Source: a virus (lineage: Duplodnaviria > Heunggongvirae > Uroviricota > Caudoviricetes). Taken from it: a stretch of DNA of 41,166 nucleotides. The notes beneath the pieces were generated by a model. That model saw only the letters and a program-made list of their open reading frames with translations, was not told the origin of the DNA and did not search any database. Made by a program: the position numbers and the translations under genes. This document shows positions 1 through 41,166 of the stretch, one piece after another (the stretch's first letter is position 1; each line of letters opens with the position of its first letter). The DNA lies in IMG/VR virus record IMGVR_UViG_3300028886_000031, positions 280,485-321,650 of that record; one strand, 5' to 3'.

Positions 1-225
1 TTATCAATATATCTTAAGTTTTTAAAACAGAGGGCTTATGCTGAATTACCAAAACAGATAGAAAAAAATCAAAAAGATTTTAAATATTATAATGGTTTAA
101 TTAAAGAACTTAATCATACTCTAGAAGTGTTAAAGACACAGTTAGATAAATATAATCAAGATACTAAATTGACTCCAATAAGCTTGGAAGATATAGGTTT
201 TGAGGATAAAAATGAAGCAGAATAA
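1..225 (+). CDS. Hypothetical protein, 5'-truncated by window edge
   Basis: Frame 1 is open from base 1 to TAA at 223-225 (ends ...EDIGFEDKNEAE) and abuts the next gene. Confidence 0.55.
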   Translation, partial: LSIYLKFLKQRAYAELPKQIEKNQKDFKYYNGLIKELNHTLEVLKTQLDKYNQDTKLTPISLEDIGFEDKNEAE

Positions 226-562
226 AATGATGAAAGTTCGAATGGATATTGTCGATTTGTATGATATCCCGAGAAAATTTCATTTTATAAAAGAGAATCA
301 TATTTTAGAAACATCATGGAATTTAATCTGGTTATATAAAAAATGTTTAAGAATGGGATATGATATTAGAGAAGCTGAAATAGAAAAGAAGTATTTTGAA
401 TATCAGATGGATCCAAAGACAAGACGTGTAGGACTTATTCCTATTGAAGAGCCTTCTATTAAGTATCACTTAGATAAATATTTTCATGGAAAGGAAATGG
501 ACAGAGTACTCAAGAAGTACAATTACACTAAGAGAAAGGAAAAAGAGAATGGGACAGTTTAG
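212..562 (+). CDS. Hypothetical phage protein
   Basis: ORF 200..562; ATG at 212 (GAGG upstream) or 227 is more plausible than the track start; no recognisable motif. Confidence 0.7.
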   Translation: MKQNKMMKVRMDIVDLYDIPRKFHFIKENHILETSWNLIWLYKKCLRMGYDIREAEIEKKYFEYQMDPKTRRVGLIPIEEPSIKYHLDKYFHGKEMDRVLKKYNYTKRKEKENGTV

Positions 563-1085
563 TTGGTTCTCTCAAGATACAAATGAACAGATATTTAATG
601 ATGCACCTGCTGGAACTCAAACGGTGCATATGGTAGATCCACGTGATGGAACAGATTATGTAGAAACAGATTATGATGGATATGGTAGATTTGGCGGACT
701 AGATTTCTATTGTTTAATTGTTGATATTAACAAAAAATTTCTTCTCGAATATACATTTGCTTATAAACCACAAGAAGATATAGATAAATTTGAGAAACTT
801 TTAGAAAAAGATAATAAGGATTTAACAGAAAATGAAATAATAGATAAAAGAGGTATTGGAATAGATTTGTGGTTTACGTATTTTGAACCAAAAAGAGGTG
901 GTCTTCTTGGTCGCGGAAACCAAGAAGATGCTGATAGATTTAGAAAAGAACATAATCTTCTGTCGCCAATTCTTGTTATGGATTATGATAGCTGGAGACT
1001 TTACGCCAATCCAGAGAGTTATCCAGAAAGTGATCCTGATCAAGGATGGGGATATGGAATGGAAGATGAAAGTGAAGAGGAATGA
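549..1085 (+). CDS. Hypothetical phage protein (MGQFSWF... start)
   Basis: ATG at 549 preceded by AAAGGA; overlaps previous stop; acidic C-terminus. Confidence 0.8.
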   Translation: MGQFSWFSQDTNEQIFNDAPAGTQTVHMVDPRDGTDYVETDYDGYGRFGGLDFYCLIVDINKKFLLEYTFAYKPQEDIDKFEKLLEKDNKDLTENEIIDKRGIGIDLWFTYFEPKRGGLLGRGNQEDADRFRKEHNLLSPILVMDYDSWRLYANPESYPESDPDQGWGYGMEDESEEE

Positions 1086-1318
1086 CGACTGTAGACTTAA
1101 CAGTTAGAATATGTGCTAAAGGCTATCTAGAAGAAAACATAGTGTCTGGTGATGGGGCTCGTGAAATATTTACACATGAGCCATTACTGGAAGATAAAAT
1201 AAAAAAGTTTATATTATCATTAAATTCAACAATATCACAAGATGATATTGTTGTTGACGTTATAGATGCTGAGATTGTGGATATAGATAACAAAAAGACA
1301 AAAGGAAAAAACACATAA
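1082..1318 (+). CDS. Hypothetical protein
   Basis: ATGA overlap with upstream gene, GAGG SD; 78 aa. Confidence 0.7.
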   Translation: MTTVDLTVRICAKGYLEENIVSGDGAREIFTHEPLLEDKIKKFILSLNSTISQDDIVVDVIDAEIVDIDNKKTKGKNT

Positions 1319-1695
1319 TGTTTTTGTGGGTAGTAACAGCTGTTGATATTGGGGACTCTTGTGATGGTAAAGCAAGAGTCCTTAAAATATGTAGATCTAA
1401 AGAAGAAGCTGAACAATATATACATGATGATATGACTGATTATTATAATACTCATGATTGTGTAATAAATTCTGATAAAATGTGTGCATGGACAGACTTC
1501 TCTGAAACCAATGGATGTATATGGAATTTAGAAAAAATACACATTACTTCTAATTGTATTACTTCAGAAGCTGAAATTAAAAAATCAGAACAAGTTCTCA
1601 TAGATAATGGTATAGAAAAAGATGAAGCACAAGTTGTTTTACAAGCACTTGGATATACTTTATTGAGTATAGAATTGTATCCAGAAAAGAAGTAA
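1318..1695 (+). CDS. Hypothetical phage protein
   Basis: TAATG coupling; C-terminal EQVLIDNGIEKDEAQVVLQALGY segment resembles small proteins I recall from Bacillota mobile elements. Confidence 0.75.
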   Translation: MFLWVVTAVDIGDSCDGKARVLKICRSKEEAEQYIHDDMTDYYNTHDCVINSDKMCAWTDFSETNGCIWNLEKIHITSNCITSEAEIKKSEQVLIDNGIEKDEAQVVLQALGYTLLSIELYPEKK

Positions 1696-1710
1696 GAAGG
1701 AGAAGAATGA

Positions 1711-2088
1711 ATGGGCTATACAACACAGTTTAAAGGAACATTTAAGTTAAATAAACCTTTAACAGATGAGTTATCCAGGAAATTAATAGAATTTTCTGAT
1801 ACAAGACATTGCAGAAAAAATGATTATAATGAAGTTGAACCAGGACTTCCTGGCTTGTGGTGTCAATGGATACCAAACAGAAACAATACAGGTATAGAAT
1901 GGGACGGTGGAGAGAAATTTTATGATTATATTGAATGGCTACAATATATTATCGATAATTTTTTAAAACCAGAAGGTTATGAAATCACCGAAGATTCTAA
2001 AGTATCATATAGAGGTGAAAAATTTGAAGATGTTGGATATATTTATGTTAAGAACGGAAAAGTTATAAAAGAAAGTATAAACCTATGA
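1711..2088 (+). CDS. Conserved phage protein of unknown function (MGYTT...WDGGEKFY family)
   Basis: AAGGAG SD; motifs MGYTTQFKG, CQW, WDGGEKFYDYIEWL, YRGE. Confidence 0.8.
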   Translation: MGYTTQFKGTFKLNKPLTDELSRKLIEFSDTRHCRKNDYNEVEPGLPGLWCQWIPNRNNTGIEWDGGEKFYDYIEWLQYIIDNFLKPEGYEITEDSKVSYRGEKFEDVGYIYVKNGKVIKESINL

Positions 2089-2654
2089 TGATCAGAAATG
2101 ACTTTGTTTCAAATAGTTCTAGTAGCAGTTTTATTATAGATAGAGAATCTTGGGATAGAGTTACTGGAGGAGATACTTTTGGATTAGATTATTCTACATA
2201 TACATTATATGGAATATGTGACTTTAATTCTTACTTGCTAGACATACAGCTTGGTCCTTGGCTTATGCTAAATAACTATAAGCTAGATAATTTTAAAATA
2301 ATCCCTGATAAAAAATGGATTGAGATATTTGTGGATCAAGCTGTCAGTGGATACATTGTTCCAGAATCGTTAAAAGAATATGCTCTTAAATTTGAGGTAG
2401 CGTTTGATAAATATGCCAAAGGTGAAGTAGATGCTAAATATATTTATGATAATGTTAAAAATCCATACGTTAAAGACGTTATAGATAAAATTATTAAACC
2501 AAATGTTCCAAATATGGATTTAATATATGTATCTGGTAGTGATCACGATCAAAGTGATCCAGATTATGATAATAATGAAGATAAAGTTAGATCTATATGC
2601 TGGGATATATCAAGTAAAGGAACTAAATTCTTCAGAGCAAATACTGGACACTAA
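2085..2654 (+). CDS. FVSNSSS-leader protein 1
   Basis: N-terminus MMIRNDFVSNSSSSSFII; ATGA overlap with upstream gene. Confidence 0.85.
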   Translation: MMIRNDFVSNSSSSSFIIDRESWDRVTGGDTFGLDYSTYTLYGICDFNSYLLDIQLGPWLMLNNYKLDNFKIIPDKKWIEIFVDQAVSGYIVPESLKEYALKFEVAFDKYAKGEVDAKYIYDNVKNPYVKDVIDKIIKPNVPNMDLIYVSGSDHDQSDPDYDNNEDKVRSICWDISSKGTKFFRANTGH

Positions 2655-2669
2655 TGAAAGGAAAACAGA

Positions 2670-3032
2670 ATGATTCGTAATGACTTTGTTTCAAATAGTT
2701 CGAGTACCAGTTTTATGATAGTTGGATATTGTTCCAATTATGATGAGATTGTTGAAAATCTAGAATCACGTGGAATAGATAGAGATGGTGAAGAAAACGT
2801 AGGTTCTCTATGCGATTTGTTAATAGAGAAAACACATGCTGACCTTGGTCACGAAGAAGAAATAACAGATGATCCATATAACTGCTGGTTTGGATTAGGT
2901 TATGTAAATATGGAAGATGATGAGACTAAGAAAGAATTTAAAGAAAGAATTCTTAAAGAAGTTAAAAAGATATTTCCTAATGCGACTATGAAAGATATTG
3001 TATACGAATGTCAAGGAGGTTACAATGGTTAG
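2670..3032 (+). CDS. FVSNSSS-leader protein 2
   Basis: N-terminus MIRNDFVSNSSSTSFMI; GAAAGGA SD. Confidence 0.85.
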   Translation: MIRNDFVSNSSSTSFMIVGYCSNYDEIVENLESRGIDRDGEENVGSLCDLLIEKTHADLGHEEEITDDPYNCWFGLGYVNMEDDETKKEFKERILKEVKKIFPNATMKDIVYECQGGYNG

Positions 3033-3852
3033 AAATGACTTTGTGTCCAATAGTTCATCTACAAGTTATATAATATCTATTGGAGAAAATTATCCAATTA
3101 AAACATTTATTAAAGATGTTTCTAAAAAATGTATCGATAAAAAATCAGAATATCATTTAGTTAGTTTACTAGATAGAAATATGACGGCATTACAATTTCA
3201 TATTATGAATACACGTCTCTTATTTTTGGGAGAAGTGTATGTAATGGATAAATCATTTAATATTAATTTAAATAAAGTACATAGATGGGAGGATAAAGAG
3301 GAACATAAGAAATCGTTTGATAGACATATGAAAAGAATTTTACAAAGTAAAGATAAGAAATATACTGAATACGATACAACGTGGGAATATGTAAGTAATA
3401 CAAAAATAAAAGGTACAGATCATATTTATCGAAATATGGTTACATATGATATTTTAGATTATGGAAATACATTTGATGTAATAGAATGTGAAAAGAATAA
3501 AAAGTTTGAAAAAGAACATAATGATCGAGTTATTGAATCTCTCAAGGAGTTTTTGAAAAAACTGGATCAGTTCGGACTATATCATAATCCATTTACTTCT
3601 GACATATTTGTCATTGATAAAGATACTATAAAGTTAACAAGATTGATGTTGAAAAAGAATATGAAGATGAGATTTGAAAAATGGGAAGATATAGACAAAC
3701 TAGAAAAGATGTTAGATGATGGTGAAACGATAATCGGAATTAGAGTTGCAAACCACGGTGATGGAATGGATTCCGATACAATATATAACGAGACAGATAA
3801 TTTTGTATTTGAAAATATACCAGTTAAAATTCTGAGTTCAGACATCATGTAG
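3025..3852 (+). CDS. FVSNSSS-leader protein 3
   Basis: Start moved to ATG 3025 (AAGGAGG SD at 3013-3019), giving MVRNDFVSNSSSTSYII like its neighbours. Confidence 0.85.
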   Translation: MVRNDFVSNSSSTSYIISIGENYPIKTFIKDVSKKCIDKKSEYHLVSLLDRNMTALQFHIMNTRLLFLGEVYVMDKSFNINLNKVHRWEDKEEHKKSFDRHMKRILQSKDKKYTEYDTTWEYVSNTKIKGTDHIYRNMVTYDILDYGNTFDVIECEKNKKFEKEHNDRVIESLKEFLKKLDQFGLYHNPFTSDIFVIDKDTIKLTRLMLKKNMKMRFEKWEDIDKLEKMLDDGETIIGIRVANHGDGMDSDTIYNETDNFVFENIPVKILSSDIM

Positions 3853-3867
3853 CGAAAGGAGTATTAA

Positions 3868-4725
3868 ATGATTAGAAATGATTTCGTGTCAAATAGTTCG
3901 TCTAGTAGTTTTATTATTATAAAGTCATTCTTTACAGAACACTTTAAAATTACAGCTCAAGATTTTAAAGATGCGTTAAAGGCACTTGGTATAGAGAAAT
4001 TAGGACATATAATGTGTGATCCAAAAGATAAGAACGAAGCTAAAAAATTCTTTAAAGAATGTGATGATATTCTAAACAGTTGGTGGGCACAAGTTCATCC
4101 AGATCGCGATGAAGGAATGCCTTTTGAATATACAAATTATGGTAAATTTAGAAATACAATTGAAGGACTTGCTAAAGGTTATGATTATATTACAGATTAT
4201 GCCTTTCTAGAAGCATACAATACAAAAAATAAATCTAAGGATGAAAAACTTCCACCAGAACTATATAAAGTATTTTTACATCTTAAAGAAGCATATGAAG
4301 TATATACTATGTCAGAAGTTGCTCATGATAAATCAGTAATGTTCTTATGCCACATGGATGATAATGAAATATGGGGTTTAAAAGATGCCGGTGTTTGGAA
4401 AGTAAAAGATATATATGTAAAAGGAAAAACTAGAAAATCATATGTATCCGAAGAGGATGAAAGACGTGCTAAAGAATGTAAATTTAAAACAGATACATAT
4501 ACATTCGAAAGAATTCTTGAAATACTTGTTAAATATTGGGTATCTATAGGAAAGGTAAACTTAGATGATCCAGAATTTATAAATTTCTGGAAAGTTCCAG
4601 AAGATAGTTGGTGGAAAAGACATGAAAAATATAAGAATAGAGTATATTATTTTGATGGGAAAAAACCTTCATTTGAAGATATTCTAGGAACGTTTACGTA
4701 TGCAGCAAATACTCATGAAGGCTAA
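3868..4725 (+). CDS. FVSNSSS-leader protein 4
   Basis: N-terminus MIRNDFVSNSSSSSFII; GAAAGGAG SD. Confidence 0.85.
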   Translation: MIRNDFVSNSSSSSFIIIKSFFTEHFKITAQDFKDALKALGIEKLGHIMCDPKDKNEAKKFFKECDDILNSWWAQVHPDRDEGMPFEYTNYGKFRNTIEGLAKGYDYITDYAFLEAYNTKNKSKDEKLPPELYKVFLHLKEAYEVYTMSEVAHDKSVMFLCHMDDNEIWGLKDAGVWKVKDIYVKGKTRKSYVSEEDERRAKECKFKTDTYTFERILEILVKYWVSIGKVNLDDPEFINFWKVPEDSWWKRHEKYKNRVYYFDGKKPSFEDILGTFTYAANTHEG

Positions 4726-4732
4726 TCGGAAA

Positions 4733-4768
4733 GGAGTTGTAAAGTAATTCTTTACAACTCCATTTTTT
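4733..4768 (+). terminator. Intrinsic terminator
   Basis: Perfect 12-bp stem GGAGTTGTAAAG/CTTTACAACTCC, 5-nt loop, then T6; closes the FVSNSSS array. Confidence 0.85.
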
Positions 4769-4785
4769 AAAGAAAGGAGTGCTGT

Positions 4786-5091
4786 ATGACAACAACTGTA
4801 GATAAATATAAATTTAGAGGTAGAAAACTTATATTGGAATGGGGAAAATTAAAGATTGAAGTATCTAAACTTCCTTATGGAAAAGAAGGAAAAGATCCAT
4901 TATTTAAATTACATGGAAGTGATGTTATTCTTGCTAACATATATGAAGATTCTAATGGAAAATTATTCGATGAAATAATTGGACCACCAGCTGGACCAAA
5001 AGGTAATGGAACATGTCTAGAAGGTAGACTTCTAGAAGATTATTTCACTCTTGATGAATTTTGGAAGGCACAAAATGAAGTAATTAATTAA
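4786..5091 (+). CDS. Hypothetical protein
   Basis: GAAAGGAG SD; 101 aa. Confidence 0.8.
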   Translation: MTTTVDKYKFRGRKLILEWGKLKIEVSKLPYGKEGKDPLFKLHGSDVILANIYEDSNGKLFDEIIGPPAGPKGNGTCLEGRLLEDYFTLDEFWKAQNEVIN

Positions 5092-5100
5092 AGGAGTTGT

Positions 5101-5472
5101 ATGTCAAGCACAAACGAAACAAAGACATATAAAGATCATCTAGAAGAAGCTAAGAAAAATTCTAAAATAAAATCATTTGTTGAATTATCAGATGATCCAC
5201 GTCTTGTTGAATTAGATAGACTAGTTAGAACACATGCCAAATCACATTTTGATGCATTTCCAGAAATATCACATAAAATTAGTACAGATGAACAGTATAA
5301 AGAAGCGTATAGAAAATTCTGTAGTACAAGGGAAACAAATAATCCAATCATAGAAGATATTATCAAACCAATGGCTGACTATTGGTTTATGCGAAGAAAC
5401 CTAGAAAGATATGTTCACGTTTGGCGTTCATGCTTAGATTCTTATTGTGACGATGTTGTTTTATTTGCGTAA
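5101..5472 (+). CDS. Hypothetical protein
   Basis: AAAGGAG SD; 123 aa. Confidence 0.8.
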   Translation: MSSTNETKTYKDHLEEAKKNSKIKSFVELSDDPRLVELDRLVRTHAKSHFDAFPEISHKISTDEQYKEAYRKFCSTRETNNPIIEDIIKPMADYWFMRRNLERYVHVWRSCLDSYCDDVVLFA

Positions 5473-5484
5473 GGAGGAATACTC

Positions 5485-5682
5485 ATGGAATGTACAATGC
5501 CAACAGCTAAGTTTACACCTATAGATAGCGAAAAAACAAAGGAATATATTCTTGAATGTTTAAGTGAAGCAAATAGAGGACTCAGTTTTTTGCATACAGA
5601 ACATAGTAAAGTTACTCAATTATTAAAAAATAAAATATTTAAAATCGAAAAAGAAATTGAATTGATGTATCACGGAGATTAA
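5485..5682 (+). CDS. Hypothetical protein
   Basis: AAGGAGG SD; 65 aa. Confidence 0.75.
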   Translation: MECTMPTAKFTPIDSEKTKEYILECLSEANRGLSFLHTEHSKVTQLLKNKIFKIEKEIELMYHGD

Positions 5683-5684
5683 AA

Positions 5685-6218
5685 ATGGCACCAACAGAAG
5701 TTACAAAATATATAATATATTATCGTTACCAAAACGAATCTACTATACACTCGAATGAAAATATACATTCAGATGAACAATCTAGTGTAATGTATAACGA
5801 TCTAGAAAGCGCTAAATATGTATGTGAAACATTAAACATAGAAGCTTCTGACAGCACAAAGAAGTATGTGGTATATGAAGTTAAGTTAATAATGACATCC
5901 ATGAGAGAAGTATATAGACTAGATAATGAAAATACTAAATCATGCTGGTATTTACATAATCGAAAATGGCATCCAATCCGAGATGTTAACGGTGATGAAA
6001 TAGATAATTTTGATGAACAATCAAAATCGGACTATGAATATTATAAATCGTTAAACATAGAAGATGATAGTGAAACAATTTTAAATGAATTCATACCGTC
6101 TACCTGTGACTTTATAGTCTACGCTCATAATAAAAGATTTGGGTTTATTAAGGGAATTGATATTAAGAAGGTGAGTGACCTTGTAAGACTTGTTAGAATG
6201 TCTTATTGTAGAGACTGA
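5685..6218 (+). CDS. Hypothetical protein
   Basis: GGAG SD; 177 aa in a packed operon. Confidence 0.75.
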   Translation: MAPTEVTKYIIYYRYQNESTIHSNENIHSDEQSSVMYNDLESAKYVCETLNIEASDSTKKYVVYEVKLIMTSMREVYRLDNENTKSCWYLHNRKWHPIRDVNGDEIDNFDEQSKSDYEYYKSLNIEDDSETILNEFIPSTCDFIVYAHNKRFGFIKGIDIKKVSDLVRLVRMSYCRD

Positions 6219-6229
6219 AAGGAGAAAGA

Positions 6230-6382
6230 ATGGCTAGGAAATCAATCACAGAACAGATAAAGGAAGTTCTTAGACGATATTTCGAATGTGATGATCATGG
6301 ACATGAAAATGAAGAATATGATCCATATCTTTCAGCACAAGATGTTGTTGATGAAATTCATGATATTGTAGGAGATATTTAA
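6230..6382 (+). CDS. Small hypothetical protein (50 aa, MARKSITEQIKEVL...), not in ORF track
   Basis: GAAAGGAG SD, ATG 6230, TAA 6380-6382; read manually. Confidence 0.75.
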   Translation: MARKSITEQIKEVLRRYFECDDHGHENEEYDPYLSAQDVVDEIHDIVGDI

Positions 6383-6426
6383 CTGATGAACAATCATATT
6401 CTTGATAGATATGTATTTAAAAATAT

Positions 6427-6440
6427 CGAATAATTTTAAA
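6427..6440 (+). promoter_or_regulatory. Candidate phage late-type promoter motif
   Basis: CGAATAATTTTAAA, variant of the recurrent (C/T)GAATAAA(A/T)TTAAA motif, upstream of the tRNA cluster. Confidence 0.45.
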
Positions 6441-6475
6441 TGTTCAAAAGTTTCTATATATATATTTTTTAAATT

Positions 6476-6547
6476 GTGAGTGTCCCAACGTGTTCATTCG
6501 TTTACCAACAATTTTAAATCGGGCGAATAGACTCACTTGGCACTCAC
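6476..6547 (+). other. 72-nt bulged stem-loop in the tRNA leader
   Basis: Nested pairings GTGAGTG/CACTCAC, CCAA/TTGG, GTG/CAC, ATTCG/CGAAT and TTT/GGG (G-U); ends 8 nt before tRNA-Ile2. Confidence 0.6.
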
Positions 6548-6555
6548 TCTTACAT

Positions 6556-6632
6556 GGACCCATAGCTCAGTCGGTCAGAGCAGGTGACTCATAATCATCT
6601 GGTCGCAGGTTCAAGTCCTGCTGGGTCCACCA
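6556..6632 (+). tRNA. tRNA-Ile2 (anticodon CAT, lysidine type)
   Basis: Full cloverleaf with encoded CCA; paired 1:72, no triple G-C anticodon stem; body closely resembles E. coli ileX as recalled (AGAGCAGG.GACTCATAATC..TGGTCGC.GGTTCAAGTCC); C4-G69 and C5-G68 present. Confidence 0.85.
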
Positions 6633-6639
6633 CAATTTG

Positions 6640-6705
6640 CTCCCACGGTAGAACAAAGACTCCTCATTGTTCCTTTGTGAAACGGTCTGCCGTGGGAGTT
6701 TTTTT
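6640..6705 (+). terminator. Long bulged hairpin plus T7, probable terminator
   Basis: 13-bp stem CTCCCACGGTAGA/TCTGCCGTGGGAG (one U-G), inner ACAAAG/CTTTGT, then TTTTTTT. Confidence 0.75.
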
Positions 6706-6738
6706 ATTTCACTTATTTTTTTAAGGAGGTTGTTTAAA

Positions 6739-6975
6739 ATGACAAATAAAGAACTAATTAATATTCTTTCAAAATTCCCAAAAGAATCTCAAGTAAATTT
6801 CTGTTTATTTTCAAATTTTACTCCAAGAAGATGTGATGTAAAAGATTCAAATATAATGATTAAACATTCTCCTCATACAGGATTGTTGAACATTATGATA
6901 GATCTTGAAAAATATTGGGAAGATGATATATTAAATTGTATACATAAGAATATGAACGGATTTAATAGACTATAA
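6739..6975 (+). CDS. Small hypothetical phage protein (MTNKELINIL...)
   Basis: AAGGAGG SD points to ATG 6739; the track start lies inside the terminator. Confidence 0.75.
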   Translation: MTNKELINILSKFPKESQVNFCLFSNFTPRRCDVKDSNIMIKHSPHTGLLNIMIDLEKYWEDDILNCIHKNMNGFNRL

Positions 6976-7009
6976 GAATATAATTTTGAATATATTATAG
7001 ATAAGATAT

Positions 7010-7096
7010 TCGGAGGTGAGCCGAATAGGTAAGGCAACGGGCTGTTAACCCGTCTGGGAAACCTAACTGCGGGATCGTGACCCGCCCTCCGAGCCA
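7010..7096 (+). tRNA. tRNA-Asn (GTT) with long variable arm
   Basis: Acceptor TCGGAGG/CCTCCGA, G73, CCA; anticodon arm ACGGG-CTGTTAA-CCCGT; 15-nt variable region; T-loop ATCGTGA. Confidence 0.85.
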
Positions 7097-7108
7097 TTTT
7101 AATACATT

Positions 7109-7804
7109 ATGAGAAAAATTGTAAATACAAATATATACAGAAGCTATATTTTTCATGGTAGACTTGGAAATATATGCTATCAGTTATGTCATTTGATGAA
7201 TTTTATAGATAAAAATCATCAAAAATTGGAAAAACTTGTTCTAGATTTAAATTATTCGGATGTATCTCCTTATCATACAACATCTCAATATGTTATTAGA
7301 GATAATCTACCATTCTTTAATTATTTTTCTAATAATTTAAGGGATGATTTTGATCTTATTAAAAATAAACTTATTTATTATAAAGCGTATTATGAACCTT
7401 TAGTTGTTAAACCAGAATATGCTTATAAAATATTTTATAACAAAGAATTATATTCTCCAATAATAGAAAAGTATCCAGATATTTCTAATTATATATCTAT
7501 ACATATAAGACGAACAGACTTTTTTAATTATTGCCCAAGATGCATAGCAAAAAAAGATACTGTTAAAAAAATTATAGACAAGTATCCAAAAGTTATGATT
7601 TTTAGCGATGATATGGATTATTGTGCGAAAAATTTTACAGATTCTAATGTTAGTTTAATTCATAATAAAGAAGAATATAATGATATAATTATGATGTCTC
7701 TAACATCTAAGATATATAATCTTAGTTATAGCACGTTTAGTAATTTTGCCATCAAATTAAAAGATGGTATAGAACAATCACAGACTAAACTTAATAAACA
7801 ATAA
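7109..7804 (+). CDS. GT11 family glycosyltransferase (alpha-1,2-fucosyltransferase-like)
   Basis: GRLGN, SIHIRRTDF, IFSDDMDY, DIIMMS and YSTFS match the GT11 motif series. Confidence 0.8.
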   Translation: MRKIVNTNIYRSYIFHGRLGNICYQLCHLMNFIDKNHQKLEKLVLDLNYSDVSPYHTTSQYVIRDNLPFFNYFSNNLRDDFDLIKNKLIYYKAYYEPLVVKPEYAYKIFYNKELYSPIIEKYPDISNYISIHIRRTDFFNYCPRCIAKKDTVKKIIDKYPKVMIFSDDMDYCAKNFTDSNVSLIHNKEEYNDIIMMSLTSKIYNLSYSTFSNFAIKLKDGIEQSQTKLNKQ

Positions 7805-7808
7805 ATAC

Positions 7809-7866
7809 GGGCCGATAGTGATAGCGGTAGCACTTCTGCTTTGTACGCAGAGAGTAGGGTTCGAAT
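7809..7866 (+). pseudogene. 5' fragment of an Ala-like tRNA (anticodon reads TGT), broken at the T-loop
   Basis: GGGCCGA acceptor 5' strand, D-arm, TCTGC-TTTGTAC-GCAGA anticodon arm, GGTTCGAAT; no 3' T-stem, acceptor strand or CCA follows. Confidence 0.75.
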
Positions 7867-7886
7867 TTACCTTCTTGTGTCATTTT

Positions 7887-7964
7887 TGTAGATTGACAAC
7901 ATGATGTCTAACATGGTAGGAAAAACATCTAACCGTCTTTTCCTATGTCAATCTACACTTTTTT
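7887..7964 (+). terminator. Branched hairpin plus T6 upstream of the HNH gene
   Basis: GTAGATTGACA/TGTCAATCTAC outer stem, TAGGAAAA/TTTTCCTA inner stem, then T-run. Confidence 0.6.
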
Positions 7965-7967
7965 ACT

Positions 7968-7981
7968 CGAATAAAATTAAA
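7968..7981 (+). promoter_or_regulatory. Candidate late promoter
   Basis: CGAATAAAATTAAA, identical to 28427-28440; starts 46 nt upstream of the HNH ATG. Confidence 0.55.
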
Positions 7982-8013
7982 TTAGACAATTTTTATTAAA
8001 GGTTAGAATTTTT

Positions 8014-8913
8014 ATGGATAATAATTCAATTCATTATTGTAAGAATTGTGGTGAAAAATTTTATAATGATAAAAGTGATTTTTGCAGTAAACATTGTGCA
8101 TGTGGATATAATCCTATTATAACTAAAATGTGTCCATATTGTAAACAAGAATTTACAATCAAAAAGAAAAAATTTGCTGCACATGTCAAATATTGTACAC
8201 AAAATCCAAAAAGAATAGAAATAGATAAAAATTTAAAGAAAACTGGCGCAGAAACAATTGATAAAAAATATGGATTATTTAAAGAATTTATTGTAAAATG
8301 CCATGTATGTGGAACGAAATTTACTGTAATAGAAAGAGAGAAATTATTTCCACAAAAAGAACGATATTATTGTAGTGACGAATGTGGAAAAAAATATGCC
8401 AATTCTTGCATGAATCATGATACATTCCAAAAAATATCAAATACACTAAGATCTAGATATAATAAAAAGCCAAGAATATGTCCAGTTTGTAAAAAAGAAT
8501 TTACAGGCAATAGAAAATGTTGTTCTGATAAATGTAGAAAGTTTTATATTCATGAATCTTATGATAGAAGTCATCTTATTAAAAGAAGTCAATTAGAATT
8601 ATATCGATCAAAATGTGATTTTCATTTTTCTTTAAGAGATTATCCAGACGAATTTAATTTCGATTTAATTAAACAATATGGATGGTATAAAGCAAAAAAT
8701 CATGGAGATAATTTGAATGGCGTATCTCGTGATCATATGTATAGTATTAAAGAAGGTTTTGTGAATAATGTTGATCCAAAAATTATGTCACATCCAGCAA
8801 ATTGTAAATTATTAAGGCATTCAGATAATGTTCGTAAAAATTCAAAAAGTAGTATCACATTACAACAATTACTAGAAAGAATAGATGCTTGGGATAAAAA
8901 ATATAATAAATGA
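8014..8913 (+). CDS. Free-standing HNH homing endonuclease with multiple CxxC zinc-binding repeats
   Basis: Several CxxC pairs; C-terminal SRDH...HPANC...SDNVRK fits an HNH core; location inside a tRNA cluster. Confidence 0.75.
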   Translation: MDNNSIHYCKNCGEKFYNDKSDFCSKHCACGYNPIITKMCPYCKQEFTIKKKKFAAHVKYCTQNPKRIEIDKNLKKTGAETIDKKYGLFKEFIVKCHVCGTKFTVIEREKLFPQKERYYCSDECGKKYANSCMNHDTFQKISNTLRSRYNKKPRICPVCKKEFTGNRKCCSDKCRKFYIHESYDRSHLIKRSQLELYRSKCDFHFSLRDYPDEFNFDLIKQYGWYKAKNHGDNLNGVSRDHMYSIKEGFVNNVDPKIMSHPANCKLLRHSDNVRKNSKSSITLQQLLERIDAWDKKYNK

Positions 8914-8923
8914 TAAATATTTT

Positions 8924-9014
8924 GGGCCATTAACTCAGTCCGTTAGAGTGCTTCCTTTGCACGGAAGAAGCGTCATTGACGTTCACGTGGGTTAAAATCC
9001 CACATGGTCCACCA
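8924..9014 (+). tRNA. tRNA-Ala (TGC) with 19-nt variable arm
   Basis: GGGCCAT/ATGGTCC acceptor with G3-U70, A73, CCA; CTTCC-TTTGCAC-GGAAG; variable stem AGCGTC/GACGTT; T-loop TTAAAAT. Confidence 0.85.
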
Positions 9015-9016
9015 TA

Positions 9017-9090
9017 GCATCTGTAACTCAATGGCAGAGTGTCAGCCTTCCAAGCTGATTACGAGGGTTCGATTCCCTTCAGATGCTCCA
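9017..9090 (+). tRNA. tRNA-Gly (TCC)
   Basis: Canonical cloverleaf GCATCTG/CAGATGC, U73, CCA; TCAGC-CTTCCAA-GCTGA. Confidence 0.95.
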
Positions 9091-9136
9091 TTATTAAATA
9101 GATTTCCTATAATTTTTTTAGAAAAAAATTAAAGAT

Positions 9137-9211
9137 TGCGGGATAGTGCATCGGTTGCATACTGGGCTCATAACCCGGAGATGGTTGGTTCGACTCCAAC
9201 TCCCGCTACCA
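9137..9211 (+). tRNA. Initiator tRNA-fMet (CAT)
   Basis: 1:72 mismatch (U/U), three consecutive G-C pairs closing the anticodon stem (CTGGG/CCCGG), A73, CCA. Confidence 0.9.
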
Positions 9212-9215
9212 ATTT

Positions 9216-9293
9216 AAACATGGGTGACAGACCATTATATTTCCTTTGAACCTTCTGTGTGCTTGTTTATTAAATGGACCTCCCATGTTTTTT
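9216..9293 (+). other. Large-loop hairpin with T-run between two tRNA genes
   Basis: AAACATGGG/CCCATGTTT outer stem, partial CCATT/AATGG inner stem, T-run to 9293. Confidence 0.5.
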
Positions 9294-9295
9294 AT

Positions 9296-9371
9296 AGCAG
9301 GATAGTGGTAGTGTCTCCATACAAGTTGAAACACATTTGTGATGTTGGTTAAAATCCAACTCCTGCTACCA
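9296..9371 (+). tRNA. Atypical tRNA-like RNA (initiator-tRNA-like body, 8-nt anticodon loop TGAAACAC; possibly Phe-GAA or non-decoding)
   Basis: Perfect acceptor AGCAGGA/TCCTGCT, A73, CCA; D-stem GTGG/CCAT; T-arm GTTGG-TTAAAAT-CCAAC; anticodon stem CAAGT/ATTTG. Confidence 0.7.
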
Positions 9372-9374
9372 ATT

Positions 9375-9409
9375 GCCATAGGATAATTATATCCTATGGC
9401 TTATTTTTT
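9375..9409 (+). terminator. Intrinsic terminator ending the tRNA cluster
   Basis: Perfect 11-bp stem GCCATAGGATA/TATCCTATGGC followed by TTATTTTTT. Confidence 0.85.
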
Positions 9410-9444
9410 CTAAAAAATTAAAATTTAGAACATAATAATGTTAT

Positions 9445-11772
9445 ATGAAACTAAGCAACAGTTTTCGCGGATTAAGAAGACATAAAAATTATGTAGAAAA
9501 TTTAGGGAATAAGAGAGAGAAAGTTTTACAGAAATTAGATAAGAATTATCCATCTAAAATCATTAAAAGTGATATTAAAAAAGTTACAAAAGAGAAAAAA
9601 AGACAAAAAAATACTTTTAAAATCATCAAAAAAACAACAGAAGATAAATCAGAACATAAAAGTATCCCAAGTTTTAAAGAAAAACAAATTCCATATATTA
9701 GTTTTATAATAGCTTTTTATAACAACGCACCATATATAGAAAGATGTATCAATTCCATTCTTAATCAAACAGTTAAAAATATAGAAATCATACTTGTTAA
9801 TGATGGATCTACAGATAATGTAGAACCAATTCTGGAAACATATAGAGAAAAATATTCAAACATTAAAGTTATTAACCAAGAGAATAAAGGTGTTTCTGCT
9901 GCCAGAAATATCGGTATTAAAAATTCTAATGGCTTATACCTAGCATTTATCGATGGGGATGATTACATTACTCCTGATATGTCTGAATATTTATTAGACA
10001 GATGTTTAAAATATAATTTAGATGCTTGTTATTTCGATTTTAAATTCATAGATGTTTCTACAAATAAAATCCTAAAAGCTGCTTATCACTTTAAAAATTT
10101 TTTATCGGAATTTAAATTTGAAAAAGTAATTTCCACATATGACATAAAACTAGATATTTTATGTAGTAGTATGGCTATGGGAATATATAAAAGAAAAATT
10201 TTTATAGACAATAACATCACATTCAATGAAGAAGTTGAATTTGGCGAAGATTTTTTAGTAAAATTTGACTATTTTTATTTATATAAAAGAATAATGTTTG
10301 TAAATAAAGAGTTCTATATTTATTGCAGAAATAGAAATGATAGTGCTACAACTACAATTAACAGGCATATAGATAGAATTATTGTATTTTTAAATAATAT
10401 TATAAAAATGTATTTAAGACATCTAATCAATGATTCTAGAAATAATAGTCAATATATCAATCTTATTTTACGTGAAATAACACATTACGTCAGAATACTT
10501 AAATGTCAAAAAACTGATGAATGGTGTCAAAACAATCTTTATTTAATAGATCCAGATCTAATTCTAAATAATGATATTAATCCGCTATATATAGATAGAT
10601 TAAAGAATATTATAGATCTTAAAAGATTTAATAATCTATATGATAAGATATCTTTTTATAGATCCAAATTAAAAAAGTCATATTATATTATTACTGGTCA
10701 ATTAAATTCTACAGAGAATGAATCTATAGATTCTTGGTTATTTTTTAAATACTTAAGACAAAATAATATAGATTCCATATATGTCTGTTGGAAAAATCAT
10801 AAATCGTATGCCGAATATAAGAAATTATATCCAGAATATGTTATCGGAATGAATGGTAATTGTGTTACAGATGAGGAGTTCTTTAGTTCTAGATTATTTC
10901 CATATATTGTCAGGTCAAAATTTTTAATTCAAGAAAATTCAGCTTTAAATTCTAATATAGAAAAATATATTTATAACTGTAAAGATTTTTGTAGAGTATT
11001 CTTGGGTCATGGAATAACTGTAAGTAATGATATTAATTATTTAAAATTTTTAGATATTTATAATGTATCATCCGATAATGAAAAGAAAATTGTAAAAGAA
11101 GCCGTTACACATACAAAATTGAATAACAGTAACTTTATTGTCGCTGGTTTACCAAGATATGATTACTTAAAAGATGAGTATGATAGTCAAAGAAAATACG
11201 CATTCATAATGTTCACATGGAGATATACATTTACAGATTCACTTAAAATTCAGAGCAGTGATTATTTAAAGAATATACTTAATCTTGTAAACGAAGATAA
11301 TATTAATAAGTTAAAATCTAATGGAATTACTCCTATATTATGTATACATCATCATATATTAAATAAACTTAAACTCAAATTAAACTTAGATAACGTTATT
11401 ATACCAGAATCGACACAAATCTCTAGTTATATTAGAAAATCATTTGTATGTGTTACAGATTACTCAAGTGTTAACTATGATTTTAGATTCTTAAATAAAC
11501 CTGTGATTTTTTGGACTCCAGATTTGAATAGTTCTAAATTATCTAACGTAGATCTTCAAAAACAGTCCATTTGTATAAAAAGATTAAGTATTTTTAACGA
11601 TACTGTTACAGATATAGATTCTGTAATCCATAAAATCATATATTACTCAAAGAATCCGTATTTATCAAAAGATAAGATTATTTTGAATAATTCTTTCTTT
11701 AAATATAGAAAAAATATTTCAGAACATTTATATAATGGATTAGAGAGAATGTATTCTCAATTAAAAAATTAG
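9445..11772 (+). CDS. GT2 glycosyltransferase fused to a CDP-glycerol glycerophosphotransferase (TagF-like) domain
   Basis: GT2: SFIIAFYN, EIILVNDGSTD, GVSAARNIG, FIDGDD. TagF-like: FLGHGI, GLPRYD, FTWR, TDYSSVNYDF..LNKPVIF. Confidence 0.85.
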   Translation: MKLSNSFRGLRRHKNYVENLGNKREKVLQKLDKNYPSKIIKSDIKKVTKEKKRQKNTFKIIKKTTEDKSEHKSIPSFKEKQIPYISFIIAFYNNAPYIERCINSILNQTVKNIEIILVNDGSTDNVEPILETYREKYSNIKVINQENKGVSAARNIGIKNSNGLYLAFIDGDDYITPDMSEYLLDRCLKYNLDACYFDFKFIDVSTNKILKAAYHFKNFLSEFKFEKVISTYDIKLDILCSSMAMGIYKRKIFIDNNITFNEEVEFGEDFLVKFDYFYLYKRIMFVNKEFYIYCRNRNDSATTTINRHIDRIIVFLNNIIKMYLRHLINDSRNNSQYINLILREITHYVRILKCQKTDEWCQNNLYLIDPDLILNNDINPLYIDRLKNIIDLKRFNNLYDKISFYRSKLKKSYYIITGQLNSTENESIDSWLFFKYLRQNNIDSIYVCWKNHKSYAEYKKLYPEYVIGMNGNCVTDEEFFSSRLFPYIVRSKFLIQENSALNSNIEKYIYNCKDFCRVFLGHGITVSNDINYLKFLDIYNVSSDNEKKIVKEAVTHTKLNNSNFIVAGLPRYDYLKDEYDSQRKYAFIMFTWRYTFTDSLKIQSSDYLKNILNLVNEDNINKLKSNGITPILCIHHHILNKLKLKLNLDNVIIPESTQISSYIRKSFVCVTDYSSVNYDFRFLNKPVIFWTPDLNSSKLSNVDLQKQSICIKRLSIFNDTVTDIDSVIHKIIYYSKNPYLSKDKIILNNSFFKYRKNISEHLYNGLERMYSQLKN

Positions 11773-11773
11773 T

Positions 11774-12433
11774 CTATAGAATATCTGCAACATCTAAAAT
11801 TTGATGTTTTTTATTTCTTACCCAGCTATGATATTCATAATGATCTATATAGAGTGGATATTTATTAAATGATTCTTTAAGTTGACATTCTAAAAATAAA
11901 TTACGGAATGAAAGAAATCTCTCTAACTGTTCATCCCTAAATAAATAAATTATTTTTTTCATTCCTTTTTCATTATGTTCCGTAAAATGACATTTACTCG
12001 AACCACAAAAGAATGTAGCAATATAACTGCTTATATGTTTATTATTTTTAAAACATAAATATTTTGATTTAAATGATTTATTTTTTAACAATTCATCATC
12101 GAATGGTCTAACTGGAAATGTATCACAATCTAAATAGATTCCACCATACTTATTTAATAATTTACGTCTATATGTATCTGATAAATGAACAGTTATGAAC
12201 TTATTATTTAAAGGCATAAATGGATTGTATCTTTTTCCAGATTTCAATTCCTTAATAGTTTCTTTTAAAACTTCATCATTACAGTTTTCCCAGTTTTCTA
12301 ATTGCTCTGTTGTATAATTAATTAAATCTACTTTAAAGTCAGAATTAATTTTCTTAAATGAATTAACAGCAAAATCTACATAATTTGGTTTATTATTTCC
12401 AAACCACAAAAAAAATATCTGTTTTGGTATCAT
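11774..12433 (-). CDS. GT32 family glycosyltransferase (DxD sugar-binding type)
   Basis: MIPKQIFFLWFG; SDTYR..LL.KYGGIYLDCDT; C-terminal YIDH-x5-W. Confidence 0.85.
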   Translation of the reverse strand: MIPKQIFFLWFGNNKPNYVDFAVNSFKKINSDFKVDLINYTTEQLENWENCNDEVLKETIKELKSGKRYNPFMPLNNKFITVHLSDTYRRKLLNKYGGIYLDCDTFPVRPFDDELLKNKSFKSKYLCFKNNKHISSYIATFFCGSSKCHFTEHNEKGMKKIIYLFRDEQLERFLSFRNLFLECQLKESFNKYPLYIDHYEYHSWVRNKKHQILDVADIL

Positions 12434-12562
12434 CTCTGTTAAACATTCTTTTTTATTTTAATTCTTTAAATTAATACATCAAATCTATATATATAAATTA
12501 TCATTGTATTATTATGGTTAATAATACAATTATTCTAAAACCCTAACAGAAAGGAAAATTAC

Positions 12563-13255
12563 ATGTTGAATGATGAAGAAAAAATGCAAATTGCCGTGGA
12601 AGTACTTCCATTGGCAATTCAAGCACTACATAACGCTAAACGGTTTTTGCGTTGCGAATTAAATGGAACATGGTGGAAACTCCCAGATAATATTATACAA
12701 GCAGTTCTTACAGATTGTTGCATTGTGTTAGAAATGCTGTATGGATTAGGATTGTTTCCAATTGGAGGTAAAGAAGAATTCATTCACATAAATGTGGATG
12801 AAAAAGAAAAAATATTTGAAAAATTCAACTGGATTAAATGTCAGCAATCCGAAAAACTAAATGAGATGGCTAAGTATGAAATCGCAGAGAAATTTAAAGA
12901 TTACAAAAAGGATTTCGAAACATGGGGTCAGAAAAAGATTGAAGAGGAATGTCTTAAGTTCAAAACTAGGGTGATTGATAAATTTCAATCTTTATTGGAT
13001 AAATTCCAAAAAAGCTTAAAATTTATTAATGAAATAGCTAGACTGAGTGATCATTTTAAAATGTTATGTCATCGGCTCGACAAATTATATAAGACATATC
13101 CTTCAAATGAAACAGTAAAGCAATTATATTATAGAACTCTTCCGGAGATTCTTCAAATATATAAGGAAAATCAAATCACTTCCACAAATCTCAATTTGTT
13201 TGATGAAATAAAAAAGTCTTGCGAAAAAGCCAAGCAAGACATAGAATCACTCTGA
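12563..13255 (+). CDS. Hypothetical helical protein
   Basis: GAAAGGA SD; 230 aa; has its own terminator; sits between glycan genes. Confidence 0.8.
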   Translation: MLNDEEKMQIAVEVLPLAIQALHNAKRFLRCELNGTWWKLPDNIIQAVLTDCCIVLEMLYGLGLFPIGGKEEFIHINVDEKEKIFEKFNWIKCQQSEKLNEMAKYEIAEKFKDYKKDFETWGQKKIEEECLKFKTRVIDKFQSLLDKFQKSLKFINEIARLSDHFKMLCHRLDKLYKTYPSNETVKQLYYRTLPEILQIYKENQITSTNLNLFDEIKKSCEKAKQDIESL

Positions 13256-13264
13256 TCCGAAAAC

Positions 13265-13299
13265 TATGGGACTATGTTATATAGCCCCATATGTTTTTT
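13265..13299 (+). terminator. Intrinsic terminator between convergent genes
   Basis: TATGGG-A-CTAT/ATAG-C-CCCATA stem followed by T6. Confidence 0.65.
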
Positions 13300-13320
13300 A
13301 TTTAATTTTTTAATACAGAA

Positions 13321-15033
13321 TTATTGAAAACCATTAAATAGTTTTTTAATGTTGAGCTTGTTTCTTATCTCGTTAAAAAATAAAAATCCTTTTAAAGTAT
13401 TTGTTCTGACATGATTGCATCCTTTCTGTGGTGTAAAATCCTGTCCTATATGAACTTTGTTTTTTGAATTTAACCAGAAATCTGATACTGTAATATCAGA
13501 ATAAGATTTTAATCCATGTCCATAAATACAATTTTCACATCTATCTAATCTATTTTTAAAAACAAAACTATTAAAATACTCAACATTGTAATTTAAAACG
13601 ATGTTATTATCTAATGTAACACGTATTCCATTGACAGTATGATTATATCTAAAATCTATATCTTTTATAGCTCTGTGATATTTATCTTTAATATATTGTA
13701 CAAATTCTTTTAATCTTTGAGGTTTTGAAAAACCACGACATTTAAAATCAACAAGTAAAAGATTGTTATAATCTTTATTTAAATATTTTTTAAGCATATA
13801 AATTTGACATGGTGAACCTATATATAATATATTTATACCATTTTCTAGTTTTTCTTTAATATCTCTAAACTTTGGAAGAAATGAAAAATTATACTTGCTT
13901 TTAGATAAATATCTAAAATAATCATCCATGTTATCTACTGGTTTTATAATAACTTTTGTAAAATCTTCATTATAGGATCCTCCATAGACTATGTAATTAT
14001 TATCTATGGCATATCTAGCTAACTCAGCACAAACACCGCCAGATGTAGACTTGTCATGGATACCTTTATCCTTTGAGTAACATGCGTAATTAAACACACA
14101 AGAATTTTTAAAATAGTTTAACGCCCTCTCTTGTTCATATTTTATATACTTCTGGATTTCATCAAAATTTTCTATAATCCCACCATTATATTTTACATGT
14201 AAAATATCTATAAGATTCATTATTCTATAATTATTCTCAAACTCAATATCTTTTTTCTGGAATATAATAGAAAATGAGAATCCATGGAAACTACAAGTTG
14301 TTATTTTTCGACAATGATGTACAAGCCAAAGAAATTCACCGTATCCAATTTTATTACTTTGTATGGGATTATTAAAATAAAGATGATATGTTCTTGTTCC
14401 ATCTTTATTTGTCGTAAAATGAGATTCATCATTTTTACTTTTACTTCTCATATAGCAAAAATCAAATACTTCATTATCATTTATAAATTCTGGTTTTTTC
14501 TCTATATTTGTCCAGAAATCTATGTCCCATAAGAATACAGGATCTATATTATATGTGCTATTTTCGATTTTGTTATATGATATTGATTCTTTTTCTCTAA
14601 ACGATATATATTTAAAATATTTGGACACGAATTTTTTATATTGTCCTAACTTTAAACAATCACTAGCGGCATATGTTATAAAATGCTTCTCACCACATTT
14701 GACTAATGTTCTTCCACATAAAAAATCTTTAACATGTGACCCCATCCATTTATTGTCTAAATTAAAAACTTGATCACTTCCAATGACATATAAGTCAAAA
14801 CCAGTGAATGTTTTCGTATCATCTAAATTTATAGATATTGGTTTTAAAAATTTAGATTCTAAAGCACTATTTTTTACAGGCACTAGTCTTTTTTTGTATC
14901 CCATTGCATATACGAATGTGTATATATCATCTGTTTTATAAATATTTTTTAGATACTGAACCAGTGCTATATTTTGGAGTCTCTGCCCATAATTATTACC
15001 ATAAGTATAATGGGTGATAACAGCAATTCTCAT
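13321..15033 (-). CDS. Polysaccharide pyruvyltransferase domain fused to an F420-hydrogenase beta-subunit-like (FrhB/FdhB) domain
   Basis: N-half NYGQRLQNIAL, IGSDQVF, SFHG..FSIIF; C-half STSGG, SKY, IGSPCQI, DFKCRG, RCENC, SDIT.SDFW. Confidence 0.8.
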   Translation of the reverse strand: MRIAVITHYTYGNNYGQRLQNIALVQYLKNIYKTDDIYTFVYAMGYKKRLVPVKNSALESKFLKPISINLDDTKTFTGFDLYVIGSDQVFNLDNKWMGSHVKDFLCGRTLVKCGEKHFITYAASDCLKLGQYKKFVSKYFKYISFREKESISYNKIENSTYNIDPVFLWDIDFWTNIEKKPEFINDNEVFDFCYMRSKSKNDESHFTTNKDGTRTYHLYFNNPIQSNKIGYGEFLWLVHHCRKITTCSFHGFSFSIIFQKKDIEFENNYRIMNLIDILHVKYNGGIIENFDEIQKYIKYEQERALNYFKNSCVFNYACYSKDKGIHDKSTSGGVCAELARYAIDNNYIVYGGSYNEDFTKVIIKPVDNMDDYFRYLSKSKYNFSFLPKFRDIKEKLENGINILYIGSPCQIYMLKKYLNKDYNNLLLVDFKCRGFSKPQRLKEFVQYIKDKYHRAIKDIDFRYNHTVNGIRVTLDNNIVLNYNVEYFNSFVFKNRLDRCENCIYGHGLKSYSDITVSDFWLNSKNKVHIGQDFTPQKGCNHVRTNTLKGFLFFNEIRNKLNIKKLFNGFQ

Positions 15034-15094
15034 AGATTTTAAATATATTATATATTTTAATTTTTTAGTAGAATAAAAAAAAGAATTCTATTTA

Positions 15095-15207
15095 ATGGAG
15101 AGAGTGAAATATGAAGAGATATAAAAAAATTATGTGATGCTGTATATCTACATAGAACAGAAAACATTTCTACAACAGATATTAAAAAGAAGATGAAAGA
15201 AACATAG
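15095..15207 (+). pseudogene. tagD: Remnant C-terminus of glycerol-3-phosphate cytidylyltransferase (TagD-like)
   Basis: 15115-15207 reads RDIKKLCDAVYLHRTENISTTDIKKKMKET*, matching the TagD tail (CEVVYLPRTEGISTTKIK); in-frame TGA and frame breaks just upstream; no HxGH N-terminus. Confidence 0.7.
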
Positions 15208-15209
15208 AA

Positions 15210-15776
15210 TTAATTTGCTTTCTGAACATTCTGTTGAATGCTTTCTTTTGGTTTTGCTAACCACTCTAAAAATGCTTGCCAACCATTATTGATTGTAATA
15301 GATGCTATAATTAAACCTATTATAAAAGTAAGAAATCCAAACGGTTTAGATAAGTAAGATATGATTTTACTAACTGGTTTAATTTCTGTTTGAGTTGTAT
15401 CTATTTTTACACTTATTATGCCAATACTTTTTTTAAGATTGGATTCTACTGCATCTATCTTAGAGCTCACGTCATCGATACTTTTCTTTAATTCGTTAAG
15501 TTCAGAACTAAGATCTTCTATTTTTGTTTTTAGATCTTTAAACTCTGATGTAAAAACATCGGTTCTTTTATAGAAATCCCCAGCTGTTGTCTCTAACAAT
15601 TTAGTGAGTTGCTCACAATTAGAAATAATTTTTGTAATAGAAAGAATTTCTGCATCACTCTGTGTTCCGATGCGATCTAGTATTGGCTTATAATTACTAA
15701 TTTTCTGAGATAGGTCATTTACAGAGCTAATTAAAGAGTCTACTAGAAGCTTAATGATTGGGTTAATCTCTTCCAT
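15210..15776 (-). CDS. Coiled-coil protein with C-terminal transmembrane segment (holin-like)
   Basis: Long heptad-rich region, then KPFGFLTFIIGLIIASITI hydrophobic helix. Confidence 0.55.
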   Translation of the reverse strand: MEEINPIIKLLVDSLISSVNDLSQKISNYKPILDRIGTQSDAEILSITKIISNCEQLTKLLETTAGDFYKRTDVFTSEFKDLKTKIEDLSSELNELKKSIDDVSSKIDAVESNLKKSIGIISVKIDTTQTEIKPVSKIISYLSKPFGFLTFIIGLIIASITINNGWQAFLEWLAKPKESIQQNVQKAN

Positions 15777-15786
15777 AAATCTCTTT

Positions 15787-16656
15787 TTATAGTTTATTAA
15801 AAGATTGAAACTTCTCCTTAATGTAACTCTCTAAATTTGCTTGTTCATTCTTGTTGTTAATTATATAAGCTAATATAGAGCTCAGACTTTGGATCATAGT
15901 TAATTCTACTGGCGTTAACAATATATGACTATATGGTATGAATTCAAAATAACCGATTGTCTTCGGTCCAAAAACCAATTTCAATACATATACATTTTTA
16001 TTACCGAGACTATCGTCATTTACAAATTCTTTAATATAACTATCCTTATATTTCTTAATATGAAGAATATCAGTAATTGGCGTAACTATATTTTCATCAA
16101 ACTTTGCATCTAAATACGTAAGATCTTTTATATATCGGCAATCCTGGGATGCTATATTATCCTTGCAGTATAAAATATGATCATGACCGTTTCTAAAAAG
16201 TACTAGTGAATGTTCTATTTTTAAAGCGTTATGAAGATCTTTTACAATATCAAAAATATCGGATCTTTGTTTATATAAGAAGTTCTGAATTAGCTTGGCA
16301 ATACCTATGATAACATCCTGTGACCTTTGTAAGTAGTAATCATATTTATAAATGGTTTCCATCCAGAAGTTGGATTCCTCTGTGGGATCAAATTTGTCAC
16401 ACCTGTCAAAATGAAAAACAATTTTGGAGTTTAGTATCTCTGTACTAAGATAATAATCTGTATCGTTTACAAGCTTTAGTTTTCGTACTTTGATGTATTT
16501 GCCATCTTTAAAAATAGTTTTAATATACTCATGAAAATCTGGTAGAGATTGTTCATTTACGATTTCAAATATTGTTTTTATATCAAGGTCATCTGGTTTT
16601 TGTATAACATCTCCACGCAAATTACATATAATTGCCATATAATTTGGTAGGTTCAT
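15787..16656 (-). CDS. Putative PAS/GAF sensor-like protein with no output domain
   Basis: C-terminal VLKLVFGPKTIGYFEF...LTPVELTMIQSLSSILAYIINN follows the GAF-terminal pattern; N-terminal IICNLRGDVI...IFEIVNEQSLPDF is PAS-like. Confidence 0.5.
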   Translation of the reverse strand: MNLPNYMAIICNLRGDVIQKPDDLDIKTIFEIVNEQSLPDFHEYIKTIFKDGKYIKVRKLKLVNDTDYYLSTEILNSKIVFHFDRCDKFDPTEESNFWMETIYKYDYYLQRSQDVIIGIAKLIQNFLYKQRSDIFDIVKDLHNALKIEHSLVLFRNGHDHILYCKDNIASQDCRYIKDLTYLDAKFDENIVTPITDILHIKKYKDSYIKEFVNDDSLGNKNVYVLKLVFGPKTIGYFEFIPYSHILLTPVELTMIQSLSSILAYIINNKNEQANLESYIKEKFQSFNKL

Positions 16657-16687
16657 ATTCTTCTTACACTCTTACTTTCATGTATCA

Positions 16688-16701
16688 TTTTATTTTATTC
16701 A
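16688..16701 (-). promoter_or_regulatory. Candidate late promoter
   Basis: TGAATAAAATAAAA on the minus strand, starting 45 nt upstream of the 16656 start. Confidence 0.45.
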
Positions 16702-16768
16702 CGAAAAGAATGTAAAAAGATCGTTTTAATAAATTTAAATAATTATTTTTAGTTTAAGAGGTTTAGAA

Positions 16769-17236
16769 ATGGCAGAAACAACAGTTAAAATGACAGTGAA
16801 GGACATTGTCAACAAACTTATCGCTGATGAATGGATTGCTGAGTTCACATATTGTCATATGGCATATGTCCTTAAAGGAACAGCTAGAGATTCTGTTGAA
16901 AAAGGATTTAGACATATTGCAGAAGAGGAAAAGCATCACAAAGAAGAATTAATTACATGGATGCAATCAAAAGGTTATCCAGTAATTCTTAATCCAGTTC
17001 AAATGCTTGGAAATTGCAATCCATCTGGTAAATTCAATCCTTTCCAAGATCCAACTCAGACGGTCGATGCTCTTAAAGCACAGATTAAGTCTGAAATTAA
17101 CGCTAAGAATATGTATACATTGTATTATTCCGCTGTTAAGAATTTATACCCAGATCTAGCTTTCAAGTTTATGCACATAGCAAACGAAGAAGCTGAACAC
17201 AGAGTGGAGTTAGAAGATTTGCTATCTCAAGTTTAA
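16769..17236 (+). CDS. Ferritin-like diiron four-helix-bundle protein
   Basis: DE...Y, EEEKHH, SE...Y and EEAEH form paired ExxH diiron ligands. Confidence 0.85.
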   Translation: MAETTVKMTVKDIVNKLIADEWIAEFTYCHMAYVLKGTARDSVEKGFRHIAEEEKHHKEELITWMQSKGYPVILNPVQMLGNCNPSGKFNPFQDPTQTVDALKAQIKSEINAKNMYTLYYSAVKNLYPDLAFKFMHIANEEAEHRVELEDLLSQV

Positions 17237-17237
17237 T

Positions 17238-18440
17238 ATGACACAGTCATACATATATTATTTTAATAATGCAGCTACTACATGGCCTAAACCAGCATCT
17301 GTAGTAGATGCTGTAAAGAATTACTTTACAACGCCTCCCATTAATTCGTCTAGACATTGTAATTGTTTGAAACAACATGATGATGTAGATAATGTATGTA
17401 AAAGAAAAATAGCCGAGTTCTTTAATGTAGATCAAGAAAAATACGATGTAACAATCACATCTGGTTGTACATACTCAGCTAACATTGTTATCAATTGGCT
17501 TAGTAAGGAAGATCCAAAACCAATTCTTATTACAGATAACTGTGCACATAATAGCATATATAGAACTCATTTCGAGAAGATTGGTGGGAAACCTTTTATT
17601 ATAAAAGATTGGTATCAAATTAGCGATTTTATTGTACAACAGAATACAAATTACTATGTAGCAATATCTCATGTTAATAATGTAGATGGAACTCTAATTA
17701 CGGACGATAAAATTTTTAAAGTAATAGATTTTTGCAAGAAAAATAAAAACATTCCATTTATACTAGATATAACACAATCTGCTGGGACATATGAGATAGA
17801 TATTAGTAAATACAATTACGATAATATGTATATCATATGCAGTTGTCATAAGGGATTATACGCTACAACTGGTATTGGATTTCTAATTAGTCCTAAAGAT
17901 GTTATTAAAATTCCTTTAATATCCGGAGGGACTGGCGGAGCTAATGGAATTGATTATACAACAACTGGATCATTAGAAGCAGGTACTCCAAATGAATTAG
18001 CAATGACAAGTGCTATTGCTGGAATAGAATATATCCAGAAAAAAACATTAAGAATGATTTCCTTAAGAAAAAAATCTCTAGTAGAATTCTTTCTTAGTAG
18101 ATATAACACAATAGATGATAACTTTAAAAAAGTCTTTGAGCTTGTCGAATGTAAAAATCCAGAAAGTGGAATTCTTTGTTTTAAAATGTTAAACAGAGAG
18201 CGCTGTGAAGAATTCATTACACACCTAACAAAAGATTATAATGTTATAATTAGAAGTGGCGTACATTGTGCTCCATTATATCATATTAATGTATTAAAGG
18301 TAGAAGCTACCATGAGAATAAGTTTTGGTTCATTTAATATAATTAATGATGTAGATTATCTTATAGATTCTATTAACAAGTCTTGGTACGCTGTAGATCC
18401 ACATGATAGAAGCAAAGATATTGTCTATTCATGCACTTAA
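17238..18440 (+). CDS. Cysteine desulfurase (class V aminotransferase, SufS-like group II)
   Basis: FNNAATT.PKP, LDITQSAG, SCHKG (PLP Lys), EAGTPN, RSGVHCA (catalytic Cys), RISFG.FN. Confidence 0.9.
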   Translation: MTQSYIYYFNNAATTWPKPASVVDAVKNYFTTPPINSSRHCNCLKQHDDVDNVCKRKIAEFFNVDQEKYDVTITSGCTYSANIVINWLSKEDPKPILITDNCAHNSIYRTHFEKIGGKPFIIKDWYQISDFIVQQNTNYYVAISHVNNVDGTLITDDKIFKVIDFCKKNKNIPFILDITQSAGTYEIDISKYNYDNMYIICSCHKGLYATTGIGFLISPKDVIKIPLISGGTGGANGIDYTTTGSLEAGTPNELAMTSAIAGIEYIQKKTLRMISLRKKSLVEFFLSRYNTIDDNFKKVFELVECKNPESGILCFKMLNRERCEEFITHLTKDYNVIIRSGVHCAPLYHINVLKVEATMRISFGSFNIINDVDYLIDSINKSWYAVDPHDRSKDIVYSCT

Positions 18441-18460
18441 AAAAAATAAACAAAAAAACC

Positions 18461-18513
18461 AGAATCGAACTGGCATTCCGGCTAATAGCCGGCAATCCAC
18501 CAGGATTCTTTTT
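18461..18513 (+). terminator. Bulged hairpin plus T-run
   Basis: Nested AGAATC/GATTCT, CTGG/CCAG and CCGGCT/AGCCGG, then T-run. Confidence 0.7.
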
Positions 18514-18576
18514 ACAATTTATAATATATATAAAGTCTCAATCATATTTAAAGTAAAAATTAGAGAGTTTAAAACA

Positions 18577-18591
18577 CGAATAAATTTCAAA
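18577..18591 (+). promoter_or_regulatory. Candidate late promoter
   Basis: CGAATAAATTTCAAA starting 54 nt upstream of the 18631 ATG. Confidence 0.45.
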
Positions 18592-18630
18592 TAACTTTCT
18601 TTTTTATAAAAAATTTCGGAGTCAGAAAAT

Positions 18631-21600
18631 ATGCCAGCTAGAAGAATTGGTAGTTACAACAATCTATCTCCCCAACAAGAACGTACTGTAGACCCTTTTC
18701 ATAGTTTTAACAGTGATGATATCAACAGACTTACAAGAATAATCAGTAATGGGTCAGATGGTGTTGTATTCGGGCTAGATTTAACAACAAATAGAAGAAT
18801 TCCAGATTCTATAATATCTAAAGATATATTAAAGACTGGAACTAAATGTTTATTTCGTGCAGATGAATGGGAATTCATAGGAAAATGTGTTCCTGAACTT
18901 ATATCGGATGACAGATATATAACTGGCTGTAATATTATTGGAGTAGATTCTATAGGTGTACATGAAATTATATTCAACCTAGATGTCTCAAAATATTTAC
19001 CAATCAATTATATTAATTCAGAGTTTAAATTTAACTTTAGACTTAAAATTACGTCCGGATCTCCATATAAAGTTATGGCATCTGTATTAGATAGTCAATA
19101 TTCTATAGAATATCCTAGAAATTATGGAAGCACTTGTGAACTATCTGTCATACATAAGATAACGAAAGAATATGGATTAATACCTTTAAAACTATCCTTT
19201 GTATTAAATCCAGAAGATCTAAATTCTGGTACTTATGTTGACGCATATACTCCAAAACCTGATCATTATGATGGTCAATCTGATATTCATATTGATAATA
19301 TAGAATATTCTTATAATATTATTTCTACTGCTAAAAAATCTACCATATACGAGCATATTAATGATACTTACAATGGAAATTATTCAATTTCAAAAATTCA
19401 TCCATCTAATAAGATCTATGTAACTCCAGGATTGGCAATTAAAGATGATGTAGTTATACAAGAGAGAGAAATGAATCAGAATTTCTTAAGTCCATGTATA
19501 ACATTAGACGTTGGAAAAGGATCTAGTTGGATTAAGAATAATCCATTTAAAGATGAAGACTTCTATTTAGAAGGTGCTTCACAAATAGCTTATATTTTAA
19601 ATAGACAAGAGACTGGAATTCTAACATCTGGCGGTGTAGCAAATGGTGATCTAAAATTTGAAATAGATGAAGATAACTTCATTACTACGATAGATGATGT
19701 AGAATTAAATAATTTTGACTATGAAATACCATCTGATAAATATACAATATCAGAAAATACAGCCGGTGGTACAGAGTATAAATTAGTTGTACAAAACTTT
19801 GACATAGAACGTAATACAGATCTATATGGTCAGATCTTATTTATCGTAAGCAAGAAGACTAATAAGATTATTAGTCAAATACAAATTAATCCAGTTAGAT
19901 CAGATGATCGTTTATCATATCCACAGACAAGTTTTATATTCAAAAAAACAACATTTCCAATTACATTCTCAGATGAAAATGTAAAAGATAAGATTAAGAT
20001 TGTTGTTTCTAGTGGTCCAATTAAAGTTCCAGGAAATATTCAAGAATATAATACGAATATGGTTAAATGGGCAAATGTTGTATTATATTATACATACTTT
20101 AAACACCCAGAACCAAATAAATCGTACATTGGATTAATAAGGGATGAAGATTTAAATGATCCTATATTTAATGAAGATTATCTTGTTTTAGGAAGAGTAA
20201 GATTTATTGCACCGAATAAAATAGATCTTATAAGTTACGAAAATAGACAAAATATCTATTACTTTAAGGAAATTGCTAAACATATATCATACAGGGATCA
20301 ATTAGATCCAATAGACCAAATAAATTGGACGAATCCAGATACATCAGAAATAGATGTTCCAGAAGATGTTAGTTCTGCTATTACAAAACTAGCTAGTATG
20401 ATTAATGCTGTTAGAGATAGCATACCTGATCCAAGTGCCTACGAAGATGATGTTGTCTTTAACGTTCCTGGGTATTTAGAAGAAGGTAAACTTGTTCAAT
20501 ATGTAAAGGATGAACCAGATTCTGATACTGGGCATTTAAGATCAACATTAGGTATAGATACGACCGAATCAGGACTTGGATCGGATGATAGTTCTATTCC
20601 CACAAGTGGTGCTGTTAAAGCAGAATTAGGTAAGAAAGCTGACTTAGAAAATGGTAAAATACCACAAAGTCAATTGCCATCATATGTAGATGATGTTCTA
20701 GAATATCCAACGTTGGATAATTTTCCAGAAACTGGTGATCCTGGAAAAATTTATGTCACATTAGATACAAATCTAACTTATAGATGGTCTGGAACAACTT
20801 ATGTAGAAATTAGTAAATCATTAGCAATTGGAGAAACATCAAATACAGCGTTTGCTGGTGATAGAGGTTTACAATGTGAACAGAACATTGATGAACACGA
20901 AACAGAAATTGAGGAACTAAAACATAGAATCTTTGTTCCTAGCGGCGAAAAAGGTGAGATTCTGTATAGTGGTGGAAAAGACCAAAATTCAGAATTTGAT
21001 ACAATCATTCAGACTAACTTTTATATATGTGAAACAACTAAACAAGCCGATAAATGTCTATCTGATCCGGATGTTTCAAAAGCTGGAAATTTCGTTATAG
21101 ATCTACAGCAAGATAAATCTTATGAATTCGATGGTGTCAAATGGAACTTAATTGGAAGTGCTTCTGATACACTCGAACCAGGAAGAGAGTATTATAATTC
21201 TGTTACAAAGAGCATTTATTGGTGTGATCTTGATAAGAATATCACGAAAATAGATAATTCAATTCCAGGAAAAAATGGTCAAGTGGTATTTCATACTCCA
21301 GATACAATAAGTGATACTCATTGTGATTGGATAATGAATGATTTTAAAAAGGTATATACTTGTAAGACACAAGATGATCTAGATAAGTGTATGGCACCAA
21401 ATGTTATAGCACCAACATTAAAACAATTACACGAATCTTATAGCAAATTTGGTCACTGTGTTTTAAGTTTCGATGGAACAAGTTATTCTGCTACAGATTG
21501 GGTTCCAGATAATACTACTCAATTTATTAAGAGTCAATATGGGAAAGATCCGAATTATAAAGGAGAAGCAACTACGTTTTACTGGAGTAATTCTCTTAAT

Positions 21601-22851
21601 TCCATGACTACATCAGCAAATACAATAGATTATTGTGGCTTCGTTACAAAAAATAAATATGATGAATATGATATAACTTATAGATATTTTTCTAATTCTG
21701 GGGATGATGATTGGGCTGCATTTGTTGCTGCATTCGCTGAAGATTCGGATGGTGTTCAACATACTTTATCTTTTATAAGAACTCCAAATAATGGAAATCC
21801 GGCTAATGGAAAACAAGTACCACATTGGTTTGTGTGTATAGATAAATATAGCTTCCATATGCCGGAATGGCTTGGATATACAGATCAAAATAATTTGTTT
21901 GGACAGAAAGTTCTGGAAAATGGTAGCTCTAAAGTAACTAGTGATGCTTCTGGTAACTGGAATATAATGGGTGGTAACAATGGAGGCGTTAAAATAAGAG
22001 TTACAAGAAATGGAAATGTATTTAAAGGATATACATCATATTTTATACAAAATGCTACAGAAGCTGGAGATATAGTAGAAGATACAGAAATTATCATAGA
22101 CTTAAATGCTCTGCTTAATGATACAAGGTTTGAACCATATTGGAACGTTCTTAAATTATTTACAGAAGAATGTCAGTATGGTTTTGCTACACAATCACAG
22201 CCAGGAATGGCATTCGAGTGTCTAAGTGTTATTAATTATGATTATGTTATTTTAGATTTCGTAAACAATAGAGTGTTAACATATAACTATGGTTTACAGG
22301 AATGGGTAGAAGTAGATAAGACTATTCTAGACTTTTATAAATATGGTCAATTTACATATAACATATTAACTAAAAAATTATTCTGGTGCCACGAAAATGG
22401 TGAGATAACAGAGTTAAATAACACAAGTGCTAGTTCACTAGAACAGATATATCCTGTTGGATCTATTTACATTGGAACACAAGCAGAATGTCCTTTTAAG
22501 GATCTATTTGGAACATGGATTAAAGTATCTCAAGGTAAATGCTTATGGGGTGCAGAGGATACTCCATCTGAAGATAAAAAACCAGGAAAAACAATAGATG
22601 CTGGATTACCTAATATAACAGGAACAATACCATCTGTAGATGATGTAAATGGCACGATTGGCAATTTTCATAATGAAAGTGGTGCGTTTTATAGAGTAAG
22701 TGGAAATACAGCTGGTGGTGAATCTGCAAATAACGCAGTAGATAATGATGTATATGGATTTGATGCTTCTAAATCTAATTCTATTTATGGTAAATCTGAT
22801 ACTGTTCAACCTCCGGCATTTATTGTAAATATATGGCAGAGAACGTCATAA
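18631..22851 (+). CDS. Large virion tail/baseplate or fibre protein (1406 aa)
   Basis: Contains the common phage fibre module KADL..GKIP.SQLPSYVDDVLE...GKIYV..DTN.TYRWSG..YVEIS; a DDD-containing lectin-like beta region; C-terminal IYPVGSIY...GLPNITG...FDAS...VQPPA...WQR gp10-C/collar-like end. Confidence 0.8.
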   Translation: MPARRIGSYNNLSPQQERTVDPFHSFNSDDINRLTRIISNGSDGVVFGLDLTTNRRIPDSIISKDILKTGTKCLFRADEWEFIGKCVPELISDDRYITGCNIIGVDSIGVHEIIFNLDVSKYLPINYINSEFKFNFRLKITSGSPYKVMASVLDSQYSIEYPRNYGSTCELSVIHKITKEYGLIPLKLSFVLNPEDLNSGTYVDAYTPKPDHYDGQSDIHIDNIEYSYNIISTAKKSTIYEHINDTYNGNYSISKIHPSNKIYVTPGLAIKDDVVIQEREMNQNFLSPCITLDVGKGSSWIKNNPFKDEDFYLEGASQIAYILNRQETGILTSGGVANGDLKFEIDEDNFITTIDDVELNNFDYEIPSDKYTISENTAGGTEYKLVVQNFDIERNTDLYGQILFIVSKKTNKIISQIQINPVRSDDRLSYPQTSFIFKKTTFPITFSDENVKDKIKIVVSSGPIKVPGNIQEYNTNMVKWANVVLYYTYFKHPEPNKSYIGLIRDEDLNDPIFNEDYLVLGRVRFIAPNKIDLISYENRQNIYYFKEIAKHISYRDQLDPIDQINWTNPDTSEIDVPEDVSSAITKLASMINAVRDSIPDPSAYEDDVVFNVPGYLEEGKLVQYVKDEPDSDTGHLRSTLGIDTTESGLGSDDSSIPTSGAVKAELGKKADLENGKIPQSQLPSYVDDVLEYPTLDNFPETGDPGKIYVTLDTNLTYRWSGTTYVEISKSLAIGETSNTAFAGDRGLQCEQNIDEHETEIEELKHRIFVPSGEKGEILYSGGKDQNSEFDTIIQTNFYICETTKQADKCLSDPDVSKAGNFVIDLQQDKSYEFDGVKWNLIGSASDTLEPGREYYNSVTKSIYWCDLDKNITKIDNSIPGKNGQVVFHTPDTISDTHCDWIMNDFKKVYTCKTQDDLDKCMAPNVIAPTLKQLHESYSKFGHCVLSFDGTSYSATDWVPDNTTQFIKSQYGKDPNYKGEATTFYWSNSLNSMTTSANTIDYCGFVTKNKYDEYDITYRYFSNSGDDDWAAFVAAFAEDSDGVQHTLSFIRTPNNGNPANGKQVPHWFVCIDKYSFHMPEWLGYTDQNNLFGQKVLENGSSKVTSDASGNWNIMGGNNGGVKIRVTRNGNVFKGYTSYFIQNATEAGDIVEDTEIIIDLNALLNDTRFEPYWNVLKLFTEECQYGFATQSQPGMAFECLSVINYDYVILDFVNNRVLTYNYGLQEWVEVDKTILDFYKYGQFTYNILTKKLFWCHENGEITELNNTSASSLEQIYPVGSIYIGTQAECPFKDLFGTWIKVSQGKCLWGAEDTPSEDKKPGKTIDAGLPNITGTIPSVDDVNGTIGNFHNESGAFYRVSGNTAGGESANNAVDNDVYGFDASKSNSIYGKSDTVQPPAFIVNIWQRTS

Positions 22852-22856
22852 ATTGA

Positions 22857-22870
22857 TGAATAAAATTAAA
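22857..22870 (+). promoter_or_regulatory. Candidate late promoter
   Basis: TGAATAAAATTAAA starting 42 nt upstream of the khpA ATG. Confidence 0.55.
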
Positions 22871-22898
22871 TCTAAAGTTAATAGTTGAGGTTTATAAA

Positions 22899-23147
22899 AT
22901 GAAAGAATTAGTTACTACAATTGTAAAGGCACTTGTAGATGATGTTGATAACGTTCAAGTAAATGAAATTGAAGGCAATACATCTAACATTATAGAGATC
23001 GTTGTTTCTAAAAACGATCTCGGTAAAGTAATTGGTAAGAAAGGTAATACAGCATATTGTATTAGAAATCTTGTATTCGCTGCATCATTTAGAACAAAAA
23101 AACATTATTCTATTAATATAATGTCATTGGAAGATACTAAAAAGTAA
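22899..23147 (+). CDS. khpA: Single KH-domain RNA-binding protein KhpA (YlqC/UPF0109)
   Basis: MKELV..IVKALVD...V.V.E; DLGKVIGKKG with intact GxxG loop; 82 aa. Confidence 0.9.
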   Translation: MKELVTTIVKALVDDVDNVQVNEIEGNTSNIIEIVVSKNDLGKVIGKKGNTAYCIRNLVFAASFRTKKHYSINIMSLEDTKK

Positions 23148-23162
23148 TAAAGGATTTTCTTT

Positions 23163-23300
23163 ATGAAATTTTATGTTGAAATTGATAATAAGCTGAAAAA
23201 CAATAATCAGGTTCAAAAGAAATCTAAAAAAGATAAAGAAGATAAAAAAACTTTATCAGAACAAGAGATTCCTAAGAACCCTAGAATACTAATGGAATAG
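23163..23300 (+). CDS. Small basic hypothetical protein (45 aa), not in ORF track
   Basis: AAAGGA upstream, ATG 23163, TAG 23298-23300; fills the gap between khpA and Nudix. Confidence 0.55.
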   Translation: MKFYVEIDNKLKNNNQVQKKSKKDKEDKKTLSEQEIPKNPRILME

Positions 23301-23305
23301 ACACT

Positions 23306-23791
23306 ATGAAATGTATAACAGAATTTCTTCAACACTTTAATGAATCTAAGCGTAGAATATCATCTAAAGGAATTATTATTTCTCCAGATAATAAAATCTT
23401 AATCCTGAGAATACAGACTGGTTGTCATGCTGAAGGTATCTGGGATTTGCCTGGAGGTGGTGTTGAAGATAATGAATCTAATATAGATTGTTTAAAACGT
23501 GAAATTAAAGAAGAAACAAATCTAGATTTAGATCCGAAATCCATTAGATCTATTCATAAAAGCACGAACTTTGATATTCCAGAAGATGGTGTTCATGCTA
23601 AGTGGAATTATTTCCGAGCTAGAAGTACCAATACAAATGTATATCTAAATCCAGCTAAATGGTTAAATGGACAGCCCGAGCATTCAGAATATAAATGGAT
23701 ATCTGATTTAAGTGAGTTAGAGCAATTAGATATGTGTGATCAACACAAGAAAATACTGAAATCAGAATTATCCAGAATAAACAAGAAATAA
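23306..23791 (+). CDS. Nudix hydrolase
   Basis: WDLPGGGVEDNESNIDCLKREIKEETNL Nudix box; C-terminal EHSEYKW. Confidence 0.9.
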   Translation: MKCITEFLQHFNESKRRISSKGIIISPDNKILILRIQTGCHAEGIWDLPGGGVEDNESNIDCLKREIKEETNLDLDPKSIRSIHKSTNFDIPEDGVHAKWNYFRARSTNTNVYLNPAKWLNGQPEHSEYKWISDLSELEQLDMCDQHKKILKSELSRINKK

Positions 23792-23794
23792 TAT

Positions 23795-23809
23795 CGAACA
23801 AATTTTAAA
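23795..23809 (+). promoter_or_regulatory. Candidate late promoter
   Basis: CGAACAAATTTTAAA starting 41 nt upstream of the 23836 ATG. Confidence 0.4.
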
Positions 23810-23835
23810 AATTAGAATTTTAAGAGGATAAAACC

Positions 23836-24759
23836 ATGGCAATTAATTCAGAAGCCGATAAGAAAAAGTTGATTCCTACAATCAACGATCATCCACAGGT
23901 TGTTGTACAACCATATAACTCAGTCTCTGACTTAGATCTTAATCCAACTGGACCAGAAGATGTTGCTGATGGATATGTTGGTATGAAAGATCCATGTGTC
24001 CGTTTGAGTAAGAACATGAAGCTTTCTATGAGACATGTTGGTTTCAAAGAGAGAGCAATTCCCGTAAGTGAGGAATGGAAATGGGTTAATGGTGAGGCTG
24101 TTCCTCCTGTTGGAAGAGAGGATAGTGTCTATACTCAGCCAGATGATAAGAAGTATACTGATTATGGAACTGTTTCCTATGAGAAGGTTGCTCCATTTGA
24201 TAAAGATCCATCTGAGGAACTTGCTGAGAACATTGTCGTTACGGAAGCAACAGCTGAGTCCAATGATGATAATGATATGGTAGAAGCTGTTCCTGTTCTT
24301 GCTGTTAATAGAAAGCAGGGTATGCATCTTACATTAGAAGGAAGACGTGGGGAGGCATATGATGATCCTATCACAAATGATAACTATCTCACACGTCCAG
24401 GAATGGAAGTTTCTACAGAAGATACATATCTCTCACAGATAGAATCTGCCGATGATGAATCTTCCGCTGAGACAGAATCCGATGCAGAATCTGAATCAGA
24501 GTCTACTCCTGAATCTCCCGCTGAATCAGAGTCTAACAATACAGAGACTCCACAGACTCCAGAACCAACGTATTATTATACAGAGGTAGACAAGACATCT
24601 GTTCTGACACCAGAAGAGGGTATTGAATACTTTGTATCTGATGGTGCCGATGGATATACATCAGCTGGAACTATTACTGAGTGGGCTGAAGGTGTAACAT
24701 ATTACACAAGAAGCACAACAAAGAAGAGAACTTATACAAGAAGGACAGCATCTAAGTAA
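23836..24759 (+). CDS. Probable abundant virion protein with acidic Ser/Thr/Pro linker
   Basis: Codon usage and GC like the capsid gene; ESESESTPESPAES...TETPQTPEPT linker; C-terminal YT...EG.EYF / EGVTYYT module; strong 3' hairpin. Confidence 0.6.
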   Translation: MAINSEADKKKLIPTINDHPQVVVQPYNSVSDLDLNPTGPEDVADGYVGMKDPCVRLSKNMKLSMRHVGFKERAIPVSEEWKWVNGEAVPPVGREDSVYTQPDDKKYTDYGTVSYEKVAPFDKDPSEELAENIVVTEATAESNDDNDMVEAVPVLAVNRKQGMHLTLEGRRGEAYDDPITNDNYLTRPGMEVSTEDTYLSQIESADDESSAETESDAESESESTPESPAESESNNTETPQTPEPTYYYTEVDKTSVLTPEEGIEYFVSDGADGYTSAGTITEWAEGVTYYTRSTTKKRTYTRRTASK

Positions 24760-24780
24760 GATCTGTTTTTCTTAATTGAA

Positions 24781-24814
24781 ATTGGTACGGTTACTGAAAA
24801 GTAGCCGTACCAAT
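24781..24814 (+). other. 15-bp GNRA-capped stem-loop (3' stabiliser or terminator)
   Basis: ATTGGTACGGTTACT-GAAA-AGTAGCCGTACCAAT with one U-G pair; no clear U-tract. Confidence 0.7.
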
Positions 24815-24840
24815 AACTCTCGATAAAAAAGGAATCTATT

Positions 24841-25065
24841 ATGGCTATAATTAAAAAAACATTGAGTTCTATTTCTAATTTTGCTGATAAACTTTCTGAG
24901 TTGGTTACAAATATTAATAAGAAATTAAGACATGATGATATAGAGGATGAAAAGATTATAGAGACCAACAAAGAATTTAACGATAGAATAAATAATGATT
25001 ATGATACATCCATATGTGATGCCATTAGAAAGAAGAAACAGGAAGAAATCGAGAGTCTTAAATGA
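24841..25065 (+). CDS. Small hypothetical protein coupled to the lipoprotein gene
   Basis: AAGGA SD; ATGA overlap with 25062. Confidence 0.65.
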   Translation: MAIIKKTLSSISNFADKLSELVTNINKKLRHDDIEDEKIIETNKEFNDRINNDYDTSICDAIRKKKQEEIESLK

Positions 25066-25460
25066 ATAAAACATTATTATCTATAAGTTTACTTATCTTA
25101 TTAAGTGGTTGTTTTACATCTAAACCACAAGAGACAGTTATTCCACAAAAAGAAGAGATTATTCAAGTCTATGATGTTAACTCCTTGAAAACACAGGATA
25201 TTACATATAGAATTCAAGACAAAACTAAAGTACAAGTATATCAAGAAGGTGATAAGAAAACAGTTCAATTTACAGAAGATTGGTTTGTTGTACATAAAGA
25301 TCTTCTAAAAACAATGAATGAAAATCAAGATCTTCTTACAAAACTTCTCAAAAAGAATAAAAATGGAGTTTACTTTCCAAAATATATTGGCTATATAATG
25401 ATGGCATTAGGTGCCTTGATGATATTAAATTCTATACTTATATTCTTTAGAAAGAAATGA
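25062..25460 (+). CDS. Lipoprotein with C-terminal TM helix (unimolecular-spanin architecture)
   Basis: Signal MNKTLLSISLLILLSG-C (lipobox LSGC); C-terminal YIGYIMMALGALMILNSILIFFRKK. Confidence 0.6.
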   Translation: MNKTLLSISLLILLSGCFTSKPQETVIPQKEEIIQVYDVNSLKTQDITYRIQDKTKVQVYQEGDKKTVQFTEDWFVVHKDLLKTMNENQDLLTKLLKKNKNGVYFPKYIGYIMMALGALMILNSILIFFRKK

Positions 25461-25753
25461 AGAAAGATATTAACATAATTAGTTTTCTTAAATTATTTAG
25501 TGGTAGAGTCTTATTGACCATTATTTGTGGAATAGTTTTCATAATGTTAACTAATTGCATTTGTGGAATTTTATCAGCAAAAGCCGCAGAAATTACATTT
25601 GAAAGTTTAAGTGGAATTATTAATATGGTTCTGCTAATAGTAAGCAATGTAATTACTTTCTATTTTAGTAAAGATAAATCTGACGATAAAAGTGAAAAAT
25701 CTAAAAGAGGTCAAGAGGACGAATGGCAGGTAAGTATCAAAAAGACGAAATAA
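25457..25753 (+). CDS. Two-TM membrane protein, holin-like
   Basis: Two hydrophobic helices (GRVLLTIICGIVFIML; IINMVLLIVSNVITFYF) and a charged tail; ATGA-coupled to the lipoprotein. Confidence 0.55.
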   Translation: MKKDINIISFLKLFSGRVLLTIICGIVFIMLTNCICGILSAKAAEITFESLSGIINMVLLIVSNVITFYFSKDKSDDKSEKSKRGQEDEWQVSIKKTK

Positions 25754-26256
25754 CGGACGAAGATATTGATAATCTGTTTAACAATAACGATACAACTGTT
25801 ATAAAAGATAAACAAAATCTTGTCCCAACAGAATTATCATTAGAAAATAAAAATAAAAGTAATCACATAGATAGACCTATTATAAAACAAGATTCTGATA
25901 AGACAAAAATTAAAAAAGAAGAAAAACGAAAAGAAAATTTGTTAGAAAAACAAATTGAAAATTCCCCCATAGATGTTAAGAGTGTGAATAGTTTTACACA
26001 ACTTAAATCGTATATTAAAAGTATTTTAAACTACAGAAAAACAGAGCAGTTGAAACAGGAAATGTCCAGAAGTATTCTATCTGGATGTACAGAAACACAT
26101 ACAGATCCTGGAACACAATGCACATTTCACATCTTTCAACCGAAACATATTATGGGTGACGTTATATATTGCAGCTGCAAATTTTGTAGTGTAGAAAAAG
26201 AATTTACACAATCTGAATGGGATGAATATTGTATAAAATATAGAAAATGGTTCTAA
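25723..26256 (+). CDS. Hypothetical protein with C-terminal Cys/His cluster
   Basis: CTFH...CSCKFC possible zinc site; GAGG SD. Confidence 0.7.
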   Translation: MAGKYQKDEITDEDIDNLFNNNDTTVIKDKQNLVPTELSLENKNKSNHIDRPIIKQDSDKTKIKKEEKRKENLLEKQIENSPIDVKSVNSFTQLKSYIKSILNYRKTEQLKQEMSRSILSGCTETHTDPGTQCTFHIFQPKHIMGDVIYCSCKFCSVEKEFTQSEWDEYCIKYRKWF

Positions 26257-26333
26257 AACTCAATATATATTATATATTGATAACATGAAAAACAATCGTT
26301 CTTTCACAATAAATTTAAAACTGGAATTAAAAA

Positions 26334-26510
26334 ATGTCAAAATATAGTTTTATAGATTGCAATTATTTTAACAAGAATGAAAAAGATAAGGATATCTATA
26401 ATATCCAAAAAGAATTTAAGAATATCGAAGATGCTACATCTTTAGATAAAGGTATTCTTGATCCTAATATTTCACTTGTTACTATTAAAGATGTAGAAAA
26501 AGGTTCTTAA
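26334..26510 (+). CDS. Small protein (58 aa, MSKYSFID...), not in ORF track
   Basis: ATG 26334 to TAA 26508-26510; N-terminus resembles the YSF motif of neighbours; CAATAAATTTAAA upstream at 26307. Confidence 0.6.
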   Translation: MSKYSFIDCNYFNKNEKDKDIYNIQKEFKNIEDATSLDKGILDPNISLVTIKDVEKGS

Positions 26511-26572
26511 ATCTAATTATCTACATCTGTCTCTTATTTTTTGTCAATTTGTCATTTTAGAAAGGAGAAAAA

Positions 26573-27400
26573 ATGACACCAGATGAAATAAAAAGAAGAT
26601 TGTGTTTGAACTCACTTGGTTTGAGAAAATGCACAGATGAAATGGGACTGGATATATGGTATACGGATTTTAATGTATACAACATACTTAAAGTGTCTCA
26701 CACTTTTCCATTTTCGTTAGATGAAAATTTATATATTGATATATATCAGTTCTTTCTAAATTTAAATTTTCAACCCAAAGAGAAAATTACATTCTTTACA
26801 TTCACTATATGTACAATGCTATACTTCCGTATACATGGTGAAGCACGCTATTATATATATTATAATGATACAGATATCTTTATGTATATAATTCCATCAT
26901 ATAGTGATACTTTTATTGTCGTAAACCTAACAGACCCTAATGATTATATTCTTATATTATATAGCGGGGAAAAATTCTTTAAGTTCAAAAAACTAAAAGA
27001 GTTTAATGCTTCTGGTGTACATGCTATGTATATAGACCCGAAACTGTTTTCAAATCATCCAATGTATAAAAATACAGAATTCAAAAATATTTTATGTCTA
27101 TATTATATAAATCTCAAGAATTATGTGTATAAACAAACTTTGAATCTCTCGAATTACCCATCATGGCCAGAGAATTTGAGTGAAGAAGAAATTGTAAAAA
27201 ATGATGGATACTTAGGAAGTGTCTTGAGGATGTTTATGAAAATATTTCAGGGTTATAGCGTTTACGGTTCGAATAGTTATTTTCCTATAGTTAAAAATTT
27301 TGAATTTAACGAAGATGCTGAGCAAACGGAGAGACCAAAAAATAGGGAAAGAAAGAGATATGGAAATAAGACTACAATGGAAATGTTAGAGCTTATTTAA
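26573..27400 (+). CDS. Hypothetical protein
   Basis: GAAAGGAG SD; 275 aa; followed by a terminator. Confidence 0.8.
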   Translation: MTPDEIKRRLCLNSLGLRKCTDEMGLDIWYTDFNVYNILKVSHTFPFSLDENLYIDIYQFFLNLNFQPKEKITFFTFTICTMLYFRIHGEARYYIYYNDTDIFMYIIPSYSDTFIVVNLTDPNDYILILYSGEKFFKFKKLKEFNASGVHAMYIDPKLFSNHPMYKNTEFKNILCLYYINLKNYVYKQTLNLSNYPSWPENLSEEEIVKNDGYLGSVLRMFMKIFQGYSVYGSNSYFPIVKNFEFNEDAEQTERPKNRERKRYGNKTTMEMLELI

Positions 27401-27422
27401 ATATAAAAACAAAAAATCTCAG

Positions 27423-27459
27423 AAAAACAGTAGGTTTTAATACAACCTCCTGTTTTTTT
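27423..27459 (+). terminator. Intrinsic terminator, possibly bidirectional
   Basis: AAAAACAG-T-AGGTT/AACCT-C-CTGTTTTT with A-run before and T-run after. Confidence 0.7.
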
Positions 27460-27490
27460 CGAAAAAATTATATTATAGAGGATATAATTA

Positions 27491-28000
27491 ATGAGAGAAT
27501 ATAGTTTTCTAATAGAGGCTTTAAATAATACTAATAATAGTCTGGGAATTCCAACTAATCCAAATAATCAAGCTAAACATATTAGTGTTATTGGAGTCCT
27601 AAAACCATTATCTATTGGAAGTATAAGCAAATTAATACAATGTAAACCAATTGAATTAACTAATAAGATTAACTACCAGTTAAATCGTGTTAATACATTA
27701 ATTACAGATTTACAATTCAAGATTTCTAATCCAAAATACGAAAAAGTTAAACAAAATAATGAGTTTGAACTTCGAGTTGTTAGATCAGCATACGCCATTC
27801 ATAGAGCATATTTTACAAAATTACTCTATTTTAAAAGTCGCGGAATCATTAAAAATCCAGCAAAACTTGAGATGCTTCAAAGTGGATATAAGAGACAACT
27901 TTTCTTATTGAGCCAGAATTATAAGAAATCAAAATTAACATCATCTATGGAAATCAATAGGTTAAAAGCTAATGACGATACACAGATACCCCAAGACTGA
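27491..28000 (+). CDS. Putative head-internal protein (YSF-x-x-E leader)
   Basis: N-terminus MREYSFLIEAL; basic helical body. Confidence 0.6.
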   Translation: MREYSFLIEALNNTNNSLGIPTNPNNQAKHISVIGVLKPLSIGSISKLIQCKPIELTNKINYQLNRVNTLITDLQFKISNPKYEKVKQNNEFELRVVRSAYAIHRAYFTKLLYFKSRGIIKNPAKLEMLQSGYKRQLFLLSQNYKKSKLTSSMEINRLKANDDTQIPQD

Positions 28001-28433
28001 TTATCCAAAGTTTGAAATTAGTTCCGAGAATAAAATACTCTTAAATATATGCGATAGTTATGAATATAATGTCACAGATTCTAATGAGTTCTGGTCTAAT
28101 TATTATTTAAAAATAAAAAAAGATTTTAATGAACATAAACCATATAAACTCGGTGATGTACATTATACAGAAATTTTTAGTTATCATATGGTTTGTAACA
28201 TGATATGTGTTGAATGGCCTAAGACATTCTATAATCTAAAACCATTTAAATTAAATTATTTTAAAAAATGTTGTCATAAATGCTATAATTACATGAAGAA
28301 AAATGATTTTAAAATAATATATACTCCAGTATTCGGTTCTAAAATTTTAGAAGGAAACTGGATGACTATATTAAGCACAATGAATCAAATATTCTTAGAT
28401 TGTGAGATGTACATATTTTACAATATCGAATAA
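27972..28433 (+). CDS. Degenerate macrodomain-like protein (Poa1p/OARD1-type fold)
   Basis: LGDV...VCNM and IYTPVFGSKILEGNW.TI...MNQIF....YIF resemble the macrodomain C-terminal PxIGxGL.GG.W pattern; the glycine-rich loop is not evident. Confidence 0.5.
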   Translation: MTIHRYPKTDYPKFEISSENKILLNICDSYEYNVTDSNEFWSNYYLKIKKDFNEHKPYKLGDVHYTEIFSYHMVCNMICVEWPKTFYNLKPFKLNYFKKCCHKCYNYMKKNDFKIIYTPVFGSKILEGNWMTILSTMNQIFLDCEMYIFYNIE

Positions 28434-28440
28434 AATTAAA
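28427..28440 (+). promoter_or_regulatory. Candidate late promoter
   Basis: CGAATAAAATTAAA starting 37 nt upstream of ATG 28464. Confidence 0.55.
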
Positions 28441-28463
28441 ACAATTTCAATTTGGTATTTACA

Positions 28464-28889
28464 ATGTCTAAACAATATTCATTTTTAACAGAAGTTGCTT
28501 CTCTTACTCCAACTAGAAATGCTGAGTCTGAAGTTGGTGATCCTATCGGTGGTGTAGATAGAGAGACAGAAGCTACTAGAAGAAAAGCAAAATCTATTAA
28601 GGCTCAGACAGAACTTCTTGCTGCTACAGCACAATTAAAGAAAACAAAATTTGATGCTGAAAGAATTAATAAGGATATAGCAAATCAGCAAGAAGAGGAA
28701 AAGAATGCTGAAATAGATAAACAGCGTCAAATGCAACAGCAACAACAAGCTGAGGCACAAGCACAACAGCAGGCTCAAGCACAGGCTAATGATATTAATT
28801 CTTATGTAAATCAGCAAGTTGGAATATCTCAACCACAACAGGGCGTTCAGCAACAAGATCCAACTATTGATCCGAATGCTCAAGGATAA
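28464..28889 (+). CDS. Gln-rich putative head-internal protein (YSF-x-x-E leader)
   Basis: ATG 28464 gives MSKQYSFLTEVA; coiled coil, then a QQQQQAEAQAQQQAQAQ tract. Confidence 0.65.
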   Translation: MSKQYSFLTEVASLTPTRNAESEVGDPIGGVDRETEATRRKAKSIKAQTELLAATAQLKKTKFDAERINKDIANQQEEEKNAEIDKQRQMQQQQQAEAQAQQQAQAQANDINSYVNQQVGISQPQQGVQQQDPTIDPNAQG

Positions 28890-28892
28890 AAC

Positions 28893-29699
28893 ATGAAGCA
28901 TTATTCTTTTGTAACAGAAGCAGATCAAATCAACTTAGAAAATCCAACAGAAAATAATGGATTTGAACCATTAATCAAATCTAAGGCTGATATTCCTCTT
29001 AGTAATGAACAAGCTGAGAAAATGGTCACTGTTGCAAAAATAAGAGAGATAGAAGCAAAGACTAGAGAATTAGAGGCTAAGGCAAAAGCTACAGAACAAC
29101 AAGCAGCAATGGGTGATCCTAATGCTGCTGGTGGTATAGATCCTATGACTGGTATGCCTATGGATCCTAATGCTGCTGGTGGAATAGATCCTATGACTGG
29201 TATGCCAATGCCTGGAGCCGGAGGTGCTGGTGGTATAGATCCTATGACTGGTATGCCAATGGGTGGAGCAGCCGGCGGTGGTATAGATCCTATGACTGGT
29301 ATGCCGACAGGAGGAGATCCATTACAAGGTCTCGGTGACAAATCGGCTCCTCCGGATCCTATGGGTGGAATGGGTGGAATGGATCCTATGACTGGTATGC
29401 CAATGCCGGGAGCCGGAAGTGCTGTCTATACAGCTATAGGAAGAGCTTATAAACTTAAAGATATTTTTGAAAAACTCTCTAGAATCAGAACATATCTTAG
29501 GGATTGTACAAATACAGAATTAGAGTCATTATATTCAGATTCTAATACGGCGTTTGATATGTTTAAATTAGTCATCAATAATCTTAAAGTATATAAAGAA
29601 AAAGTTGATGAACTAATTATTATGTATTATGAATTAATAAAGATCATGCTAGAAAAAATTAAGAACACGTTAAACGAAACTGAAGAATCTATAGATTAA
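28893..29699 (+). CDS. Putative prohead core/internal protein with DPMTGMP repeats (YSF-x-x-E leader)
   Basis: MKHYSFVTEA; five DPMTGMP repeats in a Gly/Met/Pro-rich linker; helical C-terminal domain. Confidence 0.65.
   Translation: MKHYSFVTEADQINLENPTENNGFEPLIKSKADIPLSNEQAEKMVTVAKIREIEAKTRELEAKAKATEQQAAMGDPNAAGGIDPMTGMPMDPNAAGGIDPMTGMPMPGAGGAGGIDPMTGMPMGGAAGGGIDPMTGMPTGGDPLQGLGDKSAPPDPMGGMGGMDPMTGMPMPGAGSAVYTAIGRAYKLKDIFEKLSRIRTYLRDCTNTELESLYSDSNTAFDMFKLVINNLKVYKEKVDELIIMYYELIKIMLEKIKNTLNETEESID
29139..29401 (+). repeat. Five in-frame copies of GATCCTATGACTGGTATGCC
   Basis: 20-mer encoding DPMTGMP, separated by Gly/Ala/Pro-coding spacers of variable length. Confidence 0.9.
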
Positions 29700-29712
29700 A
29701 AAGGATATTCAA

Positions 29713-29868
29713 ATGACGTTTCTTAAAAAAATTCTACAATTCTTTTATGGAATTAAACCCATAAAAATAGATCCAATTAATTTGGATTCCATAGAAATAA
29801 AACCATATAAAAGATCTAATGATACTATTCAAGAAGATATCATGAATAATATCACTGGGTATTATTAA
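29713..29868 (+). CDS. Small hypothetical protein (51 aa), not in ORF track
   Basis: AAAGGA upstream; MTFLKKILQFFYG... to TAA at 29866-29868. Confidence 0.5.
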   Translation: MTFLKKILQFFYGIKPIKIDPINLDSIEIKPYKRSNDTIQEDIMNNITGYY

Positions 29869-30252
29869 TTATCTAGCATGAATTGTAAATGTTGTTGCAA
29901 TTCCAGATGATCTTTTCTTAGATCTAAATTGTTTAAATTTAGACACAACTGGCATTTGAATATTTACATTTCTAATTCTAGCTTGACCTTTTGGTTTACT
30001 TATAATCTTATTAACACTGATTGTTTTAGTGTTATCTTTAGAAGGCTCAAATATTTCTTGCTTTTTTTCTGATAAAATTTGCTCTAGAGCATATTTTATT
30101 TTTTCGTTGAGTATATTCATAAATTCTTCATTATTTATGGTACTCTTATCAACGATTTCTGTTACAATTTTATTTTTCTTTCTTCTTTTATCTTTTTTCT
30201 CATTAACAACAACATTTTGGATGTCATTTGAGGATTCTATTTCATCTGTCAT
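29869..30252 (-). CDS. Lys-rich hypothetical protein
   Basis: 127-aa ORF packed directly behind the 30257-30643 gene. Confidence 0.65.
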   Translation of the reverse strand: MTDEIESSNDIQNVVVNEKKDKRRKKNKIVTEIVDKSTINNEEFMNILNEKIKYALEQILSEKKQEIFEPSKDNTKTISVNKIISKPKGQARIRNVNIQMPVVSKFKQFRSKKRSSGIATTFTIHAR

Positions 30253-30256
30253 TTTT

Positions 30257-30643
30257 TTACTTCTTTCTTGATAGAAATGATCCGATTGCTGTTCCTACTG
30301 TGCTACCGATCATTGTTCCTTTTTCATAATATTCCTTGAGGGCATAGTTTCTATATTCTTGATCCGTCATGCTCATAATCATGTTCTTTTCATCTATAAG
30401 CTGTTGTCTATTATAAGCACTTATATCTGGATTAAGTATCCTTTTTTCCATACTTTGGATAGTTTTCTTTCTATCCATAAAAACCTTAGCACCATAAAGT
30501 AAACCGATTGTTCCTCCCATAGATGTTCCGAGCAAACCTCCGGCTGCTGCATAAGTTACGAGCTGACCTGCACCATTTGGTGCTAGCCATTTACCTATCT
30601 TTTCAGAAACGGATTCTGTTAAAAAACTATATTGAGAAGACAT
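30257..30643 (-). CDS. Glycine-zipper protein with YSF-x-x-E leader (candidate ejection/channel protein)
   Basis: MSSQYSFLTES; AAAGGLLGTSMGGTIGLLYG and GTMIGSTVGTAIG GxxxG zippers. Confidence 0.65.
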   Translation of the reverse strand: MSSQYSFLTESVSEKIGKWLAPNGAGQLVTYAAAGGLLGTSMGGTIGLLYGAKVFMDRKKTIQSMEKRILNPDISAYNRQQLIDEKNMIMSMTDQEYRNYALKEYYEKGTMIGSTVGTAIGSFLSRKK

Positions 30644-30657
30644 AATTAAAAATTCTT

Positions 30658-30671
30658 TTTATATTTATTCA
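30658..30671 (-). promoter_or_regulatory. Candidate late promoter
   Basis: TGAATAAATATAAA on the minus strand, starting 28 nt upstream of the 30643 start. Confidence 0.45.
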
Positions 30672-31093
30672 CTGCTTTTTTTAGTCAATTTAGATATAAT
30701 TTTTCTTTTTATAAAATCATTCTGTGTTGGATATATACATCCATATTTATATAAATTTGTTTCTTGTCTTTTTTCCATAAAATCCTCATTTGATGAGGAA
30801 CATGCCTTACAATATTCAAAGTAACCTTCTACAAAATTTTTGAATCTTAATTTTCCCTTACAATTCTTAGATATATGCTTACATTCTGGAACACTACTCA
30901 TATCATTTAATACTAGATATAATGCTTCACTAAAAGTAGATAATTTTAATTCCATCTGTATTTTCTTAATGGAAACAAATATATCTGGATATAAATACTT
31001 AATTTTTGTAGATAAACCTTTAAATTGATTTGGGTTTATTGATTCGATTAAAAGATTAATTTTTTGTTTCTCTGATTCTGTAAGATTAGTCAT
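30665..31093 (-). CDS. Homing-endonuclease-type DNA-binding N-terminus without a nuclease domain (possible truncated HEG)
   Basis: PEC...C...F....GY..YCK.C followed by one KRQETNLYKYG..YPTQ repeat; likely ATG at 31093 because the track start abuts the divergent gene. Confidence 0.5.
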   Translation of the reverse strand: MTNLTESEKQKINLLIESINPNQFKGLSTKIKYLYPDIFVSIKKIQMELKLSTFSEALYLVLNDMSSVPECKHISKNCKGKLRFKNFVEGYFEYCKACSSSNEDFMEKRQETNLYKYGCIYPTQNDFIKRKIISKLTKKSSE

Positions 31094-31146
31094 TTTACTG
31101 TTTTTTAATTTTATTTGAGTATTATTTACGATATATATAAACATTC

Positions 31147-31419
31147 ATGAACACAACAGTTAAGGACTACCGCCCTTACCGTTGGGGTTTGAACCGCGGC
31201 CAGAACATTCTGTTCTATGGCTGTGGAGAGAAGCCAACGGAACATCACAACGGGAATTCAAGTCCTGTTGTTAAGGGTGAAGTGCGTGATGGGGTTCTTC
31301 ACCTCTTTACGCAGTCTGGTGCGGAGTACTTGTTACTTCGTGCTAAGATGATCCCGAATCTTCCATCCCAACTTATCCTTCAGAGGATTTTGGGTGAGGG
31401 TGGAAATACTTGGGATTGA
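31147..31419 (+). CDS. Small hypothetical protein, GC-richer than its flanks
   Basis: 90 aa; SSPVV...LFTQSGAEYLL; followed by a terminator. Confidence 0.7.
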   Translation: MNTTVKDYRPYRWGLNRGQNILFYGCGEKPTEHHNGNSSPVVKGEVRDGVLHLFTQSGAEYLLLRAKMIPNLPSQLILQRILGEGGNTWD

Positions 31420-31425
31420 CTTTCT

Positions 31426-31473
31426 GACATGGTTGACGCACCGATATTTCGGAGAGTTGACCATGTCTTTTTT
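31426..31473 (+). terminator. Intrinsic terminator with extended stem
   Basis: GACATGGTTGAC/GTTGACCATGTC (two G-U), inner CCGA/TCGG, then T6. Confidence 0.75.
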
Positions 31474-31706
31474 ATTTTGTTTTTTAGATACCAAATGTTT
31501 CTTTTAATTTTTTTCTTTCTTTTTATTCTAGTGAAAAGAATACAAATTAAAATAATTGACCATCAAAAGTCAATTTCTAACCAGATGACTGGTTATATAT
31601 GCGATTTTATATGAAGAATGGCATGTAAGAAGCCATATTGTGTATATACCTCATAGTTAGTTAAAAACAAAAAAACAACATTAAAAATATAAATGAGGTT
31701 ATAAAA

Positions 31707-33203
31707 ATGGGTATTAAAACACTACTCAAAGAGGCTTATAACTTTACTAAGTCTAGTACAGGTTATGATCCTTCTAAGCCGGGCAGTATTCGTGAAGTCC
31801 TTGTGAATGACGATGCGTTCGGAATGTACAAAAATTCACTCTCAGAAGGTTTGTCTGCAGAGGATAAGAATGGATTCAATGTTCTTGCTGAGAATACAAG
31901 AATTGCACTTCTTGAAAACTCGACATATTCTTTGAACCCATATGAGACTCTTGCACTTCCACTTCTCCGTGTATTCTATCCAAAGACAATCGCTAAGGAT
32001 CTCGTTACCGTTATTCCAATGAGCAAGCCAGAAATCATCCGTGGTTTCATCAAGGCTTCCTTCAAGCGCTTTGGTGACAGCAATACTTATATGGCTCCAT
32101 CTAACACAGATATCACAGCTGGTCCAAAGGTGACTGTTCCTGTCAGTACAATGACAGAGCTTACACCTGATGGCAAGCCAATTGATATTCTTGCAAAGGC
32201 TGGTGTCAATTCTGATATTGCTCACATCGAGAAGAACTTCATGGTTACAGCCGTTGAACTCGATGGCGAGACTGTTAACTGCCAGGTTACACCAACCGTT
32301 GACGGAACAATTGCAGCTACAGTTCAGAAGGCTGATGGATCTGTAACAGATACACTTACTGGTCGTATCAATTATCTCACTGGCATTCTCGAACTTGCTA
32401 GTGTCAATGGTAAGATCACAAAGGTTGCTTTCAAGGCACAGCTCTCACTCGAAGAGAACACAATTAACCCTCGTGCTTCCTTCAGTATTGAGAAGATCCG
32501 CTTGATTGCACAGGATCGTCAGATCTCCACAAACTGGACAATTCAGATGCAGCAAGATATCAAGGCACTCTATGATATCGAGCTTCAGTCCGAACTCGTT
32601 TCAGCTATGGGTCAGCAAATCGTTCTTGATGTCGATCGTCAGATCGTCCAGAACCTTATCTACGCTTGCGAGAGAATGAATGGTCCAACACACAACCGTA
32701 CATTCAACAAGAACCCATCACAATGGGAAGCTGAGACTGGTTCTAAGTTTGCTTATGGTCCAAAGCAATGGATGGAGAATGTTCTTCCTGTTCTTAACGA
32801 TCTTAGTGCTGCAATTTATGTAGATACTAACATCGCTGCAGGTAACATTCTTGCTTGCAACCCACTTGATGCTACAATCTTTGAGTCCCTCCAGGAGTTC
32901 CGTTATAATGGTTCTTCTTCTGAGGATGGTGATCTCGGATATCGTAGTGCTGAGGTTGCTGGTGGAAAGTGGAAGGTTCTTGTCTCTCCAGTTGTCCCAC
33001 AGGGCAAGTCACTCTGCCTTTACAAGCCAACTGAGCAGATCAAGTGCACATACATCTTTGCACCATACGTTCCTTGCGTGTTGACACCATACCCACTTGG
33101 CAATACACCTTCTCTCACAATTCTCTCAAGAAATGGTGAGCAGTTGATTCGTCCAGCTGGTATCTCTGTGCTTAATATCACAGATAAGTTCGTTCAACCA
33201 TAA
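31707..33203 (+). CDS. Major capsid protein, T4 gp23-like
   Basis: LPLLRVFYPKTIAKDLVTVIPM, R.I...WT..MQQDI.A...IE...EL.......DVDR, C-terminal FAPYVP; GAGG SD; strongly biased high-expression codon usage. Confidence 0.85.
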   Translation: MGIKTLLKEAYNFTKSSTGYDPSKPGSIREVLVNDDAFGMYKNSLSEGLSAEDKNGFNVLAENTRIALLENSTYSLNPYETLALPLLRVFYPKTIAKDLVTVIPMSKPEIIRGFIKASFKRFGDSNTYMAPSNTDITAGPKVTVPVSTMTELTPDGKPIDILAKAGVNSDIAHIEKNFMVTAVELDGETVNCQVTPTVDGTIAATVQKADGSVTDTLTGRINYLTGILELASVNGKITKVAFKAQLSLEENTINPRASFSIEKIRLIAQDRQISTNWTIQMQQDIKALYDIELQSELVSAMGQQIVLDVDRQIVQNLIYACERMNGPTHNRTFNKNPSQWEAETGSKFAYGPKQWMENVLPVLNDLSAAIYVDTNIAAGNILACNPLDATIFESLQEFRYNGSSSEDGDLGYRSAEVAGGKWKVLVSPVVPQGKSLCLYKPTEQIKCTYIFAPYVPCVLTPYPLGNTPSLTILSRNGEQLIRPAGISVLNITDKFVQP

Positions 33204-33226
33204 TTAGATTCTAATATCTAATTAGA

Positions 33227-33262
33227 TTAAGGCATGGCTGTTTAAATACAGCCATGCTTTAA
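33227..33262. terminator. Bidirectional terminator/stabiliser between the capsid gene and the convergent GT operon
   Basis: TTAAGGCATGGCTGT/ACAGCCATGCTTTAA stem; second AT hairpin TAATTAGAT/ATCTAATTA at 33201-33224. Confidence 0.8.
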
Positions 33263-33275
33263 TTACCGAAAAATT

Positions 33276-33920
33276 TTATTTCCATTCTAAAGCTTTGAAA
33301 TGAAGTAAGTATTCATTTTTCATGCAATATTTTGGATCAAAGTCATTTATACAATTAAAAAAGTTCGATCTATTCTTTTCGAACCCTAGAGGTATCTGTT
33401 TATTATATATCTTGTTATTTTTAAACACAGTACATTCTATATTCGAAGCATTTTCATGAGAATACTTATTCTTTTCCGAACCCATGAAATAAATATCTGA
33501 CCATTTACATTTCCTATTATTAATATCTACACTAAGAGTCTTAAAACATCTTTTAGATAATAACTTATTATCAAATGGTTTAATTGGATAAGTATCACAG
33601 TCTAAATAAATACCGCCATATTTATTAATAAGGTGTATTCTAAATACATCAGTAAACCATATATCTCTAGCTTTTTTACTATGAGACAAATTCTGTCTCT
33701 TCCATTCTTTATTATAAAGTTTATAATATGATGAGTTTACATCTTTTAGTTTTTCTTTAGTTTCAATAACATCAGCATTATTACTTCCAAATAATTGCGG
33801 AATATGTACTAATTCAATATCAAAACCATCATTCATTTTTTTAAAAGCATCCATTGAAAAATAAACATACTTTGGTATGTCTCTTCCAATCCAAATGAAG
33901 AACAGTTTCTTAGGAATCAT
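33276..33920 (-). CDS. GT32 family glycosyltransferase
   Basis: MIPKKLFFIWIG; TDVFR..LI.KYGGIYLDCDT; YLLH-x5-W. Confidence 0.85.
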   Translation of the reverse strand: MIPKKLFFIWIGRDIPKYVYFSMDAFKKMNDGFDIELVHIPQLFGSNNADVIETKEKLKDVNSSYYKLYNKEWKRQNLSHSKKARDIWFTDVFRIHLINKYGGIYLDCDTYPIKPFDNKLLSKRCFKTLSVDINNRKCKWSDIYFMGSEKNKYSHENASNIECTVFKNNKIYNKQIPLGFEKNRSNFFNCINDFDPKYCMKNEYLLHFKALEWK

Positions 33921-34614
33921 ATTCTTTTAATCCATCTTTAAAGCATTGAGATATATTTGAATTTTTAAAATATCTAATTCTGTCTTTTGCCATAAATTGA
34001 CAATGTTTACAGACAGTATTTGTAACTATATTATCATAGGAATCTATTGTCATTACATCTTTCAGACTTCTAAATAATATATCTTGTTTTTGTAACATTT
34101 GTGCTACAAAAATTTGGTTACTACAATGTGAATATATAAATTCATTATTTATTTTGCATATAGATACACCACAATTTAATCCACAATCTTTTTTTAACTC
34201 CTGGTTATTTTCTGTGGGAGATATATAAAAATTAAAGTGAGTATACTTCTTTTTATTCATATTATTTAAATTATTAAAAGTATAATATTTAATTCCCATA
34301 GATTCTATTATATCTTTATATTTTGAATTATTGCTTGAATTTGTAGAAACTTCAAGTTTTGTATTCAAATTATCTTTAAGATATCTACATATATCTACAA
34401 AATAAGGATTTGTTGTTGGTTCACCACCTATAATTGTAACATGCTCAAATTTATCACTTCCGATATCATTAATTTCACTCGTGATATATTTAATATCATT
34501 TATATCCATGACGCTGTTCGGATTTTTTTGTTTAATATTGCATAGTCTTACACAGCATGGACATTTCCAGTTACATTCCAACGTGATATTTAATTCTATC
34601 CATTTTTTTGTCAT
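33910..34614 (-). CDS. Radical SAM protein
   Basis: CNWKCPCC (CxxxCxxC), IIGGEPT, STN; extra C-terminal Cys (CGLNC, CSN, CKHC). Confidence 0.85.
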   Translation of the reverse strand: MTKKWIELNITLECNWKCPCCVRLCNIKQKNPNSVMDINDIKYITSEINDIGSDKFEHVTIIGGEPTTNPYFVDICRYLKDNLNTKLEVSTNSSNNSKYKDIIESMGIKYYTFNNLNNMNKKKYTHFNFYISPTENNQELKKDCGLNCGVSICKINNEFIYSHCSNQIFVAQMLQKQDILFRSLKDVMTIDSYDNIVTNTVCKHCQFMAKDRIRYFKNSNISQCFKDGLKEYDS

Positions 34615-35315
34615 GTTGATTCTACCTTCATTAATATTTTATCATATTTACATATAGGTGTACGATTCGTTTTCCACGTTCTATCAACAAAATGTTCTAT
34701 ATAACTTTCTGTGTTCTCACTTCTATCTTTTAATTTACAATCAAAGAACAATTTCTTTCTCCATTCCCATTCTGGATGGTATTTTCCTGGTTTATAAAAA
34801 CCTACATTAAATGTATTAAATATACCAAAACAATCGTATATAGGATGTTCATTTCTCTCTTTCCCGACAAAGAAATTATCTCTATACCTATGCTCTGGAT
34901 CATAAGAAGGAAAAGCATAACTACAAAAAGACTTATTTTTTAAAAGAAAAGTATCAAATGGTTTTACAGGATATGTATCACAGTCTAGATAGATTCCACC
35001 ATAATGATTTAATATTTCAAATCTCAACATATTAGCTACGGTCTGTATAAATTTTCTCAAACATCTATAGAATTGACTTACATGATGTCTAAAAATTTTA
35101 TCCGATTTTTTGAGTATGTATGATACACAGTTTCTGACATGAACATCATATATAGATTTTTGTAAACTTTCTATATTCTCTATTTCTTCTACGGAGTATT
35201 CTATTAAATCTACTTGGAAATCTGGATTAACTTCTTTAAAAGCATTAATTGCATAATCTACGTAATCCGGTTTATTGTCACCTAACCAAATAAAAAATAA
35301 ATTCTTAGGTATCAT
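34611..35315 (-). CDS. GT32 family glycosyltransferase
   Basis: MIPKNLFFIWLG (start set at 35315); YGGIYLDCDT; YIEH-x5-W. Confidence 0.85.
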   Translation of the reverse strand: MIPKNLFFIWLGDNKPDYVDYAINAFKEVNPDFQVDLIEYSVEEIENIESLQKSIYDVHVRNCVSYILKKSDKIFRHHVSQFYRCLRKFIQTVANMLRFEILNHYGGIYLDCDTYPVKPFDTFLLKNKSFCSYAFPSYDPEHRYRDNFFVGKERNEHPIYDCFGIFNTFNVGFYKPGKYHPEWEWRKKLFFDCKLKDRSENTESYIEHFVDRTWKTNRTPICKYDKILMKVEST

Positions 35316-35997
35316 AAATCTCCTTATCATATTTACATAAAGGCGTTAATATGTCTTTATGTTTTCTTTTTTGCCATGTTCTATCTTCAAAGTGTTCTAT
35401 ATAATATTCTGACTCTAAATTCTCTATATACTTTAATCTACATTCGTAGAATCTTTTTCTTCTTATATACCATTTATTTTTCGGTAATATTCTTTCAATA
35501 TTATAAACTCTATCAAATTTATAATCAGATTTATAGATGCCAGGAGAACAGCCTAGAAAAAAACAATCCTTAGGCCATGGATCGTTTATGTTATGTACAC
35601 AGAAATTTTCATTGTTTAATAACTCATCATCAAATGGTTTAATTGGAAATGTATCACAATCCAGATAAATACCACCATACGTATTAATGATTTTAAGTCG
35701 AAAAATATTAGCTAATATTTGTATAAATCTTCTCTTACTATATGTTGTATACGCTATAATAGACTTTTTATAGAGAATATTTTTCTTCGGATTATCCTTG
35801 TTCAATATATAATAAATACATTCTTTAATTTCCTTATCGTACTTCTTATTGCTTGGTTCTTCTATATCTCTAATTGTTTTGTGTATTAACTCTACATTAA
35901 AATCTGGATTAGCTTCTTTGAACGCACTAATTGCGAAATCTACATAGTTTGGTTTGTTATCGCCAAACCAAATAAACCATATTCTTTTAGGTATCAT
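35305..35997 (-). CDS. GT32 family glycosyltransferase
   Basis: MIPKRIWFIWFG; YGGIYLDCDT; YIEH-x5-W. Confidence 0.85.
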   Translation of the reverse strand: MIPKRIWFIWFGDNKPNYVDFAISAFKEANPDFNVELIHKTIRDIEEPSNKKYDKEIKECIYYILNKDNPKKNILYKKSIIAYTTYSKRRFIQILANIFRLKIINTYGGIYLDCDTFPIKPFDDELLNNENFCVHNINDPWPKDCFFLGCSPGIYKSDYKFDRVYNIERILPKNKWYIRRKRFYECRLKYIENLESEYYIEHFEDRTWQKRKHKDILTPLCKYDKEIYDT

Positions 35998-36701
35998 TAT
36001 ATTTTATGTCTCGTTTTTAGATAAAAATTGATATACTTAGCACATTTAGAAAATGAAGAATATGGACTATAACTTACAGATTTACACATTGTCATAATTA
36101 TCCATTCTTCGTAACATCTTAATTTTTTTTCTAAGTAGAATATTTTATTATCATTTAAATTTTTCTTGCACCATTCTATATCATCACTGAATATAATACA
36201 ATTTCCATTGATTTTTTGTAATCTTTTAGTTATAGATTTTTTTGTCTGGAAAAATTTTCCATTATAAGCATGTATAAAATCTTTTCTTCTAATATGGACA
36301 GCATAATAATTTTTTAAATTAAAATTTGTTTTAGATCTAATTTTTTCCCATAAATCATTATTATAAAAGATTGTACTAAAAATACATATCTGTTTATATT
36401 GTTTTGGCATAGAAAAATTAAATCCTTTGAATGTTACAGTATCTCCATGAAACTTCTCATTGTTTTTTATAGATGTTTTATATAATAGATTATAAGTATC
36501 TTTATCATACGAGAATTTGTCGTATATATTTACAAAAAAATCTCTTATGTAAGAAAAATAATTATGTTTAATGGTTAAGCCATTCTTATAGAAAAAAATC
36601 TTATCATAATCAATTTTATATCTGTTACAATAATTATAAACTGTATATATAGCTAATAATATATTACCAAATCTACCGCCCATACCTAGATAGCTAACCA
36701 T
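35997..36701 (-). CDS. GT11 family glycosyltransferase
   Basis: GGRFGN, AVHIRRKDF, IFSDDIEWC, MTMC, SSFS. Confidence 0.8.
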   Translation of the reverse strand: MVSYLGMGGRFGNILLAIYTVYNYCNRYKIDYDKIFFYKNGLTIKHNYFSYIRDFFVNIYDKFSYDKDTYNLLYKTSIKNNEKFHGDTVTFKGFNFSMPKQYKQICIFSTIFYNNDLWEKIRSKTNFNLKNYYAVHIRRKDFIHAYNGKFFQTKKSITKRLQKINGNCIIFSDDIEWCKKNLNDNKIFYLEKKLRCYEEWIIMTMCKSVSYSPYSSFSKCAKYINFYLKTRHKI

Positions 36702-36711
36702 ATATTTTCAT

Positions 36712-37335
36712 TTACTTTCTATCATACTTACATAAAGGCGTTCTTAAATTATTAGGATTCCATGTAAAATCATGATAATGATTTATGTAATAGAAATTTG
36801 GATCTCCATAATATTCACCATATTTTAAAGTACAATTATAAAATTTATCACGTAACACATTGTAATCACCACACTCTGTATGTGGATATAGAAATACATT
36901 ATTGTGCTTTTTACTCTTTTTTAATTCTTCTAGACTTATTGTTCCAATGAAGAAAACATCCCGAACACAGAATTGATTCTTGCCCCATGAAATTAATACA
37001 TCGAACTTATCATGGTTTAGAAGTTTATCATCAAATGGTCTAACCGGAAATGTATCACAATCCAAATAGATTCCGCCATATTTCTCTAAAAGCTTATATC
37101 TATAAATATTAGCAACACTCTGAATGAATTTTCTATCTTTCCTATTTTCTTTAATGGCTGAGTCTACACTAGATCTAAGAATTGGATCTATTGGGTTTTC
37201 TATATCATTTATTTTCCATTCAATAAGATCGATTTTAAAATTTGGATTAACTTCCTTAAATGTATTGACGGAAAAATCTACATAATTTGGTTTATTATCA
37301 CCTAGCCATATAAAAAAAATTTGTTTAGGAATCAT
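36712..37335 (-). CDS. GT32 family glycosyltransferase
   Basis: MIPKQIFFIWLG (start set at 37335); YGGIYLDCDT; YINH-x5-W. Confidence 0.85.
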   Translation of the reverse strand: MIPKQIFFIWLGDNKPNYVDFSVNTFKEVNPNFKIDLIEWKINDIENPIDPILRSSVDSAIKENRKDRKFIQSVANIYRYKLLEKYGGIYLDCDTFPVRPFDDKLLNHDKFDVLISWGKNQFCVRDVFFIGTISLEELKKSKKHNNVFLYPHTECGDYNVLRDKFYNCTLKYGEYYGDPNFYYINHYHDFTWNPNNLRTPLCKYDRK

Positions 37336-37339
37336 AGAT

Positions 37340-38026
37340 CTACCCACGCATTCTCTTACATATTGAAAGATTTAAACACATTGGAGTAATGTTTTCTTTA
37401 TATAATAAATATTGCATATATATTTGATCCCCTCCATTATTTCTTAATCCAGGCGTTTTTTTATATGGAATTTCACAAATTTTTGGATAATCTTCATTCA
37501 TCATATTTTTCCATTTTGTTATGAAATCTAAACTAAAACTATTATTTTTTAGACATATGAATGTTGCTTGATAGTGTGGAAATTTATTTAGGAAAGTATT
37601 ATCTACATTATACTTATTTTTAAATTCATTTGTACACACTATTTTAATTGGACAGAAATTAAGCGGTGGTCGAAGACATAATAGTAAATAATTGCTATTG
37701 TAAAAATTATCCAATTCTTTATCTACATCTAAGAGATATTTTCCATCCTTTTCAAAATCGCATCCAGCATCAAAATATACTAGTAGATCTATATCTTTTG
37801 ATAATTTTTGTAATTCCTGGTTTATTATATATGGTTTCCAAATATAGTTATGAAAACCTCTATTGACTTTCTTCTGTTTTAAAATAAAATTTTTAAAATG
37901 CTCATCCTCTATATCATGTTCATTGAATATATTCAATTTCTTATTAACAGCATCAAACTCACTTAATAATCTCGGTTTAAACTTTTTCCAATTAGATGTA
38001 GCAAATGTTATATATTTTACTTTCAT
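37340..38026 (-). CDS. Unassigned GT-A-like nucleotide-sugar transferase
   Basis: RGF..YIWKPYII, LVYFDAG and GDQ motifs resemble small GT-A proteins of polysaccharide loci; coupled within the GT operon. Confidence 0.6.
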   Translation of the reverse strand: MKVKYITFATSNWKKFKPRLLSEFDAVNKKLNIFNEHDIEDEHFKNFILKQKKVNRGFHNYIWKPYIINQELQKLSKDIDLLVYFDAGCDFEKDGKYLLDVDKELDNFYNSNYLLLCLRPPLNFCPIKIVCTNEFKNKYNVDNTFLNKFPHYQATFICLKNNSFSLDFITKWKNMMNEDYPKICEIPYKKTPGLRNNGGDQIYMQYLLYKENITPMCLNLSICKRMRG

Positions 38027-38036
38027 AATTTTATCC

Positions 38037-38660
38037 TTAATATTTAAAGGTTCTTAACCAGTAGTGATCTATATAATGTATATTTGGGTCATTAAAATGA
38101 TCACCATATTTTAATGTACAATTATAGAATTTTGTACATAAATCCATATACTTTTCATTTTTATGTAAATTATTTCCATACCCACTTCTTGTTGGTAATA
38201 GACAGGATTTATCTTTACAATTTCTTTCATATCCAATAAAGAAACAATCTTTTTTATTGTTATTCTGCTGACATATGAATTTATTTTTAGATAGAAGTTC
38301 ATCATCAAATGGCTTAATTGGAAATGTATCACAATCTAGATAAATACCACCGTATAAATACAAATAAGAGAATCTTAAAGGAACAGATAATTTTATCTTA
38401 TAAACAGAATCAAATGATTTATACCTGTTATTATAATCTGGGTCCAGACTATCTTTTTTAATACAATCTATTTGCTGTGGTTTAAGAATTTTAGCAATAT
38501 TTCCTTTATAAGATTTAGAATCTTCTACATCCTGATCACTAAAATGTATAAAATCTATAATAAAACTTGGATTAACTTCTTTAAACGCATTAATTGCAAA
38601 ATCCACATAGTTTGGTTTGTTATCACCAAGCCATACAAATAATAGTCTTTTCTGTATCAT
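38037..38660 (-). CDS. GT32 family glycosyltransferase
   Basis: MIQKRLLFVWLG; LR..YLY.YGGIYLDCDT; YIDH. Confidence 0.85.
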   Translation of the reverse strand: MIQKRLLFVWLGDNKPNYVDFAINAFKEVNPSFIIDFIHFSDQDVEDSKSYKGNIAKILKPQQIDCIKKDSLDPDYNNRYKSFDSVYKIKLSVPLRFSYLYLYGGIYLDCDTFPIKPFDDELLSKNKFICQQNNNKKDCFFIGYERNCKDKSCLLPTRSGYGNNLHKNEKYMDLCTKFYNCTLKYGDHFNDPNIHYIDHYWLRTFKY

Positions 38661-39397
38661 ACATCAAAATTATAAATAAAAGTTTGTAAATGATTATTAA
38701 CAGGCTTAAATAAACTTGTTTTCAAACAACAATTATAAAAAGCCATTTTCATAGACTGATAATCTCTATCATTATAGTCTATCGGTGGAAATAAATGAAA
38801 ATCAATATTCTTCACAAAATTTGGACATACTCCAAATAGTGCCGTACTTGGACAGATGTTAAAATTCTTATTAGCCATCGAAATAAAGCATTCATGATTA
38901 AGAATTTCATCCAAAGGTCTAATACAGAAGTTTTTTAAACTACTATAAATTCCGCCATATGTATATATAAGAGTAAAATTATATTTATTTGCAAGTTTAT
39001 ACAATATAACATCATCATCTAATAATTTTAGATCTATATTATCTTGCTTAATAATTTTTTTTGTTATCTTGTCTCTTAGAAATTCACTTCTTGTAAATTG
39101 AAGAATATCTATTTTATAATTACTATTAAACTCTCTAAAGGAATTTATACAGCATCTCATATAAGATTCTTCTTCACCAAGACATACAAAGAATATATGT
39201 CTCGGAATCTTTGGTGTTTTTTTATTTAGAAATTTTATATTTTTAACACTAATTCTAGAAAAATTCTTTGGCTCTGGTTTCTGTTCTTCTTGTTTGTTTA
39301 TTTGATTTTCCATCTGATAACCAGTTTTGTCTAACAGCCATAAAAAAGTTTTTTGAAAGATTTTCTTAAACATAAGACAACATTCCATTGCTTTCAT
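38657..39397 (-). CDS. Degenerate GT32-like protein lacking DxD
   Basis: KIPRHIFFVCLG and YGGIY retained, but LDCDT is replaced by SSLKN; N-terminal extension. Confidence 0.7.
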   Translation of the reverse strand: MKAMECCLMFKKIFQKTFLWLLDKTGYQMENQINKQEEQKPEPKNFSRISVKNIKFLNKKTPKIPRHIFFVCLGEEESYMRCCINSFREFNSNYKIDILQFTRSEFLRDKITKKIIKQDNIDLKLLDDDVILYKLANKYNFTLIYTYGGIYSSLKNFCIRPLDEILNHECFISMANKNFNICPSTALFGVCPNFVKNIDFHLFPPIDYNDRDYQSMKMAFYNCCLKTSLFKPVNNHLQTFIYNFDV

Positions 39398-40208
39398 TTA
39401 ATATTTTAGATATCTGGCTAAAAAAACTCCCTGGATTTTTTATCACGGATCCACACAGGGAAAGTAGAATCATATCCTCAAAAGGTTTATTATCTCTAAT
39501 GATATTTACATTTCTATAAATTTCAAAATTATCTTCCAGCCATTTTACATCATCAGAGAATAATAAAACATTTTTATCTTTATTATCTTCAATTATTTCA
39601 ACAATATCTTGTTTTGTATACAATTTCTTATGTCTATAAAAATCTATCATACGTGATTGTACATCTTCTATCAGGACATCCGGATTTTCAATTCCTATAT
39701 AATCCTCGCGACGAATATGAATACCAATACAATTTTTGGTAAGTATATCAGAATATTTCTTCTTTAATCTGGATACTAATTTCTTAGGTCTACAAATTCT
39801 GTTTAATAAGATATAATCAAAATATGGGTCTTTTAATCTAAAAAAATCATCCAATGACCAATAATTTTTAAATATAATATCAGAATCCTTATTAAAATTA
39901 TCATTATACTTATAGAAATTATATAATAATGTTATATCAGTAAGACACTTAATATCTACCACTTCAAAATTATCGAAATAGCCTTTATCAACGTCTTTAA
40001 ATATATAATCTACATTAGAAAACATTTCCTGACAGTCATGGAATACATATTCATTTTTCTTATTTCGTAAAAGACTTTTATTTTTGTAATTGTAATCTAT
40101 AACAATTTTTCTAGATGATATATCATTATTTTGACAGAACTTAAATAATCCATAAATATAGGAAATACACTCTCCAAGTCTCCCACCATTTCCAATATAT
40201 GATAGCAT
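39366..40208 (-). CDS. GT11 family glycosyltransferase
   Basis: GGRLGE, GIHIRREDY, FSDDVKW, DMILLSLC, SFFS. Confidence 0.8.
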   Translation of the reverse strand: MLSYIGNGGRLGECISYIYGLFKFCQNNDISSRKIVIDYNYKNKSLLRNKKNEYVFHDCQEMFSNVDYIFKDVDKGYFDNFEVVDIKCLTDITLLYNFYKYNDNFNKDSDIIFKNYWSLDDFFRLKDPYFDYILLNRICRPKKLVSRLKKKYSDILTKNCIGIHIRREDYIGIENPDVLIEDVQSRMIDFYRHKKLYTKQDIVEIIEDNKDKNVLLFSDDVKWLEDNFEIYRNVNIIRDNKPFEDMILLSLCGSVIKNPGSFFSQISKILNESNGMLSYV

Positions 40209-41002
40209 TATTTTTCTCCATAGAGATAATCATCATATTCACAATATAGATCACTTTTTCTATAATCACATTGCCATTTTCTACCTGGAAAATGCATTAT
40301 ATATTGTGAATAAAAGAAATTGGACTTATATAATTTCAACTCTTTATTAAAAAACTTAGTTCTCATTTCTTTAAAATTAGAAGAGTTGTCAAAATTTCTA
40401 ATCCAAGGTGGATTTAACGGATTTTTAAAATCAGCACCAGTTGTAAATACAACATCATCTTCTGTATATTCTTTTCTTAATCCTACAAAATATATATCCG
40501 TATACGTATAGCAATGATAGTTTTGTATATTGTGTGTAAAATTTAAATCATAATATTTCGTATAGTCATCTGACAGATTTTTTACTTCAACCTTTTTATT
40601 TCTCATACATAGAACATTTTGGGAAAAACCATTATAACTTATAAGTTTATCATCGAATGGTTTAACAGGGAATGTATCACAATCTAAATAAATTCCGCCA
40701 TAATAATATAGAAGTTCAAAACGCAAGAAATCGGATAATATCTGTATAAAATTAAATTTACTTTCTATCCTCTTTGAGATATAATCATAATATTTATTTT
40801 TAACACCTTTGGTCGTTTGAAATATATATTCTTTACAGCATTTTAAAACACTATCGTTTGCATTCAAGATATCATCTATTGTATATCTTATAAACTCTAT
40901 ATTAAATTTTGGATTAATAGATTTATAAGAATTAATAGCATAATCTACATAATCCGGTTTTTTATCACCAAGCCATATAAAGAAAATTTGTTTTGCTATC
41001 AT
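40208..41002 (-). CDS. GT32 family glycosyltransferase
   Basis: MIAKQIFFIWLG; SDFLR..LL.YYGGIYLDCDT; YIMH-x5-W. Confidence 0.85.
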   Translation of the reverse strand: MIAKQIFFIWLGDKKPDYVDYAINSYKSINPKFNIEFIRYTIDDILNANDSVLKCCKEYIFQTTKGVKNKYYDYISKRIESKFNFIQILSDFLRFELLYYYGGIYLDCDTFPVKPFDDKLISYNGFSQNVLCMRNKKVEVKNLSDDYTKYYDLNFTHNIQNYHCYTYTDIYFVGLRKEYTEDDVVFTTGADFKNPLNPPWIRNFDNSSNFKEMRTKFFNKELKLYKSNFFYSQYIMHFPGRKWQCDYRKSDLYCEYDDYLYGEK

Positions 41003-41011
41003 CTTCTAACT

Positions 41012-41164
41012 CTAGTGCTTTTTAACTAACAGCCAAACATCTTTACGAATTTTGTCTTTCAATTTAAATAATTGATATAATCCATTAATTATCTTACCAG
41101 TAAACTCTAAAAGAAAATATATTGATGGTTTGTATATTTTATAGTTAATAACACATTCATCTAT
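41012..41164 (-). CDS. 3' end of a gene truncated by the window edge
   Basis: Open frame IDECVINY...LLVKKH* ending at TAG 41012-41014; the operon continues beyond the window. Confidence 0.55.
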   Translation of the reverse strand: MDECVINYKIYKPSIYFLLEFTGKIINGLYQLFKLKDKIRKDVWLLVKKH

Positions 41165-41166
41165 TG

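Follow-up and report, generated by a model that had tools for sequence, protein, structure and literature searches.

The phage considered here is an uncultured virus of the rumen with a complete, circular genome of 321 kb. The window, i.e. the whole stretch of 41,166 nucleotides that was analysed, ends where the contig ends, and a 139-bp overlap joins the two ends of the contig into a circle. Within the window we recognize eight GT32-like genes, three GT11-like genes, a GT2-TagF fusion, a 228-aa GT-A protein, a pyruvyltransferase-FrhB fusion and a radical-SAM gene. The original prediction had counted the same thirteen glycosyltransferase-like ORFs (8 GT32, 3 GT11, the GT2-TagF fusion and one other GT-A), a tally borne out by Pfam and, for the other GT-A, by an Atlas model; Pfam matches also confirm the pyruvyltransferase-FrhB fusion and the radical-SAM gene that it had named. 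The features are as follows:

7109..7804 (+), GT11-like protein (alpha-1,2-fucosyltransferase family), 231 aa; PF01531 32.7 bits, HIRRxD kept, no TM segment
9445..11772 (+), fusion of a GT2 domain with a TagF-type glycerophosphotransferase, 775 aa; PF00535 9e-36, PF04464 4.7e-12
11774..12433 (-), GT32-like paralog, 219 aa, DXD intact; PF04488 7.5e-12, alignment
13321..15033 (-), fusion of a polysaccharide pyruvyl transferase with an FrhB/FdhB-like domain, 570 aa; PF04230 3.8e-13, PF04432 2e-11
15115..15207 (+), tagD-like remnant, 30 codons; translation with RTENISTT, a cytidylyltransferase-like signature
31707..33203 (+), major capsid protein of the gp23 type, convergent with the operon; PF07068 1e-30
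33225..33264 (no strand), hairpin with a 17-bp stem between the convergent units; MFE -32.9 kcal/mol, z -8.4 versus shuffles
33276..33920 (-), GT32-like paralog 'f', 214 aa, at the operon's downstream end; PF04488 2.5e-9, dN/dS 0.063
33910..34614 (-), radical-SAM enzyme, 234 aa; PF04055, CX3CX2C and conserved extra cysteines
34611..35330 (-), GT32-like paralog 'e', 239 aa; PF04488 6.8e-13, dN/dS 0.043
35305..35997 (-), GT32-like paralog 'd', 230 aa; PF04488 4.4e-12
35997..36701 (-), GT11-like gene 'b', 234 aa; PF01531 29.8 bits, HIRRxD motif
36712..37347 (-), GT32-like paralog 'c', 211 aa; PF04488 1.7e-11
37340..38026 (-), protein with a GT-A fold, 228 aa, from a mostly viral family (GT34/DUF1647-like) that has no name; Atlas structure, dN/dS 0.18
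38037..38660 (-), GT32-like paralog 'b', 207 aa; PF04488 1.8e-8
38657..39397 (-), GT32-like paralog without DXD, 246 aa, with an N-terminal extension; PF04488 23.4 bits, dN/dS 0.067
39366..40208 (-), GT11-like gene 'a', 280 aa; PF01531 31.4 bits, phrog_2644 glycosyltransferase
40208..41002 (-), GT32-like paralog 'a', 264 aa, at the head of the operon's glycan genes; PF04488 8.5e-12
41026..41166 (-), 3' end of a LigD-3'-phosphoesterase-like ORF of 190 aa that crosses the contig junction; no part in glycan synthesis

An alignment of the nine GT32-like paralogs of the genome shows the motif YGGIYLDCDT to be kept in eight, and at the level of sequence these eight transferases are clearly intact in their catalytic core (DXD, retaining GT-A). 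The ninth (38657-39397) has lost the DXD, reading YGGIYSSLKN instead, and is probably a non-catalytic version that is nevertheless maintained. The family is essentially restricted to large phage-like metagenomic contigs, often in several copies per contig; no PHROG family was matched, and paralog 'd' has only 40 homologs among 5.8 billion proteins. Its closest solved chain by sequence is SetA, and the closest solved relatives of the paralogs more generally are SetA, the TpeL/TcdB-type domains, PaTox and YeGT, all enzymes that glycosylate proteins directly. Structural similarity to these toxin domains is weak (TM 0.27-0.42, for a model of pLDDT 71), with the overlap lying mostly over the nucleotide-sugar-binding half. 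The 228-aa GT-A protein gave no match in Pfam, NCBIfam or PHROG searches, and its Atlas model aligns with GT-A/GT34-like clusters at TM 0.76-0.81.

All three GT11-like genes of the window score above the PF01531 gathering cut-off of 23.9 bits, and the donor motif HxRRxD is present as HIRRxD in each of the four GT11-like genes of the genome. The earlier suggestion that the genome be scanned for sugar-nucleotide enzymes proved fruitful, for both Gmd (528.7 bits against an equivalog cut-off of 415) and Fcl (E 1.7e-104) are encoded; by homology of this strength the phage is clearly predicted to make its own GDP-L-fucose.

Lipid-linked precursors of the cell wall or capsule are the usual substrates of TagF-type phosphotransferases and of polysaccharide pyruvyl transferases. 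The GT2-TagF fusion, whose PHROG match is generic only (GtrB-like/GT), contains the sole GT2 domain in the genome. The pyruvyltransferase-FrhB fusion has a 558-aa paralog at genome positions 263586-265262, and two of the three PS_pyruv_trans genes are fused to FrhB-like domains. A tagD relic had also been proposed. The short RTENISTT frame is indeed present, but its identity is only plausible because it is too short for any match in HMM searches, none of which was obtained; a relative carries an intact CTP_transf_like (TagD) gene beside a GT32 gene at the equivalent place.

The radical-SAM protein has eight known homologs, with invariant cysteines at 144, 148, 164, 202, 205 and 224, and lies among glycan-decorating genes in both relatives whose neighborhoods were read. 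Its best Foldseek matches are SpeY, BlsE and BtrN at TM of about 0.5. With BtrN and SpeY (PDB 4m7t, 7wzv) it shares small size and a CX3CX2C motif followed by further conserved cysteines, here in a carbohydrate context; these best fold matches are nonetheless weak (TM about 0.5, E 1.5e-3, 11-14% identity), and the substrate and auxiliary cluster of the phage enzyme, compared by fold and cysteines, are putative. We consider it likely to be a twitch-type sugar dehydrogenase.

Scanning the complete genome added eight further glycan genes outside the window, namely Gmd, Fcl, one GT32+GT11 pair, two pyruvyltransferases, a second TagF-like enzyme and a nucleotidyltransferase-aminotransferase fusion. 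The whole gene set thus amounts to about 23 working genes at five sites, including four GT11-type, nine GT32-type (eight with DXD) and three pyruvyl transferase genes, and its islands have a GC content of 0.23-0.26 against 0.31 genome-wide. A hydropathy scan found no TM segment in any of the glycan enzymes, and the complete genome contains no protein with more than five TM segments, no Bac_transf, MraY/WecA or GT4 gene, and no priming phosphoglycosyl transferase, polymerase, ligase/oligosaccharyltransferase or full-length flippase. The earlier statement that no flippase, polymerase or export gene is visible hence holds genome-wide, save for a lone 213-aa, 5-TM protein with a sub-threshold match to the Wzx-type family (Polysacc_synt_3).

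Eleven of the genes form an operon in which, in keeping with the translational coupling proposed earlier, every junction overlaps or spans at most 10 nt. The operon had been placed about 70 nt from the capsid stop, and we measure 72 nt between its own stop (33276) and that of the capsid gene (33203); the hairpin in this interval is likely a bidirectional terminator. At its other end the LigD-like ORF, whose 195-aa homolog in the relative L012 has an Atlas LigD_N match of 0.93 and a TIGR02777 match of 2.7e-5, ends 24 nt ahead of the first GT32 gene. The same-strand chain proceeds upstream from this ORF through a 103-aa ORF to a gp13-like virion gene (phrog_18911), placing the operon between that gene, on its own strand, and the capsid gene. 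A continuation of the operon beyond the window is therefore correct as regards the chain, but the genes there are not glycan genes. A search of the operon strand gave no terminator-like site in the window. The motif TATAAAT[AG] lies about 20 nt ahead of the capsid and gp13-like start codons, but only 7 of its 146 matches precede genes, an AT-rich motif of this kind being common by chance; the operon may be expressed late, to judge from these short motifs only.

Comparison with L012, whose capsid protein is 100% identical, yields dN/dS values of 0.04-0.18 for 11 of 11 operon genes, and every operon gene is accordingly under purifying selection. A relative with a 98%-identical capsid has another enzyme set in the position of the operon, comprising a GT8, an ATP-grasp TupA, an FkbM methyltransferase and two GT32 genes. 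The radical-SAM protein of this relative shares only 74% identity with that of the phage, and the swapped island contains a GT32-like gene whose length, 214 aa, equals that of paralog 'f'. The operon is hence a cassette swapped between near-identical strains. The large island adjoining the capsid gene is confined to this phage and its closest relatives rather than being a feature of the wider clade. Since no large island lies less than 10 kb from the capsid gene in relatives with 51-69% identical capsids, the capsid adjacency may be incidental.

Taken together, these data support the predicted pathway for a complex decorated glycan, one that is under selection and whose enzymes are soluble and cytoplasmic, and enlarge it by eight more genes, among them those for its own GDP-fucose supply. 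The gene set is best explained as a glycosylation toolkit that is self-contained and independent of membranes, carried by a jumbo myovirus of the lytic type. We propose that its acceptor is most likely a virion or other phage protein (probability roughly 0.45); the location of the operon beside virion genes and the kinship of the GT32 family to protein-glycosylating enzymes speak for this choice. Under this proposal phage (virion) proteins, themselves products of the same late phase, would serve as the direct acceptors on which the soluble enzymes add sugars one by one in the cytoplasm to form an alpha-hexose/fucose oligosaccharide. Paralog 'f' (33276..33920), the 214-aa GT32 adjacent to the capsid gene, is a candidate for the initiating step, since the swapped island also has a gene of this length, and the variable transferases might then lengthen the chain. 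The glycan would be decorated with pyruvyl ketals and phospho-alcohol groups, and the radical-SAM enzyme could oxidise a sugar hydroxyl without oxygen, as suits an anoxic habitat. The glycan on virion proteins foreseen by the original prediction thereby stands as the most likely outcome but is not established, as the capsid protein ends ...NITDKFVQP, lacking the Ser/Thr-rich C-terminal tail seen in mycobacteriophages, and the adjacency is not clade-wide.

Host surface conversion stays a live rival because TagF-type and pyruvyl enzymes are typical of wall and capsule polymers, though we regard it as less likely. The enzymes would act at the inner membrane face on lipid-linked precursors of host teichoic acid, secondary cell-wall polymer or capsule, which the host would then export, for instance so as to block superinfection by competitors or to stop progeny sticking to debris. 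The GT2-TagF fusion, the second TagF-like enzyme and the three PS_pyruv_trans genes belong to wall/capsule synthesis families; strain-level cassette swapping is also expected from receptor-masking arms races; and the intact TagD beside GT32 in a relative and the sub-threshold Polysacc_synt_3 match point in the same direction, as does a survey counting huge-phage glycosyltransferases among envelope-associated genes (bioRxiv 10.64898/2026.10.24.761521). However, the complete genome lacks the priming transferase, polymerase, ligase and full-length flippase of such pathways, and the GT32 array is a narrow family of metagenomic, largely phage-like contigs rather than host-like. Moreover, the main operon lies among virion genes and may use a late-type promoter, which is late for surface remodelling, and the annotated regions offer no integrase-type context for lysogenic conversion.

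It is improbable that some or all GT32-like paralogs are instead takeover effectors that glycosylate host proteins, with the fucosyltransferases extending the marks. While their best PDB matches by sequence and fold do modify target proteins, and nine paralogs could mean nine targets, the similarities to toxin-type enzymes are weak, the co-operonic chain-extending and decorating enzymes and the GDP-fucose supply speak for oligosaccharide building, and an early function is at odds with an operon adjoining late virion genes. The earlier alternative of DNA hypermodification, by which the transferases would glycosylate a modified phage base to evade restriction, fares worst and is very improbable, despite precedents for phage GT-A enzymes acting on DNA (bioRxiv 10.1101/2023.12.21.572611), the glycan diversity known among close strains of T-even phages, and a Gat-QueC gene 0.7 kb from the extra GT32+GT11 pair. 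The known routes need a hydroxylated base made via a ThyA homolog, or a C5-methyltransferase with a 5mYOX dioxygenase (PMC13326640). The complete genome lacks these entry-point genes, with no match to ThyA (PF00303), Tet/JBP dioxygenase (PF12851), C5-methyltransferase (PF00145) or TGT/DpdA (PF01702), while ThyX and thymidylate kinase supply ordinary dTTP. Dioxygenases need O2, yet the phage carries anaerobic NrdD/NrdG, and pyruvyl, TagF-type and fucosyl enzymes are not part of the published DNA-modification pathways considered.

Returning to a phage-protein acceptor, the chloroviruses offer a parallel in the cytoplasmic glycosylation of a capsid with viral GMD/GMER (PBCV-1 Vp54, PMC5408694). 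They too encode a GDP-mannose 4,6-dehydratase, a GDP-fucose synthase and several soluble transferases, and their glycan is assembled in the cytoplasm, bypassing the usual membrane pathway; fucose is implied in the present case. In contrast, we deal here with a tailed bacteriophage of an anaerobe, with other transferase families (a GT32-like array and GT11 enzymes) and a strain-swapped cassette, whose glycan and acceptor are putative. Mimivirus fibrils bear a pyruvylated glycan (PMC8456856), and the Megavirinae likewise devote large, clade-specific gene sets to bacterial-like decorated sugars (PMC8456856, PMC10117803); those giant viruses infect eukaryotes, carry their polysaccharides on fibril proteins and use other enzymes, whereas pyruvylation in the phage is suggested only by its three PS_pyruv_trans genes. 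The mycobacteriophages Che8, Corndog and Myrna are reported to bear glycans on the capsid and the tail tube (Freeman et al. 2023, summarised in PMC12619734), and the likeness extends to phage-encoded soluble transferases among virion genes and a proposed glycan shield on the particle. As described there, they employ a few transferases acting on C-terminal tails of capsid and tail-tube proteins, in contrast to about 23 genes and no such tail in this phage, for which, in a rumen habitat, antibody pressure is not an obvious driver. Bacterial O-antigen, capsule and teichoic-acid loci (Wzx/Wzy, ABC; TagF, CsaB-type) share the decorating enzyme families and are similarly low-GC, hypervariable and cassette-like between conserved flanks, but the phage has no priming transferase, flippase, polymerase or ligase, and its dominant GT32-like family is phage-restricted. 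What sets the phage system apart is its size, its own sugar-nucleotide supply and the strain-level swapping of its enzyme set. If the proposed acceptor is correct, the glycan coat of the virus would differ from strain to strain and be comparable with the coats of chloroviruses and mimiviruses.

Based on Pfam searches, the gene list of the original prediction holds almost gene for gene, with eight PF04488 genes, three PF01531 genes, the GT2 joined to TagF, the pyruvyl-transferase joined to FrhB, the radical SAM gene and the capsid gene all recovered in the window. The thirteenth glycosyltransferase-like ORF (37340-38026) matches nothing in Pfam, NCBIfam or PHROG; its Atlas model aligns to GT-A clusters with a TM of about 0.8, and its Atlas alignments include GT34-like proteins, DUF1647 and the N-terminal modules of giant-virus transferases. 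Across the genome, our own profiles together with Pfam delineate a glycan system of about 23 genes at five sites, and the genome-wide scan for sugar-nucleotide enzymes that had been proposed as a check found Gmd and Fcl beyond the window.

Glycan genes and neighboring features discussed in the text
Window 9445-11772: GT2-TagF gene
Window 13321-15033: pyruvyltransferase-FrhB gene
Window 31707-33203, plus strand: gp23-type capsid gene
Window 33276-41002, minus strand: operon of 11 glycan genes, including the radical SAM gene (33910-34614), the GT-A gene lacking a Pfam match (37340-38026) and the GT32 paralog lacking a DXD motif (38657-39397)
Genome 204.5-208.3 kb: Gmd (528.7 bits to TIGR01472, exceeding its equivalog cut-off) and Fcl (E 1.7e-104 to NF047922, short of the strict cut-off for that model)
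Genome 217.4-218.8 kb: GT32 and GT11 pair (profiles, Pfam)
Genome 263.6-269.2 kb, just before the window: second pyruvyl-transferase and FrhB fusion, third pyruvyl transferase, TagF-like gene, and nucleotidyltransferase fused to a CobD/HisC-like PLP domain

The genome is a single 321,650-bp record with a completeness rating of 100%, of which the window is the final 41 kb. The first 139 bp of the contig are repeated at its end (window 41028-41166 = contig 1-139), and the junction is crossed cleanly by a 190-aa ORF; L012, a close relative known from a metagenomic contig of 143 kb, has a matching 195-aa gene at this position. The assembly is circularly closed, although IMG/VR labels it 'linear', and absences from the whole genome therefore carry weight. 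The gp23-type capsid protein has at most 26% identity to GenBank phages (phiR1-37 and AR9/PBS1-type jumbo phages); megablast found no near relative of the genome among GenBank phages, and a pattern scan of IMG/VR using the capsid protein gave no match. The genome further encodes a gp10-like baseplate protein and the anaerobic NrdD/NrdG, and a LAGLIDADG-type ORF between nrdD and nrdG (L002:6543-7367, on a piece of this genome) is probably a homing endonuclease insertion. The best genome matches of Gmd reach at most 65% identity and are spread across many phyla, making them uninformative for host inference.

The most abundant transferases match PF04488 (Gly_transf_sug), a GT32-type retaining GT-A family sharing a clan with the TcdA/TcdB-type domains; nine genes of the genome pass its cut-off of 23 with 23.4-50.8 bits, 38657-39397 only marginally. 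The DXD motif (D-C-D within YGGIYLDCDT) is retained in eight of these nine paralogs and missing in 38657-39397, which has gained a 60-residue N-terminal extension and displays a dN/dS of 0.067; we posit that this protein may be a non-catalytic adaptor or scaffold in the pathway. The paralogs share 29-43% identity with each other and are old. Their family is rare, with 40 members at E<=1e-10 among 5.8 billion proteins, all of them metagenomic and many on 50-190-kb contigs, often in several copies per contig; PHROG has no family for the phage paralogs. By both sequence and fold the nearest solved relatives are Legionella SetA, TcdB/TpeL-type domains, PaTox and YeGT, all of which glycosylate proteins directly; a model with pLDDT 71 retrieves SetA, the TcdB-type domains, PaTox and YeGT with a Foldseek probability of 1.0, these being weak matches at TM 0.27-0.42 and a sequence E of about 5e-4. 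On another phage contig (ERZ26858453; L013:1-10726) a homolog of this family ends a sugar-tailoring cluster that is unusually rich in radical-SAM genes, with five or six of them alongside an epimerase, a DegT-like aminotransferase, a UDP-glucose dehydrogenase and a GT92-like gene.

The GT11-like proteins match only the C-terminal two-thirds of PF01531 (24.8-32.7 bits; cut-off 23.9), and the HxRRxD donor-binding motif, here HIRRxD, is invariant across all four in the genome. Fucosylation would be the best-supported single chemical step of the pathway, because a phage-made supply of GDP-fucose accompanies GT11-like proteins that keep this motif. Both TagF-type enzymes exceed the PF04464 cut-off of 22.1, the one at window 9445-11772 with 46 bits and the one at genome 267182-268429 with 24.9 bits. 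A search of the genome for PF01467 (TagD, which supplies the CDP-alcohol) gave no match. The tagD relic noticed earlier survives as a 30-codon frame with an RTENISTT-type signature, but it lacks HMM support and is too short for statistics; it is nonetheless plausible, since the corresponding place in a relative holds an intact cytidylyltransferase next to a GT32. The second TagF-like gene adjoins a 601-aa fusion in which a sugar/alcohol-phosphate nucleotidyltransferase is joined to a CobD/HisC-like PLP enzyme, the pair occupying genome 265331-268429 (L007:6332-9430, minus) with TATAAATA 50 nt upstream. These two enzymes may synthesize a nucleotide-activated amino-alcohol phosphate and transfer it, thereby substituting for the lost TagD. 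The GT2-TagF and pyruvyltransferase-FrhB genes have in common CTAAAAAATTAAAAT (window 9413-9427 and 15050-15064), which ends about 17 nt before their start codons and may act as a joint promoter or regulatory element; the genome contains just 11 copies of AAAAATTAAAA.

The operon's radical-SAM protein has only eight homologs, and its cysteines comprise C14/C18/C21 (CX3CX2C) and six further invariant positions. Its top Foldseek matches (E 1.5e-3 to 1e-2, TM 0.36-0.51) are the twitch radical-SAM dehydrogenases SpeY and BtrN and the sugar-modifying BlsE, with the SpeY chain 7wzv also being retrieved by sequence (E 0.011). In both relatives whose neighborhoods were examined the homolog lies among glycan-decorating genes; the 48%-identical one of these has a pyruvyl transferase, a TupA ATP-grasp and a methyltransferase as its neighbors. 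As a lead, we suggest that the enzyme would oxidize a sugar hydroxyl without needing oxygen, a chemistry that would suit the phage of an anaerobe. An identification as QueE, which would fit the glutamine-amidotransferase-QueC (Gat-QueC) fusion encoded at genome 215383-216669 (L002:8384-9670; TIGR00364, 155 bits), was rejected given scores of about 22 bits against QueE models and the glycan-gene neighbors in both relatives; the QueE-like radical SAM of this genome is at contig 9765-10505 (L001). No TGT/DpdA match accompanies these 7-deazaguanine genes in the complete genome. Next to the baseplate gene, and conserved in a relative, are genes for a rubrerythrin/ferritin-like protein and a cysteine desulfurase (window 16769-18440), a plausible source of Fe-S clusters for the several radical-SAM enzymes of the phage. 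Several unrelated proteins (window 2085-4725 and L068:3248-3748) begin with the same MxRNDFVSNSSSSSF block, forming a serine-box family, and gene neighborhoods reveal no link between them and the operon's radical SAM.

The operon lies between a gp13-like virion gene and the capsid gene. Its predicted translational coupling is borne out, all eleven junctions overlapping or lying at most 10 nt apart, as is its end close to the capsid stop: the convergent units are separated by 72 nt, which fold into a 17-bp hairpin (z -8.4) that is likely a bidirectional terminator. It was also expected to continue off the window; the same-strand chain does extend upstream, but the added genes, namely a LigD-phosphoesterase-like gene, a 103-aa gene and the gp13-like gene, are not glycan genes. 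No terminator-like site was found on the operon strand within the window. The T4-late-like TATAAAT[AG] occurs about 20 nt upstream of both the capsid and gp13-like genes. Genome-wide, GAATAAA[TA] is enriched about 16-fold upstream of genes and stands 25-80 nt before many virion-type genes, as at window 18578, ahead of the gp10-like gene, and contig 1752, ahead of the gp13-like gene; we regard it as a candidate promoter element of the phage that differs from TATAAATA, with both it and TATAAAT[AG] being short and AT-rich.

A hydropathy scan found no membrane segment in any of the glycan enzymes. The genome has neither a PF02397 (Bac_transf) or PF00953 (MraY/WecA) priming transferase, nor a GT4, nor a protein with more than five TM segments, and the earlier observation that the window lacks flippase, polymerase and export genes extends to the whole genome, save for one sub-threshold Polysacc_synt_3 (Wzx-type) match (16.6 bits, E 0.005). 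This match is in a protein of 213 aa with five predicted TM segments (genome 177671-178312; L068:1672-2313), the one multi-pass membrane protein that the phage encodes, and its neighbors, a serine-box protein and a metallophosphoesterase-like gene, are unrelated. Consequently, the phage alone cannot run a lipid-linked, exported polysaccharide pathway, and therefore either a soluble cytoplasmic acceptor is glycosylated or host lipid-linked intermediates are tapped.

Comparison with relatives bears on how the locus evolves. L012 carries the same operon beside a 100% identical capsid protein; between the two, dS is 0.2-0.57 and dN/dS 0.04-0.18, pointing to strong purifying selection on every operon gene, including the DXD-less paralog. 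A relative with a 98%-identical capsid has a different gene set downstream of it, and its radical-SAM protein is only 74% identical to that of this phage.

Island of the relative with a 98%-identical capsid
GT8
Radical SAM
ATP-grasp TupA
214-aa GT32
FkbM methyltransferase
Second GT32
228-aa and 432-aa proteins

The island is thus a cassette replaced between conserved flanks, much like the O-antigen and capsule loci of bacteria, and the glycan islands fit this in being low in GC (0.23-0.26, against 0.31 for the genome). Such replacement argues for diversifying selection on glycan structure. Further afield, a relative with a 71%-identical capsid has, no more than 10 kb from the capsid gene, a GT25, two GT4, a class-V aminotransferase and a CMP-sugar synthetase-like gene, one at 67% has two GT4 genes at 6-10 kb, one at 69% has a single GT11 near it, and four at 51-69% have no glycan genes near it. 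The fading of the pattern indicates that capsid adjacency is a feature of the closest relatives and not of the clade; the placement of glycosyltransferase genes among virion genes, a mycobacteriophage feature present here too, is not conserved in the more distant relatives.

In light of these observations, we favor the reading that the pathway acts on virion or other phage proteins, with a probability of roughly 0.45. The enzymes are soluble and self-sufficient, the operon sits between two virion genes, no operon-strand terminator occurs in the window, TATAAAT[AG] precedes both flanking virion genes, and the nearest solved GT32 relatives glycosylate proteins; host proteins as the modified substrate are quite improbable. 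This reading also has precedents in chloroviruses (PMC5408694), mimivirus (PMC8456856) and mycobacteriophages (PMC12619734). In the mycobacteriophage type, the C-terminus of the major capsid (and tail tube) protein is a Ser/Thr-rich tail that serves as acceptor, whereas the capsid here ends ...SVLNITDKFVQP and has no such tail. The original proposal of virion proteins as the target gains from the soluble enzymes and the phage's own GDP-fucose, but the promoter evidence is thin and no acceptor was found: a search for S/T-rich acceptors returned only low-complexity Ser-rich stretches, in a 4020-aa protein and its 390-aa neighbor, and nothing connects these with the operon. A more specific form of the phage-protein reading, which we advance tentatively as a possibility, would be a strain-variable, serotype-like coat of giant-virus scale on the phage's own particle, in which a phage-restricted, toxin-like GT-A array builds a fucosylated, pyruvylated and phospho-decorated oligosaccharide on virion proteins and an O2-independent radical-SAM oxidase adapts it to the anoxic rumen.

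Remodeling of host envelope polymers, while on balance unlikely, is a serious rival, because the usual substrates of the TagF-type and pyruvyl-transferase enzymes present here are wall or capsule precursors and because cassette swapping is equally compatible with receptor masking; against it, the genome yielded no priming transferase, full-length flippase/transporter or polymerase for a phage-encoded Wzx/Wzy or ABC route. Glycosylation of DNA is far less probable still. In the described routes the base is first hydroxylated by a ThyA homolog or by a C5-methyltransferase together with a 5mYOX dioxygenase (bioRxiv 10.1101/2023.12.21.572611; PMC13326640), and the 100%-complete genome has no PF00303, PF12851 or PF00145 match and no TGT/DpdA, while encoding ThyX and a thymidylate kinase. 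DNA hypermodification, earlier raised as an alternative, is accordingly unlikely in a complete genome lacking any base-hydroxylating enzyme of these routes.

Phage glycosylation genes among virion genes are already known in mycobacteriophages. The variant described here is marked by its scale of about 23 genes, its own GDP-fucose pathway, a phage-restricted tandem GT32-like array including a conserved DXD-less paralog, a glycan-linked radical SAM, and a cassette swap between strains with 98-100% identical capsids. Whatever its target, the locus offers three unstudied subjects: small GT-A enzymes of a phage-restricted family, a DXD-less paralog maintained by selection, and a small radical SAM linked to glycan tailoring that has neither a PHROG family nor a close solved structure. 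If the glycan is indeed on the particle, virus self-glycosylation would reach the jumbo phages of the gut and rumen, beyond giant eukaryotic viruses and a few actinobacteriophages, and phage particles could bear swappable surface glycotypes, which would bear on phage adhesion, stability, predation and recognition in gut ecosystems.

Follow-up and report, generated by a model that had tools for sequence, protein, structure and literature searches.

A long-armed tRNA-Ala with a compensated U19-A56 elbow beside a putative homing endonuclease gene in a cattle-gut jumbo phage

The phage genome and its tRNA cluster

We analyzed a stretch of phage DNA of 41,166 nucleotides (hereafter the window), which lies at the end of an IMG/VR record of 321,650 bp rated complete by CheckV. 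The genome has 31% G+C and 15–16 tRNA genes. It is assigned to the bovine gut from sequencing runs, and DNA similarity of the neighboring gene points to the Lak megaphages and to LR756500; the phage is a cattle-gut jumbo phage of ~322 kb, distantly Lak-like. An alternative genetic code was considered and rejected, as translation table 11 already gives ~91% coding and no recoding need be invoked. The relatives L057 and L065 read TAG as Gln.

The part of the window studied here is a five-gene tRNA cluster set between two glycosyltransferase genes, a GT11 (7109–7804) and a GT2-TagF fusion (9445–11772), and a synteny search of IMG/VR found no relatives of the latter. On the plus strand the cluster region holds the 5′ stump of a tRNA-Ala gene (7809–7870), a spacer (7871–8013), the ORF of a 299-aa protein that is a putative homing endonuclease (8014–8913), a complete tRNA-Ala(UGC) gene of 91 nt with encoded CCA (8924–9014), which starts 10 nt past the stop codon of the ORF, and a tRNA-Gly(UCC) gene (9017–9090). 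An intrinsic terminator-like hairpin flagged by a terminator scan (9375–9400, plus strand) closes this nuclease-tRNA cluster. RNA-library contigs cover 8778–9143 with no differences, at the same low depth as the flanks, so that DNA carry-over is possible.

Anatomy of the long-armed tRNA-Ala

ARAGORN called tRNA-Ala(tgc) at 8924–9014, one of five tRNAs that it called in the window, and Rfam RF00005 gave it 56.9 bits, where the gathering score is 29. Its minimum free energy structure in RNAfold is a cloverleaf with a fifth hairpin (−31.5 kcal/mol, z = −3.05). Read directly, the acceptor stem has 7 bp (GGGCCAU/AUGGUCC), including G2:C71 and the alanine identity pair G3:U70 (G3 at 8926, U70 at 9008, plus strand), and is followed by the discriminator A73 (9011) and the CCA end (9012–9014). 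The T stem has 5 bp, giving a 7/5 branch, the D stem has the 4 bp of the class-I type, and the anticodon loop is UUUGCAC, with UGC at 8958–8960, a loop typical of bacterial tRNA-Ala. The variable region, at 8968–8986 on the plus strand, is 19 nt long and contains a stem that RNAfold draws with 6 bp and ARAGORN with 5 bp. It consists of a single A, the stem itself (8969–8974/8978–8983, AGCGUC/GACGUU, paired A-U, G.U, C-G, G-C, U-A and C-G), the loop AUU (8975–8977) and three unpaired bases, CAC, 3′ of the arm. ARAGORN, Rfam, RNAfold and direct reading thus bore out the initial annotation, which had described a tRNA-Ala with G3-U70, a UGC anticodon and a 19-nt variable region with a 6-bp stem.

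The gene is the body of an ordinary class-I tRNA-Ala with a hairpin of ~14 nt inserted in its variable loop. The hairpin was also considered as a repeated mini-element, and this was rejected because its sequence is unique in the genome.

The other departure is in the elbow. The T arm (GUGGG-UUAAAAU-CCCAC, 8987–9003, plus strand), read from the sequence and drawn by ARAGORN, has A56 at 8994, and the D-loop AGUCCGUUA (8937–8945) has G18-U19 at 8942–8943 on the plus strand, giving the U19-A56 pair that had been noticed at the outset. Infernal places the D-loop in an alternative register, C18/G19, with a low posterior (~0.6); the G18-U19 register is supported by comparison with the other phage tRNAs described below. 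The remaining tertiary partners are standard (U8-A14, G15-C48, G18-U55 and U54-A58), and both departures, the long arm and the exchange of G-C for U-A at 19-56, preserve structure.

tRNA-Ala is regarded as strictly class I, and G19-C56 as almost invariant in cytoplasmic tRNAs. The gene shares with the canonical class-I tRNA-Ala(UGC) the 7/5 branch, the 4-bp D stem, G2:C71, G3:U70, A73, the UUUGCAC loop, CCA and the Levitt pair G15-C48, but differs from it in having a 19-nt variable region with a 6-bp hairpin where 5 nt are usual, and U19-A56 where G19-C56 is near-universal. Like the class II tRNAs (Leu, Ser, Tyr, Sec) it has a base-paired variable arm longer than 10 nt; the UGC anticodon, the alanine acceptor identity, the 4-bp D stem and A73 (G73 in Ser) set it apart from them. 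A long variable arm together with G3:U70 also recalls the allo-tRNAs, which are metagenomic and come in part from phage-linked DNA (PMC5389517; PMC7609411). Allo-tRNAs have an 8/4 or 9/3 branch, however (PMC5389517), whereas the branch of the present tRNA is 7/5, its D arm is of class I and its anticodon is the cognate one for alanine.

These likenesses bear on whether the tRNA could have a dual or switched identity, its long arm recruiting SerRS, or its A73 and class-II shape recruiting LeuRS, so that Ser or Leu would be placed at alanine codons in a deliberate mistranslation. Long-armed allo-tRNAs that carry G3:U70 give incorporation of Ala as well as Ser in E. coli (PMC7609411; PMC5389517), and the main leucine determinant in E. 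coli is A73 (PMC9976931). SerRS, however, uses G73 (PMC7609411), whereas the discriminator here is A73; the D arm is of the class-I type with a 4-bp stem; and three bases are unpaired 3′ of the arm, a difference from tRNA-Ser, where the phage genes examined have one. E. coli LeuRS in turn needs G18-U55, G19-C56 and U54-A58 (PMC9976931), and 19-56 is altered in this tRNA. As the long-armed gene also replaces an ordinary tRNA-Ala of the same anticodon (see below), we regard a change of identity as very improbable and read the gene as an alanine tRNA.

A cassette in a resident tRNA-Ala gene

The stump upstream of the ORF is recognizable from its sequence as the 5′ part of a resident class-I tRNA-Ala, with a weak Rfam score (16.5 bits at 7814–7874). 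It comprises the 5′ strand of the acceptor stem (GGGCCGA), the D arm, the anticodon arm, the 5′ strand of the T stem and the T-loop GGGTTCGAAT, at which the sequence breaks off; the 3′ strands are missing. Its anticodon is TGT in the window (TTTGTAC) and TGC in the sequencing runs X5 and X6. The spacer that follows reads as a long inverted repeat (GTAGATTGACA...TGTCAATCTAC) and then a T run, and a simple terminator scan did not flag the inverted repeat.

Contigs of four other runs were aligned to 7700–9500. The cassette of ORF and long-armed tRNA was present in X5 and X6 as in the window, and in X5 the stump is joined to the ORF in the same way. One X6 contig, however, runs through 7700–7856, continues with 29 other nucleotides and rejoins at 9016, so that 1159 nt, the cassette, are absent. 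This cassette-free junction comes from a single contig of depth 4.2 with 29 nt on its right-hand side, aligned at a threshold of 80%. It rebuilds a perfect 75-nt class-I tRNA-Ala(UGC), with GGGCCGA/UCGGUCC, G3:U70, A73 and CCA, directly before the tRNA-Gly(UCC) gene, which was called by ARAGORN and Rfam and is, in the contigs, the right anchor of both the cassette-bearing and the cassette-free form. That the junction yields a perfect cloverleaf argues against an assembly artefact. The X6 form thus indicates that related phages with an ordinary tRNA-Ala and without the cassette exist, and the locus is polymorphic for presence and absence between related genomes, as seen through this one low-depth contig.

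From these alignments, a mobile cassette of 1.16 kb (7857–9015), made up of the ORF and the long-armed tRNA, appears to have replaced the last ~29 nt of the resident tRNA-Ala. ARAGORN and Rfam found one tRNA-Ala gene only in the phage genome, in which GCU and GCA make up 86% of the alanine codons.

The 299-aa protein encoded by the cassette has N-terminal Cys4 zinc-finger repeats and a predicted C-terminal HNH-like (His-Me finger) domain. At least 382 relatives, few of them named, lie in huge-phage contigs, many of these 200–400 kb long; the family shares the Cys4 zinc-finger repeats and an invariant C-terminal motif, SRDH...HPANC...N..K (S-R-D-H, H-P-x-N-C and N-x-x-K). Pfam did not match HNH in the protein and gave zinc-finger noise only, and a profile search of PDB sequences returned nothing useful. 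AlphaFold models were confident (pLDDT 87–89). When the whole protein was searched with Foldseek, only weak zinc-finger arrays were found; structure searches with the C-terminal domain returned almost exclusively HNH/His-Me finger nucleases, all as weak matches (Foldseek E ≥ 0.37; Z ≤ 4.3, with the best at 3.9–4.3). Among them were Cas9 HNH domains, the Gme and GVE2 HNH enzymes, BrxU, SspE, T5 SciA and colicin DNases. We regard the protein as HNH-like with moderate confidence, and its assignment as a nuclease is a weak one.

Conservation of the long-armed gene

When JGI metagenomes were scanned with a structural pattern, a single contig (L056) was retrieved, from another metagenome, with an 89-nt tRNA-Ala(UGC) homologous to 8924–9014. 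Nucleotides 8–50 and 62–80 are identical in the two genes, which thereby share the D arm and its G-U, the anticodon arm, and the T arm and its A56. In the acceptor stem of L056 both bases differ at each of the pairs 4-69, 5-68, 6-67 and 7-66 (G-C for C-G twice, U-A for A-U and A-U for U-A); G1-C72, G2-C71, G3:U70, A73 and CCA are unchanged. The variable arm, of 17 nt, keeps the four basal pairs and has a different, shorter tip with a 5-nt loop. The surroundings differ as well, as the L056 tRNA adjoins a PP-loop ATPase gene. Because this homolog has compensatory changes in its stem, 8924–9014 is no chance look-alike. Other searches returned little: when the tRNA was compared by blastn with 50,697 records of cultured phages, no close homologs appeared and unrelated tRNAs matched in part only, and pattern scans of IMG/VR for this D arm or for a tRNA-Ala with A56, from which the window's own record may have been hidden, gave chance matches outside tRNAs only.

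Run X6 has a 259-nt contig on which the tRNA shows 1 change in 97 nt, at the first base of the arm loop (8975), whereas fragments of the neighboring nuclease gene in that run differ from the window by 6.6–7.5%, a comparison in which a single-genome origin of the fragments cannot be shown. A tRNA drifting at the rate of the nuclease gene should show ~6.5 changes in 91 nt, and a count of one or fewer has a Poisson probability of ~0.01. Taken together, the L056 changes and the sparing in X6 look like the signature of a working tRNA bound to stay an alanine acceptor, in keeping with the earlier proposal that the gene is functional.

The same data bear on the reading that the gene is a neutral oddity in decay, hitch-hiking unused on the cassette, with arm and elbow the products of drift. 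Aberrant tRNAs are frequent in such arrays; several tRNA-Ala genes adjacent to related nucleases are 69–84 nt long with odd T-loops, and the window also has a tRNA-like gene with an 8-nt anticodon loop. In the long-armed gene, however, the helices are all intact and the tertiary partners are without exception either standard or compensated. Its acceptor stem differs from that of L056 by four double compensatory changes, with G3:U70 retained, it is spared in X6 where the nuclease gene differs by ~7%, and it is the sole tRNA-Ala of its genome. We accordingly give decay little credence, and a functional alanine tRNA accounts for the gene better.

Elbow and variable-arm variants in phage tRNAs

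Covariation at 19-56 was counted in 321 unique phage tRNAs. With C56 the D-loop had GG in 273/292 tRNAs; with A56 it had G-U in 18–19 of 20 unique tRNAs, and GG in none; with U56 it had G-A in 7/7. In 7-nt D-loops, where the register is unambiguous, GG accompanied C56 in 43/51 cases, GA accompanied U56 in 5/5 and GU accompanied A56 in 1/1, and 8-nt D-loops showed the same pattern. An exact search of IMG/VR for the 17-nt T arm, a pattern that fixes A56 and leaves the D-loop free, gave 41 places, 20 of them inside tRNAs, which were of Met, Lys, Arg, Cys, Pro and Ser type or amber suppressors. Five more A56 tRNAs that this pattern did not retrieve also had G-U. A second kind of elbow covariation was found in a further 19 tRNAs whose T-loop has G55 (as UGC in 17), all of which had A-G in the D-loop (19/19).

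Across 596 Gb of cellular genomes the 17-mer T arm was found in 12 tRNAs, seven of them tRNA-Cys in cyanobacterial tRNA arrays. These arrays are mobile, spread horizontally and lie beside an HNH gene, where the present tRNA lies beside an HNH-like one, and their tRNA-Cys has the same GUGGGUUAAAAUCCCAC T arm and a D-loop G-U (PMC8421152). They differ in being on bacterial chromosomes and plasmids, in isotype and in that no long arm was seen. Given the covariation counts in phages and the scarcity in cellular genomes, U19-A56 is a real, recurrent and compensated variant, concentrated in mobile tRNA genes. The covariation between U19 and A56 that had been proposed as a check on the elbow was thus present in many phage tRNAs. 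Our literature search found no paper that names a U19-A56 pair.

Within the phage itself the other tRNAs have GG in the D-loop and C56, except for one tRNA-like gene at 9296–9371, which has the GU/UUAAAAU elbow of the tRNA-Ala and the 8-nt anticodon loop mentioned above; the variant elbow is therefore in only 2/16 tRNA-like genes of the phage. This distribution matters for the reading, the main one of the initial annotation, that the remodeling acts on the RNA, the arm and the U-A elbow together dodging a host tRNA nuclease, or another reader of elbow or variable loop, while translation is kept. It is established that hosts defend themselves by cutting tRNAs and that phage tRNAs counter this; compensated elbow variants are far commoner in viral contigs than in cellular genomes, the 17-mer being in 20 tRNAs of IMG/VR against 12 in the 596 Gb of cellular DNA. 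Septu cuts a variable loop (PMC13096335), making escape plausible in principle. A general host factor, however, should select on all tRNAs of the phage and not on two, and a U-A pair retains the stacking platform of G-C. Our literature search found no nuclease that recognizes tRNA-Ala by its 19-56 pair, and we know of none. Escape at the RNA level is in our view unlikely, and we prefer to see the elbow as a compensated change in a translating tRNA.

Long variable regions were also found elsewhere, in 22 of the 265 unique phage tRNAs with class-I anticodons that were sampled (~8%), where they measured 9–26 nt (Ala 5, Thr 5, Asn 4, Ile 2, His 2, Met 2, Trp 1, Cys 1). Class-I tRNAs often have long arms in this phage group, and the presence of such arms on Thr, Asn, Ile, His, Met, Trp and Cys tRNAs makes a more general cause possible. 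Among the 22 are the window's own tRNA-Asn and the 92-nt tRNA-Trp of Lak-C1. A literature search found no paper linking variable arms with phage-encoded or megaphage tRNAs, and a 2020 review of non-canonical tRNAs nowhere mentions phages.

The putative nuclease family and its neighboring tRNAs

Eleven phage contexts of the nuclease family were examined, in which the relatives are only 40–50% identical, and a tRNA-Ala(UGC) was the immediate neighbor of the nuclease in 8/11. It lies 40–140 nt upstream of the nuclease in five loci (L001, L057, L058, L059 and L067) and downstream in three, overlapping the nuclease stop codon in L062 and L066 and following it by 10 nt in the window. These neighboring tRNA-Ala genes are diverse, at 69–91 nt, and 4–5 of the 8 have expanded variable regions; the one in L057 has an A19-U56 elbow and the one in L058 a UGCAAUU T-loop. 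A non-standard T box or elbow was found in 7/12 tRNAs flanking the nucleases against 13/75 other tRNAs of the same loci (Fisher p = 0.005), a post hoc comparison uncorrected for shared descent.

T4 SegB offers a precedent for this linkage. It recognizes T-psi-C box DNA (GGTTCRANTCC), cleaves tRNA genes at their 3′ ends and brings flanking tRNA genes along (PMC2330249), and its homologs are widely linked to tRNAs (PMC13096335). The cassette resembles SegB and T5 F-Tfl in that a nuclease gene sits inside a phage tRNA cluster, is polymorphic for presence and absence and has flanking tRNAs that travel with it (PMC2330249; PMC13096335). The overlaps of tRNA and nuclease stop codon in L062 and L066 likewise recall the overlap of segB with a tRNA-Arg gene, where the segB mRNA is cut at its stop codon as the next tRNA is processed (PMC2330249). 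In contrast to SegB, a GIY-YIG enzyme with no isotype preference, the protein of the window, known from its sequence and models, has zinc fingers and an HNH-like domain and is tied to tRNA-Ala(UGC).

By analogy with SegB, we propose that the window nuclease targets tRNA-Ala genes. The cassette's own tRNA would then have diverged at the DNA level into a poor target for the adjoining enzyme: it has GGTTAAAATCC where the proposed target has GGTTCGAATCC, and its hairpin splits the junction of variable region and T arm, where such enzymes read. U19 would restore the RNA pair that A56 alone would break. Divergence of this kind is, on the SegB analogy, to us the most plausible driver of the remodeling. 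The idea failed a crude general test, however: loci chosen independently of nucleases gave no enrichment, as recognizable homing-endonuclease domains were beside variant tRNAs in 2/25 flanking ORFs and beside canonical tRNAs in ~6/39, and for this reason we put self-immunity forward as a hypothesis. L056 also speaks against it, since it carries the same tRNA and its 2-kb contig has no recognizable nuclease.

The broader form of the idea is that conflict with homing endonucleases over the T-psi-C box and similar sites rewrites the near-universal elbow pairs 19-56, 18-55 and 54-58, and the variable loop, in the tRNA genes of phages and other mobile elements. A C56A change, or a hairpin that splits the site, would give resistance to the nuclease, and G19U would then restore the RNA fold; the long-armed U19-A56 tRNA-Ala would be the immune allele on its own nuclease cassette. 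We hold this general account only tentatively, as a possible but rather doubtful explanation.

Discussion

We consider that 8924–9014 is a functional alanine tRNA on a nuclease cassette, which replaces the resident tRNA-Ala that the cassette destroyed, and that its remodeling is tolerated and compensated; we put the probability of this reading at about 0.68. Its most likely role is to serve in place of the ordinary tRNA-Ala broken by the cassette. The phage genome has no AlaRS that we could find, so a host enzyme would have to charge the tRNA. It would do so through G3:U70, a pair that works in many tRNA frames, those of the long-armed allo-tRNAs included (PMC7609411). The tRNA would then read GCA, GCU and GCG on the ribosome, standing in for the destroyed gene, and its remodeled parts would be tolerated, compensated changes with no new function. 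That it lies in a tRNA cluster, at the exact place of a broken tRNA-Ala(UGC), indicates plain translation.

The initial annotation had raised a quite different use, as a non-ribosomal donor of alanine to the neighboring glycan or teichoic-acid-like genes, and the tRNA cluster is indeed flanked by the GT11 and GT2-TagF genes. These are ordinary glycosyltransferases, however, and searches found no FemAB-family match (PF02388) in the 321,650-bp genome and no aminoacyl-tRNA transferase among the eight flanking ORFs scanned. The staphylococcal cell-wall tRNA-Gly systems differ in this respect, as the phage genome has no partner Fem-family transferase. The tRNA moreover stands in a five-gene tRNA cluster at the place of a standard tRNA-Ala, and its L056 homolog adjoins a PP-loop ATPase gene rather than glycan genes. 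As the genome has neither a Fem-type transferase nor an AlaRS, a role in glycan synthesis is unsupported and, to us, barely credible, and translation is the use we assign to the gene.

The gene is a new form of known kinds of element, a tRNA-Ala with a 7/5 branch, a long arm and a compensated elbow that is carried, within a tRNA cluster, by a free-standing nuclease cassette. It provides a conserved natural tRNA-Ala that departs from both the G19-C56 rule and the class-I rule and keeps all that alanine identity needs. Phage tRNAs more widely hold a family of compensated elbow variants (U19-A56, A19-U56, and A18 with G55), and class rules are unreliable for the annotation of tRNAs in huge phages. 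Long-armed, elbow-swapped phage tRNAs are also natural, pre-tested designs for engineered orthogonal tRNAs. The window supplies two alleles well suited to comparison, a cassette-broken and a cassette-free one, both beside a candidate nuclease, and with it comes the testable idea that selfish nucleases, besides translation, may shape the sequence of tRNA genes.

Variation at the tRNA elbow

The T-loop carried G55 in 19 phage tRNAs (as UGC in 17), from loci L007, L009, L011, L023, L040, L058, L064 and L067, and in 19/19 of these the D-loop had A-G in place of the expected G-G. The second elbow contact shows an apparent A18/G55 covariation. Cellular genomes held A56 cases at loci L076, L078, L101, L117, L131 and L132, and at L069 and L073: the tRNA-Cys of cyanobacterial tRNA arrays had a G-U D-loop and the same A56 T arm as the window's long-armed tRNA-Ala, whilst the actinobacterial tRNA-Ser(CGA) (n = 2) had A56 with GG retained, and was therefore uncompensated.

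Near the end of the tRNA cluster, a tRNA-like gene (window 9296–9371; Rfam tRNA, 34.8 bits; no ARAGORN call) is related to the tRNA-Met at 9137–9211, has an anticodon loop of 8 nt and shares the GU D-loop and TTAAAAT T-loop of the tRNA-Ala. A strong terminator-like hairpin (9375–9400) lies downstream.

Other unusual tRNAs

The window tRNA-Asn(GUU) (7010–7096) has a 15-nt variable arm and the T-loop AUCGUGA, in which the 54–58 pair is swapped to A54/U58; tRNA-Asn(GUU) genes were also long-armed in the comparison loci L012, L027 and L062. In Prevotella phage Lak-C1, a tRNA of 92 nt (L002:1326–1417) has CCA (Trp) as its anticodon and a variable arm of 8 bp. Anticodon ACU (A34) was seen in tRNA-Ser genes of two unrelated huge phages (G000:C1:244519–244608 and L062:4201–4284).

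Genes neighboring tRNA-Ala

PP-loop ATPase genes (PF01171, a Pfam family to which TilS belongs) at L056:214–909 (minus strand) and L057:3785–4339 adjoin tRNA arrays containing, respectively, a long-arm and an A19-U56 tRNA-Ala. At two further loci, the 5′ end of tRNA-Ala (L062:3356–3429; L066:3225–3300) overlaps the last codons of a zinc-finger/HNH-like gene, and tRNA processing would therefore remove its stop codon, in the manner described for segB/tRNA-Arg of T4 (PMC2330249).

What the first reader, a model, noticed from the sequence alone, without database searches (positions are those of the whole stretch)
9137..9371. Initiator-tRNA paralogue with a rewired 8-nt anticodon loop: possible tRNA decoy or non-decoding RNA
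Seen: the RNA at 9296-9371 shares its frame with the tRNA-fMet just upstream (GC(G/A)GGATAGTG...CATAC...GATG...TTGGTT....TCCAACTCC(C/T)GCTACCA). It differs by a paired A1-U72, a wholly different anticodon arm (CAAGT-TGAAACAC-ATTTG, which can zip further to a TG-AAA-CA triloop) and the same GU D-loop/TTAAAAT T-loop elbow as the tRNA-Ala. All four stems pair, CCA is encoded and a perfect terminator follows. Established: enteric VapC toxins cleave initiator tRNA in the anticodon loop; 8-nt loops occur in frameshift suppressors. Inference: not random decay. Candidates are a decoy for anti-tRNA defences, a frameshifting or quadruplet tRNA, a degenerate Phe tRNA, or an aminoacyl carrier for non-ribosomal use.
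Basis: partly seen in the sequence, partly recalled or inferred. Interest (0 to 1): 0.78.

Follow-up and report, generated by a model that had tools for sequence, protein, structure and literature searches.

The report
Initiator-derived phage tRNA look-alike, 8-base loop
A giant cattle-rumen phage carries, right after its initiator tRNA gene, a well-folded copy of that tRNA whose codon-reading arm has been rebuilt with an abnormal 8-base loop; it is a real gene kept in shape by selection, but only two close strains have it and whether it still reads codons is unresolved.

Summary
Window 9296-9371 is a 76-nt cloverleaf with encoded CCA, scoring above the Rfam tRNA threshold. It lies 84 nt after an initiator tRNA and 3 nt before a strong terminator.

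It is an initiator-family paralogue. The phage fMet gene is by far its closest relative in the 321-kb genome, and every stem difference between them keeps pairing. It is no longer an initiator: 1:72 is paired, the G-C clamp is gone and there is no CAU.

The anticodon loop UGAAACAC has 8 nt. No register gives both U33 and a correctly spaced anticodon.

It is not an assembly error. An independent assembly of a strain about 87-92% identical in the flanks has the same loop, with two structure-neutral transitions.

I found no other homologue in IMG/VR, JGI metagenomes, GTDB genomes or cultured phages.

- **Best reading (about 0.4):** a non-decoding tRNA-shaped RNA that acts through its tRNA body.
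- **Main rival (about 0.28):** an aberrant Phe (GAA) or Val (AAC) decoder. Both amino acids lack a phage tRNA.
- **Effectively excluded:** a decoy for VapC, because the target arm is absent.

Earlier notes of this scan describe other phage tRNA look-alikes beside initiator tRNAs on other DNA. None is this sequence.

The parts
8924..9090 (+). tRNA-Ala(UGC) at 8924-9014 and tRNA-Gly(UCC) at 9017-9090, upstream members of the same-strand tRNA cluster
   Evidence: ARAGORN and Rfam. tRNA-Gly is identical in strain L051. tRNA-Ala is a long-variable-arm allele peculiar to the window strain.
9137..9211 (+). Initiator tRNA (fMet): CAU anticodon, U1.U72 mismatch, three G-C pairs next to the anticodon loop, encoded CCA. 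It is the parent or sister of the candidate.
   Evidence: 53.8 bits. Sequence read. Identical in strain L051.
9212..9295 (+). 84-nt spacer with a long imperfect hairpin (ACAUGGG...CCCAUGU) followed by a U run
   Evidence: the fold is not better than shuffles (z -0.6). There are 4 differences from L051. An RNA-library contig spans 9160-9310, which is a weak hint of a shared transcript.
9296..9371 (+). Candidate tRNA-shaped gene, 76 nt. Acceptor 9296-9302 with 9361-9367. D arm 9305-9320. Anticodon stem 9322-9326 with 9335-9339. T arm 9344-9360. A73 at 9368. CCA at 9369-9371.
   Evidence: Rfam 34.8 bits. The cloverleaf is the MFE fold. Paralogy to fMet. Conserved in strain L051 with 9311 G>A (D loop) and 9324 A>G (A-U to G.U) only.
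9327..9334 (+). 8-nt anticodon loop UGAAACAC. It holds GAA (Phe) directly after the only U, and AAC (Val) followed by A and C. No register is canonical.
   Evidence: Identical in both strains. As an isolated hairpin, the arm it caps is the weakest among the 16 phage tRNA anticodon arms (+0.4 kcal/mol).
9375..9410 (+). Intrinsic terminator: 11-bp hairpin at 9375-9400 plus a T run
   Evidence: -17.3 kcal/mol, z -5.4, 0 of 200 shuffles as good.

Best explanation
Window 9296-9371 is a real gene for a tRNA-shaped RNA that arose from an initiator tRNA. It has been kept in the tRNA fold by selection, and it has lost everything that makes an initiator: the CAU anticodon, the 1:72 mismatch and the G-C clamp.

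Likely steps:
1. It is transcribed with, or just after, the Ala-Gly-fMet tRNA genes and ends at its own terminator.
2. RNase P cuts its 5' end.
3. Its 3' end is trimmed to the encoded CCA.

Its anticodon arm is a weak A/U-rich stem with an 8-nt loop that fits no decoding register. I therefore think it most likely does not serve as a regular adaptor. Instead it probably acts through its intact upper half (acceptor stem, T arm, elbow, CCA) as a tRNA mimic. It would occupy some tRNA-body-binding protein, such as a host tRNA-directed defence, modification or processing enzyme.

Shown here: the fold, the paralogy, structure-preserving divergence, the loss of initiator marks, and conservation of the odd loop in a second strain.

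Inferred: expression, processing, lack of decoding, and the binding partner.
For: - **A real tRNA-like gene.** Rfam scores it 34.8 bits against a threshold of 29, with genome-wide E 1.9e-6. The MFE fold is the cloverleaf. It lies on the same strand in a tRNA cluster, encodes CCA and has a strong terminator.
- **Initiator descent.**
  - The phage fMet gene is the closest tRNA in the genome.
  - A covariance model built from the candidate picks initiator-type tRNA-Met genes as its only hits in related phages.
  - The T arm is identical to that of cellular initiators.
- **Selection on shape.** In an alignment with three initiators, all 16 acceptor, D and T pairs are standard pairs in both candidate copies. 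Pairs 4:69 and 13:22 changed on both sides relative to the phage fMet gene. The only unpaired cells are the 1:72 mismatches of the true initiators. U19-A56 replaces G19-C56.
- **Against ordinary decoding.**
  - The loop has 8 nt, and its only U is at the first position, so no register gives Y32-U33-NNN-R37-N38.
  - The isolated anticodon hairpin is the weakest of the 16 phage tRNAs.
  - The D loop UAGUGUCU lacks A14, G19 and A21, which the other phage tRNAs have (listing).
  - The phage visibly obtains canonical tRNA alleles by exchange. An aberrant home-made decoder is therefore not its only route to a Phe tRNA.
- **Not an artefact.** An independent assembly from another study (L051/L052) has the same loop.
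Against: - No partner protein or target is identified.
- Conservation is known only from two lineages whose tRNA region is about 97% identical. Selection on the loop itself is therefore not shown. The two substitutions are structure-neutral, but about 30% of random pairs of substitutions would be too.
- The loop contains U-GAA-A and AAC-A-C, and the discriminator is A73. Phe and Val are two of the six amino acids for which the phage has no tRNA, although UUU is its 8th and GUU its 13th most used codon. This fits a decoder.
- Making 1:72 a pair is what an elongator needs for EF-Tu. It is merely neutral for a mimic.
- tRNA-Pro of the same phage also has a weak anticodon stem with one G-C pair.
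Confidence: 0.4

Rival explanations
1. Unconventional decoder. The RNA is an elongator tRNA built on an initiator body. It would be charged by PheRS (U-turn register U-GAA-A) or ValRS (3'-stacked register AAC-A-C) and read UUY or GUU as triplets despite the 8-nt loop. This would fill a gap in the phage's tRNA set. It might also escape anticodon-loop nucleases.
For: - GAA follows the loop's only U and is followed by A. UGAAAC is identical to positions 33-38 of the tRNA-Phe loop of a related phage (G005).
- A73 suits both Phe and Val, and G45 suits Val (established identity sets, from my own knowledge).
- 1:72 is paired and the T stem is unchanged, as elongation needs.
- The phage has tRNAs for 10 of its 12 most used codons but none for Phe. 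UUU stands at 33.6 per 1000.
- The phage already uses an A34 anticodon, in tRNA-Ser(ACU).
- E. coli tRNA-fMet with GAA or GAC anticodons is charged with Phe or Val in vivo (Schulman laboratory, 1990-91; recalled, not checked here).
- Natural 8-nt loops can read triplets, as in yeast mitochondrial tRNA (PMC5009743).
Against: - No register is canonical. The GAA register lacks position 32 and has two extra bases 3' of position 38. The AAC register has A instead of U33.
- It has the weakest anticodon stem in the set.
- The D loop is non-canonical.
- Rebuilding a whole arm is a contrived route when phages readily capture tRNA-Phe genes.
- No conserved homologue supports selection on the anticodon.
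Confidence: 0.28
2. Recently inactivated duplicate. It was once a functional tRNA, and its anticodon loop has been spoiled. It persists only because too little time has passed for it to be deleted.
For: - It is restricted to two close lineages.
- Its divergence between strains (2 of 76) is no lower than that of the adjacent spacers (4 of 84), while tRNA-Gly and fMet show 0 of 149.
- More distant relatives of the flanking GT2-TagF gene have no tRNA cluster there.
Against: - All 21 stem pairs are intact, with two double compensatory changes and one pair-creating change relative to fMet.
- The elbow covaries.
- No single insertion or deletion turns UGAAACAC into a canonical loop, because there is no U at loop position 2 in any one-step ancestor. 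The odd loop is therefore not one fresh lesion.
- Phage genomes purge dead DNA quickly.
Confidence: 0.15
3. +1 frameshifting or quadruplet-reading tRNA. The enlarged loop would read UUUC (anticodon GAAA) or GUUU (AAAC), or would slip +1 after reading a triplet.
For: The 8-nt loop is the hallmark of the classical suppressors sufD, SufB2 and sufJ. The extra bases lie 3' of GAA, as in SufB2 and sufA6 (from my own knowledge). ARAGORN reads the loop as the quadruplet 'aaac'.
Against: - There is no U33 in the suppressor-like layout.
- The genome is densely coded in ordinary ORFs. The 276 non-overlapping ATG-started ORFs of 120 aa or more cover 263 of 321 kb.
- A scan of 78 zero-frame/+1-frame ORF pairs found no pair that needs a shift at UUUC or GUUU. 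Nearly all downstream ORFs have their own start in or near the overlap. This is a weak test.
- Most enlarged-loop tRNAs still pair with three bases (PMC5009743).
Confidence: 0.06
4. Decoy for initiator-tRNA-cutting toxins (VapC type) or other anticodon nucleases.
For: The body and T arm are of initiator type. Phage tRNAs are known to counter tRNA-targeting defences (PMC10264068 and PMC11555353, listed).
Against: VapC-type enzymes recognise and cleave the initiator's anticodon stem-loop (established knowledge). This RNA shares only 7 of 17-18 arm positions with the fMet arm and has neither CAU nor the G-C clamp. The published counter-defence tRNAs work by still decoding, not by acting as sponges.
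Confidence: 0.03
5. Aminoacyl carrier for a non-ribosomal transferase, for example in the surrounding glycan or teichoic-acid-like gene cluster.
For: It sits among glycosyltransferase and TagF-like genes. Non-proteinogenic tRNA-Gly of staphylococci also has an altered D-loop/T-loop elbow (from my own knowledge).
Against: No FemAB (PF02388), Leu/Phe-tRNA-protein transferase (PF03588) or MprF C-terminal (PF09924) domain occurs anywhere in the 321-kb genome, although the control genomes did give matches. The known carrier tRNAs keep a normal 7-nt loop. There is no evident synthetase identity.
Confidence: 0.04

Closest known systems
Bacterial and phage initiator tRNA(fMet), here the gene at window 9137-9211
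   Same: Acceptor stem G2-C71, C3-G70, G5-C68, G6-C67 and A7-U66. An identical T stem GTTGG/CCAAC. D stem G10.U25, U11-A24 and G12-C23. A26, A73 and CCA. The T arm with TTAAAAT occurs in cellular initiators.
   Different: No CAU. 1:72 is an A-U pair instead of a mismatch. There is no run of three G-C pairs in the anticodon stem. The loop has 8 nt. The D loop lacks A14 and G19. The variable loop has 4 nt.
+1 frameshift-suppressor tRNAs with 8-nt anticodon loops (sufD, sufA6/SufB2, sufJ) and engineered quadruplet tRNAs
   Same: One extra nucleotide in the anticodon loop of an otherwise normal tRNA body.
   Different: The suppressors keep U33 and the parental anticodon, and they arise by a single insertion. 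Here U33 is missing from that layout and the whole arm is new. No dependent frameshift site was found.
Saccharomyces cerevisiae mitochondrial tRNA with an 8-nt anticodon loop, and the other natural exceptions listed by Atkins et al. 2016 (PMC5009743: 'tRNAs in a phage', glass-sponge mitochondrial tRNA)
   Same: A natural tRNA gene with a non-7-nt anticodon loop that is not known to mediate frameshifting.
   Different: The yeast tRNA is a proven decoder with a dedicated recognition system and keeps U before the anticodon (from my own knowledge). Nothing is known about charging of the phage RNA.
Non-decoding viral tRNA-like RNAs: phage T4 species 1 and 2 RNAs (rnaC, rnaD), phage T5 RNA1/2, and murine gammaherpesvirus 68 vtRNAs (PMC4810235: only three of eight have a 7-nt anticodon loop)
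   Same: Encoded in or beside a viral tRNA cluster, with tRNA-type ends, presumably processed by the tRNA machinery, and with an anticodon region unfit for decoding.
   Different: The T4 and T5 RNAs are much larger. This RNA has exact tRNA size with all four arms. No sequence relationship was tested or found.
E. coli tRNA-fMet anticodon-switch mutants (GAA, GAC) charged with Phe or Val (Schulman laboratory; recalled, not read here)
   Same: An initiator body carrying a Phe-type or Val-type anticodon and A73.
   Different: The mutants keep a 7-nt loop and the initiator marks, and they act in initiation. This RNA has an 8-nt loop and elongator-type features.

Membership tests
tRNA (Rfam RF00005) | Cloverleaf with four stems that scores above the curated threshold | tested here: met
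   34.8 bits against a gathering score of 29. The MFE fold is the cloverleaf.
tRNA (Rfam RF00005) | 7-nt anticodon loop with Y32, U33 and R37 | tested here: not met
   The loop is UGAAACAC, 8 nt, with its only U at the first position. It is the same in the second strain.
tRNA (Rfam RF00005) | Conserved core and elbow nucleotides (U8, A14, G18, G19, A21, T54, psi55, C56, A58) | tested here: inconclusive
   U8, G18, T54, T55 and A58 are present. A14, G19, A21 and C56 are absent. U19 and A56 could replace G19-C56.
Bacterial initiator tRNA | CAU anticodon | tested here: not met
   There is no CAU in the loop.
Bacterial initiator tRNA | Mismatch at 1:72 | tested here: not met
   A1-U72 is paired in both strains, whereas the three initiators in the alignment are unpaired there.
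Bacterial initiator tRNA | Three consecutive G-C pairs closing the anticodon stem | tested here: not met
   The stem is C-G, A-U, A-U (G.U in L051), G.U, U-A.
Bacterial initiator tRNA | Sequence kinship of the acceptor, D and T arms | tested here: met
tRNA-Phe | G34-A35-A36 in a canonical loop, plus A73 | tested here: inconclusive
   GAA and A73 are present, but GAA is out of register: there is one base, not two, on its 5' side. Charging is not testable here.
+1 frameshift-suppressor or quadruplet tRNA | 8-nt loop with U33 retained and the extra base beside the anticodon | tested here: not met
   The loop has 8 nt, but position 2 of the loop is G.
+1 frameshift-suppressor or quadruplet tRNA | Genes in the same genome that need the shift | tested here: inconclusive
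   The ORF-pair scan found none that stood out. That scan has low power.
Decoy substrate of VapC-type initiator-tRNA nucleases | Presents the initiator anticodon stem-loop that the toxin recognises | tested here: not met
   The arm is unrelated to the fMet arm.
Carrier tRNA for aminoacyl-tRNA-dependent transferases | A cognate Fem, L/F-transferase or MprF-type enzyme encoded alongside | tested here: not met
   No match to PF02388, PF03588 or PF09924 in the genome. Host enzymes were not examined.
Phage tRNA-like stable RNAs (T4 species 1/2 type) | Stable processed RNA made from the tRNA operon | not testable with these tools
   The only RNA evidence is one RNA-library contig over 9160-9310. No RNA run was listed for the gene itself.

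The most novel reading that the evidence does not exclude
The RNA is aminoacylated and used on the ribosome despite its 8-nt loop, and it either reads four bases (UUUC or GUUU) or shifts the frame by +1. It would then be a natural phage-encoded frame-altering tRNA built from an initiator body.
Probability: 0.06. Interest if true: 0.85.

Novelty: new variant of a known kind. Interest (0 to 1): 0.36.

Why it matters
Natural tRNAs with anticodon loops other than 7 nt are very rare (PMC5009743). Phage tRNA-shaped RNAs of unknown function are an old unsolved item (T4 species 1 and 2).

This case offers a clean evolutionary pair: an initiator tRNA and, 84 nt away, its derivative. In the derivative each initiator mark has been removed while the fold was preserved.

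- If it decodes, a tRNA identity would have been rebuilt from an initiator, and an 8-nt loop lacking U33 would work on the ribosome.
- If it does not decode, it adds a minimal, exactly tRNA-sized member to the class of phage tRNA mimics. It would also be a convenient bait for finding the protein such mimics bind.

As it stands it is a lineage-restricted curiosity with no functional data.

Tried and rejected
**Homologue searches that found nothing**
- Exact and degenerate DNA patterns in viral contigs.
- Patterns in metagenome contigs. One search found none. One search found 16 loci, all cellular initiator tRNAs, att-like 3' halves or unrelated tRNAs.
- Patterns in genome contigs.
- blastn against cultured phages.
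- Covariance model R1 on five related IMG/VR records. It hit only their initiator-type tRNA-Met genes, at 28.9 bits.

**Synteny routes**
- The capsid protein and the flanking GT2-TagF protein gave no close IMG/VR relatives.
- GT2-TagF relatives at 56-59% identity have no tRNAs nearby.
- Records behind ENA and Logan loci cannot be searched whole.

**Expression**
- No RNA holder was listed for 9285-9405.
- No silent control stretch could be laid for the RNA run, so the contig over 9160-9310 may come from DNA in the library.

**Other ideas tested**
- Antisense action of the loop: its complement GTGTTTCA is not enriched in the genome (3 and 6 sites against about 6 expected).
- The spacer hairpin folds no better than shuffles.
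- The promoter scan was at background level.
- ARAGORN at a lowered threshold is not evidence, since it makes 165 calls per genome.
- The marine bacterial element downstream of metY (L055) shares the last 31 nt almost exactly. It is absent from E. coli and from GTDB species genomes, its middle part is unrelated, and the match may be parallel change in another initiator copy. I do not count it as a homologue.

Full report
**Setting.** The window is the last 41 kb of a 321,650-bp IMG/VR phage record.
- The genome is 30.8% G+C and has a T4-type major capsid protein.
- The runs that hold it are bovine gut metagenomes.
- ARAGORN finds 15 tRNA genes in the genome. Rfam finds 15 above threshold, among them the candidate.
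I did not test these, beyond reading the sequence of the oversized genes.

**The observation.**
- It has a 7-bp acceptor stem with A1-U72.
- The D stem is GUGG/CCAU, with the 8-nt D loop UAGUGUCU.
- The anticodon stem is CAAGU/AUUUG, with the 8-nt loop UGAAACAC.
- The variable loop has 4 nt.
- The T arm is GUUGG-UUAAAAU-CCAAC.
- It ends in A73 and CCA.
- The cloverleaf is the minimum-energy fold.
- The Rfam tRNA model gives 34.8 bits, above the gathering score of 29, with E 1.9e-6 for the whole genome.
- Default ARAGORN misses it. Its low-threshold call, 'tRNA-?(Phe|Val)(aaac)', comes at a setting that produces 165 calls in this genome and so carries no weight.
- Three bases after the CCA there is an 11-bp hairpin plus a T run.

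The gene at 9137-9211 is an initiator tRNA, with CAU, a U1.U72 mismatch and three G-C pairs next to the loop.

**Is it an artefact or a private error? No.**
- A Logan contig from the probable source sample is identical (L008).
- An ENA assembly and a Logan contig from a different study (L051, L052) carry the same gene with two transitions. These are 9311 G>A in the D loop and 9324 A>G, which turns A-U into G.U in the anticodon stem. The 8-nt loop is unchanged.
- The same differences appear when contigs of run X5 are laid on the window.
- That strain is only 87-92% identical to the window in the flanking genes, so it is a separate lineage.
- Its tRNA region as a whole is about 97% identical, spacers included. 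The candidate (2 differences in 76 nt) is no better conserved than the spacer (4 in 84), while tRNA-Gly and fMet are identical. These data therefore show persistence, not selection on the loop.

**Kinship.** Among the phage's own tRNAs, the fMet gene is the clear nearest relative (global alignment score 23 against 5 or less).
- Outside the anticodon arm the two share 19 of 26 positions in the 5' part and 27 of 32 in the 3' part.
- A covariance model built from the two candidate copies (R1) finds only the initiator-type tRNA-Met genes in five related phage records.
- A degenerate search of JGI metagenomes for the T arm and 3' acceptor strand returned mostly cellular initiator tRNAs with the identical T arm GTTGG-TTAAAAT-CCAAC. 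Some of them have U1.U72 or A1-U72.
- In an alignment of the two candidate copies with three initiators, all 16 acceptor, D and T pairs are standard pairs in the candidate. Pairs 4:69 (G-C to A-U) and 13:22 (C-G to G-C) changed on both sides relative to the phage fMet gene. The only unpaired cells are the 1:72 mismatches of the true initiators.
- G19-C56 of the elbow is replaced by U19-A56.

Drift in a dead gene would not give five stem changes with no broken pair. The RNA has therefore been under selection for the tRNA fold since it split from the initiator.

**What it has lost.** CAU, the 1:72 mismatch and the three G-C pairs are all gone, so it is not an initiator.
- The anticodon arm shares no more with the fMet arm than chance would give.
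- As an isolated hairpin the arm is the least stable among the phage's tRNAs (+0.4 kcal/mol). tRNA-Pro is close at -0.5.
- No one-step insertion or deletion turns UGAAACAC into a canonical Y-U-NNN-R-N loop, because the only U is the first loop base.
- Two partial registers exist. In U-GAA-A-C the Phe anticodon sits in a U-turn context, with position 32 missing and two extra bases on the 3' side. In AAC-A-C the Val anticodon has a normal 3' stack but A in place of U33.

**For a decoder.**
- The phage has tRNAs for 10 of its 12 most used codons and lacks only Asp (GAU) and Phe (UUU, 33.6 per 1000).
- Val (GUU, 24.2 per 1000) is also unserved.
- A73 fits both Phe and Val.
- A paired 1:72 is what elongation requires.
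- From memory, initiator tRNAs given GAA or GAC anticodons are charged with Phe or Val in E. coli.

**Against a decoder.**
- The loop geometry fits no register.
- The anticodon stem is weak.
- The D loop lacks A14, G19 and A21.
- This phage lineage demonstrably swaps in whole tRNA alleles (see below), which is an easier route to a Phe tRNA.

I put the decoder reading at about 0.28 and a frameshift or quadruplet version at about 0.06. A crude scan of 78 zero-frame/+1-frame ORF pairs showed no gene that needs a shift, and the genome is densely coded in ordinary frames.

**For a non-decoding mimic.** The upper half of the molecule is intact and under structural selection, while the decoding end is unconstrained in form. 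Viral tRNA-shaped RNAs that do not decode are known, for example T4 species 1 and 2 and the MHV-68 vtRNAs (PMC4810235). Earlier notes of this scan describe several phage tRNA look-alikes placed next to initiator tRNA genes on other DNA. These notes are unverified and I use them only as a lead. I commit to this reading at about 0.4, knowing that the partner is unknown.

- A VapC-type decoy would have to present the initiator anticodon stem-loop, which this RNA lacks.
- A carrier role finds no FemAB, L/F-transferase or MprF-type domain in the genome.

An antisense role for the loop is not supported either.

**Expression.** One metatranscriptome run holds exact contigs over 8936-9112 and 9160-9310. 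The second spans the fMet 3' half, the spacer and the first 15 nt of the candidate. Without a silent control this may be DNA in the library.

**Comparison and verdict.** The closest known entities are the initiator tRNA (its parent, but it fails all three initiator-defining tests), enlarged-loop suppressor tRNAs (same loop size, different layout), and non-decoding viral tRNA-like RNAs (same logic, different size). It is a new variant of a known kind. It is real and shaped by selection, but it is lineage-restricted and functionally unresolved. Interest is moderate to low (0.36).

Noticed in passing
window 7808-9014 (compare L051:3495-3569): The canonical 75-nt tRNA-Ala of the sister strain survives in the window only as a remnant of about 60 nt at 7808-7870, with its anticodon changed from TGC to TGT. 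An insert of about 1.14 kb follows. It carries a 299-aa ORF (8014-8913; phrog_23051 C-terminal domain, no Pfam family above its curated cut-off (only a sub-threshold FYVE match)) and a replacement tRNA-Ala(UGC) at 8924-9014. The replacement has G3:U70, a hairpin-forming long variable arm and a TTAAAAT T loop. Only the last 9 nt are shared with the old gene. It looks like a mobile cassette that targets a tRNA gene and brings its own substitute.
   Followed up: partly
window 7010-7096 (compare L051:2708-2782): tRNA-Asn(GUU) is an 87-nt allele with a long variable arm and the T loop ATCGTGA (A54 and U58 swapped). The sister strain has a canonical 75-nt tRNA-Asn at the same site, with the same acceptor ends. 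An earlier scan note describes such ATCGT T loops in other phages.
   Followed up: partly
G000:C1:244519-244608 (outside the window): The phage's second tRNA-Ser has the anticodon ACU, with A at position 34 (loop CUACUAA). This is unusual for bacteria-type tRNAs.
   Followed up: no
L055:5534-5620 (also L063, L067): In marine bacterial contigs, an 87-nt element lies between the initiator tRNA gene (metY, U1.U72) and ORFs whose order and sizes (151, 497, 889, 134, 313 aa) match rimP-nusA-infB-rbfA-truB. It has an acceptor-like stem, the T arm GUUGG-UUAAAAU-CCAGC and ACCA. Its last 31 nt match the candidate at 30 positions and its middle part is unrelated. It is absent from E. coli and from GTDB species genomes. 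It may be another initiator-derived tRNA-like element or an att-type partial duplication.
   Followed up: partly
window 9445-15033: The tRNA cluster is embedded in glycan-synthesis genes: a GT2-TagF fusion (775 aa), a GT32-like gene, a pyruvyltransferase-FrhB fusion and a GT11 gene. The TagF-type domain hints at a Gram-positive host.
   Followed up: no
G000:C1:249411-249872 (outside the window): The three oversized tRNA-like genes noted earlier share a D arm of the form GTGTAAYGGTAGCAC. The first contains GGAAACAC, which resembles the candidate's loop UGAAACAC. With one 7-mer this is probably chance.
   Followed up: no
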